Source of the DNA: Candidatus Altimarinota bacterium
Lineage (GTDB): Bacteria > Patescibacteriota > Gracilibacteria > BD1-5 > UBA2023
Length of the DNA: 64,000 nt
Assembly: GCA_043741945.1 (NCBI GenBank)
Contig: JAYTZT010000001.1
Location: forward strand, 48,617 to 112,616
Reading direction: 5' to 3'
The notes beneath the pieces were generated by a model, which was not told where the DNA came from, searched no databases, and worked only from the letters and a program-made list of their open reading frames with translations. A program made the position numbers and the translations under genes. Shown one piece after another: positions 1 to 64,000 of the stretch (position 1 is the first letter of the stretch; every line of letters begins with the position of its first letter).

Positions 1-91
1 GAGTCAAACTCCAGAATTTGCAAATAAATTCGAGAATTGAGCTGAAATCCTAAAAATTATACGAAATGATCAAACGTCTCTTTTTGATAAT

Positions 92-649
92 ATGTATGAT
101 TTTTTTCGAATTGGGGTCGGACATATCCTCAGTGGACCAGATCATATATTATTTGTTCTATCTCTCCTTTTAGTATTTATATCATGGAAGGATATTTTGA
201 AATTGACAGGAATTTTTACAATCGCACATAGCATAACACTGATACTTGCAGGAACTGGAATCCTGGTATTGAGTTCTCGCATCGTGGAACCTATGATTGC
301 ACTTTCCATTGCATATGTCGCGCTTACTTCAGTATTTTTAAAAGGTAAATTATTTGTCTGAAATAATCGATCAAAAATGGTAGCAATATTTTTCTTTGGA
401 TTATTTCATGGACTGGGATTTGCTGGTCTTTTACAAGAGATCAATATTCCCAAGGATAAATTCATCTCTTCTCTATTAGCGTTTAACCTGGGTATCGAGT
501 GAGGACAACTGATCATTGTATGACTTGCTTTTCCTATAATCTACCTTTATAAGAATAAAAAATGGTATAATCAGGCAATACAGATATTTTCCACGATTAT
601 TATTTTTATAGCTCTATATTGGTTTGTGGAAAGAATTATAAATGTTTAG
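92..649 (+). CDS. HupE/UreJ_2-family membrane protein
   Basis: ATG 92 to TAG 647..649, with 3 in-frame TGA read as Gly. Motifs VGHILSGPDHILFVL, FTIAHSITL and GLFHGLGFAG, plus several hydrophobic helices. The frame stays open to the window edge, so the start is provisional. Confidence 0.6.
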
Positions 650-780
650 TATCAGGTACAAATTCCATATTAGAAAAACTCTGTAAAAAAATATGATATA
701 TGTATTTTAAACTAAAAATACACCCTATAGTATAATTTATAGTATATATACTATTTACTAAAATTTCAATCTAAAAAATT

Positions 781-1030
781 ATTTGTCTACTATTTGTCTT
801 TTCATCTGGAATAATTTATTTTATACTAAAAAAGAGTCTTTCAGGGAACGTGCATCTATCATTAGTTTTCTCTAACAACTATGTGCTCATAGCAAATAGT
901 TCTGTGATTGCAGCTCATAGCTCTATACGTCACAACTCGCTATACAATAATGTTCCTATAAGGAATATGTTGATCATCATATCTATAGAGATCCATACAA
1001 ATGACATAAACGACCTGAAAGATCCATTTT
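781..1030. repeat. conserved non-coding element, copy A (partner 4208..4458)
   Basis: Colinear by-eye alignment with 4208..4458, roughly two thirds identical. Shared blocks: ATTTGTCT..TTTGTCTTTTC, AGTCTTT, CGTGCATCT, TTTTCTCT, TGTGATTG, ACAATAAT, ATAGAGA, AACGACYTGAAAGATCYATTTT. No long ORF under table 25. Confidence 0.6.
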
Positions 1031-1346
1031 TTAAAAATTATCTATACTATGCAACTAATAATACAAAGAAACTTTATAATCTGATTTATTACCTTATTAT
1101 TATTTTTTTGTATATGAATCAAAAATCAAATGTTCCTCTCGGAAAAATTACAATACTCTAAGAAAATACAGACGTATCAATTTATAGATAATTTCCCATA
1201 AATATAGAAACTATAAAATATATAATAATTATTTTGTAGTTTCTATATTTTTATTTTGATTTTCCCTAATTAATAGAGAAATTAGTGAAAAAAATTCTAA
1301 ATACAAATCATGCATGTAAAAATTATATATTATAAAATTACTTCCT

Positions 1347-4076
1347 ATGAACAAAATAGAAAAAAATGCTTTATTTCAAAAGCTACGACGAAAAATACTC
1401 TCATTTTTTTTAGTATTTTCGATAGTAGGCTCAATAATACAGTCCCTAGTATGAGTCTATGCTGTTGTTATAAATGGAACTGGGAATACTCTATCAGGAA
1501 CGAATAATAATTTTATTAATCTTTCCAATTCGGGTGCATATGCAATTAATTTCGTATTAAATGGTACTCTAGATATAGGAGATACCTTTTTGTTGACAGC
1601 AATAGATAATTCGGGGGCAACATTAGTAAACTCCTATCTCTCAGCAAGTGGTGGAGAATCATCTGGATCTCTACTCCTCAATTTCGCAAGTAGTGGATTC
1701 CAACAATGATCTATTAGTTATAGCGGAATCGTCTATTCATGAAGTAATACAAATCAAATAGTAGCATCTGGTATGACGCTTATGGGAGTACTCGATACTA
1801 CCCGTCCAGTAGTGACTCTGGTTGGCTCAGGTACAGTTAATATATCTCAAGGGGGCACCTATTCTGAGTCGGGTGCTACTTGGAGAGATAATCTCGATGG
1901 AAGTGGAACGCTGAGTGTAGCTAATTCTGGAAGTGTGAACACCACTATATCAGGAAGCTATATACTAGAATATAGAAAAACAGATACTGCGGGTAATATT
2001 TCACCTACTATATCCCGTACAATCAATGTAATAGGAAGTGGGGATACGATAGCACCAATTGTTACTATCACTTCTCATGCTAATAATAATATAGTGACAG
2101 GATTCCCAACGCTCTCTGGTACAGTATCAGATACAGGATGAATAACGAGTGTCACTGTAAATGGAGTTATGGCAAACCTCGGAAGCTGAACATGGACAAA
2201 TACGCTATATAGCCTTTCAGGAGGTAATAATACTATAACAGTAGTAGCAACTGATACTACAGGAAATACAGGATCAACATCTATAATCTTGAATCGAGTA
2301 TCCGTACCCAACAATACAAATGTGGTCCTCTCAGGAAGCAGGAGTGCTACAGTGAGTTTTGCAACAGATATAACTGCGACAGGTATAGTACTTTATGGAA
2401 CTGGAGCTAGTACCTTGGATCAAAGTGCTACTGGTACAGCTATAGCAACTCAGCATAGTTTTGTATTCACTGGACTGATACCAAATACTATTTATTACTT
2501 CCTCGTGCAAGGACAAAATGGTATACAATCAGATACTATACAATTCAAAACTCCTATTCAACTTAATACGAGCACATTATCTGGATCTACAGTTGCCATA
2601 GGTTCTGTGTATTTGAGTGGATTCACGGCAACTGGTGTGACTTTTTCTCAGAGTGGTTCCCTAACTATATTGAGTTTGGGTGCTAGTGGAGGATCTCTCT
2701 ATATTCCTCTAAATAATTTGATCATAACTACCTCTTGAGGTATTTGGGATGGCGTTATTCAGGCACCTACATTGACGAACTATCCTGTGATCATGTCGCT
2801 CTCAGGTTATGCAATCATCGGAACTGCATATCAGATCGGTAATGTGAATACTGAACTCTTTTTTTCAGGACAAGTAGTCACAGTATCCATAAACCTAGGT
2901 ACCGATTTCACTTTAAAAAATATTAAGATATACAAATCCCCTAACCAAGGCATTACATATACTGAAATAGGTACATGTACTATTACAAATTGATGAGATT
3001 GTATATTCACTACCAATCAGCTTTCTCGCTTCGCTTTTGCAGTAGCTGGTGATACAGTACCAGATAGTTTCAGTTTTTCAGGTGTATCAAATACAGAATT
3101 ATCCACTCCATATATATCCAATCCAATTACTGTATTGGGTATCAATGGGCAAGTTGTAGTATCTATAGTGGGCGGTGAATACAGCATAAACAATGCCTCC
3201 TTTACTGCAATAAGCGGCACTACTAATTCTTGAGACATAATCAGAGTGAGGACTACCTCATCTTCATCTAATTCTACTACAAAGAGTGCAATTCTCACGG
3301 TTGGAGGATTCTCTACTATGTTTAGTACTACGACAAAAGTAGCAATAAATACTGGAACTATTGGATGAGGTGGAGGCGGAGGAGGTGGTGGAAGTTCCAG
3401 TCCTCTTGATATTTGTCCTACAGGAGACAAGTCTCCCAGTTTCTCTGATGGAACATGTAGTGTAAGCAATACTGGTAATATTATTATAACAACTATATCT
3501 ACGGGATCCTTTAATATACCAGCTATCATCATAGCCAACTCCTGAGATCTACTGTTTTGAGATATTGATGAAAATTGGGCAAAGGATTATATTAATCGTC
3601 TGGCTATACGTGGCATCATAGATAATGTAGAGTTCTACCGTCCAAACTCGAGCTTGACTCGTGCTGAATTTTTGAAAATTGTGATCAATACAACAGGATG
3701 GCCTATATCCACAACAGAACTCAATATTCCATTTAGCGATGTATCTAGAAATTTCTGGTATGCTCAGTATGTATCTTTCGCATTATCAAAAGGAATGATC
3801 CAAAATAGTACCAGATTTCGTCCCAATGATTCTATTAGTCGTGCAGAAGCTACCAAAATTCTCATAACCGCTTTGGGCATAACAGCGAATAAGCCAACTC
3901 GTATGACTTTTGTTGATGTCAGTGCTACCCACACTCTAGCCAAATATATCGAAGCTGCTGTATCCCTCAATATACTCTCTGGTCAGATAATAGGTGGACG
4001 TAAAATATTCCGTCCTAGTGATTCAATGACACGATCTGAGATATCCAAAGTTGTAGTAAATGCATTCCGTCTTTAG
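1347..4076 (+). CDS. large secreted cell-surface protein (signal/TM, DUF5011-type Ig-like and FN3-like modules, Gly-run linker, three C-terminal SLH domains)
   Basis: Standard-code ORFs 1773, 2289, 2772 and 3654 are all in frame 0 and join through TGA=Gly (909 aa, TAG 4074..4076). RPVVTLVGSGTVNISQGGTYSESGATWRDNLDGSG is DUF5011-like. ATVSFATD..YYFLVQG is FN3-like. There are three SLH-like units: FGDIDENWAKDYINRL..LTRAEFLKI, FSDVSRNFWYAQYVSFA..ISRAEATKI and FVDVSATHTLAKYIEAA..MTRSEISKV. Confidence 0.8.
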
Positions 4077-4085
4077 GCTTTCTAT

Positions 4086-4131
4086 CCTATAAAAAAATAC
4101 TCCTTGAATTTAAGGAGTATTTTTTTATAGG
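4086..4131 (+). terminator. rho-independent terminator (long perfect palindrome plus T-run)
   Basis: CCTATAAAAAAATACTCCTT-GAATTT-AAGGAGTATTTTTTTATAGG, starting 10 nt after the stop at 4076. Confidence 0.75.
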
Positions 4132-4207
4132 ATTCATAAATCATAGGCATAAGATAGAGTTTGAAGAATTATAAGAAATTAAAATTTCTTATAATAGAAG
4201 ATGAATA

Positions 4208-4458
4208 ATTTGTCTTTTTTTTGTCTTTTCTTCTCTAAAAATATTTCATATACTTAATTTAGTCTTTTGAAAAGCGTGCATCTGTTCTTACCTTTTCTCT
4301 GCAAATTTATGCATTTTAGGCAATAAGCTTTGTGATTGGAGACATAGTCTCACTTCATCACAGCTTGCCACACAATAATCTTAGTCTAACTAGATTATTG
4401 ACTATCGCATCAATAGAGACTAAAATAAGAACAATAACGACTTTGAAAGATCTATTTT
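4208..4458. repeat. conserved non-coding element, copy B (partner 781..1030)
   Basis: See copy A. Lies upstream of the small Gly/Ser-rich gene at 4723. The motif TTTTTTGTATATGAAT around that gene's start also recurs at 1105..1120. Confidence 0.6.
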
Positions 4459-4722
4459 CTCCACACTATAATCAGTTAGTTAGATTACGGATATATCTCA
4501 ACAGAGATCTGTCTGAAAAATATATTTTAATACTTTTATTAACGAGATAGTATATTGTAAAACGGACTTCTCCGTTATGTTTAATCTTTATTACTATTCT
4601 CTAATAAAAATGTGTTACTATATCTTACTTCAAAATGAATTCGAAAGATTTACATTGAATTTATCTGTATAACTATTTGTGTAGGAACAAAATATGAATT
4701 ATTATATTTTAATTTTTTGTAT

Positions 4723-4956
4723 ATGAATACGTTTAATACTGGATCTCAGGATGGAAGTGGTCAACCAAAGAAAGGTTTTATACCAACTAACACTGGATCT
4801 CAGGATGGAAGTGGTCAACCAAAGAAAGGTTTTCACGCAATGGCTGATTCTAGTGGCGACTCAAAAGATGGAAGAAAGGATAATAATGGTTCTTCTTCTA
4901 GTGGAGGGTCTGGTGGTGGAAAATCATCTTCTAGCTCTTCAAATAGCAAGAAATAG
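4723..4956 (+). CDS. small low-complexity Gly/Ser/Lys-rich protein with internal duplication
   Basis: ATG 4723 (a TTG lies at 4717) to TAG 4954..4956. TGSQDGSGQPKKGF occurs twice. C-terminal SSSSGGSGGGKSSSSSSNSKK. No homology recognised. Confidence 0.4.
   Translation: MNTFNTGSQDGSGQPKKGFIPTNTGSQDGSGQPKKGFHAMADSSGDSKDGRKDNNGSSSSGGSGGGKSSSSSSNSKK
4738..4833 (+). repeat. perfect 42-bp direct repeat, period 54 bp, inside the small gene
   Basis: ACTGGATCTCAGGATGGAAGTGGTCAACCAAAGAAAGGTTTT at 4738..4779 and again at 4792..4833. Confidence 0.9.
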
Positions 4957-5012
4957 ATTACAGTATATTACTAACTTTACTCTATATGAATACTTGAAAT
5001 AACCATGATGAT

Positions 5013-5147
5013 ATGGATACTAAGAAAAGTGGTGCAGGAATGGGCCAGGGTGATATGGGAACACCAGGTCAGTCTGGAAATCTAGATGAGATGCCAGAAA
5101 ATACTGGTAATCCATCACACAAAGCAAATGAACAGATGTGACGGTAA
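5013..5147 (+). CDS. small Gly/Pro-rich hypothetical protein (44 aa)
   Basis: ATG 5013, one in-frame TGA, TAA 5145..5147. A strong terminator follows 17 nt later. No homology recognised, so this is weak. Confidence 0.3.
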
Positions 5148-5163
5148 GTATCTCATATTATAT

Positions 5164-5199
5164 AAAAAAATACCCATCAAGATTGATGGGTATTTTTTA
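5164..5199 (+). terminator. rho-independent terminator
   Basis: AAAAAAATACCCATC-AAGATT-GATGGGTATTTTTT. Confidence 0.7.
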
Positions 5200-5213
5200 T
5201 TCTTTTAAAAAAA

Positions 5214-5655
5214 TGGTGGAGATGGCGGGCACCGCCCCCGCGTCGAAAAAGGTATATCATATATTTCTACTGTGTATAGCTCGATTTTAGTATTTTCGAG
5301 AATAGAGAATGAGCAAAAAACTCTCGAAAAAACACGATCTCTATATGAACTCTTTGCGAGAATTGTGTCAACGAGGCAAAGGAAAACTAAAAAGTATGAT
5401 ACTTCCCTATCAGTTTCAAGAAGTAAAAGTTGTAGCAGGCCATCCGGCACTCATCCGCCAAGGCGGAGGCTACACTATTGAAGCGATTAGGCAGCAATAG
5501 CGAACGCAGGAGTCACAGACTTCTTGAAAGAAGCTGCAAGACGAGCGAGAGGTGATGTTTTTGCATCTATTGTTTGCCCTTTGATAACGAGGCGAGCCGC
5601 CCCAACACAGCATATACGGCATACGAGTCTTTTCCTCGAATCCTATATCATCCCC
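5214..5655 (-). ncRNA. ssrA: tmRNA (transfer-messenger RNA)
   Basis: Minus-strand 5' end GGGGATGATATAGGATTCGAGG and 3' end GACGCGGGGGCGGTGCCCGCCATCTCCACCA. These form a 7-bp acceptor stem with the G3:U pair and an encoded CCA. The tag ORF (5487..5564) starts at GCA after AATAGAT and reads AKTSPLARLAASFKKSVTPAFAIAA-TAA. Confidence 0.85.
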
Positions 5656-5837
5656 AGAATGTTAAAGAACAAAGATATAGTAGCGAAAAATGAGAAAAAT
5701 GCAACTGGATTCACTTATAATTCAGATACATATTACTTATTTACCAAAAAAATATATATTATTTTCTTAAATTTTCTCCTATGGGTTTCTTTAGTATTGT
5801 TAGTAGTATTGTATGATTATATATGATCTGAGATCTG

Positions 5838-6338
5838 ATGTATCAGTTCTACAAAAAATCTAGTTCTAGTAATTTAGATTTTAAAATAAATTTTATTGAA
5901 ATAATTCAAGTAACATGTATGTCATCAATAGTAATTAGCATATTACTTTTCCTCAGCATAACAATAGATGGATGGTATATGACATATGGCTACACTATAC
6001 CAGAAATAATAGCTGGATTATCTTGTTTTTTAATATTTCTAATTTTATCTATTTTTAGTATAAAGAAAGATCTTTACCCATTATGAAAATTGTTATGAAT
6101 GCTATGTATAACTCTCATTCCTTCACTTCTATTATATGTTGATTACCAAAAAGAATATCCATGAAGTTTTGGTACTAATGGTATAAATATATGGATCATA
6201 ACATATATTTTAGCAACTATTTGTAGTATTTGTTTCATTACCGGATTTTTGCAAAGTAAAGATCATACCTATACAACACCTTTAACTAAAAAAACGAATC
6301 TTTTTGCATATTTCATACTTCCTTTTTTTCTATCCTAG
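5838..6338 (+). CDS. hypothetical multi-pass membrane protein
   Basis: ATG 5838 to TAG 6336..6338, 3 in-frame TGA, 166 aa with four hydrophobic segments. No family recognised. Confidence 0.45.
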
Positions 6339-6389
6339 GATTATTGTTTCTTCTTGGAGTATTTTTAGTTTCATCACATTAATAAAAAT

Positions 6390-6420
6390 CCCCCATATAG
6401 CGAATCCAAACGCAAGGGGG
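6390..6420 (-). terminator. GC-rich hairpin followed by a T-run on the minus strand
   Basis: Minus strand reads CCCCCTTGCGTTTGGATTCGCTATATGGGGGATTTTTATT. It lies between the convergent genes 5838..6338 and 6445..6909. Confidence 0.6.
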
Positions 6421-6444
6421 ATAAAACAAGGATGAGGATCGAGA

Positions 6445-6909
6445 CTATCGACTGTGGAGTGTTGCGAGTATGGTTTTAGCTCGACCAGAGGAGAGATCTC
6501 ACTCGATCATTGCTATACCATTTGGCAAGCGGGAGTAGCTGCGTGGATTTTTTCATGTATTTTGTGATTCTATCTCTTGTATAGAGAGTGTGGAATAAAA
6601 AGATACCCGAATCGAATCCTTATCATAGACGACTCCCTCTCAAGGACGGATCTCGACTTGATCAACGCTACCATTTCCTTTTTTCGCATAAGTATCTCAT
6701 GGAAAACTCGTGAATCCATAACCAATTTTGTCATTCCAATAATTGGATGTCAATATAGAAGGTTTCACTGGTACATCTCTGAGGGATACACTACTGTTAC
6801 TATAAGTAGTAGAAAATAGATATATTCCTGACAGAACCATGAGAGTACATATTGCTTGCATGAACTCTGCTCCACTTCGTCGGGGCCTCTGAGAGACTGT
6901 ATGTTTCAT
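6445..6909 (-). CDS. hypothetical secreted protein (154 aa)
   Basis: Uninterrupted only under table 25 (4 TGA). N-terminus MKHTVSQRPRRSGAEFMQAICTLMVLSGIYLF looks like a signal peptide. TAG at 6445..6447, terminator downstream. Confidence 0.4.
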
Positions 6910-7071
6910 AACCTTTACAAAAAGAACAAAATAATTATAGCATATAAAAATAGAGAAGTCAATATATTTGATAAAAAATAATATATGTCAAATATACTTG
7001 ATTGCTTTCCACTCGATTTTTTCGATTTTTTCTATATAGTGCTAATATACTTATCACAACTCATTGTTACT

Positions 7072-8607
7072 ATGTCCCTCCACCTCTACAACACCCTAAC
7101 TCGTACACTCGAACGATTCAAGCCACTCAAACAAGAAGAAGTCAAAGTTTACTACTGTGGACCAACCCCCTACAACTATGCACATATCGGCAATCTGAGA
7201 TCCTACCTCTATGAGGATTTTGTTGTGCGGACCCTCAGATTCCTAGGTTATAGAGTAAAAACGGTGATGAATATTACCGATATCGATGATAAAACAATCC
7301 GAGACAGTCAGACATCAGGAAAGAGTCTACTAGAATTCACGGAATTTTATACTAAGGAATTTCTCCGAGACTTCGAAAAACTCAGTATACAAAAAGCAGA
7401 TATTATAGCTCCGATATCGACACTCATTGACGATATGGGGACGATGATACAGGGACTCATCGACAAGTGATATGCATACCTTGCAGATGATGGGAGTGTA
7501 TATTATTCAGTAGCAAAATTCAAAAAATATGGTCAACTCGCTCATCTCGATATGAAGTGTATGATCTCAAGTGTCCGTATCAACAATGATGAATATGATA
7601 AGGAACAAGTAGCAGATTTCGCACTGTGGAAGGCGTATAATAGCGAGAATGACTGAGAGAATGCCTGGGAGATAGAAGTTGTGATTGACTGAGACAAAAA
7701 AATACTCAAATGACGACCAGGATGGCATATCGAGTGTAGTGCTTGCAATATAAAATTCTTTGGTGCACAGATAGATATCCATATGGGTGGCTGTGATCTC
7801 ATATTCCCACACCATCAGAACGAAGTAGCACAGACGGAGGCATATACTGGGAAACAGTTTGCACAATACTGGATGCATGGAGGACATCTCCTCGTTGATA
7901 ACAAGAAGATGGCAAAAAGTGCTGGTAATTTTTATACTCTTCGCGATATTTTTAAGAAGAACTCAGACATTTCTGAGGTATTGATCGCAAGATGATTCCG
8001 TCTGATGGGTTTACAAAATCAATATAGGGAGAATTTTAACTACACGGCTGATCGACTCAAGGCAAGTATCAATACTATCACTGGACTCGATGAGATGATG
8101 CGGCGACTCGGCAGATACCAAACGACACTCATCGGAGAAGATATGGATATTGAGTGACTTGAGGATCTCCGCGAACGCAATGCGAAGGGACGACTCAAGT
8201 TCCATGAGATATCTCGTGAGTTCCGCGACAATCAGCAAGCATTTATGCAAGAGTTCATCGAGAAACTCGAGGACGACTTCGATACACTCGGTGCTATGAC
8301 CATAGTATTCGAATACCAGACGTATATTAATAAGAGTATCGATGATGCACTATTCTCGCTTGAAGAGTGCAAATCTATAATTGATTTCTTAAAAACTTGG
8401 AACGAGGTGATTGCGATATTTGATTTTGAGCTTTTACAAAACAATGAGATCATCCCAAAAGAGATGATAGCCCTACTGGCAGAGCGTAATGAGGCAAAAC
8501 TAAACAAAAACTATGCAGTGGCTGATCGTATCCGTGATAAACTTGATACAATGTGATACAAGATAATAGATGAGAAAAATGGTGCGAGAGTAGAAAAGAA
8601 GAAATAG
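7072..8607 (+). CDS. cysS: cysteine--tRNA ligase
   Basis: [11 protein letters not shown].., [13 protein letters not shown] (HIGH), [15 protein letters not shown]. Fragments 6985, 7783 and 8245 share one frame and join through about 7 TGA. TAG 8605..8607. Confidence 0.95.
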
Positions 8608-8651
8608 TTATAAGTATTGTTTATAGTTGTATATTTTAATTTTGGTAATTC

Positions 8652-10421
8652 ATGCTCACTTCCATCATCTCGGCTCATACCTCTGCTCTCTATCCGAATG
8701 TCTCATTCTCCCCTATTCTCTCAGCTCCACCGAAGAGTGAACACTGAGAATATTGTTTCGGGGTTTTCACCTTGGCGAAGCCACTCGGAAAGTCTCCAAA
8801 TCAGATTGCTGAGGAAATTGCAACCGAGCTCCGCAAAGATACTATTCACTTCACTCAGATCAATACGATCGGTGGATATGTGAACCTGAGCTGTACTGCA
8901 AGTGTATGGATGGATATCCTCAGTACTATACAAAATGGAGCTCACCAAGCTATTGGTAAATGTGCGATTATGGAAATTTTCTCTCTAAATGTTGGAAAGC
9001 CTATACATATTGGACATCTCTGTCCTACTTCTATAGGTCAAGCAATAGTAAATATACATCGATATCTCGGTTGGAATATCATAGTAGATAACCACATGGG
9101 CGATTGGGGAAGTCTCTTCGGAAAGCTGATAGTAGGATATCGTCGATATGGAAATATAGATAAACTCAAAGAAGATGGTGTAGAGCATCTCCAAGAACTC
9201 TATGTAAAAATAACAGCTGATATAGAAAATAATCCTACTGTAGATCAAGAATGCAAAGATACTTTTAAAAAGTTATCACAATGAGACACTGAACTTATGG
9301 CTCTCTGGTGAATCTTTACCAATACTTCCCTACAAAAAGCGAATTCAGTTATTGCTAAGCTTCATGTATATAATGATGTGGCTATAGGAGAGAGTTTTTA
9401 TGAGTGACTTCCTCTGCCAAAACTAGGAAATTACCCAGAATTACACTTTACAATGGATACTATCATTGCAGAACTCATAGAAAAAAAAATAGCCACAAAA
9501 AACGAAGATAATAGTGTAGGTATTGATTTTCAGAAATATATCGAAGAAAATGGCGAAAAACTCGGATATTCTCAGGAAGAAATAAAAGAAATCATGAAAC
9601 TGCCTTCAACTATACTCGAAAAGAGAGATGGAACACATGGATATCTAGCAAGTGATCTGGCCTGCATGAAATATCGTATGACGAATGGATGGAAGCCAAA
9701 TAAGATATCAATAGGAACTGATGTACGCCAAGCACTCCATTTTCGGCAGGTCTTTACTACATCTCGACTCGCTGGATGGGTAGATTCCATAGAACTTGTA
9801 CATATTGGCAATGGATTTATCTCACTTCCAGACGGAGCGATGAGTAGTCGAAAAGGGAATATTATTCGACTGGAGGATCTTATAGAAGAATGATTTTCTC
9901 GAACTAAGACAATTCTGAAAGAAAAATGAAGAATACTATCTGATCCGGATATCCAAGAAATCACAATCGGTGCTATCAAATATAGTTATCTTATGCAAGA
10001 CCGAGAGAGAAATGTCACTTTTGACTGGGACAAGGCGCTCAGCTTCGAAGGAAACTCTGGACCATATATCCAGTATGCATATGTGCGTGCCCAGAAAATC
10101 ATCGGAATAATAGCAAAAAAAGAGTACGACTTCTCCCAAATAAAGTGACTCTCTCCCCATGATACTGTTCTCATACGCACACTCGCTGAGATGGAGACTA
10201 AGATACAGATCACGGCTGACAGCTACAAACCACATATTCTCACACTCTACGCATATGAACTTGCTGTATGTTTCAATAGTTTCTATGTACATACTCCCAA
10301 AATTTTGGAAGAAAATGATGAGTTATTAAAAAATCTCCGACTCAATCTCTGTTCTTTAACAGCTCAAAAACTGAAACTCACATTCGAGCTACTTGCCATA
10401 CATATGCCAAGTGAGATGTAG
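8652..10421 (+). CDS. argS: arginine--tRNA ligase
   Basis: N-terminal EHGEYCFGVFTLAKPLGKSPNQIAEEI, KPIHIGHL (HIGH), and the C-terminal anticodon-binding end YVRAQKI..PHILTLYAYELA..FY. Fragments 8772, 9453 and 10191 are in frame. TAG 10419..10421. Confidence 0.95.
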
Positions 10422-10466
10422 ATATTTCATTTTGATTTTATCTCACTTTTCCCTACAATCAGCCAT

Positions 10467-12116
10467 ATGATCAAGTTGCTTCACTCATCGCTATTTTTAG
10501 CATATTTTTTATTCTCTCTCGGAGTAGTTTTTGCTGGAGAGATGCCATTTACAGATATTCAGACTACTGATCCATATTATGATGCGGTACAATCACTCTA
10601 TGACTCATACATTATAACGGATAATGGTGATCATCTATTTCATCCAGATAACTTGATGACTCGCGATTTTTTTGTAGGACTTTCTGTCCAGATTGGGTGT
10701 CATAGATGTGATACTCCGAGTATAGTAGATATAGTAAAATATAGAGCTGCACCTTTTGTAGATCTTACCAAAATCAATCCTCACTACTATTGTATAGCGT
10801 ATGCAAAAGATGAGAATATCACTCAAGGGTATGTGATAGATACTTCTGGAAAAGCAACATGTGAAAATGCAATACAATATACCAGTTCACCATTTTGTGC
10901 GGATAATACTATCACTCGGATCGAAGCTACAGGCATTCTCCTGAGACGAGCGAAACTATGGGATGATATTCGTAATTCTGGAAATTTTGATAAGTCTATG
11001 GTTATACCAGATACTACCTCATACTGGTATGGGTATGCAAAAAAATGAATAGATATCGGTATATTGAAACAACAATCTGATAAAAAAATCTGACAAGATG
11101 AGAAGATTACTCGTGGCGAATTTGCTCTCATGGCAAATCGTATTCTCGGGTATACACAGTGTCAATCTGAGAATAGCAACAACACTATGGCATCCTCAAT
11201 CAGTATTCAAGATATAAATAACAATACTATAGAAAGGAGTGACTTTGGAACTGGAGAAGTATTGTGGCTCGTACCAAAAACTAGTAGTGGCACATGGCTA
11301 TATAAGTGGAATGCCATTGATCCGAATACAGGGAAAATGGCAACATGAAATGGCAGTAGATTTTCTGGTGCCCAGCTCGGAAGTGGTAATTGGATTGTAA
11401 CACTGAATATAATCGATCCATTAACTACACGTGTTATTTCTTCTCCAACAATAAGTATCAATCTAGGAAGTGCAGCAAATACGATTACTCAACCGAGTTG
11501 AAATCCATCAGTGCTCCTATCAGCTGATACACTCATTGCAAATATTTGAACATCAGTTTGATTCACGGCAACTGTCAGTGGTAACAAGAGTAATCAGACA
11601 TATAATTGGAACTATGGAGATGGTATTATATCGAATACTATTGGTAACACTAGTCATATATATACCGCTCCGGGTATATATACTATTACTCTTACCATAA
11701 CAGATATGGTCACAAAAAAGACCGTACAATCAACTCTAATAATGAGTGTCGTAGGAGATATAGACACGGATTGAGATGGTATTATCGATACGGAAGATCA
11801 GTGTAGGCTTGTATACAGCGTCACTGCGACGGGCTGTCCAACTATCTCAATATATTCTGGAAATAGAGGAACATGAAATTGAAATAGTAGCATAAATACA
11901 TCAGCCTGATATTTCGATACTAATAACATATGTCTCTCCAAACGAAATAAAAATCAAGGCCTCCTAATTGGTAAACCGAATTGTATTCAATGTCCCTGTA
12001 TCAATAGTATATCTATAAGTTCAGCTATCAGATCATGTGATATAGTATTTCCAACTATCCTATCCCCAAATCTCGACACAGTATATTCTCGTGGTGCCTT
12101 TTTCGTCATTCCCTAG
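10467..12116 (+). CDS. secreted surface protein with SLH-like units, PKD domain and Ca-binding (thrombospondin type 3-like) motif
   Basis: Signal peptide MIKLLHSSLFLAYFLFSLGVVFA. PKD signature FTATVSGNKSNQTYNWNYGDGIISNTIGNTSHIYTAPGIYTITLTITD. DTDGDGIIDTEDQC, then a Cys-rich tail. 549 aa via about 10 TGA. TAG 12114..12116. Confidence 0.75.
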
Positions 12117-12119
12117 ATT

Positions 12120-12809
12120 ATGCTTACACAGATATTCTTCAAATCCCAAAAATCAGGTACTAATAGAAGTGGCTCTGCACAAACTATAACACAACAGAGA
12201 GGATCCGATTGGTCTCATCTTCGCATATATCAGGATAGTGACGATATCCGAGATATTGTCTGGGGTCGTATTAGGCCTGAGTGACTCTCAGTTCGGGAGC
12301 GTGAGAATCACGGAGATTATTCTATCGTATCATGCTGGAGATCTAGTCTATATGATAACTTCTGGATTGAAAACAAAAATGATTCGAGAAAAAATGCCAC
12401 CGAAAAGACTCGAGATATAATCAAGATGAGTGCAAAATATGGACAATATCCCTATCGGGAATATTCTGGAGATATAGGACTAACTCAGCTAATAAAGATG
12501 AAACCAGAAAATGCACTCATATTTATCTGTGGCTTTGATATAAATGATGACATAAAACTTCTTGCCTATCATAATGACCTTATCTATATTGATCTTATTC
12601 ATCCTTTTGAATCAAATCCCAATCAATCTATATTCTTCTCCTGAGGGGTACTCGATACAAAGCAATATAAAAAAGCGTTTCAGGAGGCTCAAGAGAACAA
12701 GAAAAATAATCTCAAAAAAATACAAGCTTCATACATATCCATTCCAACAACTGCCGATGTAGGAATCATACTCAACACTTTTTTCAAAAAACGATACACC
12801 CATGGATAA
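12120..12809 (+). CDS. DUF58-like protein
   Basis: RGSDWSHLRIYQDSDDIRDIVWGRIRPEGLSVRERE matches the DUF58 core (G-x-EF-x-R-x-Y-x-GD-x-R-x-IDW). 229 aa. The stop overlaps the dprA start (ATGGATAA). Confidence 0.55.
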
Positions 12810-13902
12810 TCCTATATCACCCACTCTCGCACTCGTTGTACTCCATAGTAGCGGATTCACACAAAAAGACCTCCAAAGATTCTTCGAAAATCAACAGAAC
12901 TACTCTGATATTCTCTTTGATTTACTATGAGCAAAAAATACTCCGACACCCTGGATGACGAGAGAGCGCAGAGTAAAAATACTCGAGAAACTCGCAACAA
13001 TAGATACAGCAAAACTAGAAGAAATACTTAAAACCAAAAATATACACATCATCACAATGGATTGAGATCTCTATCCAGAAAAATTACGTGCTATCAAACA
13101 AGCCCCATATCTCCTCTATGTCCGTGGGATTCTCAGAGAGGAACGCAAGATGCTGGGAGTGGTCGGATCTCGCCGGAGTACCAGCTACGGTCGCAAGATC
13201 CTCGAGATGATCATCCCAGAGCTTGTGCATGCAAATTGTGGGATCGTGAGTGGTGGTGCATACGGTATCGATGCCATCTCTCATGAGCTCACTCTAGCGG
13301 CAAGTGGATACACGATATCAGTATTTGGCTCTGGAGTGGATCTCTACTATCCAGCTGAAAATACGAAGTTATTCGACTCTATTATAGCACAGTGATGAGC
13401 TCTCGTCTCTATATTCCCACTTGGGACTCTCCCTGAGATGTACAACTTCCCTATCCGCAATGAGATCGTAGCAGCACTCTCTGATGGGATAATCATCCCT
13501 GAGGCAGCAGCGAAGAGTGGTACCCTCATCACCGCTCAGCTCGCACTCGATCATGGTCGAGATGTATTCGCAGCTCCTGGAGATATATTCCGAGAGACAA
13601 GTATGGGAACGAACTGACTCATAGCACGTGGTGAGGCCAAGGCTATATCGAGTGCGACGGATATCCTCGAAGAATACTTCCCGAATCTAACAACTAAGAC
13701 AATATCGATGTTCGCTGATAAGGTATTCGATAGTGATGAACAGAAGGTGGTTTATGGTATCATCACTGATGGAAATAATACCCCAGATAGTATCGGAAAA
13801 AACTCTGAGTATACTATCGATATCATCACGATAACTCTCACGATGCTCGAGATCGATGGTCATATTAGACTCGGAGCGGGTGGTAAATACGAAGTCATAT
13901 AA
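12802..13902 (+). CDS. dprA: DNA-processing protein A (DNA protecting protein, competence)
   Basis: YPEKLRAIKQAPYLLYVRG, VGSRRSTSYGRK, GIVSGGAYGIDAISH, FPIRNEIVAALS, AAAKSGTLITAQLALDHGRDVFAAPG. Fragments 13150 and 13708 are in frame. Confidence 0.9.
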
Positions 13903-13962
13903 TAGATTGATTTTTCTGATCCATTAGATATAATCTAATTTTATTTTTCACATACTTCATAT

Positions 13963-14451
13963 ATGTCTCTCCCTGCTGTTGTCCGAGCATTCGTATTTAA
14001 TCCTGATGGTCAGATCCTCATGACTCGACATACTCCTGCTGCTCCATGGGTACTCCCTGGTGGTCATGTAGAAAATAGTGAGAGTCTCCATGAAGCTATG
14101 ATACGCGAGCTTACCGAAGAGTTTTGACTTTCTGCCCGATTTTTTGAGATAGATCGAGATGAGATACTCAGACATAAGGGCAAAAAACTCGTCCACTATC
14201 CCCTCCCGATAGCCACCTACGAGCTCAGCTATACGAGTAAAGATGGTAAGGATAAATCTAGATCTGAGTCTATTTTTCTCATGGAAACAGACACGTGAAT
14301 CACACAAGAGCTCAACACCCAGAAATCAGAGATATCAGGGTATCAGTGGTTCGACGCAGATGATATCATCACGATGAAGCCCAATATCGAAACTTGGGAC
14401 TTTATTATCGAGATGCTGGAACGGATTATAGATAGTGAAGATGAGCAATAG
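13963..14451 (+). CDS. NUDIX hydrolase
   Basis: Nudix box GGHVENSESLHEAMIRELTEEFGL, with the final G encoded by TGA. 162 aa. TAG 14449..14451. Confidence 0.85.
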
Positions 14452-14462
14452 AAAAAATCACA

Positions 14463-15611
14463 ATGCATAAAAAACTCACAGAAACACTCTCAAAATATAC
14501 TAAAATAGTTCTCGTCGGCGGAGGAACTGGCGGACATATACAGCCTATTGTATCGATAGTTAGAATATTGGAATGTAGAAAAGTAGGAATGTTGGATATT
14601 CCAAAATTCTTATGGTTGGGAGGATCAAATTCTCAAGAAGAGAAAACTGCAACAGAAAACAATATAGTATTCGAGTCTATATCTACTCTAAAACTCTCAA
14701 CAACAACATCTCCGAAAATCCTCCTATACCCATTTGTACTCGTAAAGTGAATCATCGAAGCGAGACAAATACTCTCGAAAATCCAACACTCAAACACTCA
14801 AACACTCAAACACTCCATCTGTATCTTCTCCAAGTGATGACCAGGCTCCGTGGCTATCGGAGTGGCTGGCTGGTCGCTATGAATACCACTCTATATCCAC
14901 GAGTCGGATACTATTCCAGGCAGGTCAAATCGGATACTTGGGAAAATAGCGAAGCGGATTTTTCTCGGATTTGAAAGTGCGAGCAAATACTTTAACGAGA
15001 GAAAATGCGAAGTCGTGGGGCAGATATTGGATCCTGTATTTTCCCGTTATTGCGAGGCTTGAGCCTATCCCGCTCAGTGGGAAAGCAATCCAGAAAATAA
15101 TAAGGAAAATTTTTTTTCTGATGGATCGCTGTGCTTCACTCGCGATGACGGCAACAAGATACACTGGAAGACCACCAAACTACATATTCTAGTCATTTGC
15201 GGAAGTCAAGGATCTCGATCTATATTTGAAGAGATCATCAAAAAATATAGTGATCATAATGAATATGAATGGATCATCGCTCTCGGCAGGCTCAATAGCG
15301 GAATGAAAGATACATTTGCAAAAATGAATAATTGCCAAGCAGTGGATTGGATTTCTCAAACTGATCTCGCAAGCCTTATATACAAAGCTGATCTCACTAT
15401 TACTCGTGCAAGCGCTACGACTCTCGCAGAACTTACTACCTTTAGCAGTGCTCAACCTCATCTTATCTTGATACCACTTCCCTATTCAGCAAACAATCAT
15501 CAGTACTATAACGCCCTCGAATATCAAAAAATGGGTCACGTTATCCTCGAACAAAAAAATCTCCATCAATTAACAGAAATCATAACTCAATATGTCAAAC
15601 ACAATAGCTAA
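14463..15611 (+). CDS. murG: undecaprenyldiphospho-muramoylpentapeptide beta-N-acetylglucosaminyltransferase
   Basis: GGGTGGHIQP, SKGGPGSVAIGVAGWSLGIPLYIHESD (GG = TGA TGA at 14835..14840), ITRASATTLAEL, HQYYNA. Fragments 14463 and 15303 are in frame 0. Confidence 0.9.
14785..14816 (+). repeat. octanucleotide tandem repeat (AACACTCA x4) inside murG
   Basis: AACACTCA AACACTCA AACACTCA AACACTCC, encoding QHSNTQTLKHS. Confidence 0.9.
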
Positions 15612-17388
15612 AATAACTGATCGAAAATTTTCATTTTCCACACTCTTCGAGATGGCAAGTCATCTCCAAACTGTCAAAAAAGATTGGAAAATGATCAGTT
15701 TTCTATTAATCATATTGGTAATATCTATATCAAGTGAACCGTATTTCTACAAGTGGCTCATCGGTAGTATAGAAAAAAGAGAGTGACTCCATACATTGTT
15801 CCAGATTATTGTTATATGGCTCGTTTTTTGAGCGGTCACTATCATCACTAGATATCTCTATGGGATGAGACTACTACAAAAAGCCATGAAAGACTGGGGG
15901 GACTATATGATGAAGATAATGTACAAGATGCAATGACTCCCAATCGAGTATCATCGCAATATCCAGGCGTGAGAAAAACAAAAAATCGTAGACAGATCCG
16001 CTGAAGCAGTATGGGCTGTAGCTGATAACTTCATCCTCACGGTATTGCCTCAGGTATTCGTATTCATCATATTGCTCATATCTGGACTCTATATTGATCC
16101 GATTTTTACATTGATCTGTCTCGCATTCCTGCCGATAGGAGCTATCGGCGTATTCGCTCTCGGCAACACCGCACACAAGAATCAGAAAGTTGCCAACAAA
16201 GCCTGGGATCGTATGTATGATCGTCTCGTTGATGGAATTATCAATCTCCCTGTCATACGAATATTCGGTCGTATCGACTCGGAGCACTCGCTCATGAGAG
16301 AACGTATGCAGGCCGGCAATGATGCACAATATGGCGTGAGAAAAAACTGGAGCCAATTCAATGCGTTCGGGAGGTTTTTCACCATCATAGCAAAACTGAT
16401 CACCGTATCATGAGGATGAATTCTCCTCTATACTGGACAGACTGACTATGCTACATTTTTCTTTTTTATCGCGTTCACCGATCGTATCTATTCTCCGGTT
16501 ATGGAGCTCTTCAGCGTCATCCAGAGTAGCATGAGAGATATAGCATACTATGAAAAAGCTAAGGAACTATTTGCCATGGAGAGTGAGGTAGATGAATGAG
16601 ATATGATACTCCACGAGGTATCAAAGGGTATCACATTCCAGAATCTATCATTCTCATATCCATCAAGCGAACGAGAAGTACTATCTGAGATAGTTTTCAC
16701 AATAAAAAAGTGAGAACGAATCGCTCTCATAGGGCATACTGGGAGTGGGAAGTCAACGATCATCCAACTGCTCATGCGATTCTATGAGCCGAGTCAATGA
16801 AGGATACTCATCGATGGAGTTGATATCTATGAGTTCACCCTGGAATCATATAGGCAGAAGTTCGCAGCGGTATTCCAAGATACTACGCTATTCAACGAGA
16901 CCATCCAGCACAATCTTGAGTATGTCAGAGACGATATCACGCAAGCAGATATCATCAAGGCTTGCAGAGAAGCCAATATTCTCGACTTCATCGAGTCACT
17001 CCCAGAAACATGGGAGACGCAAGTCGGAGAACGAGGACTCAAGCTCTCTGGTGGAGAAAAACAACGTATAGCAATCGCTCGGGCTATACTCGCTAACCCT
17101 GAGATACTCATCCTCGATGAGGCAACCAGTGCACTAGATACAAAAACTGAGAAGCTAGTACAAGGAGCGTTCGATCACCTCATGGAGTGACGCACTTCGA
17201 TCATCATCGCTCATCGCCTCTCGACGATCATGAGTGCAGATACGATATACCTCATGGCTCAGGGTCGCATCATAGCGAAGTGAAGCCACAGAGTACTCTA
17301 TCGGCTCTCTCCAGAGTATAGAGAGATGGTGGATCTCCAGCATGATGGATTTGTGGGAGAGGAGGTGGAGGAGGAAGAAATCTTATAA
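15592..17388 (+). CDS. ABC transporter, fused permease/ATPase (MsbA/exporter type)
   Basis: Six-TM N-terminal half. Walker [10 protein letters not shown], signature LSGGEKQR, Walker [14 protein letters not shown]-loop AHRLST. Overlaps the murG end by 20 nt. TAA 17386..17388. Confidence 0.9.
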
Positions 17389-17405
17389 TTCCTTACTGTT
17401 TTTCT

Positions 17406-17870
17406 ATGAAAATAATCAAACCTTGAATAGAATCATCTGAACAAATTGAAAAATTACGAATCCATCTCTGGGAATTTGAAAAATCTGTTGCGGATTTTAG
17501 AATTAGCATTCCAAGTAAGGAGTCCATCTCAACCGAGATGTGAGCATATTATAATTATGCTACCAAGAAAATATTCGGACTTGAAGAATGAAATGAGATA
17601 GTTGGTTTTATTTATGGAACTATAGAAAAATCAGCAGAATATATAGAAGAATATAATAAGACTGGTTTTATAGAATGAATCTATATAGAAGAAGATTTTC
17701 GAGGAAAATGATGATGAAAACTTCTTATTGATTCTATGTTCGACTGGTTTCAGAGCGAAGATATACATCTGATTCAACTTGGAGTTTTAACAACTAATAC
17801 TGAAGCACTGGAAGTATACAAGAAATATTGATTCCAGAGTTACTACACTAAAATGAAAGTGATAATGTAA
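17406..17870 (+). CDS. GNAT-family N-acetyltransferase
   Basis: Motif A IYIEEDFRGKGGGKLLID, where GGG = three consecutive TGA (17709..17717). 154 aa with about 9 TGA in total. Confidence 0.8.
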
Positions 17871-17989
17871 TTAATACGAAAATCATGTCCACATCTAAGT
17901 CCACACTCGCCTATCTCAATATTTTCTAAAGATATGCTTGAAATCAATATTGGAAAAGATATAATAAGCATCTCTACATACTAATCTCA

Positions 17990-18442
17990 ATGAATATGGG
18001 CGACGTGCAACAACAGGTTGGAGTACTCGAGAATCAGCTCGTTGACGTATTTGCGAAGGCTCCTCATCTCCCTCAGAATATCAGGGATATACTCATTACT
18101 CTAGCTCCGTGGCTCGCCTTGATTTTTGGAATTCTTGGCATTGTCTCGTTATTGGCTCTTGGATGACTATGAGTGCTCCTGACGATAGTGACCCTCGGAG
18201 CATCTATCTGGATAGTGATCCATGTACTCATCGGTCTCGCATTGGCTGGACTCGCACTCTGGGTATATTCAGGACTCAAGTCAGGACTCAAAACTGGCTA
18301 GGACAAACTCTTTTGGTCACAGATTGTATCAGCTCTAGGAGTCATCATATCCATATTTGGTAGTACATTCTCTGGATGATCTCTCATCGGAGTCTTGATT
18401 GGCTTCTATATACTATTTGAGATACGCTCTCACTACAAATAA
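17990..18442 (+). pseudogene. small membrane protein interrupted by an in-frame TAG (18299..18301)
   Basis: MNMGDVQQQVGVLENQLVDVFAKAPHLPQNIRDILITLAPWLALIFG..SGLKTG-TAG-DKLFWSQIVSALGVIISIF..GFYILFEIRSHYK-TAA. Both halves are in one frame and read as one protein. Confidence 0.6.
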
Positions 18443-18477
18443 TATTTCTCGAACTGTAGGAAATAAGACCTTATAGT

Positions 18478-18802
18478 ATGTCCACCTCTAGATCCACTCT
18501 CGAACATCTCACTGATTGCCTAGAACTTGTACCTGATATCACTTTCAAACCAATGATGGGAGAGTATTGTGTGTACTCCGCATGACGCATATTCGGGCTC
18601 GTATGCGACGGTACACTTTTTCTCAAGACGACTCCTGAGACAATAGAGATGTTCGAAGACAAAGAAACGCGGGCATATCCAGGATCAAAAAATACAGCAT
18701 AGGTAAATGCCGAATGGCTCGAAGATAGAGAGAGCTCGCTAATATTGTGAATATAACACTCGAAAAGCTCCCGATACCAAAACCAAAGAAAAAGAAAATC
18801 TA
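18478..18802 (+). pseudogene. TfoX N-terminal-domain protein with an in-frame TAG and a frameshift
   Basis: MSTSRSTLEHLTDCLELVPDITFKPMMGEYCVYSAGRIFGLVCDGTLFLKTTPE..RAYPGSKNTA-TAG(18700..18702)-VNAEWLEDRE. The plausible C-terminus LANIVNITLEKLPIPKPKKKKI-TAA is then only reachable by a frame change in the AGAGAGAG run near 18727..18734. Confidence 0.6.
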
Positions 18803-20140
18803 ATCTACATTCAACTCTCCTCTGTACCGCTCTCTCGCGAGTCTCGCACTTTCTTTTTGATCCACTATTGGAGTATAGTATACCCCCTGGAGTTCTAGTG
18901 AGTGGATTTTTTTAGGATCGACTCATTCTAACTCTGAAATATATTTTTTGATAAATCGACACTCAGTATCGAATCTCTCTGACTGAAGGAGTGGATTGAA
19001 TATTCTGACAGGCTTGGGATCAGCTCATACCGATGCACTCCACTGCCAGTTACCATAATTGACTGCCTCATCATAGTCGATGAGATATTTTTTGAAGTAC
19101 TTTTCCCCGAGCCTCCAGTCTATCCCTAGATTCTTGGTAAGGAATGACGCCACCACCATACGCAGTCGATTGTGCATCCAGTTGGTCTCTATGAGTTGCC
19201 TGATTGCCGCATCCACAAGTGGATATCCTGTCTTGCCAGCCTGAAATCTCTCCCATAGATAGCTCGACTCATCCCGATCCCACTCGATAGTTCGTCTGCG
19301 TTCTTGGAACTCAATCTGATAGGTAAAAGGGAAATAATACGCAATCTGATACCAGAATTCTCGCCAAATAATCTCAGAGAGGAGGGTTGGATTATCTTGT
19401 ATCTTGATATATATCTCCCTGATAGAAAAAATCCCAAATCTGATATACGGAGAGAGGCGAGTCGAACCGTCTACGGCAGGCAGGTTGCGGAGATCGTCAT
19501 AGTGAGCAAAGTCTCGCTCAAGTCGAGATCTACCGAATGCAAGAGTCCAGAGTGGGTGATGTGGCACACTGATGACTTCCTCGATTTCTCTGCGATCTGG
19601 TGGTGTGAACCATTTTGTACTATTTCCATGGAATTCTCGCATATTCAATCTCTCTGGATTGGCGATGAGAAACTTTTTCCAGAGCATCGAGTACGGTGTG
19701 AATACCTTGCGTTGCTCACACTCATGCGGCTCGACGATCAGGAAGTCCTGAAATGAATGAAAATCGACTCCACTTGCATCACAAATCCCGAGTATAGTAT
19801 CATCTCTCGCCTTCCCTCTTGGTGAATATGATCGATTGATATATACTGCGTTAATGTGGTATTTTTGTATGATTTCTTGTATTATTTCTTCTGGTTTTCA
19901 TTGATACACTGTGAGCCTACCTCCGACTTTTTGAAGGTCAGTATCGATCTCTTCGAGTGCCTCTCGTATCAGTCCGAAGCGTGGATCATCGCGACCAAAA
20001 TCCTCGATTGCCCGAGTATCATGGATAAATATCGGAAATATCTCTTTTGAGTTTTGTATCGCTTCGATGAGTCCAGTATTGTCATGGGTCCTGAGATCCT
20101 GACGAAATATAAAAAGGGTACGATTATGGATTTTTTTCAT
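18800..20140 (-). CDS. phr: deoxyribodipyrimidine photo-lyase (class I-like CPD photolyase)
   Basis: [80 protein letters not shown]. Fragments 19898 and 19025 plus a downstream extension join via TGA. TAG 18800..18802. Confidence 0.9.
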
Positions 20141-20184
20141 AAGCAGAGTATAGCAAAAAATCATAAAATGTATATACTCACTCT

Positions 20185-20787
20185 ATGTTTTTTCCATTTT
20201 TCTCACTCGCGATCTATCTCATTATCTGGTGACTCATGTCACTCGGTATACTCCCAGATATATCGAATCTCTTCGAACTCTCGAATACTCTGGGTCCATG
20301 GACACTCCTCTCTATGATGTGACTCATCATATTCGCAGAGAGCATCATCTATCTCGGATTCTACCTTCCATGACAGTTCATCGCAGTCATCCTCGTGATC
20401 AGTGGTGTACACTCATGGCAAGATATCATCCCACTCACGCTCGTATCTATCATCGCTGTGACACTCTCTGCCATAGTCAACTATACTCTCGGATCACTCT
20501 GGCGGGAGAAAAATCAGAGCATAACACCTATAGACTACAAGAAGCTCCTCCTCTCAATGATACATATAAACACACTCGCACTCGCACTCTTCGAAGCTGG
20601 CAAGATGCGATATCCGAAGTGGATCATAGCAATAGTGGGCATACTCAATCTCCCCTACTATCTCCTCATGATAGCAGTCGTGTACTACTTCCAAGATGCT
20701 GCCCGAGAGCTCGGAGAAAATCCATACTATCTCCTCATCGCCCTCATCCTCTGGTGTGGATATAGCGTATGGAAGGGTAAGAAATAG
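20185..20787 (+). CDS. DedA/VTT-domain membrane protein
   Basis: FAESIIYLGFYLPGQFIAVILVISG resembles the DedA E-x-PG-E motif. 200 aa, 4 TGA. TAG 20785..20787. Confidence 0.6.
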
Positions 20788-20789
20788 GG

Positions 20790-20936
20790 CTACTTCTTCT
20801 TTCCTTTTCTACACCTATCTGAGCAGTATATGACACTGTCCCAGATAGTTTTCCACTTTTTCCGATTCGAAAAAGGTCTCTGGCAGACAGGACAGATTTT
20901 GGATTCACGCATGACTCATCGATCGAGGATTTTCAT
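20790..20936 (-). CDS. DUF2256 zinc-ribbon protein (48 aa)
   Basis: MKILDRGVMRESKICPVCQRPFSNRKKWKTIWDSVIYCSDRCRKGKKK, i.e. the C-x2-C ... C-x3-C pattern of DUF2256. Starts 12 nt after the upstream CPF gene. Confidence 0.7.
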
Positions 20937-20947
20937 AGTTTCGTGCT

Positions 20948-22078
20948 TTAGTTTTTCATAACATAGCGTTCGACCAGTTTCCAGTAGGCAAAAAATGATG
21001 CACAGTACTGAGTCACCTCTGGAACCATGTATGGATATGGCGTCTTCGTCACTCCTGTGATATGCGAGTAGAGAATATGATCAGTGAGGTATATGGCTTC
21101 GCGTGAGAGCGAGTGGAACTCATCTCTGAGTGCTTCGATCTCTCAGACATATATCTGGATTCCCTCGATATTGTCCTTCGCGAGCGAGATCATGAACTGT
21201 ATAACTCTCTCAGATACTGGGAATCTCTCGAAGTGTGAGGGTGCGAGTACGAGGATACGATTCGCAGATATATCACTCATCCAGTCAGGACGGATCGAGT
21301 AGTCAGTATATATGATCAGTGGGATCATCGGGTCGAGCGTGACATCTGACTGAGGTGGGAGTGGTGTCGTGAGCTTGAGTGGCACATATACGAGCATATT
21401 ATCTGGTACTGTTGTCGTCCATATATCATCATATTTTCGGTCGAGAAATGTCTTTCTCTGCGTCGAGCCTGTATATTCGTTGATATTGGTCTGGATGGTG
21501 ATATACTTCTTGGAAGAAAATGCTCCAGCGTTCCACTGCCAACTACACGTATTGGATGCGAGATCACCATCGAGGAGATGATAGTACATCCACTGACTCG
21601 GCGTCCACCAGTGAGCTCCACTCATATTGCAGGCTATCCCTGCGATATACATACGCAGATGGTTGTGCATATAACCTGTCTCATACAGTGCCTCTATACT
21701 CAGATCGATAGCCTCGATCCCGGTAGTAGCATCTATGAAAGCTCTCGGCATAGCATGAGTGAGGACATCCGCCTGATCGAACCGGATATCCAGCATCATC
21801 CGATCTGTCCCGAGTCACTCCCATACTCTGAGGAAATACTCTCTCCAAGCAAGCTCCTTCAAAAATTGCTCTATCTGGTGAGGAGCAAATCCTCTACCCA
21901 GTACTCGCCGTCTGATATCTGCTATCGTGATGAATCCTCTCGATATGTACGGTGAGAGCATCGTCACATGCCCTGTGAGATGATTACGATCTCGACCATA
22001 ACTGAGAGGATCTATAGAGTCGATGCGAGCCTCGATACTGGCTCTGTCGGTTGGGAATGTATAATTGGGGATTTTCAT
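20948..22078 (-). CDS. cryptochrome/photolyase-family protein with atypical architecture (FAD-binding domain at the N-terminus)
   Basis: 376 aa. LSPYISRGFITIADI, ELAWREYFLRVW, TGIEAIDLSIEALYETGYMHNHLRMYIAG, LASNTCSWQWNAG all lie in the first ~230 aa. An unassigned tail of ~140 aa follows. Fragments 21815 and 21143 plus an extension join via TGA. Confidence 0.75.
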
Positions 22079-22080
22079 AG

Positions 22081-22422
22081 TTATTTAGACTTCATGAGAT
22101 TCAGTTTTTTCATATATTCCTTGGCATCAGCGAGAAATCCATCAAATATCTGAGTAGCACCTGAAGTGACGACTCATTTCTCTCATGATTTCCTCAGTAT
22201 CAGATACTCCGATCCACGAGATTCACAGACGAGCATCCAGAGATTTTCGAGATTCACGCGATCGGTCTGGTCGACGATGAGGTATCATCGCTTCAGTGCT
22301 CGCTCATACTCCTCTCGCTCATAGATATAGAGATGATGTGGGACAGATCGACTCCCGAGCCTGATCCCTGACTTCTTCCCTTTCGAGAGGGCATCGATAT
22401 GTTCGAGTTTCATTTTTGGCAT
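22081..22422 (-). CDS. hypothetical protein (113 aa), first gene of the CPF-DUF2256 operon
   Basis: MPKMKLEHIDALSKGKK..HLYIYEREEYERALKRGYLIVDQTDRVNLENLWMLVCESRG... TAA 22081..22083 lies 2 nt before the next ATG. A second frame is also open under table 25 but reads less protein-like. Confidence 0.45.
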
Positions 22423-22524
22423 AGGAGTAGTATAGAGAAAAAGTCGATATCTCCAAGTGGACTATGAGAAATACAAAAAGATTTCTCGGCTTGCTAAAAA
22501 GAGAGGATTCCATAGAATATTCGG

Positions 22525-22730
22525 GCTAAAATAAACATTTCTTCATCGAATTTCCCACTAATTCGGCAATATATAGATACGCAAGGGCAACTGAAAAGTT
22601 GCTCAGCCCTTTCTTCGATATATTGTCGTAGGGAAGTGTTTATTTTAGCGAATAATGAGTGATGACTTCGGTTGCCCTTTTTATTTGCTAAAATAATCCA
22701 AAAATCCGTGAAGCCCTCATTTTAGCATTT
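22525..22730. promoter_or_regulatory. structured divergent intergenic region with four GCTAAAAT-type half-sites in two inverted pairs
   Basis: GCTAAAATAAACA (22525) pairs with TGTTTATTTTAGC (22638..22650). GCTAAAATAA (22687) pairs with TTTTAGC (22720..22726). Nested repeats: AAGGGCAAC (22583) with GTTGCCCTT (22671), and a GCAAC-TGAAAA-GTTGC hairpin. Confidence 0.4.
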
Positions 22731-22752
22731 ACTTTTGTAAGTGCTTTTTTAT

Positions 22753-24546
22753 ATGGACAATTCTCTCCGCAAGTGACGGATCACTCACCACTCGAACAAG
22801 ATTGGACTCTTCGATGCTGAGCGTCAATCCTTTATCAACCAGTCTGGCGATGTCGTCCTCTCTTTCCCATATCGGGACTGTATACTCGAATGAGGGATGT
22901 CCAGTGAAGAGGTAGGACGAGAAGAAAAATTTTTCCATACGACGATCGATCGAGCAGATATCGATGTTCTCAGGGAGCCAAAAGTCCTGACAGGATTTGA
23001 GCGGGTAAACTCGAGTGGAGTTCATACGATCACGGATCCGAGTGAGATAGAGTTTTTTGATGCAGAGGGCAATCTCCAGGAAGATCTCCTAATAAAATGA
23101 AACAATCTCATCGCTCTCTATTCTCTCAGGTCTCGTCTCGCAGGCAAAGTGAAACTCATCTATATAGATCCACCATACAATACTGGCAATGATGGTTTTC
23201 GCTACAATGATAGCTTCAACCAATCATCATGGCTCGTATTCATGAAAAATCGACTGGAGATAGCGAGAGAACTATTGAGGGATGATGGGGTGATATTTGT
23301 ACAGTGTGATGACAATGAACAGGCATACCTGAAAGTACTTATGGATGAAGTATTTGGGAGGGATAATTTTATAAACTGCATAGTTGCACAAATGAGCAAT
23401 TTATCGTGACACAAAATAGAACATGCAATACAATGAAGAAAATTCCCAAAAATCAAAGAATACATACTACTTTTTTCAAAAAATAAGACCGAAATAAAAT
23501 TGAAAATTCCCAAGATAAGTAAGGCAGAATGGGACGATGAATACAATCTAATTATTCCAAACATTAACGAAGAAGATATTATCGAAATTGAAGAATGGAT
23601 AGAAAATAAAGATTTTGAAAGAATAAATAAATACTTTTCAGATAAAAATATTATATCACTAAAAGAATATGCAAAAAAAAGTAACAGTGAACTAACTATA
23701 GAGTGGAAAAACTCAAATTCTTATAAGATATTTGCCAGCAAGCCAAATACTGCACTTAGAAATAAGGCAATGCAATTTGAATTCAATCAATGAATATATG
23801 CGATCCCCAATCAAAGATGAGACCTAAAAATTATTAAAACTGATTTTAATAGAGAAACCGATACAGCAAGAATAGAGCTAGTTTCAGCTCTAAAAAATTC
23901 ATCATCTTATGTCTGAGATATATGGTATGATATAGTCACGACTTGATGAGTAGCTCAAGAATGATGAGTTATCATGAAGAATGGGAAAAAACCTGAAGAT
24001 CTTATTTCGCAAATTATTCAAACTGCTACTGTAGAAGATGATATAGTTCTCGATTATCATCTCGGCTCAGGTACGACTACAGCTGTCGCACACAAGATGG
24101 GGAGACGATGGATCGGTATCGAGCAGATGGACTATATCGAGGATATCGCCAAGGTCAGGCTCCAGAAAGTGATCGAGTGAGAACAGGGTGGGATATCGAA
24201 GAGTGTGGATTGGGAATGAGGTGGAAGTTTTGTCTATATGGAACTGCGCACCTACAATATCGAATATCTCGAACGGATGGAATCTGCTCAGACCAAAGAG
24301 GATCTCCATGCTGTCTATATCGATATGGCTCGCAATGCATTTCTCCAGTTCTGGTTCGACCGTAAAAACTGGGAAAAAGATGAGAACTATCTGAAACTCA
24401 CACTCGAAGAGCAAAAGATCAAGCTCCGAGAACTCCTCGATATGAATCAGCTCTATCTCAATACGGGAGATATGTATGATGCTCGTCATAGCGTCTCTCC
24501 GCTCGATCAGTCCATAACCGAAAAATTCTATGGCAAAAAGAACTAA
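22753..24546 (+). CDS. mod: type III restriction-modification methyltransferase (Mod, N6-adenine, beta class)
   Basis: LIKGNNLIAL..KVKLIYIDPPYNTGND (motif IV), DDGVIFVQCDDNE, NGKKPEDLISQII, VLDYHLGSGTTTAVAHKMGRRWIGIE (motif I), GEQGGIS..GGGSFVYMEL. Five standard-code ORFs in frame 1 join through about 14 TGA. Confidence 0.9.
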
Positions 24547-27298
24547 AACTGCCATCAATGAGACTCTCTCAGAGTTTCTCTTTGCTCGGATCAGGGATGA
24601 TGCAGGATATGGTGAGTTCTGCCTGATTCCCCTCCCACAATATATCACAGACAATATCCATCCATCCAAATCGCTCCGTCCCTATCAGGAAGAAGCAGTG
24701 AGATATTTTATCTGGCTTTATGAAAATGAGGGGATTTCTGCTTGCAAACATCTCCTCTTCAATATGGCGACAGGAGCTGGGAAGACACTCGTTATGGCTT
24801 GTTGCATGCTCTATCTCTATGAGAGATGATATCGCAAATTCATATTCCTTGTGCATCAGGTACAGATACTCACACAGGCTCGTCGCAACTTCACAGACTA
24901 CAAGTTCGAGAAGTATCTCTTTCATCCTGATGGAATGAGTTTTTATGGAAAGCATGTGGGTACTCGGGATATCAAGACTTTTGATGAGGCAGGAGAAGAT
25001 GATATCAATATTATGTTTCTCTCGACCTCGCTTTTTTACAATCGTATCAAAGAATCAGGAGAAAACCAGCTCACGAGTGAAGACTTCTCCAAAAATGATG
25101 TCGTCATCATCGCCGATGAGGCACATAGACTCAATGTCGAAACGAGATCCAATAAAACTGAACTCGAAGAACTCCTGAACTGGGAATCCGCCGTCCAGAA
25201 CTCCATCGGTGCAAGGAAAGGCAATATACTCATCGAGTTCACAGCAACAGTCGACCTCGCCAATCGCAATATCCATGAAAAATACAAAGATAAGCTCGTA
25301 TACAAGTATGACTTCGTAGACTTCAATCGTGAAGGCTATGCGAAGAATGTCCAGTTCCTCTACAATAATGAGACACAAGTGGAGGATCAAAAGCGACTCC
25401 TCATCATCCATGCTGTCGCACTCTCTCAGTATCGCAAGATACTATTTCGAGAGCTCACGAAGAGTATCGTACATCCCGTGATCCTCGTGAAGTCCAAGAG
25501 AATCGCTGATAGTGAAGAGGATAGAAAATATTTTAATACTGTGATCAGTGATCTCTCTGTCCGAGATCTCGAAAAACTCAGAGAAGTCAAACATGATGAA
25601 TATCATCTCATAGCCAATCTCTTCGCTGAACTCGAAAATCGTGGCATCAGTCTTTCGGGTTTTGTTGCAAGTATACGAGAGGACTTTGCTCCACAAAATA
25701 CGATGATATACAATAGTAAGGTCAAGGAAAATGCATGAGCACTCTCAGATCTCGATAATCCAAAAAACAGGATGCGAGTGATATTCTCTGTAAATGCTCT
25801 CAACGAATGATGGGATGTCCTTGCACTGTATGATATCATACATTTTGATATCGGAGAAGATAAAAAAGTATCTCTCCAAGATATCCAACTCATCGGACGA
25901 GGAGCCAGATATTGTCCTTTTGATCTTCCTGAGAATTTTCAGGATGGACTGATGGGATCATACGATACGGTACGAGATCGGAGAAAGTTTGATGGAGCAC
26001 GCAGAGAATCTGCTCGTATACTCGAGACTTTTTTCTATCACTTTGTGAAGACGGGGATGTTTCTCGAAAATCTCCAAAAAGAACTGATGGGAGAAGGGAT
26101 CATCAGTGAGTGAGTGGAGAAACGAACAGTCGAGATGAAGCCACATTTCATCGCATCGGATACCTACAGGATGGGTTTTGTTCTCCAAAATCGTACAGAG
26201 AAACGATCACGAACAACTGAGGATGAGAAAAAAGATACTTTCGATAAAATAATCACTGTTTCATCATATGAGCTCCAGGCTCGTGGACTCACGGATCGTG
26301 AGGAAAATCAAAAAATAGCAGAACAAAAACCCGGAAGAATCGGATTTAGCGAAGATTTTTTCTCGATCCATATTCTCCGCAAGGCTCTTGTTCGAGCAGA
26401 AAATGGATTTTTCCGATTTGAGAACCTCAGGCAGCATATCATGGATTTATCGGGGATTGATGAATTTATCACTCGAGATCTCCAGCGGTATACGATCCAA
26501 TACTTTTTTGATGCTGAGAAGGATATATTCCGTCTCACTCCTCATGAGAAGATACAGCTCCTCATAGGTGCGATCCTCCCAGAAGTGAGAAAACATATCG
26601 ATATGACTCTCCCGAAGATCGTAGGAAGTCCGATTTTTCGTCCTGTTTCGATCTCCCATGCTTTCTCGAAACAAAAAGATCTTTTCTTTGCTTCATTCCC
26701 GATGATCAACGAGGCAACAGGAAAGCTCGAATTTGCTCGACATGATGAGCGGATGAAGCCACAGACAGATAATCCAAATATTGATCTCGAACTCGATATA
26801 TGAAGGCAAGATTGGTATGCGTATACTGAAAATTATTGAACGAGTGAAGAAAAGAAATTCGTCCGATTTATGGAAACTAAGATGGATGCACTACGAAAAA
26901 AATATCCTGATTGCGAGATATTCCTTGTAAGAAATGAACTCGAATATTGGATGTATGGACTTTCCAATGGAAAAAGATTCTCCCCAGATTACCTCATGTT
27001 TATCAGTGATATAAAAAGTAAAAAACTCTACTATCAATGTGTATTTGAGGTGAAATGATCTCATCTCGAAGAAAAAGATGAATGGAAAGAAAAAGCTCTC
27101 CGAGAAATCCGAGATGCTACAGAACTCTCATGGACAGTAGATAGAGAGAATCCGGAAAATACAAAAAATTATCAAAGATATATCGACTCTGTACAACAAC
27201 AGTGATATGAAAAAATTCGAAATATTGGATTCGGATTTTATAATTCGGAAGGTAAGGAATATGAGTTTATCGAAGAGTTTGATTCTTTACTCTTATAG
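24530..27298 (+). CDS. res: type III restriction enzyme Res subunit (SF2 helicase plus C-terminal nuclease)
   Basis: LRPYQEEAV, NMATGAGKTLVMA (Walker A), IIADEAHRL (DEAH), FTAT, and the C-terminal PD-(D/E)xK-like FSPDYLMF..CVFEVKG. Overlaps mod by 17 nt. TAG 27296..27298. Confidence 0.9.
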
Positions 27299-27311
27299 TA
27301 TCATGCCATAG

Positions 27312-27965
27312 TTCAATCATAGATTGAACTATATAAATAGATCTCTATCATTGTATTCTACGAACAAATTTCTTTTTTGTCTCCCTGATCCGCTCTATAT
27401 TAATCTTCATGAGGGTCGAGCGGACATAGGGGATAGAGTTGAGGAATGATACATGAAAGTCAAATGAAGCGGATTATACAAAAGAGATGATCAAGGAAAA
27501 GATTGGTGGAATCTCAGGGCTTGTGTGTATTATAGTGAGTTTGAAAAAGAAAAAGTGGTATGGCAAGAAATAGCTCAAAAACCTACATTTTCCTATGATA
27601 CTCAATGAGTATTTTGCAATGACACGGGTCATATTTTAACTGGGGAAAATATCAAATTTTTCGTATGATTGCTCAATTCTCAATTCTTCAAGTATATATT
27701 TCCGAGCTACTATGCAGGTGGGTGGCTATGAGAAAAATGAATACGATACAAGAGTGAATTTATGAAAGATTTTTCTATCCCAACTATCAGCTCTTCGAAT
27801 CAGTCCATCATCTCTCAGATAGAGTGACTTGTAGATCATATACTGGATATGAAAAAATGAGACTCAAAATCTGATACAAGTGATCTAGAGAATCAGATAG
27901 ATGAGCTCGTGTATCGACTGTATGATCTGACTCCTGAGGAGATCGCGGTGGTAAAGGGAAGTTAG
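27312..27965 (+). pseudogene. 5'-truncated remnant of a type IIG/Eco57I-like R-M enzyme (TaqI-like C-terminal specificity region only)
   Basis: The frame opens right after a TAG with no methyltransferase domain and no credible start. GKDWWNLRAC..KVVWQEIAQKPTFSYD..LLNSQFFKYIF..IDELVYRLYDLTPEEIAVVKGS-TAG is the typical C-terminus of that family. Confidence 0.55.
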
Positions 27966-28142
27966 ATGTATCATGCAATCCAAGTCTCAAAAATATTTTT
28001 GCAATACTCAGTGATCTGAATCGAGTATAAGTATACAAAATATACAATACTATATACTTCTTGCAAGGGATTTTTCTTTTCATATATTGATATCTGGATA
28101 TAGTGTGGATGTATTTGATTTATCTCTTCACATATAGCTTAT

Positions 28143-28973
28143 ATGGTAGATATTACTACGCTCGTACAGCGGACATTCGAAGATATCAAACTGACTGATG
28201 ATACAGGCTTCGAGTTCTGGAATGCTCGGACACTCATGACCGCTCTCGGATATAAGAAGTGGGAGAGATTTGGCCTCGTCATCCAAAAGGCGAAGGAAAA
28301 CTGTACGAATAGTGGTGGAGATATCTCTGAACATTTTCAGAGTGAAAAAGAGTTTTTCCAGGAGGCTGGAAAAACTCCAAAAGAGTGAAGACCATGAGAG
28401 AACTATCTCCTCACTCGGTATGCCTGCTATCTCATAGCACTCAATGGCGATAGTCGGCTCCCAAAGATTGCTCTGGCAAAGAGCTATTTTGCGAGTCAGA
28501 CACGCAGGCAAGAGATGATAGAGCAGAGAACTGAGGAAAATAAGAGACTCGAGGCACGACAAAAACTCAAAGCAAATGAAGCGAAAATCGAAGAAACAGT
28601 ATATGAGCGAGGTATCACACTTCCTATAGAATTCGCTACATTCAAGAATAAGTGAATCGAAGCTCTCTATAATATTTCTGTTCTTTCTCTCAAAAAGAAA
28701 CGAGGCATCCTCGAAAAAAGAGCTCTAGCAGACTTCGATACTGATGTCGAGCTCCGAGCCAAGGACTTCATCTATGCTATCACGGACCATAATATAAAGA
28801 CAAAAAATATACACGGCAAGCAGAGTCTCGAGCAAGAACTCATAGAAAATAGTAGAGCAACGAGAAAAACTCTCCTGAATCGAGGGATCACTCCAGAGAA
28901 TCTCGCTCCACAAGAAGATCTCAAACAGATAGAAAAAAGAAGAGAAAAAGAGGAGAAAATGCTAGATAAGTAG
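28143..28973 (+). CDS. dinD: DNA-damage-inducible protein D (DinD)-like protein
   Basis: FEDIKLTDDTGFEFWNARTLMTALGYKKWERFGLVIQKAKENC, LLTRYACYLIALNGD, IALAKSYFASQTR. 276 aa, 3 TGA. TAG 28971..28973. Confidence 0.75.
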
Positions 28974-28976
28974 TCC

Positions 28977-29480
28977 CTACAATATCACTCCCTCCTCCAC
29001 CAATATCCCTGTAGTCAACACCTCTTCATGATAGCTCCGAGAGCTCACGACTCGACAGAGATAGATCGCGTGGTCTCATCCACCATCTGCTAGCCTCTCG
29101 ATCTCCTCGAGTTCTATATATCAGGCAATTCCTCCTATCATACCATCATCTCATAGGAGTCACTTCTTCGAGAGATACTTTATCTTATCATAGGTTTTCC
29201 CTGATTTTTTGCCCATGACTCGGACAAGTGATGCGTGCTCAGGAGCGAGGATCTGGAGTATCCCTCTATGACTCGACTGCCAGTTCGAGAAAGACTGTGT
29301 ATCATGATAGAGGGCGATGATATAGTGCTTCGGAGACATACTCACAGGGATCACATATGTCATGATATTCATATTCCTAGGAGATTCTTGCAGGATTTCC
29401 ATTTGAGGATTTTTCTCTTGAATACTCTCTGTGATGAGCGAATAGACAGGATATGATGGGAGATTCCAGGGTTTTCGCAT
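28977..29480 (-). CDS. flavin reductase-like (FMN-binding split-barrel) domain protein
   Basis: 167 aa. NIMTYVIPVSMSPKHYIIALYHDTQSF..GILQILAPEHASLVRVMGKKSG..DKIKY..GYIELEEIERLADGGGDHAIYLCRVV follows the Flavin_Reduct pattern. The standard-code ORF 29160..29621 extends through TGA to TAG 28977..28979. The start is chosen 15 nt after the upstream stop. Confidence 0.5.
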
Positions 29481-29607
29481 AGTATGGCGTAGAGTGTTAC
29501 GAGAGTTTTCGGACGAATACTTCTTTCGCCTTTCGGATCTTCTCGATATCGACTTTTGCGAGTGTCGAGAGGATATAGGGAGTACGCCCAGACTGGAATA
29601 TGCTTTT

Positions 29608-30960
29608 ATTATGATCGACAAAGTCCCAGTAGAGATGCGTCATTGGACAGGTTTTCTCCTTCACACTATACTGACATCACTTGCAGTAGTCACTCATCTT
29701 CTCGATATAGTTGCCCCCTGAGATATACGGCTTGGTCGCGAGACGCCCGCCATCGCTATACTGGCTCATCGCCATCACATTGGGCGTGACGACCCACTCG
29801 AACGCATCAGTGTACATCTCAGCGAACCACCTGTTGACTGAGAGTGGATGATATCCCATCAGAAGTGTATAGTTCCCGACGATCATAAGGCGCTCGATAT
29901 GATGTGAGTAGTTCTCACTCTGGACTCTCTTGACTACCGTATCTATACAATTCATACCTGTGATATCTCCTATATTTTTCTCTCCATCATAGTTCCACCA
30001 ATTCTGTGGTAATGGTTCATGATGGTTGAGTGCATTCTGAGTATATATATCATTGTAGTGGTAAAGATAGAATTGCCTCATATACTCTCTCCATCCGAGA
30101 ATCTGACGGACAAAACCCTCGACACTATTAAGTGGAGCATGCCATCCTATCGCCGCATCGAGGACCTCAGACGGATGCAATATACCAAAATTGATCGCGG
30201 TCGAGAGCATGGAGTGATGCACTCTCATATCGTCCTCATACATGGCATCTTCGAGTCGTCCGAAGTCAGCATAATGATACTCCAAAAAGTACTGCAGGAG
30301 AGATAGAGCATCCGATCTCGACACTGGGAGTGAGAACGATATATCTGGGGCACCATAATACCTACGAGCCTCATCGATATAGATAGTATTCTCTGGTTTC
30401 CATCACCACGAGAGAATATGAGTATTATCGAAGTTCCGATTCTCACTATCATAGTTCCACTTTCCTCCAATAGGTTTACCATCATCCTCCATGAGGATAT
30501 TGCGAGATTTTCGCATATACCTGTAAAAAGTCTCCATAATAGGTGGCTTCTCGAATTGCTCTCTGAATTCTATATGGTTTATGAGAAACTGTCTATTCGC
30601 AAATATATGGAGTGATACTCCCTTTAGTATATATCTATCGATCTTGCGAGCGAGATACTCTTCCGATGATCTCATCAGTACAATATCTAGGATCCCTGTT
30701 TTTCCTGCAAAATCGAGGATCCCCTCTCGATAACTCTCCGACTCTATCCAGTGAGTCGTATATCCGAGTCTCTCACACTCTACCAAGAATTCTTTTGCGG
30801 TAGCGTACTCAGCGATCAGACTCCGAGTATTGAAGGTGAGATCGCCCATAGGAGAGGTGATACGAGATCCAGTGAAGAGTATGAAAAAAATATCCGTCAC
30901 TCAAGGTTCGATATAACGGGTATTACACTGATCATAGAGGATCCATTGGGCTTTTTTCAT
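29608..30960 (-). CDS. FeS-BCP / (6-4)-photolyase-type CPF protein (COG3046, PhrB-like), with its C-terminal tail frameshifted
   Basis: HSMLSTAINFGILHP, PLNSVEGFVRQILGWREYMRQFY, HHIERLMIVGNY, and candidate 4Fe-4S Cys ligands NCIDTV..SDYCKGC..KTCPMDA. After CPMDA the conserved LYWDFVDHNK...KEVFVRKLS-TAA (to 29496) continues only in another frame. The in-frame reading stops at TAA 29608..29610. Confidence 0.85.
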
Positions 30961-30969
30961 AATATTATT

Positions 30970-32511
30970 TTAGTCAAAGAGTGAGAGATTGATATCTGAT
31001 TTTTGTATTTCTTTCTTTTTTGTTTTTTTATGAGAGAATCACTTGCGACTCGCATGTTTCTCTACGATCGCCTTTTTCACTCTCGGATCGATATGTGACT
31101 TCATATTGTAGAGGATCACTCGTGCTGTTCTATTGGCCTCCTCGACATCGACTATAGGAAACGGATAGTCTCGCCCAAGGACGAAGTCATACTCGATTGA
31201 CTCCATCTCGGATATTCCCCACGGACTCGCCTGAAGGTGCTGCGGCAGTCGAGCGAGCTCTGGCAGATATGCATCCACGAAGAGACCATCACTATCCTTA
31301 TCATGGAGTTGCTTCATCGGATTATATATTCGGATCGTATTGATCCCCATAGTTCCTGACTGCATCTGGAGTTGCATATAGTGGATTCCTGGCTCATAGT
31401 CAGTGAAAAGTCCAGCAAGCCAGTGAGCAAATCTCCCCTGCCATGGCTGCATACAGGTACATGTGACAAATGATACCAGTGTGGCTCGTGCTCGGAAATT
31501 GACCCATCATATCGCCTGGAGCTGTCTCACGATTCCATCGATAAATGGAACTCCCGTTCGAGCATTCTCGATCGCTGTGATAATCTCCTCATCGTACTCG
31601 GTACGGATCGTATCATAGAGCTTGACAGCATTCATCGTCTCGAGTCTTGGCTCATCTTCAAGCTTCTGGATGAAGTGTGATTGCCAGTGCAGTCGGGAGT
31701 GGAATGCCTGAAGTGATCTGAGAAACTTGGCGTCTCACTTTCACTTGAGATCGTGCATACGAGCCCAAGTCATATGAACTACCTGTTTCAGTGATATACA
31801 TCCATAGGCGAGATATACCGATATTCGAGAACTCGCTTCCTGTCACTCTATCGGGCGACTCATACCACCCATATATTTCCGACCTCGGGATATGAGGAAT
31901 GATGCGAGTGTTTTTTGTCATTCTTTTTCTCATCAAGCCTGGATGTGAGGGTTATCCATATTGCGTTGCCAGTCATCTCCAACAATCTGAATATACCAAT
32001 ACTCCTGTCACCGAGGAGGAGGTAGTATCGGTATCATCATGCGACTCTGCCAGAGGCGAGTCCAGTCGTCACGAGATGAGAGTCGTCTCACGACTCAATT
32101 GGTCGGATACTCAGTCCATACTATATTCTTGGATCTGAGGTACTTGCCCATCATGATATCTCGATCATAGGTGATGGCATTCCCCGTCTCTTCATGAGAA
32201 AAAACACAGTCCACATCATAGACATCGAGAATATATTTCATCACATCTGATATATTGCGTTCGAATATTATGAGTGACACACCAATATTATGAAGAGACT
32301 CATTGAGATCTATGAGCGAATCCTCGATAAATTGCCTATGAAAATTTGAAAAGTCAGGAGCAAGCGTGACACGGGACTCAAAACTATAGAAAGCAATCAC
32401 TGGAATATTTTTATTTTTTCATAATATCATGGCATCAGTCAAAGGACGATGATCACTTACACGAAGATCCCGCTTGTACCAGACGAGGATGATTTTTTGT
32501 TTTTTCTGCAT
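30970..32511 (-). CDS. cryptochrome/photolyase-family protein (513 aa, subfamily not assigned)
   Basis: KIILVWYKRDLRVSDHRPL, GVVRRLSSRDDWTRLWQSRM, SRISVYLAYGCISL, FHSRLHWQSHFIQKLEDEP, TGVPFIDGIVRQL..GWVNFRARA, DYEPGIHYMQLQMQSGTMGINTIRIYNP. Fragments 32095 and 31039 plus the middle join via TGA. Confidence 0.85.
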
Positions 32512-32633
32512 GTATTTGAGCAATATAGTACGGATTCTCTATCTTTCTTCTACTTTTTTCTATTAGAAAAAGGGCTCTGGCAGGCAGGATAGATATTGGA
32601 TTCACGCATGATTCACCGATCGAGTATTTTCAT
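32457..32633 (-). pseudogene. decayed paralogue of the DUF2256 gene
   Basis: MKILDRGIMRESNIYPACQSPFSNRKK-TAG-KKDRESVLYCSNTCRKNKK... About 87 percent identical by eye to 20853..20936 over the first 84 nt. The first Cys ligand is TGT->TAT and the conserved Trp is TGG->TAG (32550..32552). Confidence 0.65.
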
Positions 32634-32640
32634 AGGAGAT

Positions 32641-33420
32641 TTATGCTTTTTTTTGCATACTTCAGACAATCTTTCGGATAAGGAATCGTGGAGTAAATCT
32701 CACAGACTCTGTGAGTATAAAGTTCATCCATCCATATACTGCGACGACCTGACCCTGCATCATCGCATAATATCCATACTCTGCGACTTCTCGGGAAGTG
32801 GGAAGTTTCCTTCACTGGAAGAGTTTTGAGCTATCCATGTGAGATACTGACGCGAATCCTGACTCAGTAGGACCAGGACAGAGTGCAGTGACCGTGACTC
32901 ATGTAGAGACGAGTTCCTCTGAGACCGCCTCAGAAAATGATAGAACATAGGCCTTCGTCGCAAAGTATACAGCCATACCAGGACCTGGCTGGAATGCTGC
33001 AGTCGATGCGAGATTCATGATACGACCATATTTTCCCTCTATCATGCTCGGGAGGAAGAGCTTCGTCATATGAGTGAGCGACTTTATATTGAGGTCGATC
33101 ATCTGACCTTCCTTTTCCCAGTTAGTATAAGAGAATTTTCAAAAATCTCAAAATCATGCATTATTAATAAGGTGATGAACTGTGAGTCAGAGAGCACTCA
33201 CTTCAGAAAATACTTCTGCGACAGCATTCGGAAGAGAGAGATCCTTCTCGATGATATGGGCTTTCACGCCATGAGTCTCTTGAAGTTCAGAAGCGAGTGT
33301 CTCGAGCTTGGGTCAACTGCGTGCTACGAGGATGAGATCATCTCAATGACGAGCTGCTATACGAGCGAGCTCGAGTCCGATACCAGAAGAAGCTCCAGTA
33401 ATGAGGGTAGTATGTGACAT
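32641..33420 (-). CDS. short-chain dehydrogenase/reductase (classical SDR)
   Basis: [18 protein letters not shown], catalytic YFATK, PGPTES. 259 aa with about 8 TGA. TAA 32641..32643. Confidence 0.9.
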
Positions 33421-33530
33421 AATAATGATCGATTATATTCATATAATATAGGGATTTACCCTTTGTTTTCAAGAATATTTTTTCTTTTTGGATATTTATC
33501 CCTATTCTCAGAGAATAGGGATTCTTATAT

Positions 33531-33839
33531 TTATTTCTTTATCCTATATCGTATCCATTCATAGAGCATATGTAGTCTCAGTATGAAAAATGCCCTAACT
33601 GAATAACGTCGGATAATTCTAAGTCAAAATACGAGTACTCCCGATGTAAGGATCATGAGCCATCCTGCTGGGATAGGTGTGAGGAGGCCTACAATCCCAA
33701 AAAGAAATAAGAATACAGCAAAAAATATCCTCACTCCAAGTGGGAGAATCATAACACGCTGATGCCAACGATGGATACGAATTCGATAAAATATCTCTCG
33801 AAATTTTTCTTTATATGTTTTGTTTCTAATATAGTTCAT
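33531..33839 (-). CDS. small PGPGW-like membrane protein
   Basis: 102 aa. FLFGIVGLLTPIPAGWLMILTSGVLVFG. ORF 33624..33839 extends through one TGA to TAA 33531..33533. Confidence 0.4.
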
Positions 33840-33853
33840 AGCTATGATAATAT

Positions 33854-33884
33854 GAAAAATCCCTTGAAGAACAAGGGATTTTTC
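33854..33884. terminator. bidirectional hairpin terminator
   Basis: GAAAAATCCCTTG-AAGAA-CAAGGGATTTTTC, immediately after the PPIase stop. Confidence 0.7.
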
Positions 33885-33887
33885 ATA

Positions 33888-34370
33888 TTATTTTGAAATT
33901 ACTATCGCTTTGATTATCTTCACTTCATCCAGTGGTTTATCATTCCTATCAGTCTTACTCGCTTCTATCTTCTCCACGATATCCATACCGGAGATAACAT
34001 GACCGAAGATCGTATGCTTACGATCGAGGAATGAAGCATCTTGTGCTGTCACGATGAAAAACTGTGAGCCATTGGTATTGCGTCCGGCATTTGCCATAGA
34101 GATCACTCACTTCTTATGCGTCAGAGTCGTATCTGAGAACTCATCTTCGAAAGCTTGATGCCAGAGACTCTTCCCACCGCTACCAGTTCCTGTAGGATCA
34201 CCTCACTGGATCATGAAGTCACGGATGACGCGGTGGAATACAATACCATCATAGTATCATTTCTCTGTGAGTCCGACGAAGTTCTCGACAGCCTTCGGGG
34301 CTGCCTGAGGGAAGAGTTCTAGAGTGATGTCTCCGAGAGTAGTAGAGAGGAGGATTTGTGGATTGGACAT
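33888..34370 (-). CDS. peptidyl-prolyl cis-trans isomerase, cyclophilin type
   Basis: [57 protein letters not shown]. 160 aa via 3 TGA. Confidence 0.95.
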
Positions 34371-34564
34371 GATTTCGAGTTTAGATATTAGAATTTAGAT
34401 TTTTGCTTTTTTTTGAGTTTTGATATTCTGTCGATGCAGTTTTCGAGAGAATTCCAAATGTTACCTAAATTGAAATTCTAGAAAACAAACCGGAAACAGA
34501 ATAAAAATGAAAAAACAAAAAGAATGTGTTTTTGTTACTTTTTAATCATAAAAAGTAAAAGATG

Positions 34565-34864
34565 TTACATGCCAGGTAAATTCAAACCCATCTGACTCAT
34601 AACTCCTTTCATTCGATTAGCTGCAATTTCCTGAGCTTTTTTCATACCCTTATTGATGGCATCAGTGATAGCTTTTTCGAGTTTTTTCTGATCTTTCATT
34701 ATAGAAGTATCCTCGATCACCGTAGAGACAACCTTGAGTTGACCATCAATCGTCACTACAACTCCATCGACTTCAGCCTCGATATGCGTATTTGAGAGCT
34801 CATCTTGGATTTTGGTGGCTTGTTGTTGGAGCTTCATGAGATCTTGTGCTTGTTTGAAATCCAT
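34565..34864 (-). CDS. YbaB/EbfC-family nucleoid-associated protein
   Basis: 99 aa. MKLQQQATKIQDEL..VEAEVDGVVVTIDGQLKV..AINKGMKKAQE..MGLNLPGM is the typical family layout. Intact in the standard code. Confidence 0.85.
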   Translation of the reverse strand: MDFKQAQDLMKLQQQATKIQDELSNTHIEAEVDGVVVTIDGQLKVVSTVIEDTSIMKDQKKLEKAITDAINKGMKKAQEIAANRMKGVMSQMGLNLPGM

Positions 34865-35011
34865 AATAATGAATATGAAAAAATAGTAAATAAAATCAGC
34901 AAAATGATAGCAAAATTCTCGGGAAAAGCAAACATTTCGATAAAATGAAATCTTAGAGTGAGAATCGATACAATCGTCAATCTAAAATTTCAGTATAGAG
35001 CGAGTCTGAGC

Positions 35012-35039
35012 TTGCAAACTCTCGCAATAGATATACTAT
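35012..35039 (+). promoter_or_regulatory. putative sigma70-type promoter of the rhodopsin gene
   Basis: TTGCAA, 16 nt, TACTAT, 31 nt upstream of ATG 35070. Sequence match only. Confidence 0.3.
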
Positions 35040-35069
35040 ATTCTTGCTTTTATTTCTTTTCTTTTTGCT

Positions 35070-35816
35070 ATGGATCTCATTAGTATTAGTCAATTTGATA
35101 TGGTGTACAACGCCTTCTCATTTGCCATCGCAGGTATGGGTGCAGCGACTCTATTTCTCTGGCTCGAGAGATCTCAGGTAGCACCCGAGTATCGTACAGC
35201 TCTCACGATCTCAGGACTTGTGACAGCAATTGCGACATATCACTATATTCGTATATTCAATAGCTGGGATGGAGCATACGAGATAATGGGCAATACTATA
35301 TCAGTTACTGGTCAGGCATTTAACCATGCATATCGATATGTAGACTGGCTCCTCACAGTACCCCTCCTCCTCATTGAGCTCATACTTGTGATGGGACTTT
35401 CACGCAAAGAAACCTACTCGAAGTCAATCTGGTTCGGAGTCATGGCGGCCCTCATGGTCATTCTCGGATATCCAGGAGAGACCGCTACTGATATCTCTAC
35501 CAAGCTCATCTGGTGGATTCTCGGGATGATACCTTTTATCTATCTCGTATACCAGCTCTTCGTCGGACTCAGTGCCTCTATCAAGAATCAACCTGCTGAG
35601 ATCAGGAGCCTCATAGTTACGGCACGATGGATCATAGTGGCAACGTGGTGTTTTTATCCTATAGTATATATCCTCCCTCTCCTCGGACTTGAGGGATCGA
35701 GTGCTATGGTAGGAGTTCAAGTCGGATATACGATCGCTGATCTCCTCGCCAAGGCAGTATTCGGTGTCTACATATACTTCATCGCCGTACGCAAATCAGA
35801 GTCAGTCAAGAGATAA
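35070..35816 (+). CDS. type-1 (microbial) rhodopsin, proteorhodopsin/xanthorhodopsin-like, DTE motif
   Basis: 248 aa, seven hydrophobic helices. Helix C RYVDWLLTVPLLLIEL gives D92, T96, E103. L100 sits at the spectral-tuning position. H58 lies in TYHYIRIF. Helix G GYTIADLLAKAVFG gives D224 and the Schiff-base Lys K228 (35751..35753). No in-frame TGA. Confidence 0.92.
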   Translation: MDLISISQFDMVYNAFSFAIAGMGAATLFLWLERSQVAPEYRTALTISGLVTAIATYHYIRIFNSWDGAYEIMGNTISVTGQAFNHAYRYVDWLLTVPLLLIELILVMGLSRKETYSKSIWFGVMAALMVILGYPGETATDISTKLIWWILGMIPFIYLVYQLFVGLSASIKNQPAEIRSLIVTARWIIVATWCFYPIVYILPLLGLEGSSAMVGVQVGYTIADLLAKAVFGVYIYFIAVRKSESVKR

Positions 35817-35829
35817 TCTCCATGATTAC

Positions 35830-35862
35830 AAAAAATCCGAGTCATATGACTCGGATTTTTTT
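35830..35862. terminator. bidirectional rho-independent terminator
   Basis: AAAAAATCCGAGTCATATGACTCGGATTTTTTT, between the convergent rhodopsin and TspO-like genes. Confidence 0.8.
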
Positions 35863-35875
35863 GATGATAGGGGTC

Positions 35876-36622
35876 TTACCAGAATTTGAGAGCCTTCAGA
35901 GTAGTTCTCTTGTTTCTCAGAGACTGTATGATATAGAATCAGATAGTGACTGCATATATGACAACTCCTCCCTGTATCTCGAGTATTGGATGTGCTATAT
36001 ATATACCGAAAAGTGTCCAGAGGAATACGCCTGATATGATATATGTTCTATATCGACACTGGAGCTCAGATACTACAAGGAGGATCACACCGAGTGCAAC
36101 TATAGCGTAGTAGAAATCTCCAATTCCACCAAATGACCAGCCCATATAGCGTATCCAAACTGTCACATTCAATGCTGTTGCCATGATAATCCAGCCAAGT
36201 GTGATATCGATACTCGATCTGATTATGATATGCGAGTCTCTCGTACGAGAGAATGTATAAACGAGCAACATGAGTATAGCGAGCATGATAACGAGGGATG
36301 TACTGATCCATAGATTGCCCCATGGGATGAGCCATAGAGCTGTGAGAGCTATAGCGAGAGCAAACCCAATAAGAGACATTGTATCAAGAGTATTTTTGGA
36401 TCTCTGGAAAAACGCTATGCATACTCCTACAATGATCCACGAGAGATAGATCAACGACCATATCGCAAAAGTAAATCCCGCAGGTGTGACTGATGTGGCA
36501 AACATAGCAGAGATATCTGCCTGTGTCATGCCTCCGATGAGATATGGGGATCCTGGTATACTCACGAGAGTCGTGAGTCCGATCGTGAGGAGAGCTGAGA
36601 TGAGTAGGAGATATCTGATCAT
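35876..36622 (-). CDS. TspO/MBR-related multi-pass membrane protein (tentative)
   Basis: 248 aa, Trp-rich. TPAGFTFAIWSLIYLSWIIVGV and LGWIIMATALNVTVWI resemble the TspO helix motifs. The start MIRYLLL is chosen downstream of the DUF1295 stop. Extends through TGA to TAA 35876..35878. Confidence 0.4.
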
Positions 36623-36687
36623 AAGAGAAAAATTATAAGCATATATAGTGTATACTTTTTTCTGAGAATACAACTCTTGATCATTCG

Positions 36688-37482
36688 CTATTTCCGAGGC
36701 CACCATGGAACGAAGACGCTCGTTTTCTCTTTGTACTCTTCCCAGTTTGGTCTGCCTGCGTATCTCGCCTCTTGGAGTGGTACGCCCGAGACGAACAGGA
36801 GTAGGATGGTGATGACGAAAAATGATACCAATCACCAATATGAATACGGCAGAGCAATGAGGCTGATCCCGAGCCAGAATACACTCTCTCCGAAATAGTT
36901 CGGATGTCGAGAGTACCGATAGAGTCAGTTCACGAATATCTCTCCAGGCTTCTTGGTCTTTATGAACTTCGATAGTTGTATATCAGAAATCATTTCGAAT
37001 ATAAGACCAAAAAACGAAATTACTGATCCAAAGATCATACACCATACTACTCTATAACTGATCTCTCATCATATGAGAAGCCATTCTGGAGTATCTATAT
37101 ATCCTAGATTCACCACCAGTATCGCTGTTGCGACCACGAGCATCAGGATCATCTGGAGCATATACACTTGGACAAATGACCGAACGACAAAATACCACCC
37201 ACTCCCCCACTCTTCCCGCCACTTGGCATATCGTGCATCTTCTCATCGCTCTTTGAGTTTTCGGAGTCAGATATGCGATACGATACGAGCTCCCCAGAGG
37301 CATACGAGTGCCGTGACGACAGTCTGTGATATCTGTAAATCTGACTGGAGATACGATATGACTGCAATAAGTACAAAGCCAAAACCCCAGAATACATCGA
37401 CGATGGAGTTATCCTTGATTCTGAGGGAATAGAGAAACAAGAGGATATATGAGATGAGGAGAGTGAGGAGGATGGAGGTCAT
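36688..37482 (-). CDS. DUF1295-family membrane protein (steroid 5-alpha-reductase / ICMT-like fold)
   Basis: NSIVDVFWGFGFV, LWGARI, GLYRYSRHPNYFGESVFWLG, VSGVPLQE, KTSVFVPW. 264 aa via about 6 TGA. TAG 36688..36690. Confidence 0.8.
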
Positions 37483-37733
37483 ATTTAATAAAAATTATTT
37501 AGATTTTAACTATATCCAATAATTTAGCATTATCCAACTTAGAATTCCCGAAAAATTGTAAAATACAATAATGAAACTGATTATACCTATACTTCTTAGC
37601 AATCTGAAGTAAATCTTCTAGAAATGAATCTTTCTCTGCTGTATAAAGTAAGTTACATCTAATTCATATTAGATTTAAAATATTTCTTAAAATCAGCTAA
37701 GGAAATATCAAGCATAACTTTACAATTTACTAA

Positions 37734-39218
37734 TTAAATCCTCTCCCCTTTCAATACCCACTTATCCCCTTCTGTGATTTTCACAGTTACTGTATCCCCC
37801 ACTTGTATATCTCAACTATATGGGATAAATACCTCCTTAAAGTTGCGAGTTCTTCCCACCCAAGTCTCATCCTTTCACTCTCATGATATCAGGATCTCCT
37901 CGACTCTGCCAACCATGAGGAGATTGCGAGCGCTCGCCGTCTCACGCAGGATATCATTGAGGATTGTCCATCGTCTCGCCTTCTCACTGGGCGATATATC
38001 ATCCTCGAACCGATTGGTTGCGGTAGTACCCGTCCGAGCGGAGTAGCGAGCGATGAATGCAACATCGAACTGACACTCTCGCATCGCCGTCGCAGTTGCC
38101 TGGAACTCCTCCTCCGTCTCCCCTGGGAACCCGACGATGATATCTGTCGAGATCGAGAATAGTGGATCACGAGAACGGAGATAGTCCACTTGCGACTTGA
38201 AGTCGGCATAGGTATGTTTGCGATTCATACGAGCAAGCATAGTATCAGAACCTGATTGCAGGGCAAAGTGGAGATGCGGAGTCATATGTGGCAGATCGAA
38301 GTGAGCTCCTAGGATATCAAGAGTCATATCATGAGGATTAGAACTCGTGAATCTGATACGGTCGAGTCCATCGATTTCGCTTATGTTTTCGAGTAGTTCC
38401 CTAAATGGAGTTTTCACTTCTACTGAATTCCAGGTGAGTAGATCCTGATTCCAGAGTTTCTTTTTCGTTTCTTTTCCATAGCTATTCACATTCTGCCCGA
38501 GGAGTGTCACTTCACGGGTTCAGTTTTTCACTACTTCTCGGATCTCGGCTACAATGGTATCTGGATCACGAGAGATCTCACGACCACGAGTGTATGGCAC
38601 GATGCAAAACGAACAATAGTTGTCACATCCCGTCTGGATGATCACATTGGCACTGGCGGGATTCTCTTGGAGTTGGCGGACGGCGAGATATTCGTTAAAC
38701 TTGGCATCATTGCCGATATCCTCACTTGTGATGAGAGAGAGGATTTTGGTGAGAAATGATACCTCCTCAATGCGGAATACAAAGTCGATCGACTGCGATC
38801 TGAGAAAGAGCTCATCATCATAGTTCGCGAGGGCATCACTAGAATCAAGAAGGGCGATCATCGAGGCATTTTTTCGCTTGTATTCATCGTTCATATTTCA
38901 CTCTGCATCTCTCAGATACCGCTTTGCGAGTCCTGACTTGCGTACCATACAACCCGTAATACCAAATAGTGATTTTTTGCCAGTTGCATTTTTCTTATGA
39001 TATCTCTCTATCTCATGGATGAATCAGAATACTCGATCCTCCCCCTTCTGACGGACCGAACAGGTATTGCAGATGACGATATCTGCCTGCACAGGATCTA
39101 ACACTTTGTGAAATCCTGCGGAGCGTAGGATCATATCAACCTTCTCGCTATCAGCATAGTTCATCTGACAACCAAATGTTTTGATGTGGTAAGTTTTGAG
39201 CATAAAATAGTTTTGCAC
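37734..39218 (-). CDS. miaB: tRNA-2-methylthio-N6-dimethylallyladenosine synthase
   Basis: [27 protein letters not shown], radical-SAM [17 protein letters not shown]-terminal TRAM ([18 protein letters not shown]). Three ORFs plus an extension are in one frame. The start may be ATG 39203 instead. Confidence 0.93.
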
Positions 39219-39316
39219 AGAGGTGTAGCCCTGAGTGTAGCTAGAAAGTAGTTTTATTCAAATCAAAGTATGCATACAGTATGTGAACAATCCGTGAAGA
39301 AAAATATTAGAACGAG

Positions 39317-39344
39317 ATTGAAAAATACAATGGGAGTCTTATAA
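39317..39344 (+). promoter_or_regulatory. putative sigma70-type promoter upstream of ftsA
   Basis: TTGAAA, 16 nt, TATAAT, about 100 nt upstream of ATG 39442. Sequence match only. Confidence 0.35.
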
Positions 39345-39441
39345 TAAGCTTATCGAATTAGCCATACAAATACACGAATCGCAATAGGAAGCCAACACTT
39401 CGGAGTACAGATTTTATACATCTCTAACACACATACAATAT

Positions 39442-40680
39442 ATGGTAGCAGGAGAACAGTTCGTGGCAATAGATATCGGTAGCAATAAGATCAAAGCGAT
39501 CATCGGTGAATGGAATGAACGAAAAGAACTCCGTATTCTCGGCGTAGGTGTATCAGAATCACAAGGTATCAGAAAAGGTAACATACTCGATATGGAAGCA
39601 TTCAAGATGAATCTTGATAGTGCGTTAGGTGAGGCAGAGAAAATGACAGGAGAACAATTTTCTCATGTCTGTCTCGGTCTCTCAGGCATCCATATTGACA
39701 TAGCTGGACGTGGAGCTATTGTCCCAGTAGCAGGTATCGAGGTAACAGAAGAGGATGTCAACAGAGCACTCGATATGTCACAAAATTGAATGGATACGAT
39801 GAATCGTACTATCCTCAAAGTGGTTCCTGAGAGCTTTGGTCTCGATCTAGAAAGTGGAATCAAAAATCCAATCGGAATGAGTGGTAAAAAACTCGAGGTT
39901 CGTAGTCATATTGTATCCATCGGATCCAATGTACTCGCCAATATCAAAAAATGAGTGCTCGATGTAGGCGTAGAAATCATGGATATCTATCCCAATATCC
40001 TTGCGGTTGGAGAAGCAACCCTAACAAAGCGTCAAAAAGAACTCGGAGTGGTAGTGGTAGATATGGGATCGAGTTCTACTAATGTAGCCGTATACGAAGA
40101 AGGAGCCCTCATCTATGCTGGAGTATTACCAATTGGGGGTGAACATGTTACATCAGATCTCGCACTCGGACTGCGTATCTCTATCGATACTGCTGAACAG
40201 CTAAAACTCAATTATGGTGATCTTACCGTTCGTGATAATAAGGGTAAGGAAAATGATGAAGAGATTGATCTCTCAAAACTCTCCAATATGGAAACCATGG
40301 GTATCAGTCGCAACTTCATGAATGAAATCATCAAAGCTCGATACGAGGAAATATTCCACCACATTGTCATGGAGCTCAAAAAGGTAGGTCGAGATGGTAT
40401 GCTTCCAGAAGGAATCGTAATAACGGGTGGTGCAGCGAAGATGCGAGGACTGGTAGATCTGGCTCGCACTTATATGCGTCTTCCTGCGAGTATCGGCGTT
40501 CCTGATGCTGTCGATGGAGTGAGTGGTACCTCGATAAGTGATCCGATCTATTCGAGTGTCGTAGGTAATCTTCTCCTAATACAAAAATATGGAACTGCGA
40601 AGAGAGCCTTCAAAATAAATTTCTCAATTGGAAATATATTTAGCTCACTCAAAAATATCTTCAAAAAAATAATTCCATAG
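39442..40680 (+). CDS. ftsA: cell division protein FtsA
   Basis: FVAIDIGSNKIKAIIGE, VVVDMGSSSTNVAVY, IGGEHVTSDLA, VITGGAAKMRGL. 2 in-frame TGA. Confidence 0.93.
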
Positions 40681-40791
40681 CCTTCATTTCAGAAGTTGTT
40701 ACGGAATTTTGAAAAAACAAATTTTATCATCATTGCCATACTATCTTCACTATAATAACAAATCCTATTCCTACCTTCTAATCTCTCTCCT

Positions 40792-42030
40792 ATGACTGTT
40801 CCTAACGCTGCTGAAGATCGCCTCAAAAAACTCCTCCGAAATAATGTACCTCCTCAAACTGCTGTGGCTCAACCCTCACATGTAGAGGTCAATGTTGGAT
40901 ATATTTCGCCTATTGCTAATATCAAGGTGGTTGGTATCGGTGGTGGTGGTAATAATGCTGTAAACCGCATGATCGACTCCGGAATCGAAGGAATCGAATT
41001 CATTGCAATCAATACAGATGCTCAAGCCCTTTTCACCTCAAAGGCTCAAACTCGCATCAATATTGGAAGAGCGACAACTCGCGGACTCGGTGCTGGAGCC
41101 AATCCAGAAATAGGAAAAAAAGCCGCAGAAGAATCAAGTGAAGAGATCAAGCAAGCCCTCAATGGAGCGGATATGGTATTCATCACTTGTGGTCTCGGAG
41201 GTGGTACTGGTACAGGAGCTGCTCCAGTAGTTGCAGAGATAGCTCGCGGACTCGGTGCACTTGTAGTCGGTGTCGTGACCAAGCCATTTGCATTCGAAGG
41301 ACAACGTCGTACAACCCAAGCATTTGATGGATTTGAAATACTCAAGTCTAAGGTTGATACTCTTATCACTATTCCAAATGACAAAATACTCACGATCATC
41401 GATAAAAAAACTCCTCTCCTAGAAGCATTCCATATCGCTGATGAGATTCTGAAACAAGGTGTTCAGTGAGTCTCAGAGCTCATCACACATCCAGGTCTTA
41501 TCAATGTAGACTTTGCTGATGTGAGATCAGTTATGGAGAATGCAGGATCAGCTCTCATGGGAGTAGGCTATGGTAGTGGTGAGAGCCGAGCTATTGATGC
41601 GGCTCGTGCCGCTATTGAGTCACCTCTTCTAGAGCTCTCTATTAATGGTGCCAAGGGACTTCTCCTTTCTATTACTGGTGGATCCGATCTCTCTATGTTT
41701 GAGGTAGACGAAGCATCTCGACTCATCAAGGAACTCTGTGATCCAGATGCAAATATTATATTTGGTACGTCTATCGATGAGCGGTATACAGGCGAGATCA
41801 AAATTACCGTGATTGCAACAGGATTCAACGAAGAGACCAATGCTCAGATTGCCTCAATGAGTCGTGGAGGATTTGGGCAAAGTCGAGTATTTGGTCAGTC
41901 ATCCCCTCCTCCTGCTGCCCCATCTCGACCTATGAGACAATGATCATTTGGTGGACAAACGAATACCACTCCAGAACCCCAAAATGACTACGATGTTCCT
42001 GCTTTTCTCAGAAATAAGATGTCAAAATAA
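40792..42030 (+). CDS. ftsZ: cell division GTPase FtsZ
   Basis: [44 protein letters not shown](TGA)[18 protein letters not shown], C-terminal peptide [11 protein letters not shown]. Confidence 0.97.
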
Positions 42031-42033
42031 TCA

Positions 42034-42056
42034 AAACTCCCGAAAGGGAGTTTTTT
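42034..42056 (+). terminator. rho-independent terminator
   Basis: AAAACTCCC-GAAA-GGGAGTTTTTT, directly after ftsZ. Confidence 0.75.
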
Positions 42057-42132
42057 GAAACAGACAAAAAATTGAATTATTCATTTTTTTTACTAGGATA
42101 GAATTTATTACTTGGAAAATATATCTATAACT

Positions 42133-44502
42133 ATGCGCTTTGTAGCTCTCGATCTAGAAACCACTGGACTGTCCCCTCAAACCGATACCATTATCGAAGT
42201 CGCTGCAATCAGATTTCAAATTGAACAGATTGGAGATATTTTCAGTATCACTCACGCCGAAGAACATACTCAGCTCATTCATCCAGAAAGACTTCTATCA
42301 AAGGAAATCACCATGATCACTGGTATAACACCTGAGATGCTCTTATGAAAACCTAATTTTGCAAGTGTCTCAGACAAGATAAGAGATTTTATTGGCGATG
42401 CCGTTATTGTCGGACATAATGTTCTCTTCGATATTGCGATGTTCGCAAGTCATGGAATAAACCTCTCACAAAATATTGTTATTGATACATTTGAACTTTC
42501 GGAGCTCTTTTCACAGGATGTTGAGAGTCTGAATTTAGGATTTCTTGCAAATAGGTATGGACTCATTGATCCAACTGAAGAAGAACATAGGGCACTCACA
42601 GATACCAAAATATCTATCAGACTCCTCCTTAGATATCTTGCAATAGTGAGACAAATTAAATGAAAAAAAAAGCAAATCTGGAATACCTTAATATTATGCG
42701 ATACAAGTCGTACCCTTGTTACCCTCTCAGAAATCTGTCATCTGCAGAGTGATATTCAACCTAATACTTGTGAACTCTTTTTGGATCTACTGGCGAATCA
42801 GGATACAAAAACTCCCACCATTAAAGACACAGCAGAAAAACAAGAAATATCTAAAAGCGAAACTTCATGCACCATAACTGATGGGGTATCAGAAATTATT
42901 CTTCTAGAAACTCATGGTGATCCGAGTGAAGAACTCATTATTATAAAAGATACTTTCAAGACCAATACTCATATTGCACTGGTTACCCCTGGCTACAAGA
43001 CTGCAATTTGGATGTCAGGATTTTTGAGTCAAAATAGTATTGAAAATATGATATCCGTGTCCCCGAGCAAATGGTGTTCAGTAAAATATATGAGGGAACT
43101 TCTTACGAATGCTGAACCTTACTCCAGGAAAAAACTCATTCTTATACTGAAAATAGCATTCTGGCTCACTGACACAGAAACTGGTCTTCTAGATGAGATG
43201 AAGTTCTATGGTGAGGAAAGGACAATGCTCGAAATATTTCGCTGTCGAAAAAATGAATCAAATATTTGGCGACAGCAATATGAAGCGAAGATCAGAAATA
43301 TTCCAGTAGTTATATATGATGCGTACACTTTTGAAAAAAAGGATACTCAGAGATATACGATTATCAAAGATATTGCTCTTCTAGAAGACATAACTAGACG
43401 AAGTAATAGTCATGAAATATCTTTCGATAATTTCTATAAGGCGATCGAAATACTCCCCTCGGATATGGGGAGCCTTGATGCAAAAATACATATGGCAGAT
43501 ATGGTCTCTATGATTCGATGAATCTATGAATCCATTCCAGATCGCCCTACTGGCCCCCTCATCTCACCTCCTGGGCCATTTGGTGAAACCTATTTTTTTA
43601 CCCAGGCTATGCTGTGGGATAATGGTAATAAGTGGCTAATTCATGCAACCCGTACTCTTGCTATCTATTGGAAAGATTGGAAAAATACACAATTAAAGGA
43701 TACTGAACATATATCACGAGAAGTTGAAATTAATAAGGAATATATCGAAAGGACTATAGGATTGCTAGTCAACTATCATATAAAATATGATACAAATTAT
43801 AATATTACCCTTAATATTAATGATGAGAAAACCAAAATTATGCTCCTACCTAGGAGTGTAAAAAAGTTTATGAAAAACTCTCTCAGTGGATCTCTATGCT
43901 ATGGAGTAAATATCTCGTTTCCTGAGACTCGATCTTTTTTGATACGAGAATACGGAATCGATAAATCTATGTTTTCCATACTTGAGACTCAACCAAAGCC
44001 CAAAAATTCTCATCTCAACTATACAGAGTACCATGCAGGAATAGTTAAAACTGGTACAGTAATACTCACAACAAGTCAAAAACACGCCCGAGATATAGGT
44101 CAAGTACTCAGAAAAATCCATGGAAAGAATATTGAAGTCCTTATCCAATGACTCTCAGGAGGAAAAGGGAAAATGCTATCTCTATTCAAAAATAATATCG
44201 ATACAACTATTCTTATAGGAATTATTGATACTTGGCGAGATGAATATGACCTATGGAAGAACGCAAGAAATATTATTATAGCAAAATTACCATTTGACCC
44301 ACCAACAGATCCATACTTCCTTGCGAGAACAATGGGTATGGGGAATAATTTCTCAGACTACAGTCAACCAATTGTAACCATACGTCTCAATACCCTTCTG
44401 GATCGCATCCTTGCAAGTGGATATAGTGGATGAATTGTTTCTACGGACCCACGACTAATCACTACTGAATGGGGTAAAAAAATCACATCAGAATTATTAT
44501 AA
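42133..44502 (+). CDS. DinG-like protein: N-terminal DEDD (DnaQ-type) 3'-5' exonuclease fused to a degenerate helicase-like body
   Basis: FVALDLETTGL, GHNVLFDIAM, HRALTDT (Exo I-III). C-terminal ILIGIIDTWRDEYDL..NIIIAKLPFDPPTDPYFLAR matches the DinG C-terminus. Five ORFs in frame 1. The Walker A and DEAH positions read TPGYKTA and IYDAYT. Confidence 0.7.
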
Positions 44503-44598
44503 AAACAAGGAATTTATGATTCGCAAGTGATTTTGGTGCTGAGATTTGCGTAATAAAAGATAATCTGCTATTCTCATACTATCATAAGTATATTCTCT

Positions 44599-45501
44599 AT
44601 GGCTAACACTCCAACTCCCGTAATTCCAACCGATACAAATGGATCAGAAACCAAACTTGGCACTAATTTTTTGGATGCTCCTGGCGTAGCATCAGAGGCA
44701 ATCAAAGCAAAAGATGTGCTTTACAATGATTTTTTCCAAGAAAACAGTAATGGAGAACTCACAATAGGATCTAAGAAAGAACGATCAGGACTCGAGATAG
44801 TTGTGAGTGTTATGCAATATATAACAATATTTGTAGTTACTGTAGGTATTCTCTTTTGACTTCATATTTTTATTAGATCGAGTCAGAGTGGATCGTTCTT
44901 TGAAAATTATAGTTTTCTTTGCCCATATTTGCATTATGATATCGAGGCACCAGAATCTGAGAAATTATGCAAGAATATAGGAGTTATTCAAAAAGAATAT
45001 GCAGAAAAGCTCACTATTCTCCAAGAGAATATTATTACTGATCTTACGGAATATATACCTATCAAAGTTTCAGTAAGTATTCTTGATGCATCACCTGAAA
45101 AGGACTTCATTTTAAGGACATACGAAAGTAAACCTCATGTTAATAACGTTCTTGAAGCCTTTGAAAAAGTCAAAGCGGGCTCTCAATCAGCAAATGAAAA
45201 TATTGAATGTACTGGTCTCACTGTAACTCAATGAAGCAAGCTCTCAACCCAATGTACAATATATGGGGGTAATATAGGTGATGCAGATACGAATGGACAA
45301 CTGGGATCTGCTCGAATTCAGGCACTCCGTTTTATCGAAGACCTTAGTAATACGAGTAAGAGTTTTCTCATACTGGATAACGCTCCAACCTCACTCAGTA
45401 TAGAAAAATTACCAAAGAAACAAGCAGAAACACTTGGTTTTTCAACTCGTACTACAATACCTATCCAGGTACGATATGTTCCACTTATACAAAAATTATA
45501 A
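44599..45501 (+). CDS. hypothetical single-pass membrane protein, first gene of the pilus-assembly cluster
   Basis: 300 aa. TM segment VVSVMQYITIFVVTVGILFGLHIF. 2 TGA. TAA 45499..45501. 8 nt before the next gene. Confidence 0.5.
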
Positions 45502-45509
45502 TTTTTTCT

Positions 45510-46607
45510 ATGTCTACCAAAAATCAACGTGAACAACTCATGCATTCAGTAATTGGACAAATTACTGTTATCATTTTCACACTTGTCGTGATCTGGATAT
45601 ATGTCGTTCCTCCCTATCAAACTCTATCCGAGTCAGTACTCGCAACCAATTCAGTCATAGAGAAATACAATGAATCAAATCTCAATGGTATTTCCTATGC
45701 TGAGCTTGAGAAGATGCTATGAGCTACCAAATGAAAAGAAGAACTTCTTGCCATTATACAATCAGCTCCTGCAGAAACTCAGAAAGTTATTAAGAAAATA
45801 GGATGAGGTCCATATATTTCGTGGTTAGATAGTGCTATTAAGGGAAGTACAGTAGATCAAGAGAAATTAGCCCTCAAAAAAGCGAGGCTCAATAGTATAC
45901 TCCCAACTCTCAATCCTATTAGTAATAATATTAGTGAAGATACGGTAAGCATGCGAAAATACATTGCTTTTGTAGAGAAAGATATTCTGAGACAATTTGG
46001 AATTGATTCGACGGCAGCACTTTGAATACAAAATATAAAATACGGAAAAAGGGGGAGTGATATGCCTGAAGTACTCGGATCATTTGATACGGAAATTAGC
46101 TTTACAGCTTCCAATTCTGGTATTGCAAATATGATTACATATATCAATCAATTAGGACATCCTGAGATTCTCCTCGATACAGGATCGACATCAAGTGGAG
46201 GTGTACCAGCCATTATGAGTAATCCTCTTGCAATGATTGATGCTCTATCACTGCAAACTACACTAGATCTCACAAAACCCGATGTTGAAAATGGAGGTCG
46301 TATGGTACTCAGATTCTATATACGAGGTTCTTCTGTAACAGATATAGAATTTCTCAGTGAGACACTAAAAAAACGAAAAGAATCTCTAAAAAAACAAATA
46401 GATGTAAGTATAGCATCGTGTAATACAGAAGTAACCTGTAGTAATAAAAAAAGTCTGGAACTGTTTGAGCGAAAGTATCGAGAATTCTCTCGTGCTACTG
46501 CACAAAATACTGTCAAACAAGGTACTGAAATGATATATTCGATTTCGACAGAACTTGACTCAATATATGCACTCGAAAAAGAACTCAAAAATATAACTGG
46601 AAAATAA
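45510..46607 (+). CDS. hypothetical membrane protein with PilO-like layout (N-terminal TM plus coiled coil)
   Basis: 365 aa. VIGQITVIIFTLVVIWIYVVPPY is followed by helical, charged regions. 4 TGA. Ends 4 nt before pilB. Confidence 0.5.
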
Positions 46608-46611
46608 ATAT

Positions 46612-47871
46612 ATGCCAACTATTGTAGATACCCTTAAAGAAGCAATCTATAAGGGTGAGAACATCTCTCAAATCTGCGATCTCATAATTATGGGAGCTGT
46701 AGAGTCAGGAAGTTCAGATATCCATATCGAACCTTTGACGAATATCGTGCGTCTCCGCTATCGTCTCGATGGTATGTTGGCGGAGATTCTCGAATATCAG
46801 ACATTTTTGCATCCACAAGTAATTGCTCGGTTCAAGATTATGTCGAATCTCAAAATAGATGAAGCCCGTATACCTCAAGATTGACGTCTCTCAACAGTTA
46901 TAGACAACAAAGCTCTCGATCTACGTGTTTCAACCCTCCCAACTGTTCATGGCGAGAAGATAGTGATGCGTATTGTCGATAAGAGTAAAAAGATTCCCGA
47001 TATATTCGGTCTTGGTATCGAAGGACATAACAAGGATCTTCTAGAGAAGGCTATTGCTTTGCCAAATGGAATAATTCTTACTTCAGGTCCAACGGGTTCT
47101 GGTAAATCAACCACATTGTATTCTTGTCTGTCCAAACTCAATGCTCCAGATGTTAATATTATGACCCTTGAAGATCCAGTAGAAATGCAGATCGATGGAT
47201 TGAACCAATCACAGGTCTTTCCAGATATTTGATATACTTTTGCCTATGGACTCCGTACCGCCTTGCGTCAGGATCCTGATATCATTATGGTTTGAGAAAT
47301 CCGAGATCATGAGACAATCAATATTGCAATAGAAGCAGCCCTTACGGGACATCTAGTGGTATCAACAATCCATACCAACTCAGCAGCAGAGACCATAACT
47401 CGTATCCTGAATATGGGCATACCTGCCTTTCTACTTCCCGCCTCAGTGAATGCTATTATCGCTCAGCGACTGATCCGTCGCCTCTGCCCCCACTGCAAAA
47501 AGGCTGTCCCCCTGCAAATTCTCGAACCTCGTATGAAGGCCCATGTAGAGAAGGCACTAAAGAGAACTGCCAAAGAAGAATTATTGTCTCGCATCTCATC
47601 TGCTATTTTACAGGCTCCGACATTTTATGAGCCCGTAGGTTGTGATAAGTGTAATAATGCTGGCTATAAGTGACGAGTTGGTATCTATGAGATCCTTGAG
47701 ATTACCAATAATGTAAAAAAGATGATTATCGATGGTGCTAGCGCCACGATGATCAATGAAACAGCCATCATCGATGGTATGATTTCTCTCGAACAAGATG
47801 GCATTATCAAGGCTCTCAATGGGGTTACCTCTCTTGCAGAGGTCTATGCTGCAGCCAAGGAAAATGTATAA
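46612..47871 (+). CDS. pilB: type IV pilus / T2SS assembly ATPase (PilB/GspE family, short form)
   Basis: SDIHIEP, PQDGRLS, RVSTLPTVHGEKIVMRI, Walker A GPTGSGKSTT, LRQDPDIIMVGEIRD, TGHLVVSTIHTN, tetracysteine CPHCKK..CDKCNNAGYKGR. Confidence 0.9.
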
Positions 47872-47886
47872 TAATAAAATAAATAT

Positions 47887-49035
47887 ATGCCAACAGAACA
47901 AAATCAAGATATTGTAATCCTCGACATAGAGGATGGACAAGCAGAAGTTGTCCAAGAGTCAACTTTTGAATATATAAAAAACTATATATTCAAACAAGGA
48001 TCAGTGAATCTTCGACAAAAAGTAGTATTTTTTCGGATTCTTGCAACCATGGTGAATGCAAGTCTCACCATACTCAAGAGTCTCACTGCCCTCAAAAAAC
48101 AGGAGAAAGAAGAAAATATGATCAAATTCTATGACTTTATGATAGCTCGTATCCAGAGTGGTACAACTATGCATGATGCTCTCGCTGAATACTATGGTTG
48201 TTTTACAGATGCGGAGATATCGATCATCGAAGCTGGAGAGAGAACTGGTAAACTCAATACTGCTCTCCTCCAAATTGCCGAACAGACAGAAAAAATCGAT
48301 TCTATCACCCGAAAAATCAAGGGAGCCATGACCTACCCTGTTATGCTCATTGTAGGTATGGTTGCCTGTGTAGCTATTCTTATGGTAAAAGTAATTCCGA
48401 CCTTAACGGGATTTTTTTGAGATCCAAAAAATCTTCCAGACGCAACACGAGCTATTATAATAGTAAGTGATTTTTTCATACATTATTGGTTCTATATGTT
48501 CATAATGTTTGTCTGAGCACTTATTTCTTTGAATGTATGGAAGAAAACAAAGAATGGGAAATATCGATTTGATATGTTCCTACTCAAGATGCCGATCTAT
48601 GGTCCATTAGTAAAAAAAGTTATCCTTTCACGATTTGCTCGAGTCTTTTCCAATCTTCTCGGAAGTGGTGTAGCAGTGGTGGAAGCAATCCGTATTGTAT
48701 CGAGTGCCGTAGGCAACGAGGTATACCGTCAGCGACTCCTTCTCTTACGTCAAGATGTCAAAAATGGACAGAAGATCGCAGAATCTCTCGAAGACGATCC
48801 CCTCTTTCCGGATCTCCTCATTTCGATGATCCGTGTGGGAGAGGAAACAGCTCAAATTGGAGATACTGTTATCAAGATTGCAGAATTCTACGATGAAGAA
48901 GTAGATATTGCCATCAGTGGTATCCAGAAACTCATTGAACCAGTCATTCTCGTGATTATGGCGGTAGTGATCTGATTCTTGGCAATTGGTATCTTTCAAC
49001 CAATTATGAACCTTGCAGGAACGATGGGTGGGTAA
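47887..49035 (+). CDS. pilC: type IV pilus platform protein (PilC/GspF family)
   Basis: Two GspF repeats: FFRILATMVNASLTILKSL..EAGERTGKL and FARVFSNLLGSGVAVVEAI..MIRVGEETAQIG. C-terminal EPVILVIMAVVIGFLAIGIFQPIMNL. Confidence 0.9.
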
Positions 49036-49113
49036 AATAATTGAAAAAACTATATATATTTTTAAAATAAATCACATCCATATTCGGATATATCAATACA
49101 AAAGGAGTATTAT

Positions 49114-49314
49114 ATGGCTGTCGATATAGTTTTACAAGCAGGAGATGTCTGCACAATGAAGGAGGATGAACAAGATATCGAACTCTTTTATGCAGGTACT
49201 CAAGTGACTTTAACAACTCAAAATGGCTCATATTGGTATTGCGAAGGAATGGTAAATGGCATAAAAAAGTCTTTACTCATTTTCGCTGGTAATCTCGAAT
49301 TAGTACCAAATTAG
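49114..49314 (+). CDS. small hypothetical protein (66 aa, SH3-like pattern)
   Basis: Intact ORF with a terminator right after it. DIELFYAGTQVTLTTQNGSYWYCEGMVNGIKKSLLIFAGNLELV loosely resembles an SH3 fold. Confidence 0.4.
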   Translation: MAVDIVLQAGDVCTMKEDEQDIELFYAGTQVTLTTQNGSYWYCEGMVNGIKKSLLIFAGNLELVPN

Positions 49315-49334
49315 TACATTGAGATCCAATTTTC

Positions 49335-49364
49335 AAAATCCCAACTTTTTAGTTGGGATTTTTT
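49335..49364 (+). terminator. rho-independent terminator
   Basis: AAAATCCCAAC-TTTTT-AGTTGGGATTTTTT. Confidence 0.75.
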
Positions 49365-49424
49365 CTTGCATTTTCATATTTTTTGCTATAATATGCGAGC
49401 TTTATCTCTATTATTTTTTTCATT

Positions 49425-50033
49425 ATGTTCTCTCTCGAAGCAAAGATCCGTACAGAGGTAGCGAAGATTGCCCGTGTAGACGGTGTGATCCCAGCGGTTG
49501 TCTACGGCAAGGATACCCCTTCGACTATGTTGACTGTGGGTGTGTCAGAATTCATCAAGGTATACCGCGAATCCGGTAAAAACCATATCATCACGCTCAA
49601 TGTAGATAAGAAATCATACAATGTGCTCGTTACAGAGACTCAGCGTCACCCCGTTACAGGGGCATTCCGTCATATTGACTTCCTCGTTGTCAATATGAAA
49701 GCTGAAATACAGGTTCAGATTGCAATCAAACTTGTAGGAACATCTCCAGCTATTCTTGAGGGTGGACAACTTCACCAATCTCTCGATATGCTGGATGTAA
49801 AGTGTCTTCCTACTCATATCGTAGATTCGTTCGAACTCGATATCTCAAGTCTCGCTATGGGACATTCTCTACATGTGAGTGATCTCATAGTCAATACCAA
49901 GAAATTCCAAGTTCTATCACTCCCTGAGGAGTCTATTGTTTCTATCCATGCTCCTAAAAAAATAGTAGAAGAGGAAATCGAAGTACCCGTCGGAGATGTT
50001 GCTGTCGCAACAGCAAAGACAAATGCTGAATAA
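49425..50033 (+). CDS. rplY: 50S ribosomal protein L25 / general stress protein Ctc
   Basis: IPAVVYGK, NVLVTETQRHPVTGAFRHIDF, two-domain Ctc length (202 aa). No TGA. Confidence 0.9.
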   Translation: MFSLEAKIRTEVAKIARVDGVIPAVVYGKDTPSTMLTVGVSEFIKVYRESGKNHIITLNVDKKSYNVLVTETQRHPVTGAFRHIDFLVVNMKAEIQVQIAIKLVGTSPAILEGGQLHQSLDMLDVKCLPTHIVDSFELDISSLAMGHSLHVSDLIVNTKKFQVLSLPEESIVSIHAPKKIVEEEIEVPVGDVAVATAKTNAE

Positions 50034-50045
50034 TTCATATTCAAC

Positions 50046-50079
50046 AAAAATACTCTCGATGAATCGAGAGTATTTTTTT
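50046..50079 (+). terminator. rho-independent terminator
   Basis: AAAAATACTCTCGAT-GA-ATCGAGAGTATTTTTTT. Confidence 0.75.
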
Positions 50080-50187
50080 CTTGCTTTTTGAGAGAAATGT
50101 GTACTATTGCGTCGATATGAATAGAAAGGAATGTGTATAAACAATTTCAATTTTGAAATACAATAAAATATTAATCTACTAAAATAT

Positions 50188-50580
50188 ATGATAATCAAAC
50201 TTGTTGGTTCTGGAACTGAAGTTGAATCACTCGAAACCCTTGTCAAAAAAGCACTTTCTGAGCTCGCACTTGATGATGCAGTCAAAATAGAGATTACTAA
50301 TGATACCATCTATAAACTCGATCTCGGAATCACAGAAAATCCCGCACTTGCTATCGAAGAAGAATCAATCGACTTCCGAGATATGATATTCCAAGGCGAG
50401 GTACCTGCCTACGATGAAATCAAGAGTATGTTTATCTCTATCCTCGGAGATGAAGAGGATCATGGATCTGGTGGATGTGGGAGTGGTGGATGTGGAACTT
50501 GTGATACGGGTTGTGGAACAGCGGAAGAATGAACTACAAAAGAGGACAATTCATGTGCAACAGGTTGTGCAAGTCATTAG
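50188..50580 (+). CDS. thioredoxin-fold (Thioredoxin_3-like) protein lacking CxxC, with a Cys/Gly-rich C-terminal tail
   Basis: MIIKLVGSGTEVESLETLVKKAL..ITENPALAIEEE follows the small redox-active-disulfide-protein layout, but the CxxC position reads TEVE. Tail: GSGGCGSGGCGTCDTGCGTAEE-G(TGA)-TTKEDNSCATGCASH. TAG 50578..50580. Confidence 0.5.
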
Positions 50581-50587
50581 TGTATTA

Positions 50588-50620
50588 CAAAACTCACCTC
50601 TTCGTCAAGGTGAGTTTTTT
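50588..50620 (+). terminator. rho-independent terminator
   Basis: AAAACTCACCT-CTTCGTCA-AGGTGAGTTTTTT. Confidence 0.7.
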
Positions 50621-50677
50621 GCAATATAATCAAAAAAATGTTATCCTGAATGGGTAACATTTTTTATCTATTGAAAT

Positions 50678-51136
50678 ATGTCTCTCTGAAATATAACTTC
50701 TGAATCTCAGGCTGAAAAATTAGTAAGTCCTACTCTATTGGTAGATTCCCAAAATAGAGTCAATAGTGTCGCAGCATCTGCTATTGCTATCCTAGAAAAT
50801 GATCCAAAAGGTCAAGAAGCAATAAAGAGCCTTTTTGAGTCTATGCTCACAAATAAATTGTCGAGTCCAGAAAAAATAGGTCTGATACAAGATTGACTCT
50901 ATACTGCTCGTGACGCTAGACTCAAGGATGCAAGCCCAACAGAACGACTCTCCATACTGGAATGATTTTCAAAATTCATTACACAATTCACTGATTGAAT
51001 TGCTAAAATAAATAATGATGTTCAACTCACTAATGAGGCGCATAGTCTCACAAATGCATCTGATACTCAAATAGCACAAGTACAAGAAAACTATGCTCGA
51101 ATTCTCTCAAATAATCACCCAACTCAATCCGCCTAA
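50678..51136 (+). CDS. hypothetical protein (152 aa)
   Basis: ATG 50678, 4 TGA, TAA 51134..51136. The stop is embedded in the hairpin ATCCGCC-TAATT-GGCGGAT. No family recognised. Confidence 0.4.
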
Positions 51137-51149
51137 TTGGCGGATTTTT
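51126..51149. terminator. bidirectional hairpin between convergent genes
   Basis: AATCCGCCTAATTGGCGGATTTTT. It overlaps the stops of 50678..51136 (+) and ligA (-). Confidence 0.6.
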
Positions 51150-53277
51150 ATTTATTCATCAATTCCTGGAATTCCAGTATAGATATTATCGCTACTCCAT
51201 ATTCATTCGCCTTTTCTCGTTTTGATCCAGCATTTTCTCAAGCAATCAGATAATCAAGTTTTACAGATACTGATGTGCGTACTTCCCCACCCTGCTTCTC
51301 GATCAACTCATGGATCTCATCCCGCGTGATAATATCGAACGATCCTGTAACACAGAACGAATTTCAAGAAATTGGAGTATTGGCTTGTTCCTGTCATTGT
51401 GAGGGACGAAGCAATGCATTACCAGAGGTTTGTATATCTAATTCTGCAAATAGTCTCTCTATAACTTCCTTATTTTGATGACTATATTCGACAAGTGATC
51501 TTGCCGTTTCGGGTCAGATATCTTTTATGGTTAAGAGTTCTTCTTCTGTAATCGAAAATAATGTTTGTAATATGTCTTCATTTTTGATATTGACTATCTC
51601 CTTCAATCTACTGGCTATCTGTTTTGCGGTCTTCTTTCCTACATTTGGTATTCCGAGTCATACCAGCATTCGTTCTAGTGTGGTATGTCGGGATATCTCC
51701 AGAGAATTTATTAGGTTTTGTACGGATTTTTCTTTATATCATTCGAGTAAAAGTATCTGGTCTCGGTATTGTCCAAGCTGGTATACAGAAGCATAATCCG
51801 TTATCCATCACTTCTCTAAGAAGACTTCAATCTGACGAGGTCCCAAACCATCTATATTCATCGCTTGTCGATCTACGAACATCTCGAGTTGGCCTTGGAT
51901 CTTGGCAGGACAATGAGTATTTGGACACCAGATAGCAATTTTCCCTTCATCTTGTTTGAGTGGTGTTGCACAAATTGGGCATTTTGTAGGCAGATCCACA
52001 ATTTGTTCAGTCCCGTCTCGTACATCAGTTATTACTGATACGATCTCTGGTATGACTTCACCCGCTCTCATGATGAATACTTGGTCTCCCACACGAACTC
52101 ATTTCCGATTCAGTTCATCATAATTATGGAGTGTTGCTCTCCGTACAACAACTCCTCATACCTCACAAGGCTCTAGATTGGCTACTGGAGTAACTACTCC
52201 TGTTCTTCATACTGAATGTTCGATAGAGAGTACTCGAGTTCTCACCTGTTTGGCTGGGAACTTGTATGCGATAGAATATCGAGGATGGTGTTCTGTACGG
52301 CCGAGATAATCCCAAAGTGTCACATCATCGAGTTTGAGAACCATTCAGTCGATATCGAAATCGAAGTGTTCTATTTTGTTCTGAGTTTCTTTTTCGATAA
52401 TCTGAGTAACTTTGTCTATACTAGTAACACGAGAAAATGGGAAATCTTCACACTCAAATCCCCAAGATGCTAAAATATCCAAGAGTCAATGATAAGTAGC
52501 GGGAACACTCGTATCGTCAGAACGAAAAGACTCAAGTTGCGGTACACTGTACGCAAAAAATTGTAGTTCTCGAGATCGAGTTATTAGTGGATCCAATTGA
52601 CGCAATGATCCTGATGCAGCATTGCGTGGATTCGCGAAGAGTTTTTCTTCAGATTCTTGTCGCTCTCGATTTACACGAGCAAAAGTTGCTCTACTCATCA
52701 TAACTTCACCTCGGATCTCCATCCGCTCTATTGTTTTGAGTAGTTCTATTTCTTTTGGAATATTTTTGATAGCAAAAGCTCCGATAGTGACATCTTCACC
52801 TGCTATACCACTCCCACGAGTAATCGCTTGACTCAATTTACCATATTTGTAGACGATCGCGAGCCCCAGACCATCATATTTGGGCTGGATATAATAATCG
52901 AATTCTTTTGGAGCTTTTTCCTTGAGAACATTTCGCATGCGCTTTTCAAAATCCCGTACTTCCGTAACGCTATAAGTATTATCCAGTGATATCATAGGAT
53001 ACTGATGTTCTACCTTCTGGAATTGCTCTCCAGCGAGGATAGCCAGTCTCGCAGTCGGTGAATCAGCATCGAGCATATTATGAACTGATTCTGCACGAGC
53101 GAGCGCATGAAATAGCTGATCATATTCCGTATCTGAGATAATCGGCGACTCAGAGATATTGTAGAGGTAATTATGCTCACGCACTACTTCACGGAGTAAG
53201 AATATATCCTTCTTTTTGATATGATTTATTCGAGAGAGATACTCGGTTGAGAGAGAGAGGAGTTGACTGGATTGCAT
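51148..53277 (-). CDS. ligA: NAD-dependent DNA ligase
   Basis: Adenylation KYDGLG, RGEVMM, OB fold, Zn finger CPICATPL..CPNTHCPAK, HhH LGIPNVGKKTAKQIA, BRCT FCVTGSF..RDEIHELIEKQGGEV. About 10 TGA. TAA 51148..51150. Confidence 0.95.
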
Positions 53278-53478
53278 AAGAGTGAGTATAGAGAAATTTT
53301 TAGGAAAATCAAAATTGCTTTTTCGGTCATCCGATGCTTGGTAATATGAAGTATGTTATGTCAATTTCTCTATTATCATTCCATTTTTATTTGCTTTCAT
53401 ACCCTCTTTTCATATAATTTTTTCGTTTATTTCAGATTTTTACCTATCATCTATTCCCTACCTATAACCAATAGAACT

Positions 53479-54807
53479 ATGCAAAGTACCGTCACTCGAA
53501 AAAATAGCTACACACTGTCTCTCAATATCAAGGAATCTGGCGTTGAACTACAAAAAGCTCGAAAACATATTATCGAAGACATCAGAACAAATGGGAAGGT
53601 CAAAGGATTCAAACAGGGTTCTTCAATACCAGAGGCTGTGATCGTCCGCGAATACGGTGAAGAGGTTATCAGGGAGCGAGCGCTCGACCGCGTGATGAAC
53701 CATATTTATCCGAAAATTCTCAAAAAAGAAAATATCATCCCAGTAGCAGCTGGTAATATTACTGAAGTAATCAGTACAGACCCTATCGAAATCACTCTAG
53801 AGATCGAGGTCTTTCCTGAGATCGAGATTGATGAGAAAAAGCTCGAAAAAATACGAGTCAAGCGCACTCCAGTTGTAATAGATGAAAAAGAAGTAGATAC
53901 CGAGATTGCGGCAATCAAATCTCGATTCAGTCATTTCCATGAGGCTGGATCCCATAGCGAAGATGGTGCTGATACAAGTGAAGAAAAAATAGAAACAGGA
54001 GATCAAGTTACCGTCACAGCTCAATGATATGAAAAAAAGGGTGGCGAAGCTATCAAAGAAACGTATGTGCCAAGCTATCCACTTGTTATTGGATCTGGAT
54101 CTTTTATACCAGGATTTGAGGAGGAACTCATAGGAAAAAAAGTTGGAGATGATACAGGATTTGAGATTACTTTTCCAGCTGAGTATCATAGTGAGGAATT
54201 CCGATCTCGAAAAGTGTATTTCATTGCAAATATCGAAAAAGTTGAAAAACCTCATACTCCAGAATTCACCCCAGAATTTATCAAAGATCTCCGTGGTGTC
54301 GAAACTGATATGGCTGGATTTCGAGATATTATCCATAATGAGATCCAGACCAAAAAAGAAGCAGAAACTCGCAAAAAAGATGAGAATACGCTCATGGAAA
54401 AGATGCTCAGCGTAGCATCCTTCGAAGTGGGACCTACACTGATATCACAAGAGATAGATCAGATCTATCGTGAGCACGCATCGAATCTCGAACAACAAGG
54501 CCTCGATATCAAGGGATATCTCGAGCATGTGAAAAAATCTGAAACAGAATATAAAGAAACAGTTGTAGCACCTGAAGCATTGCGACGAGTCAAAGCAGAA
54601 CTCCTCTTACGAAAAATTAAAGAACTAAAAGGTACTGATGCAACTGAAGCTGAGGTAAATATAGAAGTTGATAAGGTCATTGCTCAATATGGCTCAGCTG
54701 AAGTCATCGAGAGACTCAAGACAAAACTCGTGCCAGGCGATACATATTATGAAGATATCAAGAATCGGGTTATCTATCGAAAAGTAGTTGATATGTTCTG
54801 GATATAA
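53479..54807 (+). CDS. tig: trigger factor
   Basis: N-terminal GFKQGSSIPEAVI (GFRxGxxP signature), FKBP-like middle IGSGSFIPGFEEELIGKKVGD, helical C-terminal arm. 442 aa, 1 TGA. Confidence 0.9.
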
Positions 54808-55387
54808 CCTTTGATAGCTCCTTTGTAAAGGAGCTATCGCGAATAGGGAGTGAGGATTTTTCTGCGTCAAAATAATCCCTCTAAATAGAGAGATTATTTA
54901 ATTTTTCTGTAAATGTTTGTATTTGTCTAGCATGGTTCACTTTTTTTTGTACTATTTCAGATATCATCTGAGTAAGATTACTGTGTTGGGAAAGTAAACC
55001 CGCTAAAAATATATCTAATTTATCATGTCTCAATATTGCTTTTGGTTTGATACTAATAAACTATTCTTGGGGATATTTTTCTGTCATTCTTGACCAATAT
55101 TTAGTAAAATGAACATTATTTATTTAAGGATATTTTCTTAGTAATAAGTTTTTCATATCCGAATAAGATAAGTCCTTTGTGGATGAAGGTATTTTTGTAG
55201 AAGGATTCATAATAGAGGAATTATATTCTAAAGTCTTCTTACTTTAGTCTTCCTCTCTGATAAGTAAAATGTTTTTTCAATTAAATATATATTTGTCAAT
55301 AACTTCATAGTGTTTTCATTCTGTGAGATTTGAAAAATGAAGTTTTTTTTGTATAATCCAGCAGATTTTTTGTATTAACCAATTGTT

Positions 55388-58144
55388 ATGTTTTCTATTT
55401 TCACTGATATATTCGCAAATGCGTCTGAAAAACGGGTAAAATCCTATCGTCGCGAGCTTGAACAAGTCAAACAGATTGAAGTAGAGTATGCTACTACCAT
55501 CATTACAATAGACCAAGTTCAAGCAAAAACACATGAATTCCAGTCTCGTTTTACAGATCTTGATGTTCAGAATCCTACAGATCTCATAGAAATACGCAAA
55601 CGATTGGAAGAAACCAAATATGAGGCATTTGCACTGCATCGTAGAGCTTGTGAACTTATCTATGGTAAAGAATTTGACCTTGAGAATAATCACCAAATGA
55701 ATTGGAATATGATTCCCTACGATGTTCAGATTATTGGTGCCATGACACTGCATGATGGAAATATTTCCGAGATGCGAACTGGTGAAGGTAAAACTCTTGT
55801 AGCCACAATTGCTGCCTATCTCAATGCTCTCGTAGGAATACCAGTACACATAGTAACAGTAAATGACTACTTGGCTCGTCGTGATGCGTTAGAGATGGGA
55901 GTCATCTACAATACGCTCGGTCTCACCGTTGGTGTGGTTGCTCATGGACAGGGATTCGAGGACAAACAAATGGCATATGCATCAGATATTGTATATGCAA
56001 CGAACAACGAACTCGGATTCGATTATTTACGTGATAATATGGCGTCACGAGTTGATCGTAGAGCAATGGGAATAAGATGGTTCGCTATTATCGATGAGGT
56101 AGACTCGATCCTTGTAGATGAGGCTCGTACTCCACTTATCATCTCTGCTCCTGATGCAGAGGCAACAAATCAGTATGCACGATTTGCTGCTATGGCTCGA
56201 AACCTTATGAGTGAGACACACTACAAGATCGATGAGAAACAGAAGACTGCAACTCTCACAGAAGAGGGTATTGCAAAAATAGAGGAATATATTGGGGTCG
56301 ATAATATCTATGTGAGCCAACATTTCAATGATCTGCATCACATCGAGAATGCACTAAAAGCAAGTGCCGTATACAAGCGAGATGTGGATTATCTTATCCG
56401 TAATGACGAAGTGATGATTATTGATGAGCATACAGGGCGTGTACTTTCAGGTCGTCGATATTCAGATGGACTCCATCAGGCAATCGAAGCCAAAGAAGGA
56501 GTAACGGTACAACAAGAATCTCATACATTGGCATCAATAACGTTCCAAAACTATTTCCGACTCTATAAAAAACTCTCGGGAATGACCGGAACTGCCAAAA
56601 CTGAAGAAGAAGAATTCTACAAGATATACTCACTTGAGGTCATCCAGATACCCACCAATAAACCAATTATACGTATTGATCGAGGAGATCTTTTATTTCG
56701 TAGTGAGAAAGGGAAATTTGACTATATTGTTCGTCTCATCGAGACTCTTCATGAGAAGTGACAACCCATTCTGGTCGGTACGGTCTCAGTAGCAAAGAGT
56801 GAATATCTATCAGATCTCCTCACTACAAGATGAATTCCACATAATGTATTGAATGCAAAACAAGATTCTAGAGAAGCAGAAATAATACAGACCGCTGGAG
56901 AGTATGGGGCTATCACAATAGCAACAAATATGGCATGACGCGGAACTGATATCAAGATTGATGATCGGGTACGCACACTCACAGGAGTCGTAAAAATCGA
57001 TGGAGCAGCAGGAGCACAAGAATATGCTCTTGGAGGACTATTTGTTATTGGTACTGAGAAACATGAAACGCGTCGTATCGATAATCAACTCCGTGGACGC
57101 TCAGGCCGACAGGGTGATCCTGGACTTTCTCAGTTTATGATATCTCCCCAGGATGATATTATGCGTATTTTTGGAGGAAATCGTTTATTCTCTATCCTAG
57201 CGAGTTTTGAGTCACATCCAGAACATGATCCATTGATCGAGTCCAAAGCTTTGATGAGAAATATTACCACTATTCAGAAACAAGTTGAAGGCCGTAATTT
57301 CGATATACGCAAGCATATTCTCGAGTATGATGATGTACTCAACCAGCATCGACTTGCTATCTATGCCCGACGCAATCGTATCCTCGAATGAGGTGATATC
57401 CATAGCGAGGTAGTTGAGATGATCGAAAGTGAAGCAGAACGACTCGTGGGACTCGCCAATATTGAGCCAAAATTATCTGGACTAAATCCTGAGAGCCTTA
57501 TGATAATAGCTCATGAAGTCAATGAGTTCAGTGAGTCTGATATAGCCGCTGTATGAGACTATGATAGTGCTACAGATACAAATACGCTCATCGATACCAC
57601 GAAAATGATCCTTGCAGGAAAGATAGAAATATTACGAAATAGTGGAACTGAAGAACAGTTCGCTGAGTTCGAGCGACGCCTCACTCTTGCAGGTATCGAT
57701 GAACTCTGGATGCAACATATTGATCGTATGGCTCATCTTAGAGAAGAAGTAGCATTTGAGGGATATGCCCAAAAAAATCCGCTTATAGTCTATAAAGAAC
57801 GAGCATATGATCACTTTGTAACAATGATCCATACTATCGAACACCGAGTAGTAAAATGACTCCTGACGGCACGAGCAGCTGAATCAATTGATACAGTGAA
57901 TCTAGAAGAAACTCTTCTAACAAGCTACTTAGAAAATGCCGAAGCAACACATGCTGAGAGCGCGAGTGCCTGAGATGGAGTATCTATAGCAATATCAATG
58001 ATGCACCCACAGCATAAAACACCCATTAGGCAGATTCGAGCTGATGATACTATACAAAAAGCTACTTCCCTACCAGTTGTTGGACGTAATGATCCCTGTC
58101 CCTGTGGGAGTGGCAAAAAATATAAACAATGTCATGGAACTTAG
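55388..58144 (+). CDS. secA: preprotein translocase ATPase SecA
   Basis: [54 protein letters not shown](TGA 56936..56938)-[23 protein letters not shown]-terminal Zn motif [14 protein letters not shown]. Confidence 0.97.
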
Positions 58145-58271
58145 ACTTACCATTAGTATACTTTGTATAAGATTTTTTGTATAATTACCATCTACCAAAA
58201 AAATAATCTTTACTAAATGTAGAAATTATAATCCGAAACTTCCCATAATCTAATTTCTAAGCTTCTTCTCT

Positions 58272-59081
58272 ATGTCTCATTCAGAATCATCCTTTATAGA
58301 AACTGATCTGCAAAAAGTTAATTCTACATTCTCTGACTTCACCAATTTTTTGAGAGACTTTGCCATAATTCTTATTATTGTATTTTTTATTCGGAGTTTT
58401 GTAGTTACACCATTTCAGATTAATGGACAATCTATGGAAGCAAGTTATCATGATAAAGAATTCATACTTGTAGACAAATTCTCCTATCTCAATTTTTCCC
58501 AAGACATGGGTGATCCAGCTGATGGTCCTGGATGGACATTTCTCACTAACTTATGGCAACAGATTCCCATACATATCTGAGATCCTGTGCGAGGAGATGT
58601 TGTTGTAATAAAGCCACATGTCGATAAAACTCGAGAACATTATATAAAAAGAGTAATAGGTCTTCCTGGAGATACTATTAGATTTGAGAGTGGGTCAGTA
58701 CTACTCAAAGTTAGTGGAAGTAATACATTCGTGACCCTCCAAGAACCATACCTCTCTGCCTCTAACAGAGGACATACTTATCTTCGAGATTATATCGAAG
58801 AGAATCAATTCATCGTTCCTGCTGATTCATATTGGGTTATGGGGGATAATCGTCAAAATTCTGCAGATAGTAGACAGTGTTTCAAGGATTGCTTTGGTGT
58901 GGGAACAAATGCTCATTTTATTAAAAGATCCAATGTCATTGGACGTGTACTCCTTAATTTTGGATATTTTAACATATTCAGTGATGGTGGATTATTCAAA
59001 ACAGGCAAATTTCAATGGACAGAGCCACCACGATTCCTGTCTCATCCTCGCAATGCCACTTATCCCCAACTTGATAAATAG
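58272..59081 (+). CDS. lepB: signal peptidase I
   Basis: INGQSME (catalytic Ser), YIKRVIGLPGD (catalytic Lys), YWVMGDNRQNSADSR. 1 TGA. Confidence 0.9.
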
Positions 59082-59084
59082 AGT

Positions 59085-59933
59085 ATGTTCTATCTTATCA
59101 ACAAGCCTTCTGGATTTACTAGCTTTGATGTTATACGCAAACTCCGTAAGATAACTGGTATAAAAAAAATGGGGCATACCGGTACACTTGATCCTCTCGC
59201 TACAGGTTGTCTCCTTATCGCCACAGATAATAGTACCAAGCTGATATCCAGACTTGAGATGGATACAAAAACATATCTCTTTACCGTGGATATGGGTTTA
59301 ACAAGCCCCTCACTTGATCTTGAATGAGAGGTTGAAAGTGTTAGTATCCTTAGTATGATAAGTCATACTAACAATGATTTAGTAGAATTTTTGGGGAATC
59401 AAAGGATGCAATTGCCTCCAAAGTATTCTGCAATCCATATCTGAGGCAAGCGAGCCTATGATCTCATACGAAAATGAAAACAATTTGAAATACCTGAGCG
59501 ACCGATATGTGTCACGAATGTAGAGATAGTAGAAAAAACTCTACCAAAAATCACAATCAGACTCACACTTTCAGCGGGTTGATATGTACGTTCTTTTGCA
59601 CCTATTATTGCTAATTTTTATGGTATAGTTGGAGGTGGCTGTATAACCAGTCTTCATAGAGAAAAAGTATGAAATATCGATCTTAGCGCAGCAATGGGAT
59701 TTGAAGATTTCAATACAGAACGCTCCATCCCCTATGAGGATCTGCTCACTAACCACCATATATATTATCTGGATATTATTTATCAAAAATCTCTTATAGA
59801 TGGACTGATAGTCGATGTCGGTACAATCAAGGAACGATCATCATGAGCCGAAATACTGGTCTATTGTGGCAATATATATTCTCTTGCACACTGGGTAAGT
59901 GGCGGGATAGAGGTGATTCGAAACTACGTCTAA
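59085..59933 (+). CDS. truB: tRNA pseudouridine(55) synthase
   Basis: LINKPSGFTSFDV, KMGHTGTLDPLATG (catalytic Asp), QLPPKYSAIHIGGKRAYD. About 6 TGA. TAA 59931..59933. Confidence 0.9.
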
Positions 59934-60000
59934 CAAAATCACACAAAACTCGCAGAACTGGACTTGCTTTTTCTCTATTCTCCTGTATTCTTGCATTGTT

Positions 60001-60481
60001 ATGTTTTTACTACGTTTTCTGTGCATCCTAGTATCTCTACTGCTCATACATGTGGGGGATCAATCTTTTGCTGCGTCTACAGGATTGATAGCTACATCCG
60101 GTAGCGTCAGTATTCTCAAATCACGGGATATGGAAAAATCAGAACCAGAACAAAAAAATACAGATGAAAACACTGATACTAATACTGAAGAGAAAAAAGT
60201 AGAAGATAAGAAAAAAGAACAAATTATCTGAAAACTTACAGTTGAAACATTTAAGCTTCAGGGAAATAAGATACTTAAAGATATAGATGTCAGTGTAGAG
60301 AGGGTATATCCAGATCCAAAAATACGAATAGAAATTTACACCAGTATTCAGAAAACATTAGAATTTCGCAAGCAAAAGCTCGAAAAATCAGAATTTAGTA
60401 CTGAGGCTAAGTATATTTTCAAAACATATCTAGAGTATATGATAGCTGCTATAGAAAAAAGAAAAAAAAATCTCGAGTAAC
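60001..60481 (+). CDS. hypothetical secreted protein with an apparent frameshift near 60418..60421
   Basis: Signal peptide MFLLRFLCILVSLLLIHVGDQSFA, then an acidic/Lys-rich middle. The frame-1 reading ..STEAKYIF runs through the terminator. The reading KTYLEYMIAAIEKRKKNLE-TAA (60479..60481) stops inside the hairpin ATCTCGA-GTAACA-TCGAGAT plus T-run, but it is one base out of frame. Confidence 0.4.
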
Positions 60482-60649
60482 ATCGAGATTTTTTAGTATA
60501 TACTAATTCTATAATAAACATGCCACACTGGTAAATATATATCTTTGTAGCTTATTCATTGGCATATTGAAAATAAATTCACTTGCCTTTTATGAGAGCT
60601 TCAATACACTTTTCATATGTTTTCAACCTAATCCTTTAGTGTTTATCTT

Positions 60650-61801
60650 ATGCCAAGCGAACTCATCTTGTGGATCAAGAAGATCCTAATATTGATAGCG
60701 ATACTCATCATTGGATACATCCTCTACAAAATAGAATCACTTCTAGTAATTATTCTTATTTCAGGATTTATTACCGTACTCATAACACCGCTTATTGAGC
60801 TGATGCAGAAGCGAGGAATACATCCAAGTGTGACGATAATATGACTCTATCTCATCGTCATGATTATCGGATCAATAGTAATAGGTACAGTAATACCAAT
60901 TATCATCACATATGTCACCGATACCGTGACGACTGTAGTAGCATGGGCAAATGACGCACAATCGATATATGCACAAAAATGAATCAGTGGATTTGGTCTC
61001 AATCCATATATAGAAAGATCTATACTATTTCTTTTTAATGAGAAGAATATTGATCAGACACTCTCATTTATTAGAGATAATGCGGGAAGTATTCAATCAG
61101 TTATTACTACTCAACTTGGATCCCTCACGAGTGGTGGATTTTGGATCATATCAAGTGTGGGTTGAGTTTTTTTGAACTGGGTACTCATTGCTGTGATGAC
61201 TTTCTCGATGGTTATAGAACGCCACCAGATTGGAAAATTTATACTTGAAATATTACCTGATCAGATCGAAGTATATCTTAGAAGACATTATGGAGAAATC
61301 CAACAAACCCTCAATGCTTGGATCAAGGCGATGCTCATACTCTCTATGAGTATATTTTTTATCACCTATATATCATTGACTATTATAGAGTTTATATTTG
61401 GTTTTAGTACGGGTCGAACATTTACACTCGCACTTATCAGTGGAGTTATGGAATTCATACCATATGTATGACCTATTCTCTCTCTGATTCCGGCACTGAT
61501 TATTGGTGCAGGAATATCCTGGAAAGTAGCACTCGCCATCACAATTCTCTACTTGATAATACAACAGATAGAGAATAACATCTTAGTACCATATGTAATG
61601 AGTCATTCTCTGGATCTCTCACCATTTCTCGTGTTCGTAGTTATGATTGCAGGAGCAACACTTTGAGGAATTCTAGGAGTTCTTCTCGCAGTTCCTTGTG
61701 CCGCAATCTGACGTGTAATATATATGAACTATCGTAAACGAGAAATCAAAACACGTACTGTGGAATCAGTGAAAATACCATCAAAGAGTAAAAAAATATA
61801 A
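60650..61801 (+). CDS. AI-2E family transporter (PerM/UPF0118)
   Basis: Eight hydrophobic segments. GVMEFIPYVGPIL and QQIENNILVPYVM signatures. About 7 TGA. TAA 61799..61801. Confidence 0.85.
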
Positions 61802-62491
61802 AATATATGACAAAAAATCAAGACAATTATTAAGCACTTTTGTACATATGTTGATGCTACAAAAACCAGTGAATTATTGGAGTTAAATCCCAATACAATA
61901 GATAGATATTTTGGTATCTTCAGAGAAATAATCTATGAAAATAGAATGAATGCTTTCAAAGAAAAAATAGGCTGAGAAATAGAAGTCGATGAAAGCTACT
62001 TCTGAGCCAAGAGAAAAAGATGATTTGCTGGTAAACTCAAACGATGAAGATGAACATTGAAACAACCAGTATTCTGACTTATAAAAAGAAAGAACGAATC
62101 AGGACGAGTAGAAATCTATACAGAGATTATTCCAAACTGTAAAGCAGATACACTAAGACCTATAATACGTGGTAAGGTGAACTTTGATGAGTCTATTTTG
62201 TATTCTGATGGTTGGAGATGATACAATGGATTGGTTGATGTAGCAAGTGAACGACACTTTCGAGTGAATCATGGGGATCATGAGTTCTCGAAAGGATCAG
62301 GAACAGGGATTCATATAAATTGAATCGAGAACTTCTGGAGCTTTACGAAAAGAAGACTCAATAAGTTTAATGGCACGAAAGTAAACTTTCCTCTTCACCT
62401 AAAAGAGTGTGAATGGCGATACACCAAAGAAACAGTTGAACTTGAAAAAGAACTCACTATAATGATCAAAACTTTTTACAAAAAACCCTAG
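61802..62491 (+). mobile_element. IS1595-family (ISXO2/IS1016-like) DDE transposase ORF, with no in-frame start and no terminal repeats seen
   Basis: GEIEVDESYFGAKRKRG..GRG..KQPVFGLIKR, ILYSDGWRGYNGL, HFRVNHGDHEF, IHINGIENFWSFTKRRLNKFNG, LHLKECEWRY. The frame opens directly after the AI-2E stop. The only nearby ATG (61807) is one base out of frame, before an A6 run. Confidence 0.75.
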
Positions 62492-63044
62492 AAAATCTTA
62501 ATTTTATTAAAATATTCTAGGCAAGAGCCAATATAATTATATGAGAACAACTATTCACTCTAAATTTTTCTATTTCTTCTTATTTCATTCAATACTGAAG
62601 GAAAGATTTATATAGTTTGGATAATTATTTGGAATATATGCACCTCTCCTTCAGATATCACTGAATGAGTTTTTTATTTTATTAATTCTAGAAATATGCA
62701 TACGATGACTCGCACTAAATGCATACCAAAAAAAATTCTCCTCTGGAAGAGCACTTAGTTATCTTAAAAAAAACAGATTTCTTCTGAGTTGCGTCCTTTA
62801 ATAGAAGGTCTAACTACTGAACAAATTGTAGCTATAAATAATGTCTGTATGCTCAAATTCTCAGTAGAAGTCCTGCGACCTTGAATCGAATAGAATGAAT
62901 AATCGAAGGAGTACTGATAAAAGAGTTAAAATAGCGGATTAGAAATAAAATTAATACATTAAAAAAGGAAAGAGTAACCTATTCTGATATAGTAGGAGAG
63001 CGACTAATAACCTATCTGGGATTAGTTAAAACAGGCTTCCATTT

Positions 63045-64000
63045 CTAGAACATTACTTGAGATTGGATTTCCATGAGTATCCTTTCGATAACCTTTCGAT
63101 CATTCCACTTTATACTTCATTTCTGAGTTACTTGTATTGTCTCAGCCCCCTTCCCTGCCACGATGAGCACATCACCAGGTGTGAGCATTATCAGAGCAGT
63201 ACGAATCGCATCTTCCCGAGAAGGTATTATCCAAAAACTCTCACCCTCACGACGTGATATCCCTTCACTTACATTTCGAATAATACGAATCGAATCCTCA
63301 GTGTACGTATCATCATCAGTCAAAATCATAACATCTGAGAGATCATCTACAACCTTACCCATTTTGGGACGCTTGCCACGATCTCTATCTCCTGTAGCCC
63401 CAAAAACAGTAATAATTCTTTTAGTCGATGGTATCTGACGGATAGTCTCGAGTACACTACGAAGCGAATCCTCAGTATGGGCATAATCTACATAGATTTT
63501 AGCCCCTAATGAATTGGTAACCTCCTCCAATCGTCCTGGAACACAGGCAAATTCGGCAATAAGAGATTGTATGTTAGCAATATCGATCTTTTGTGACATC
63601 AAAATAGCAACCGCACAAAGAATATTTGATATATTAAAGTTACCAGGGAGTCGAGAGGTCAGATGAAATACATTTGAGGGAATACGAACATCAAATTCTG
63701 TAGTGAGCTCAGTATTAGTAACATTCTCAGCTCGGATCTGGGCTGATGGAGAAAAACCAACAGTATAGAGATTGTCCACAACAATATCTTTTGAAAGAAA
63801 TCGATCAGAATATTCACTATCAATATTGACTACACCAACCTTTCTGACACCTTTTTTAATACCATTTTTATACAAGTTACGAAAAAGTTGTGTCTTAACT
63901 TCGACATATTTATCCATTGTTTTATGTAGATCCAAATGGTCTTGACCAATATTTGTGAGCACTGCTGCATCATACCTGAGACCGTGAACACGGTGGTAGA
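63045..64000 (-). CDS. murE: UDP-N-acetylmuramoyl-L-alanyl-D-glutamate--2,6-diaminopimelate (or L-Lys) ligase, 5' end outside the window
   Basis: AAVLTNIGQDHLDLH, NIDSEYS, VDYAHTEDSL, TVFGATGDRDRGKRPKMG, ILTDDDTYTED, IVAGKGAETIQ. ORF 63117..63962 extends through TGA to TAG 63045..63047. Confidence 0.9.

Follow-up and report, generated by a model that had tools for sequence, protein, structure and literature searches.

Why would a tiny-genome bacterium keep four CPF genes, a set of accessory genes and a rhodopsin gene close together? A preliminary description of the window (the whole 64,000-nucleotide stretch of DNA that was analyzed) had proposed a photoprotection and light-harvesting package in a code-25 CPR bacterium of a sunlit habitat. 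In a Pfam profile search the four CPF calls and most of the accessory calls held, and the profile-HMM assignment that had been suggested as a check confirmed the CPF, DUF1295 and flavin-reductase calls. The four genes encode different light-driven DNA-repair or light-sensing flavoproteins which, with helper genes, form a conserved block of known families.

Reading TGA as sense produced long ORFs that are broken up under table 11. TGA fell on glycine at 5 of the 14 sites alignable to Bacteroidota homologues and on tryptophan at 0 of 14, and a TGA of the window is matched by a true Gly codon in one hyp113 homologue. In the island genes, TGA makes up 10–39% of Gly codons, and GC3 is higher than in the rest of the window. 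On this codon evidence, TGA is assigned to glycine in the tiny-genome host. By label the closest loci belong to Ca. Gracilibacteria or Peribacteria, which agrees with the proposed code-25 Gracilibacteria-type CPR host. Many relatives bear isolate labels (GFS_, GL##_Up/DN) of the kind used for MAG sets from glacier-fed streams, which fits the suggested sunlit habitat.

Layout and conservation of the island

Two minus-strand, operon-like strings had been described, one running from an SDR gene to a flavin-reductase-like gene and the other from hyp113 to a DUF2256 gene. Their gene content is as described, but they are parts of one ancestral string, being contiguous in relatives L010, L011 and L012; in L010 and L011, hyp113 directly abuts Flavin_Reduct. 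In the window the island is split by a 6.5-kb insertion (22423..28976, plus strand) that lies outside the light module. Its cargo comprises type III R-M genes for Mod (22753..24546) and Res (24530..27298), followed by a fragment of TaqI_C (27324..27965) and a gene for a Bro-N protein (28143..28973), with Pfam matches to PF01555, PF04851, PF12950 and PF02498. The Flavin_Reduct/hyp113 junction carries other cargo in L003/L013, L004/L016 and L008. Judged from these arrangements, the R-M/Bro-N block is a mobile insertion between Flavin_Reduct and hyp113 that here splits one ancestral string. That string would have run co-directionally as (mem102 > DUF2256 >) SDR > DUF2256 > NewCRY > FeS-BCP > Flavin_Reduct > hyp113 > NewPHL ... 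class I photolyase.

Gaps of 2 to 16 bp separate the genes for the 513-aa CPF, FeS-BCP and Flavin_Reduct, and likewise those for hyp113, NewPHL and DUF2256; these gaps are our only basis for inferring that the string genes are co-transcribed. Gene order and content are kept in at least 14 related loci from Gracilibacteria-type MAGs (57–93% protein identity), together with the chromosomal flanks (ABC transporter, MiaB, FtsA/FtsZ). Because the same genes recur in the same order in so many loci, the arrangement is not a matter of chance. No transcription factor was recognisable in the island, and a search for a shared operator upstream of its units found none.

The first gene of the downstream string encodes an SDR, as had been called (259 aa; 32641..33420, minus strand; PF00106, 154 bits). 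A promoter scan placed a promoter-like site upstream of it at 33472-33445. An SDR gene adjoins FeS-BCP or NewPHL in Flavihumibacter and in 17 of the 80 metagenomic loci. Further upstream lies the membrane protein mem102 (102 aa; 33531..33839, minus strand), which has no Pfam match. Its orthologues in relatives (61–71% identity) head the string directly upstream of DUF2256 in L007, L008 and L010, and this DUF2256 is followed by SDR in L007 and L010.

Class I photolyase, FeS-BCP, NewCRY and the zinc ribbons

The class I-type CPD photolyase (PhrA, 446 aa; 18800..20140, minus strand; PF00875 and PF03441) matched the S. tokodaii photolyase (2e0i, 262 bits) and the A. nidulans class I enzyme (1tez, 245 bits). 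Equivalents of E274, W277, N341, M345, N378, W382 and W384 are all conserved, and orthologues with 77–80% identity stand at the string end in relatives. An alternative start lies at 20164. The multi-pass membrane protein mem200 (200 aa; 20185..20787, plus strand) is divergent from PhrA and convergent with DUF2256; it has no Pfam match and a weak DedA match (E = 0.004). The same inverted gene lies between NewPHL and PhrA in L003, L007 and L013.

FeS-BCP, a prokaryotic (6-4) photolyase (487 aa; minus strand; PF04244), had been assigned to the right family but placed at 29608..30960, whereas its ORF spans 29497..30960. It matched A. fabrum PhrB (4dja, 273 bits) and R. sphaeroides CryB (3zxs, 253 bits). 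With these and the V. cholerae (6-4) photolyase, all of the FeS-BCP/CryPro group, it shares the DPRP N-terminal domain and the four [4Fe-4S] cysteines, all of which align; a DUF2256 neighbour is common to it and to FeS-BCP loci of many phyla. Identity to the non-CPR proteins recovered in a genome scan is 33–43%. Unlike known FeS-BCPs, the window protein is recoded with TGA-Gly and is encoded between NewCRY and Flavin_Reduct.

Both DUF2256 zinc ribbons of the preliminary description were recovered, one intact and one a decayed remnant. The intact gene (47 aa, CPxC...CSxxC; 20790..20933, minus strand) scored 62.7 bits against PF10013, and the pseudogene (32500..32635, start approximate, minus strand) scored 32 bits; translation of the latter gives an in-frame stop and a Tyr in place of the first zinc-ligand Cys. 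An 88-nt direct repeat with 88% DNA identity links 20851-20938 at the intact gene, the reference copy, to 32548-32635 in the pseudogene. The pseudogene site, upstream of NewCRY, holds an intact DUF2256 in L003, L007, L009 and L012. DUF2256 adjoins FeS-BCP in 24–25 of 67–68 loci, and in loci from gammaproteobacteria it stands ahead of NewCRY.

The previously noted 513-aa CPF (30970..32511, minus strand; PF00875 and PF03441) fits the NewCRY definition in PMC7736829 and can now be named NewCRY-like. Its best PDB match reached only 111 bits. Position E274 is replaced by R, N341 by F, N378 by H, W382 by L and W384 by M, so that neither the known residues for CPD binding nor the proximal Trp of the chain used in photoreduction remain. 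Judged from this alignment, the protein is without the substrate and electron-transfer (Trp-chain) residues of photolyase. Identical replacements occur in homologues from gammaproteobacteria and another Patescibacteria genome. A role as flavin photoreceptor or regulator would be more probable for NewCRY, and the DUF2256 zinc ribbon, encoded ahead of it in several phyla, is a possible partner. It might instead repair another lesion or substrate (e.g., RNA or a different photoproduct), or bind DNA independently of light, leaving the island without a sensor of its own. As the first CPF of the repair operon, 9 bp from FeS-BCP, the protein keeps both CPF domains and FAD-pocket residues (such as the TDYE motif and the FRxRA Arg), and PMC7736829 suggests signalling for NewCRY by elimination, since nothing else seems feasible and with no function shown. 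We nevertheless consider such a role in repair or light-independent binding rather doubtful, given that the equivalents of E274, N341, N378, W382 and W384 are all replaced, consistently across phyla.

NewPHL and its candidate partners

The gene described as an atypical CPF (CPF376; 20948..22078, minus strand) can be identified, from the architecture given in PMC7736829, as a NewPHL, an inverted-topology photolyase for single-stranded DNA. Only PF03441 is matched, in the N-terminal half (residues 72-195, aligned to residues ~255-411 of canonical photolyases). As in the NewPHLs of Emmerich et al. (2020, NAR; DsNewPHL and MmNewPHL; PMC7736829), the FAD catalytic domain is N-terminal, all CPD-repair residues are conserved, a C-terminal domain of ~150 aa follows and there is no antenna domain. 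Co-occurrence with class I and (6-4) photolyases and NewCRY also matches what that study reports for the family. The C-terminal motif, conserved across 103 homologues, is SFF..WK, compared with the GFF described there. The nearest non-CPR homologues are from Chitinophagaceae and other Bacteroidota (~50% identity).

Characterized NewPHLs combine an incomplete Trp triad with slow photoreduction (18-30 times slower than in a class II photolyase) and no antenna, yet are active in vitro without any partner (PMC7736829). The text of that paper makes no mention of genomic context or operons. The window gene differs in its setting, which includes a Flavin_Reduct-like gene and, upstream, a small gene that is fused to NewPHL in some homologues. 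The small gene, hyp113 (113 aa; 22081..22422, minus strand), lies 2 bp upstream of NewPHL. It has no Pfam match even at E ≤ 10, only 103 representatives among 1.84 billion proteins, and an AF2 model (pLDDT 79) with no fold match in the PDB; by sequence it is a novel, rare family in Gracilibacteria. In P0296, P0339 and P0315 it forms the N-terminal part of a fusion with NewPHL, and it adjoins a CPF gene in every examined locus with enough flank. hyp113 is also paired with other CPFs, a class I photolyase in L171/L172 and, directly, FeS-BCP in L012, L015 and L018, and may therefore be an accessory of CPFs in general instead of one reserved for NewPHL.

The Flavin_Reduct-like protein (167 aa; 28977..29480, minus strand) was correctly called, with a modest PF01613 score (34.3 bits against a cut-off of 27), and orthologues are present in relatives. 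Its subfamily occurs in 10 of 80 NewPHL loci, a count depressed by short contigs, versus 0 of 67 loci that have FeS-BCP but no NewPHL (Fisher P = 0.002). DUF2805, the small protein of Bacteroidota-type clusters, behaves similarly (35/80 versus 2/67, P = 2e-9); it has a helix-turn-helix-like sequence and is unrelated to hyp113 (hhalign probability 0.1%). The Flavin_Reduct subfamily and the small upstream protein thus track NewPHL, not FeS-BCP, an association that is new here. With Flavin_Reduct in only 10 of the 80 loci, it is not obligatory for NewPHL.

hyp113 and the Flavin_Reduct-like protein appear, from gene neighborhoods, to be partners of the little-studied NewPHL. In the mechanism we propose, Flavin_Reduct and the small protein (hyp113 here, DUF2805 in Bacteroidota-like contigs) would be dedicated to NewPHL; the reductase would keep or restore the NewPHL FAD as active FADH- without light, and hyp113 would serve as an extra module at the N-terminus. 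Flavin_Reduct always directly follows FeS-BCP in Gracilibacteria (16 bp downstream in the window) and does so in several Bacteroidota-like loci (L005, L103, L104, L107, L125, L143), so it could serve FeS-BCP instead, re-reducing its FAD or [4Fe-4S] cluster or handling a lumazine antenna, with the NewPHL association a by-product of all three genes traveling together. We judge this unlikely: against it stand the absence of the subfamily from all 67 FeS-BCP loci without NewPHL, the Flavin_Reduct > NewPHL pairs whose flank lacks FeS-BCP (L131, L135, L138, L165, L101), and L090, where Flavin_Reduct overlaps the stop of a hyp113::NewPHL fusion gene by 4 bp on a contig that has no FeS-BCP.

Rhodopsin, membrane proteins and origin of the island

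The DTE rhodopsin call (248 aa, no TGA codons; 35070..35816, plus strand; PF01036) was borne out by the DTE motif and the Schiff-base Lys. The protein belongs to the xanthorhodopsin family of proton pumps, matching Gloeobacter rhodopsin (6nwd, 261 bits) and xanthorhodopsin (3ddl, 228 bits), and carries the RYVDWLLTVPLLLIE motif and the Lys of ADLLAK. It shares the DTE motif and Schiff-base Lys with these two but has IWW where they have (L/I)WG; since Trp replaces the fenestration-opening Gly of the carotenoid-antenna position, the protein is expected to have no carotenoid antenna. The window showed neither retinal nor carotenoid genes. Between the rhodopsin gene and the convergent TspO-like gene lies a perfect palindrome of 32 nt (35830..35861) with A and T runs at its sides, probably a bidirectional terminator. 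Both public contigs with an identical rhodopsin end ~43 bp past its stop. Among loci covering this slot, only the window, L006 and L010 hold a rhodopsin. Its presence in the proposed package therefore stands but core membership does not, and it would be an optional neighbor, a green-tuned, antenna-less xanthorhodopsin-type proton pump whose retinal would have to come from a source other than the genes of the window. Earlier papers already report DTE rhodopsins from environmental Gracilibacteria (PMC8406219, PMC9166423).

The multi-pass membrane protein at 35876..36622 (248 aa, minus strand) had been called TspO-like. It has no match of its own in Pfam, NCBIfam or the PDB, and the call is unconfirmed; 2 of 7 orthologues match PF03073 (best E = 1e-4), making a distant TspO/MBR relative possible. 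Orthologues occur in L004, L006–L008, L010 and L013, with or without rhodopsin. The DUF1295 call was sound (264 aa; 36688..37482, minus strand; PF06966, 182 bits); this membrane protein of a steroid-reductase/ICMT-like superfamily has weaker PF02544, PF04191 and PF04140 matches and orthologues in L007, L013, L016, L018 and L086. Together with SDR, these two proteins could plausibly handle photo-oxidised lipids or tetrapyrroles.

Nearly the same set (SDR, FeS-BCP, Flavin_Reduct, NewCRY, DUF2256, DUF2805, NewPHL) recurs in Flavihumibacter and in standard-code metagenomic contigs, probably of Bacteroidota, and the module is therefore common. In 80 metagenomic NewPHL loci we counted FeS-BCP 39 times, DUF2805 35, SDR 17, NewCRY 16, DUF2256 15 and Flavin_Reduct 10. 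Bacteroidota-type clusters (Flavihumibacter rivuli CP092334; L103, L104, L143) have the same families in partly the same order, SDR / FeS-BCP > Flavin_Reduct > (NewCRY > DUF2256 >) small protein > NewPHL. The Gracilibacteria version differs in its hyp113, an added class I photolyase, code 25 and, in some species, a nearby rhodopsin. The preliminary description could not name the module from the literature and had asked whether its gene order was common and already described: essentially the same gene set, in partly the same order, is common beyond this genome and CPR, and we found no published description.

The Rhodobacter sigmaE-ChrR singlet-oxygen regulon is a light-inducible photolyase/SDR regulon. 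With the LitR regulon of Pseudomonas, a light and photo-oxidative response, the island has in common photolyase, CryB-type CPF, SDR and uncharacterised membrane proteins; NewPHL, NewCRY, Flavin_Reduct and hyp113 are not among the genes named in the accessible part of that account (PMC9758184). The island has neither LitR/MerR, LOV, ECF sigma or ChrR genes nor the genes of those regulons for furan or cyclopropane fatty-acid synthase, FAD-amine oxidase and folE.

Independent genes might simply have accreted at a recombination-prone spot, sharing no regulation and not cooperating at the protein level, with SDR, DUF1295, the TspO-like protein, mem102 and mem200 unrelated to light. The region is an insertion hotspot that includes housekeeping genes (cyclophilin, YbaB), terminator-like hairpins separate PPIase, mem102 and SDR, and no regulator or shared operator was found. 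Such accretion seems highly improbable when order is kept across at least 14 genomes down to 57–61% identity, NewPHL and FeS-BCP of other phyla have neighbors from the same families, and gene fusions and overlapping stop/start codons exist. Published light regulons also unite photolyase, SDR and CryB (PMC9758184), and DUF1295 and photolyases are known neighbors of DTE rhodopsins.

The conserved, co-directional block makes a dedicated photorepair and photoprotection package a reasonable reading. From identity ranking, the island is probably of ancient foreign origin, with at least the NewPHL gene looking Bacteroidota-like. We think it likely that a TGA-Gly Gracilibacteria lineage now inherits it vertically as an island for photorepair and photoprotection, the proposed NewPHL partners included. 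By analogy with their families, the class I enzyme would reverse cyclobutane dimers in duplex DNA, NewPHL those in single-stranded DNA, and FeS-BCP (6-4) photoproducts, all three driven by blue or near-UV light and reduced FAD.

Reading frame, gene order and an insertion hotspot

Read with the standard bacterial code, the region breaks up into a patchwork of short ORFs; with TGA as a sense codon, long ORFs cover the window from end to end. At sites alignable to Bacteroidota homologues, TGA falls at glycine in 5 of 14 and at tryptophan in none of the 14, and one homologue of hyp113 (a 113-aa protein, 22081..22422(-)) has a true glycine codon where the window has TGA. The 12 closest loci in a species-representative genome collection (64–81% identity) are labelled Candidatus Gracilibacteria, Peribacteria or Patescibacteria. 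Because TGA aligns to glycine and never to tryptophan, and because the closest loci carry these labels, the premise of a code-25 CPR host is borne out, with TGA as sense throughout the window. No tRNA genes, including tRNA-Gly(UCA), were found within the 64-kb window by ARAGORN; a full-length tmRNA gene at 5214-5655(-) (Rfam RF00023, 85.9 bits) was missed by the same program. Two large SLH-domain surface proteins with Ig-like or PKD repeats (1347-4076(+), with a ten-glycine run, and 10467-12116(+)) point to an S-layer-type envelope. Public protein sets read TGA as stop or as Trp: P0025, the public version of the 376-aa protein NewPHL, is cut at a TGA after 218 aa, and in P0241, the public version of a window gene, TGA is translated as Trp. 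The island of light-related genes is therefore largely invisible or mistranslated in standard annotation, and both annotation and homology searching are systematically impaired for this lineage.

Synteny was probed by searching 15 related loci with the window proteins (tblastn, code 25), and two further neighbourhoods were inspected. The same gene order and chromosomal context were seen throughout the loci compared, with an ABC transporter on one side and MiaB/FtsA/FtsZ on the other. The fullest uninterrupted form, in the related locus L010, reads TspO-like, rhodopsin(-), YbaB, cyclophilin, mem102 > DUF2256 > SDR > NewCRY > FeS-BCP > Flavin_Reduct > hyp113 > NewPHL > PhrA. In the window, 6.5 kb lies precisely between Flavin_Reduct (28977..29480(-)) and hyp113. 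This segment holds type III restriction-modification genes (22753-27298(+); Mod, 597 aa with 14 TGA codons, and Res, 922 aa with 8), a TaqI_C fragment (27324-27965(+)) that encodes only a specificity domain, has no ATG at its start and is probably the remnant of a type IIG enzyme, and a gene for a Bro-N/DinD-like protein (28143-28973(+)) whose stop and the convergent stop of Flavin_Reduct are 3 bp apart. The richness of the restriction-modification genes in TGA codons argues that they circulate within code-25 organisms. A second Gracilibacteria MAG (L008, 3756-8172) has a copy 65–74% identical at this same junction, proximal to FeS-BCP; CPF513 (the NewCRY-like protein), Flavin_Reduct and SDR were not detected on its 8.3-kb contig. 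Elsewhere the Flavin_Reduct/hyp113 junction carries a helicase with DUF4011 (L003/L013) or a peptidase M15 (L004/L016), and this differing cargo among relatives marks the junction as an insertion hotspot. The two operon-like strings of the preliminary description were thus correct in gene content but are not two units; they are one ancestral island, uninterrupted in L010 and split here by the 6.5-kb insertion.

In LitR and sigmaE-ChrR regulons the cognate regulator (LitR/MerR with LOV or B12; ECF sigma with the ChrR anti-sigma) is encoded alongside its targets, whereas no LitR/MerR, LOV/B12, ECF sigma or ChrR family was seen among the island proteins scanned (Pfam, NCBIfam). A shared operator or promoter upstream of SDR (32641..33420(-)), hyp113, PhrA/mem200 (mem200, 20185..20787(+)), the rhodopsin and DUF1295 (36688..37482(-)) was considered and rejected, as only AT-rich low-complexity words were common to these regions. 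Two strong hairpins whose stems both start with ATCCCT resemble intrinsic terminators, one after the cyclophilin gene (33847-33891, perfect 20-nt arms) and one after mem102 (hairpin 33498-33522; mem102, 33531..33839(-)). If they are terminators, SDR through Flavin_Reduct would be transcribed apart from mem102. As a concept, light regulons uniting photolyase, CryB and SDR are established (PMC9758184).

Four photolyase-type proteins and a rhodopsin

Pfam confirmed nearly all of the families that had been assigned from the sequence (photolyase domains, DPRP, DUF2256, Flavin_Reduct, SDR, DUF1295 and Bac_rhodopsin); the curated NCBIfam cut-off was reached by none of the island's CPFs, the light-driven DNA-repair or light-sensing flavoproteins. 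PhrA (18800..20140(-)) has two domains, an alpha/beta photolyase domain at the N-terminus (PF00875, 119 bits) and an FAD-binding domain at the C-terminus (PF03441, 217 bits), and among PDB entries it is closest to class I/III CPD photolyases (S. tokodaii, 262 bits; A. nidulans, 245 bits). The equivalents of the E. coli catalytic and Trp-chain residues E274, W277, N341, M345, N378, W382 and W384 are all kept, and DYDEAVNYGNWQW matches the E. coli motif in the alignment. PhrA is a class I-type CPD photolyase and is predicted to carry out light-dependent CPD repair in duplex DNA. The FeS-BCP protein carries the DPRP N-terminal domain (PF04244, 95.7 bits) and matches A. fabrum PhrB (4dja, 273 bits) and CryB (3zxs, 253 bits). 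All four [4Fe-4S] cysteines align (MNC, DYCKGC and TCP, against MNC, DYCDTC and ACP of PhrB). By family it is a prokaryotic (6-4) photolyase, with (6-4) repair and a lumazine antenna predicted; the family had been named correctly at the outset, but the ORF (29497..30960(-)) runs to 29497 (487 aa) and not to 29608.

The 376-aa protein (20948..22078(-)), earlier called an atypical CPF, is indeed a photolyase-domain protein, and its predicted architecture now allows it to be named. PF03441 is matched at residues 72-195 only and PF00875 is absent; residues 36-188 align with residues 255-411 of A. fabrum PhrA. The FAD catalytic domain is thus N-terminal, an antenna domain is missing, and ~170 aa follow at the C-terminal end. 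NewPHL, a class that repairs CPDs only in single-stranded DNA and has FAD as its sole chromophore (PMC7736829), is defined by just this inverted topology, and we assign the protein to that class. The CPD active-site residues are kept (KELAWREY, YMHNHLRM and DGDLASNTCSWQW) and are invariant across the family. The C-terminal Z-domain of the class (~150 aa) is described as having one conserved Trp and a GFF motif (PMC7736829). The window protein, 103 NewPHL homologues and the fusion protein P0296 have SFF..WK and not GFF, the latter taken from the published description; SFF..WK is close to the described "GFF plus one Trp" (PMC7736829). The protein database contains over 5,000 NewPHL family members; the closest outside CPR, at ~50% identity, come from Chitinophagaceae and other Bacteroidota. 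Genes for DprA and for the type IV pilus/competence-type ATPase and platform proteins PilB and PilC lie in the same window (12802-13902(+) and 46612-49035(+)). Since transforming DNA enters the cell single-stranded and NewPHL is specific for single-stranded DNA, a tie of NewPHL to the repair of imported transforming DNA is conceivable.

The 513-aa CPF (CPF513, 30970..32511(-)) keeps both CPF domains, with the replacements E274->R, N341->F, N378->H, W382->L and W384->M. The same five occur in 8 homologues from three lineages, including gammaproteobacteria and another Patescibacteria genome. NewCRY proteins are defined as CPFs with both domains in which the Glu (E274) and Asn (N341) that bind substrate are missing, and are presumed to form a photoreceptor class (PMC7736829). 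By that definition the protein is NewCRY-like; the class is also marked by clustering with V. cholerae Cry2 in the superfamily network, and our assignment is made from the loss of E274 and N341. On a distant code-25-like contig (L087, JGI 3300081833, 8060-10799), a NewCRY-like gene and the start of NewPHL overlap in entirely different surroundings (GroES/EL, SufBCD), which indicates that this pair also travels alone.

DUF2256 (PF10013) is recognized as a zinc ribbon of ~40 aa with CxxC...CxxC. Both zinc ribbons of the preliminary description belong to this family, but only the copy at 20790..20933(-) is intact (62.7 bits). The other (~32500..32635(-), 32 bits) has an in-frame stop and CPxC changed to YPxC, and is for these reasons a pseudogene. 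The two copies share an 88-nt repeat of 88% identity, and in relatives an intact DUF2256 stands at the site upstream of NewCRY. From this comparison, the decayed copy and the intact gene that follows NewPHL are recent paralogues of each other.

The rhodopsin (35070..35816(+)) matches PF01036 (137 bits) and Gloeobacter rhodopsin (GR, 261 bits); RYVDWLLTVPLLLIE, the DTE motif region in helix C, and ADLLAK, with the Schiff-base Lys, align with GR and xanthorhodopsin (XR). The original call of a DTE rhodopsin is thereby upheld, and the protein is a seven-helix type-1 rhodopsin and a predicted proton pump of the xanthorhodopsin family. The carotenoid-fenestration Gly (LWG in XR, IWG in GR) is Trp (IWW), so no carotenoid antenna would be expected, and Leu at the spectral-tuning position suggests absorption of green light. 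No retinal or carotenoid genes were seen in the window. The closest relatives outside CPR are 60–67% identical and taxonomically mixed.

L006 and L010 are the only related loci with the rhodopsin in the same slot; it is cleanly missing there in L004/L016, L007, L008 and L013. A very recent acquisition could be read from the lack of TGA among its 17 Gly codons, but the argument is weak: P is ~0.03 against the rate across the window, and FtsA and FtsZ carry almost as few TGA codons. The identity of the rhodopsin to those of two relatives (92% and 85%) runs parallel to that of the neighbouring genes, which makes patchy loss likelier than recent gain, and recent acquisition was rejected in favour of patchy retention and loss. 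A perfect palindrome follows the gene (35830-35861), and both public contigs with an identical rhodopsin (Logan L001 and L002) end at it, ~43 bp past the rhodopsin stop, which suggests an assembly break or strain variation. DTE rhodopsins in Gracilibacteria have already been reported (PMC8406219, PMC9166423), and the literature also records other phyla in which DTE pumps have photolyase and DUF1295 genes beside them. Another case of rhodopsin-photolyase adjacency is a Methylophilaceae chromosome (L071, CP159827, 8196-11497), where FeS-BCP is directly preceded by two rhodopsin genes in tandem (47% and 31% identity to that of the window).

For the protein proposed as TspO-like (35876..36622(-)), a TspO identity is at best tentative. 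It has no Pfam match at E <= 10, no NCBIfam match and no PDB match by sequence or profile, and TspO_MBR (PF03073) is touched by only 2 of its 7 orthologues (best E = 1e-4). A single-sequence AF2 model of a TGA-free fragment was unusable (pLDDT 51).

NewPHL and its candidate partners

The preliminary description could not name the combined module from the literature. We likewise found no paper describing the gene set or a Gracilibacteria photolyase cluster, and none that combines DUF2256 with photolyase or pairs FeS-BCP with a flavin reductase; the gene set itself, however, is widespread outside CPR. Flavihumibacter rivuli has the order SDR(-), then FeS-BCP > Flavin_Reduct > DUF2805 > NewPHL. 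A metagenome scan with the NewPHL alignment, in which ORFs were sorted by family HMMs, gave 80 standard-code loci. FeS-BCP occurs in 39 of these, SDR in 17, NewCRY in 16, DUF2256 in 15 and hyp113 in none. Some hold the whole set, for example L103 (FeS-BCP > Flavin_Reduct > NewCRY > DUF2256 > DUF2805 > NewPHL). That NewPHL is always clustered in Bacteroidota was considered and rejected, because in Nibrella it stands alone.

A second set of 67 loci, centred on FeS-BCP and without NewPHL, holds DUF2256 in 25, class I photolyase in 25 and NewCRY in 6. Flavin_Reduct is present in 10/80 NewPHL loci versus 0/67 of this set (P = 0.002), and DUF2805 in 35/80 versus 2/67 (P = 2e-9); both track NewPHL rather than FeS-BCP. 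Flavin_Reduct > NewPHL pairs also occur without a nearby FeS-BCP (L131, L135, L138 and L165). The window Flavin_Reduct matches PF01613, the FMN-binding split-barrel domain, over residues 35-147 with 34.3 bits against a gathering threshold of 27, and its orthologues in L003 and L005 match more strongly; its PDB match is weak (4l82, E = 0.014).

In Gracilibacteria the slot directly upstream of NewPHL is filled by hyp113, which has no Pfam match and belongs to a family of only 103 representatives among 1.84 billion proteins. It could be a divergent DUF2805/TIGR03643, which occupies the same operon slot in Flavihumibacter; BLASTP (E = 0.12) and hhalign (probability 0.1%) led us to reject this identity. 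The AF2 model of hyp113 is a decent alpha/beta structure (pLDDT 79), and its best Foldseek PDB match (the UvrC C-terminal half, Hjc-like nucleases; E = 0.2, TM 0.3) is not significant, so this fold assignment was rejected too. In three family members the N-terminal half of hyp113 is fused to a complete NewPHL, and on one of these contigs the fusion gene shares 4 bp with a Flavin_Reduct gene, and a class I photolyase comes next. Elsewhere, on code-25 contigs, hyp113 lies ahead of a class I photolyase and DUF2256, and it abuts FeS-BCP in L012, L015 and L018. Given these other neighbours, we regard hyp113 as CPF-associated, with NewPHL as its strongest link.

NewPHL lacks an antenna, its Trp triad is incomplete, and its photoreduction is 18–30 times slower than that of a class II photolyase; even so, anaerobic purification from cells yields the protein fully reduced (PMC7736829). 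We hypothesize that this biochemistry leaves room for a partner; a dedicated flavin reductase would be a simple candidate that fits both the slow photoreduction and the reduced state in cells. The Flavin_Reduct-like reductase would keep the FAD of NewPHL reduced, offsetting the truncated Trp chain and missing antenna. A small accessory partner would be hyp113 in code-25 CPR, at times fused to NewPHL, and DUF2805 elsewhere. The full proposal is that NewPHL in vivo is not stand-alone but a multi-protein system, with a dedicated reductase for light-independent, NAD(P)H-driven FAD reduction and a small accessory protein (hyp113/DUF2805), and that in parallel DUF2256 is an effector of NewCRY and FeS-BCP; we offer it as a speculative model that is rather unlikely to be right as it stands.

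Origin and significance of the island

The island genes have a GC3 of 0.41–0.56 against 0.23–0.43 for most of the window, hold TGA-Gly codons at genome-typical frequencies and are syntenic across lineages down to 57–61% identity. This combination, with the identity ranks, is consistent with the genes having been acquired long ago (NewPHL being Bacteroidota-like) and then inherited vertically. The light-related genes amount to ~9.5 kb, close to 1% of a ~1-Mb genome (the yardstick being L018, a 1.05-Mb Patescibacteria chromosome), in a lineage whose members are commonly portrayed as host-dependent with minimal metabolism. That the block is kept across many species argues for sustained sunlight exposure, for example in stream or surface biofilms. 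With the families confirmed and the order conserved, the original reading of a photoprotection and light-harvesting package is broadly reasonable.

The component families are already known, the module is common elsewhere, and the rhodopsin part is variable and has been published. New are the occurrence of four named CPF classes as a conserved island in Gracilibacteria, its insertion-hotspot history, and a partner hypothesis that is centred on NewPHL and involves a novel family of small proteins. As classes, NewPHL and NewCRY date only from 2020, when sequence networks were used to define them, and we found no genomic-context analysis of either class in the literature. The Flavin_Reduct, small protein and NewPHL arrangement, the hyp113::NewPHL fusions and the pairing of DUF2256 with NewCRY/FeS-BCP offer concrete candidates for partner proteins. 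These candidates suggest how a photolyase with poor photoreduction stays reduced and, if the hypothesis is true, the reductase would be the first partner of any photolyase to be described as dedicated to its "dark activation".

Follow-up and report, generated by a model that had tools for sequence, protein, structure and literature searches.

A solo rhodopsin gene of the xanthorhodopsin/Gloeobacter-rhodopsin clade in a Gracilibacterium that reads UGA as glycine: a predicted proton pump with a possibly borrowed retinal

CPR bacteria are thought to ferment host-provided substrates. With a working light-driven proton pump, such cells would supplement this supply with light energy, and how far they depend on partners is tied directly to where the chromophore comes from. 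A rhodopsin gene in the 64-kb stretch of Gracilibacteria DNA analysed here (hereafter, the window) raises the question of whether such a pump is encoded and, if so, where its retinal comes from. The reading that we favor, with moderate confidence, is a solo outward proton pump of the xanthorhodopsin/Gloeobacter-rhodopsin (XR/GR) type that was acquired horizontally and most likely works with scavenged retinal.

The rhodopsin gene is an ATG-started ORF of 248 amino acids at 35070-35816 on the plus strand, without an in-frame TGA. Its product matched the Pfam model Bac_rhodopsin (PF01036) over residues 16-239 (E = 8.1e-40; 137 bits, cut-off 24.6), the seven-helix core of type-1 microbial rhodopsins, and has their helix 7 lysine. 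All residues named in the original prediction, i.e., H58, D92/T96/E103 (the DTE motif), L100, D224 and K228, were found in the translation, in which RYVDWLLTVPLLLIEL begins with residue 89 and ADLLAKAVFG with residue 223; W149 was additionally identified. H58, D92, T96 and E103 align with H62, D96, T100 and E107 of XR, and D224 and K228 (the DxxxK of helix 7) match the equivalent Asp and Lys in GR and XR. These two helix 7 residues were present in 121 of 124 relatives, which are all the full-length ones, the remaining three being truncated. Moreover, the key residues are unchanged across the seven Gracilibacteria orthologs.

In a comparison with PDB entries, GR ranked first (1.3e-76), followed by psXR (4e-73) and XR (1.3e-66), and the proteorhodopsin (PR) structures stood at approximately 1e-27 to 1e-30, about 50 orders of magnitude behind GR. 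The identity was 51% to GR, 47% to XR and 28% to a PR-type sequence. Orthologs were found in six Gracilibacteria species, and in a neighbor-joining (NJ) tree the seven Gracilibacteria sequences formed one clade (100% bootstrap) surrounded by proteobacterial XR-like pumps. The phylogenetic check proposed with the original prediction thus points to the XR/GR pump clade, to which we assign the protein by sequence. Membership among the proteorhodopsins was ruled out by the 28% identity, the PDB scores and the branching of PRs outside in the tree. The nearest relatives outside Gracilibacteria are mostly from Proteobacteria, and horizontal transfer probably brought the gene into a Gracilibacteria lineage; the donor cannot be named because the backbone of the tree is poorly supported.

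Green absorption had been predicted from L100 by the L/Q tuning rule of PRs. The Leu is indeed present, but the rule is of little use here, since Leu at this position was invariant in all 124 relatives examined. In contrast to the Gly of GR, psXR and XR, the position equivalent to XR residue 156 is occupied by Trp149 in the window protein and by Trp in all seven Gracilibacteria orthologs. The Gly that marks fenestrated, antenna-containing xanthorhodopsins is therefore absent. A bulky residue at this site makes a rhodopsin non-fenestrated, and a Gly-to-Phe change in Kin4B8 abolished carotenoid binding (bioRxiv 10.1101/2022.08.24.505090). With Trp149 in place of the fenestration Gly, no carotenoid antenna is expected, and retinal would be the sole chromophore. 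Closure of the antenna site as a specific trait of Gracilibacteria was considered and rejected, because this Trp is common to most proteobacterial relatives (118 of 124 relatives overall).

The sequences on either side of the ORF differed in how well they matched expectation. The 'near-consensus promoter' predicted upstream was not upheld: the best candidate read from the sequence, TTGCAA (35012) and TACTAT (35039) with a 16-nt spacer (35012-35039, plus strand), matches 8 of 12 positions and lies under the promoter-scan threshold, and the region has about as many promoter-like sites as shuffled sequences do (6 vs 5.0 ± 2.0). It thus appears weak by sigma-70 criteria, and the stretch is kept in L003 and L005, the orthologous loci nearest to this one, and not in L006. 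The predicted strong terminator was confirmed by folding. This bidirectional intrinsic terminator (35830-35861), with a perfect 14-bp stem, a 4-nt loop and A-run/T-run flanks, separates the rhodopsin gene from the tspO-like gene, which runs toward it; the 64-nt stretch at 35812-35875 reaches a folding energy of -26.9 kcal/mol (z = -5.5), a value matched by 0 of 200 shuffles. A simple terminator scan did not list the hairpin, a miss probably explained by pairing of the T-run with the A-run within the stem.

The six nearest genome matches of the window were all Candidatus Gracilibacteria. Stop-free stretches of at least 150 codons total 36.8k amino acids with TGA as a sense codon versus 9.8k under code 11, and in ortholog comparisons TGA stood opposite Gly codons in 75 of 116 cases and opposite Trp in 2 of 116. 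UGA is thus read as Gly (genetic code 25) in this Gracilibacterium, and a Trp assignment, prompted by a single TGA that L003 has at the codon for the conserved Trp187, was rejected by the 75-to-2 count. No tRNA genes were found within the 64-kb window. The original prediction of an intact, monocistronic DTE pump-type rhodopsin gene in a UGA-Gly host was borne out. The window copy of the gene contains zero TGA codons, with a probability of approximately 0.02-0.04 given that TGA makes up 18% of the Gly codons in the window. The orthologs bear one or two TGA codons, and UGA-Gly codons were gained at Gly22 and Gly219, which indicates that the gene is translated with code 25. A very recent transfer, suggested by the zero count, is a weak proposal, given these ortholog codons and the native genes that lack TGA. 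Code-25 gene calling also yielded antisense ORFs at 21062-22324 (+), 33762-34322 (+), 13924-14493 (-), 50179-50577 (-) and 37073-37432 (+), which were spurious on inspection. Among the other genes called, the SecA-like g52 (55388-58144) was assigned by eye only, and the Pfam basis for the type III restriction subunit g26 is the matches of the identical gene in L001.

Comparison of gene order showed where the gene was inserted. The order ybaB-rhodopsin-tspO-DUF1295 is also found in L003 and L005; in L006, where the order is the same, tspO is separated from DUF1295 by approximately 3.7 kb, and L004, a short contig, breaks off within tspO. In the rhodopsin-less relatives L044 and L045, tspO lies directly beside ybaB, 61-84 bp apart. 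L045 and the rhodopsin-bearing L003 are equally close to the window (FtsZ 95.1% and FtsA 92.5% for each). The rhodopsin gene is thus a solo cassette of approximately 0.9 kb inserted between tspO and ybaB, present or absent at one site among close relatives. Judged against the rhodopsin-less relatives, the cassette extends approximately from 34945 to 35875 and covers the upstream region, the CDS and the terminator. Its left border is marked by a conserved element upstream of ybaB (34904-34932, minus strand) that the window has in common with L044 and L045. The left flank is ybaB/ebfC (99 amino acids, 34565-34864, minus strand; ORF call and Pfam), divergent from the rhodopsin gene. The right flank encodes a divergent TspO/MBR-like membrane protein (248 amino acids, 35876-36622, minus strand) and is followed by a gene for a DUF1295/steroid-5-alpha-reductase-like membrane protein (36688-37482, minus strand), which belongs to the native context outside the cassette.

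The tspO-like gene is likewise native to the locus, as it occurs in rhodopsin-less relatives. Its product has no Pfam match even at E ≤ 10; homologs bear the name tryptophan-rich sensory protein or translocator protein, and some of them match PF03073. These names and the presence of the gene in rhodopsin-less relatives led us to reject it as a divergent Blh or other retinal enzyme. On the other side, Pfam identified four photolyase-family genes on the minus strand, i.e., a DPRP-type photolyase/cryptochrome-family gene (29497-30960), one with DNA_photolyase and FAD_binding_7 (30970-32511), a photolyase with the same two domains (18800-20164) and one with FAD_binding_7 only (20948-22078). A classical SDR gene (32641-33420, minus strand; Pfam) lies beside photolyase genes. 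The suggestion that this SDR is a retinol/retinal oxidoreductase found no support: it groups with the photolyase genes, matches generic SDR models only, all below cut-off, and is missing in place both from the rhodopsin-bearing L004 and from the rhodopsin-less L045. The neighboring light-related genes are older than the rhodopsin insertion and occur without rhodopsin, and the cassette lies inside this pre-existing set of light- and UV-related genes.

Two readings deny the protein a role in energy conservation, and we consider both highly improbable. According to one, the rhodopsin is a light sensor or a photoprotective element. The surroundings, with the four photolyase-family genes, the TspO-like gene and DUF1295, would fit such a role, and photoprotective rhodopsins have been mentioned in glacier Flavobacterium (PMC9021309). 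However, these neighbors predate the insertion, no transducer or signalling gene is adjacent to the monocistronic rhodopsin gene, and the protein, 51% identical to GR, a typical type-1 outward proton pump (PMC9296517), carries all the residues expected of a pump, namely DTE with its His partner as well as D224 and K228. According to the other, which we rate equally low, the gene is a recent non-functional passenger, whose chromophore-less apoprotein drifts toward loss. Its presence/absence polymorphism, the lack of retinal genes nearby and the zero TGA count could be explained in this way, but other genes of the window are also TGA-poor (ybaB 0/6, L25 0/10 and ftsZ 2/47 Gly codons), and the key residues are invariant in seven orthologs. 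Moreover, dN/dS was 0.05-0.09 over five comparisons, some of them within the solo-cassette sub-clade at dS 0.5-1.4. These ratios indicate that the orthologs evolve under strong purifying selection and, therefore, that the gene is used.

Whether the cell makes its own retinal is the more serious question. The search for retinal genes covered the 64-kb window of a 250-kb contig. Within it, Pfam scans of nearly all code-25 ORFs detected no blh, crt, polyprenyl-synthase or RPE65 gene, and tblastn queries with CrtI, CrtB and CrtY::Blh from the clade itself gave no match in any of the six frames (best E = 1.7), confirming the original prediction that blh and crt are absent from the 64 kb. The same type of search found no crt or blh in L003-L006. 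The situation differs in the sister species L007 and L008 (L043 and L008 being one contig), in which crtI, crtB and a crtY::blh fusion adjoin a rhodopsin gene whose product is 79-81% identical to that of the window. In this cluster, CrtI matches TIGR02734 with 448 bits, CrtB matches SQS_PSY (3e-44), and CrtY::Blh matches PF05834 plus PF15461 and also TIGR03753 (129 bits, cut-off 95). TGA accounts for 21 of the 41 Gly codons of crtI, most of them aligned with conserved Gly. Because the crt and blh genes are rich in UGA-Gly codons, recoding has not left this lineage generally incapable of retinal synthesis. Similar crt clusters were found on two further code-25 contigs, L040 and L041, and a metagenome scan with CrtI returned one extra code-25 crt contig (L041) and none from the window's sub-clade.

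It is thus possible, though we consider it clearly less probable than scavenging, that the same proton pump is supplied with retinal by a crtI-crtB-crtY::blh cluster elsewhere in the genome, outside the window. The cluster of the sister species, deeply adapted to code 25, speaks for this, as do L040 and L041 and the small share of the genome that the inspected part represents. Against it stand the insertion of the rhodopsin gene alone in this sub-clade, the negative tblastn searches of the window and L003-L006, and the lack of a GGPP synthase beside the crt cluster in L007 or L008. Additionally, no CrtY::Blh at 61-90% identity was found in a database of 5.8 billion proteins, which includes at least two named proteins from the sub-clade MAGs LF-bin-37 and LF-bin-382; this absence is weak evidence for auxotrophy because the MAGs are incomplete and some contigs were fragmented by code 11 gene-calling (L002). 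The solo insertion and the database result together are circumstantial evidence of auxotrophy in the sub-clade. The external-retinal proposal of the original prediction therefore stands in part: the solo insertion favors it circumstantially, but L007 and L008 with their crtI-crtB-crtY::blh speak against an established dependence. For this genome, dependence on external retinal is plausible but unproven, as the genome evidence covers the 64-kb window.

Returning to the favored reading of a solo pump with scavenged retinal, we infer the following mechanism. As a member of the XR/GR family, the protein would pump protons outward, driven by light that is probably green. By analogy with GR and XR, K228 would bind retinal, D92, tuned by H58, would serve as the Schiff-base counter-ion and proton acceptor, D224 as the second counter-ion and E103 as the cytoplasmic proton donor. 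A host or the community would most likely be the source of scavenged retinal, as has been suggested for Saccharibacteria, since the gene arrived alone and retinal-pathway genes are not near it. The proton gradient could then feed the F-type ATPase reported for Gracilibacteria (PMC9166423).

Taken together, we tentatively suggest that one narrow group of Gracilibacteria shows three states of the pump: absent, solo with scavenged retinal, and beside a code-25-adapted crtI-crtB-crtY::blh cluster that could supply retinal from within the cell. If true, the group would offer a natural series for following how reliance on a host for the chromophore evolves. Provided that the cluster is functional, CPR bacteria of the L007/L008 type would make their own retinal; no report of CPR bacteria with endogenous retinal biosynthesis was found in the searchable literature. 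'Borrowed retinal' also becomes testable by genome comparison and by expression of a small UGA-free gene. The known pump mechanism is unchanged by this locus.

A Gracilibacteria rhodopsin with a 'DTE motif' is mentioned by Jaffe et al. 2021 (PMC8406219), and a single Gracilibacteria proton-pumping rhodopsin by Chiriac et al. 2022 (PMC9166423). Judged by these descriptions, which agree in the Gracilibacteria host, the DTE motif and the predicted function, the window rhodopsin very probably belongs to the same family. The passing mentions in the two papers describe no clade placement, insertion site, polymorphism or crt-blh linkage. To these one-line mentions, our analysis adds that the Gracilibacteria pump appears to be an antenna-less member of the XR clade, that it is an accessory gene gained or lost at one precise site, and that close relatives differ in the accompanying carotenoid/retinal genes.

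Among known pumps, the protein resembles GR (PDB 6NWD) and XR (PDB 3DDL) in the DTE motif, the His partner, the tuning Leu and the helix 7 Asp/Lys, and the same outward proton pump mechanism is expected. It differs from them in its host, a code-25 CPR bacterium, and in Trp149, where G178 of GR and G156 of XR open the fenestration for a carotenoid antenna. Green-absorbing proteorhodopsin (PDB 2L6X) likewise has DTE, the His partner and the tuning Leu, but belongs to another clade (E of approximately 1e-27; 28% identity to a PR-type sequence). The nearest relatives outside Gracilibacteria, with 54-67% identity, are non-fenestrated XR-like rhodopsins of freshwater Alpha-, Beta- and Gammaproteobacteria, for example from Hyphomicrobium, Sphingomonadales and Methylopumilus MAGs. 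Their motif set is that of the window protein, and in most of them the fenestration site is occupied by Trp. Among the proteobacterial loci examined, several (e.g., L015, L017 and L024) carry crtI-crtB-crtY-blh directly downstream of the rhodopsin gene, whereas the window opsin stands alone.

Another known counterpart is the Saccharibacteria rhodopsin SacR, also a type-1 rhodopsin of the proton-pump type in a CPR host with no blh near the gene (PMC9296517). The statement in the original prediction that external retinal has been proposed for Saccharibacteria was correct, as retinal from the host or community was hypothesized for SacR by Jaffe et al. 2022 (PMC9296517). SacR has a DTS motif (PMC8406219), and in one published tree the SacRs lie between sensory rhodopsins I and II (PMC9166423), whereas the window protein has DTE and falls in the XR clade. 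Pumping and retinal uptake have been measured for SacR (PMC9296517), whereas pumping by the window rhodopsin is a prediction from its sequence. SacR differs from it, finally, in that relatives of the window organism do carry crt and blh.

The rhodopsin gene at 35070-35816 (+) starts with ATG and encodes 248 amino acids with no in-frame TGA. When the ORF and motif positions were re-read, the numbering in the original prediction proved exact throughout: residue 89 begins RYVDWLLTVPLLLIEL, residue 223 begins ADLLAKAVFG, and the key residues are H58, D92, T96, L100, E103, D224 and K228. The Pfam model Bac_rhodopsin covered residues 16-239 (E=8e-40), and no NCBIfam model matched the protein. The gene is monocistronic, with ybaB (34565-34864) divergent upstream and the gene at 35876-36622 convergent downstream. 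Between the convergent genes lies a 14-bp perfect hairpin (35830-35861), with an A-run on the near side and a U-run beyond, and the 64-nt stretch 35812-35875 folded at -26.9 kcal/mol (z=-5.5). Therefore, the strong terminator proposed behind the gene is real, and it can act bidirectionally. The proposed near-consensus promoter was not confirmed: TTGCAA-16 nt-TACTAT agrees at only 8 of 12 positions and was absent from the promoter scan list, and promoter-like sites near the gene were no more frequent in the scan than in shuffles. In both of the nearest orthologous loci, the upstream stretch holding it is conserved. Overall, the prediction of an intact DTE rhodopsin was sound in its ORF, residues and terminator.

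The order ybaB-rhodopsin-tspO-DUF1295 is shared by the two closest orthologous loci (L003 and L005) and by L006, but in L006 about 3.7 kb separates tspO from DUF1295; the short contig of L004 ends inside tspO. L005 (4058-4597) and L006 (10748-11267) have approximately 0.5 kb more between rhodopsin and tspO, a stretch absent from the window and L003. Two further Gracilibacteria, L044 and L045, carry the block ftsZ-ftsA-miaB-DUF1295-tspO-ybaB-cyclophilin-photolyases without rhodopsin, with a tspO-ybaB gap of 61-84 bp. Identity to the window was 95.1% for FtsZ and 92.5% for FtsA in rhodopsin-less L045 and rhodopsin-bearing L003 alike. In the intergenic alignment, an element at 34904-34932, upstream of ybaB, was conserved in all aligned loci, with or without rhodopsin, and the carriers had about 0.9 kb inserted between this element and the tspO end. 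Therefore, the rhodopsin is an accessory single-gene cassette, and its SDR, TspO, DUF1295 and photolyase neighbours were in place before it.

Window genes were obtained by calling ORFs under code 25 (UGA read as Gly), correcting spurious antisense calls and scanning against Pfam. Four photolyase/cryptochrome-family genes (18800-20164, 20948-22078, 29497-30960 and 30970-32511) fall within ~19 kb, comprising two DNA_photolyase plus FAD_binding_7 proteins, one DPRP-type protein and one with FAD_binding_7 only. An SDR gene (32641-33420) follows, with cyclophilin and ybaB nearby. The convergent gene at 35876-36622 encodes a 248-aa TspO-like membrane protein without a Pfam match; homologs of this protein carry the name tryptophan-rich sensory protein or translocator protein, with PF03073 matches in some. 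Beyond it lie a DUF1295 gene, miaB, ftsA and ftsZ. Together, the photolyase, TspO-like, DUF1295 and SDR genes (18800-22078 and 29497-37482) look like a light/UV-stress block older than the rhodopsin insertion. The speculation that the SDR is a retinol/retinal oxidoreductase found no support, as only generic SDR models matched, all below cut-off (best, mycolate reductase, 166 bits; cut-off 380), and its presence is unlinked to rhodopsin, being missing at the same place from rhodopsin-bearing L004 and rhodopsin-less L045.

The two photolyase pairs are separated by 22753-28973, where the methylase (22753-24546) and ResIII helicase (24530-27298) of a type III restriction-modification system are accompanied by a Bro-N protein and a TaqI_C-like gene; this region looks like a mobile insertion, because L006 lacks these genes there. 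An IS1595/ISXO2-like transposase fragment (61946-62491; DDE_Tnp_IS1595, 2.7e-19) contains eight in-frame TGA codons. Large surface proteins combining SLH domains with Ig-like or PKD repeats (1347-4076 and 10467-12116) could be episymbiont proteins for attachment or an S-layer. The window also holds type IV pilus-like ATPase and platform genes and housekeeping genes (CysS, ArgS, DprA, MurG, LigA, trigger factor, TruB and signal peptidase). With TGA as sense, long antisense ORFs at 21062-22324(+), 33762-34322(+), 13924-14493(-), 50179-50577(-) and 37073-37432(+) lie opposite real photolyase-like, cyclophilin, NUDIX, thioredoxin-like and DUF1295 genes, respectively, making longest-ORF calling unreliable in this genome.

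The UGA=Gly code was verified at the codon level: in orthologous genes of the window and related loci, TGA stood opposite Gly codons in 75 of 116 cases and opposite Trp in 2. Stop-free stretches of 150 codons or more totalled 36.8k residues with TGA read as sense and 9.8k with TGA as a stop. When one genome per species was scanned, close rhodopsin orthologs (79-94% identical) turned up in six MAGs, each bearing the title Candidatus Gracilibacteria, followed by matches at 54-64% from Alpha-, Beta- and Gammaproteobacteria and a few Verrucomicrobiota. When the window gene was compared with each of five orthologs, dN/dS was 0.05-0.09 (dS 0.5-2.1). Orthologs have gained UGA-Gly codons, for example, Gly22 and Gly219 in L007, and the gene is therefore translated under the code of its host. 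TGA accounts for 0 of 17 Gly codons in the window rhodopsin versus 18% in 29 confident window genes (P about 0.02-0.04), to which we give little weight because several native genes are equally TGA-poor. In L003 (LF-bin-37), codon 187 is TGA where all other orthologs have TGG for a conserved Trp187; under code 25 this replaces Trp by Gly in helix F, unless it is a sequencing error.

The rhodopsins of two sister species, L007 (MAG GFS_7187; 81% identical to the window's) and L008/L043 (one contig of MAG GL52_DN_56; 79%), occupy a different gene context. Directly beside them are genes for a 487-aa CrtI-family desaturase (TIGR02734, 448 bits), a 279-aa phytoene/squalene-synthase-family protein (SQS_PSY, 3e-44) and a 672-aa fusion of lycopene cyclase with Brp/Blh beta-carotene 15,15'-dioxygenase (PF05834, 5e-36; PF15461, 4e-32; TIGR03753, 129 bits, cut-off 95). 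This crtI-crtB-crtY::blh segment of ~4.4 kb (L007, 5223-9643; L008, 5251-9671) has opposite orientations relative to rhodopsin in the two sister genomes, and no GGPP synthase was found adjoining it in either locus. Its outer flanking genes differ between the two, so the cluster and rhodopsin may move as a unit. The cluster is not contamination, each gene having 3-21 in-frame TGA codons. In the L007 CrtI (8180-9643), TGA supplies 21 of 41 Gly codons, mostly aligned with Gly in standard-code homologs. The share is about 18% in window genes, and the rhodopsins have only 0-2 such codons, suggesting that the crt genes have resided in the recoded lineage much longer than the rhodopsin. Several proteobacterial relatives of the rhodopsin have crtI-crtB-crtY-blh downstream, only 25-29% identical to the Gracilibacteria genes, and the opsin and crt genes of L007 and L008 therefore have separate histories. 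CrtY::Blh fusions are common, and the few named or inspected examples adjoin PR (proteorhodopsin) on Bacteroidota-type contigs. Related crt clusters occur on two more code-25 contigs, L040 and L041. In L040 (4737-9919; JGI 3300033553, GC 29%), crtY::blh, crtB and crtI, 62-78% identical to those of L007, adjoin an NDQ-motif (sodium-pump-type) rhodopsin, which fits the 'Absconditabacteria NDQ' rhodopsin mentioned in Jaffe et al. 2021 (PMC8406219).

The predicted lack of blh and crt genes in the 64-kb window, the part of the 250,475-bp contig searched in this genome, was borne out by Pfam scans of its ORFs, which revealed no phytoene synthase, phytoene desaturase, lycopene cyclase, Blh, RPE65-type oxygenase or polyprenyl synthase, and by tblastn, in which the L007 crt-blh proteins had no match in the window or L003-L006. 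Moreover, no CrtY::Blh 61-90% identical to that of L007 was found in a 5.8-billion-protein database that includes named Gracilibacteria proteins encoded on LF-bin-37 and LF-bin-382 contigs, a result to be read with the incompleteness of MAGs and the calling of some contigs under code 11 in mind. These results favour, short of proof, real absence of crt-blh from the window's sub-clade. Saccharibacteria rhodopsins with a DTS motif pump protons and take up external retinal, and no blh was found there (Jaffe et al. 2022, PMC9296517). External supply of retinal in the window organism is a reasonable hypothesis with slightly better than even chances, not a finding.

The association of rhodopsin with Gracilibacteria is already in print: a DTE-motif rhodopsin of this group is mentioned in Jaffe et al. 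2021 (PMC8406219), and a single proton pump of this type is counted for Gracilibacteria in Chiriac et al. 2022 (PMC9166423), where NADH dehydrogenase and F-type ATPase are also reported from the group. No paper connecting rhodopsins of Gracilibacteria or Patescibacteria with blh or crt genes came up in full-text literature searches. Modestly new here are the exact insertion site and presence/absence polymorphism, the code-25-adapted crt-blh clusters of the sister species, and the xanthorhodopsin-clade placement with its missing antenna site.

A PDB-wide search with the window rhodopsin returned Gloeobacter rhodopsin (GR, 1.3e-76), psXR (4e-73), Salinibacter xanthorhodopsin (XR, 1.3e-66) and Kin4B8 (1.6e-61), and proteorhodopsins only at 1e-27 to 1e-30. 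Identity fell from 51% with GR and 47% with XR to 41% with an actinobacterial sequence and 28% with one of PR type. The seven Gracilibacteria rhodopsins formed one clade in an NJ tree (100% bootstrap), placed within a mostly proteobacterial XR-like group adjoining GR and XR, with the Actinomycetota group and PR outside; backbone support was low, and therefore the donor cannot be named. The H, D, T, L and E positions were invariant in 124 of 124 compared sequences, and the helix-7 D and K were present in all full-length ones (121; the other three are truncated). L100, from which green absorption had been predicted, is present, but the PR-style argument from Leu adds little because this residue never varies. 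Green absorption is nevertheless likely by analogy, since GR absorbs near 540 nm.

In xanthorhodopsins, Gly at the XR-156 position opens the fenestration that lets a carotenoid antenna touch retinal; a bulky residue there leaves the protein non-fenestrated, and Gly-to-Phe in Kin4B8 abolished carotenoid binding (bioRxiv 10.1101/2022.08.24.505090). Unlike XR (Gly156) and GR (Gly178), the window rhodopsin has Trp149 at the equivalent position, as does every Gracilibacteria ortholog (Trp in 118 of 124 compared sequences), which marks it as a predicted XR-family pump with retinal as sole chromophore. Within this well-understood family of pumps the protein is nothing out of the ordinary; what is unusual is its host.
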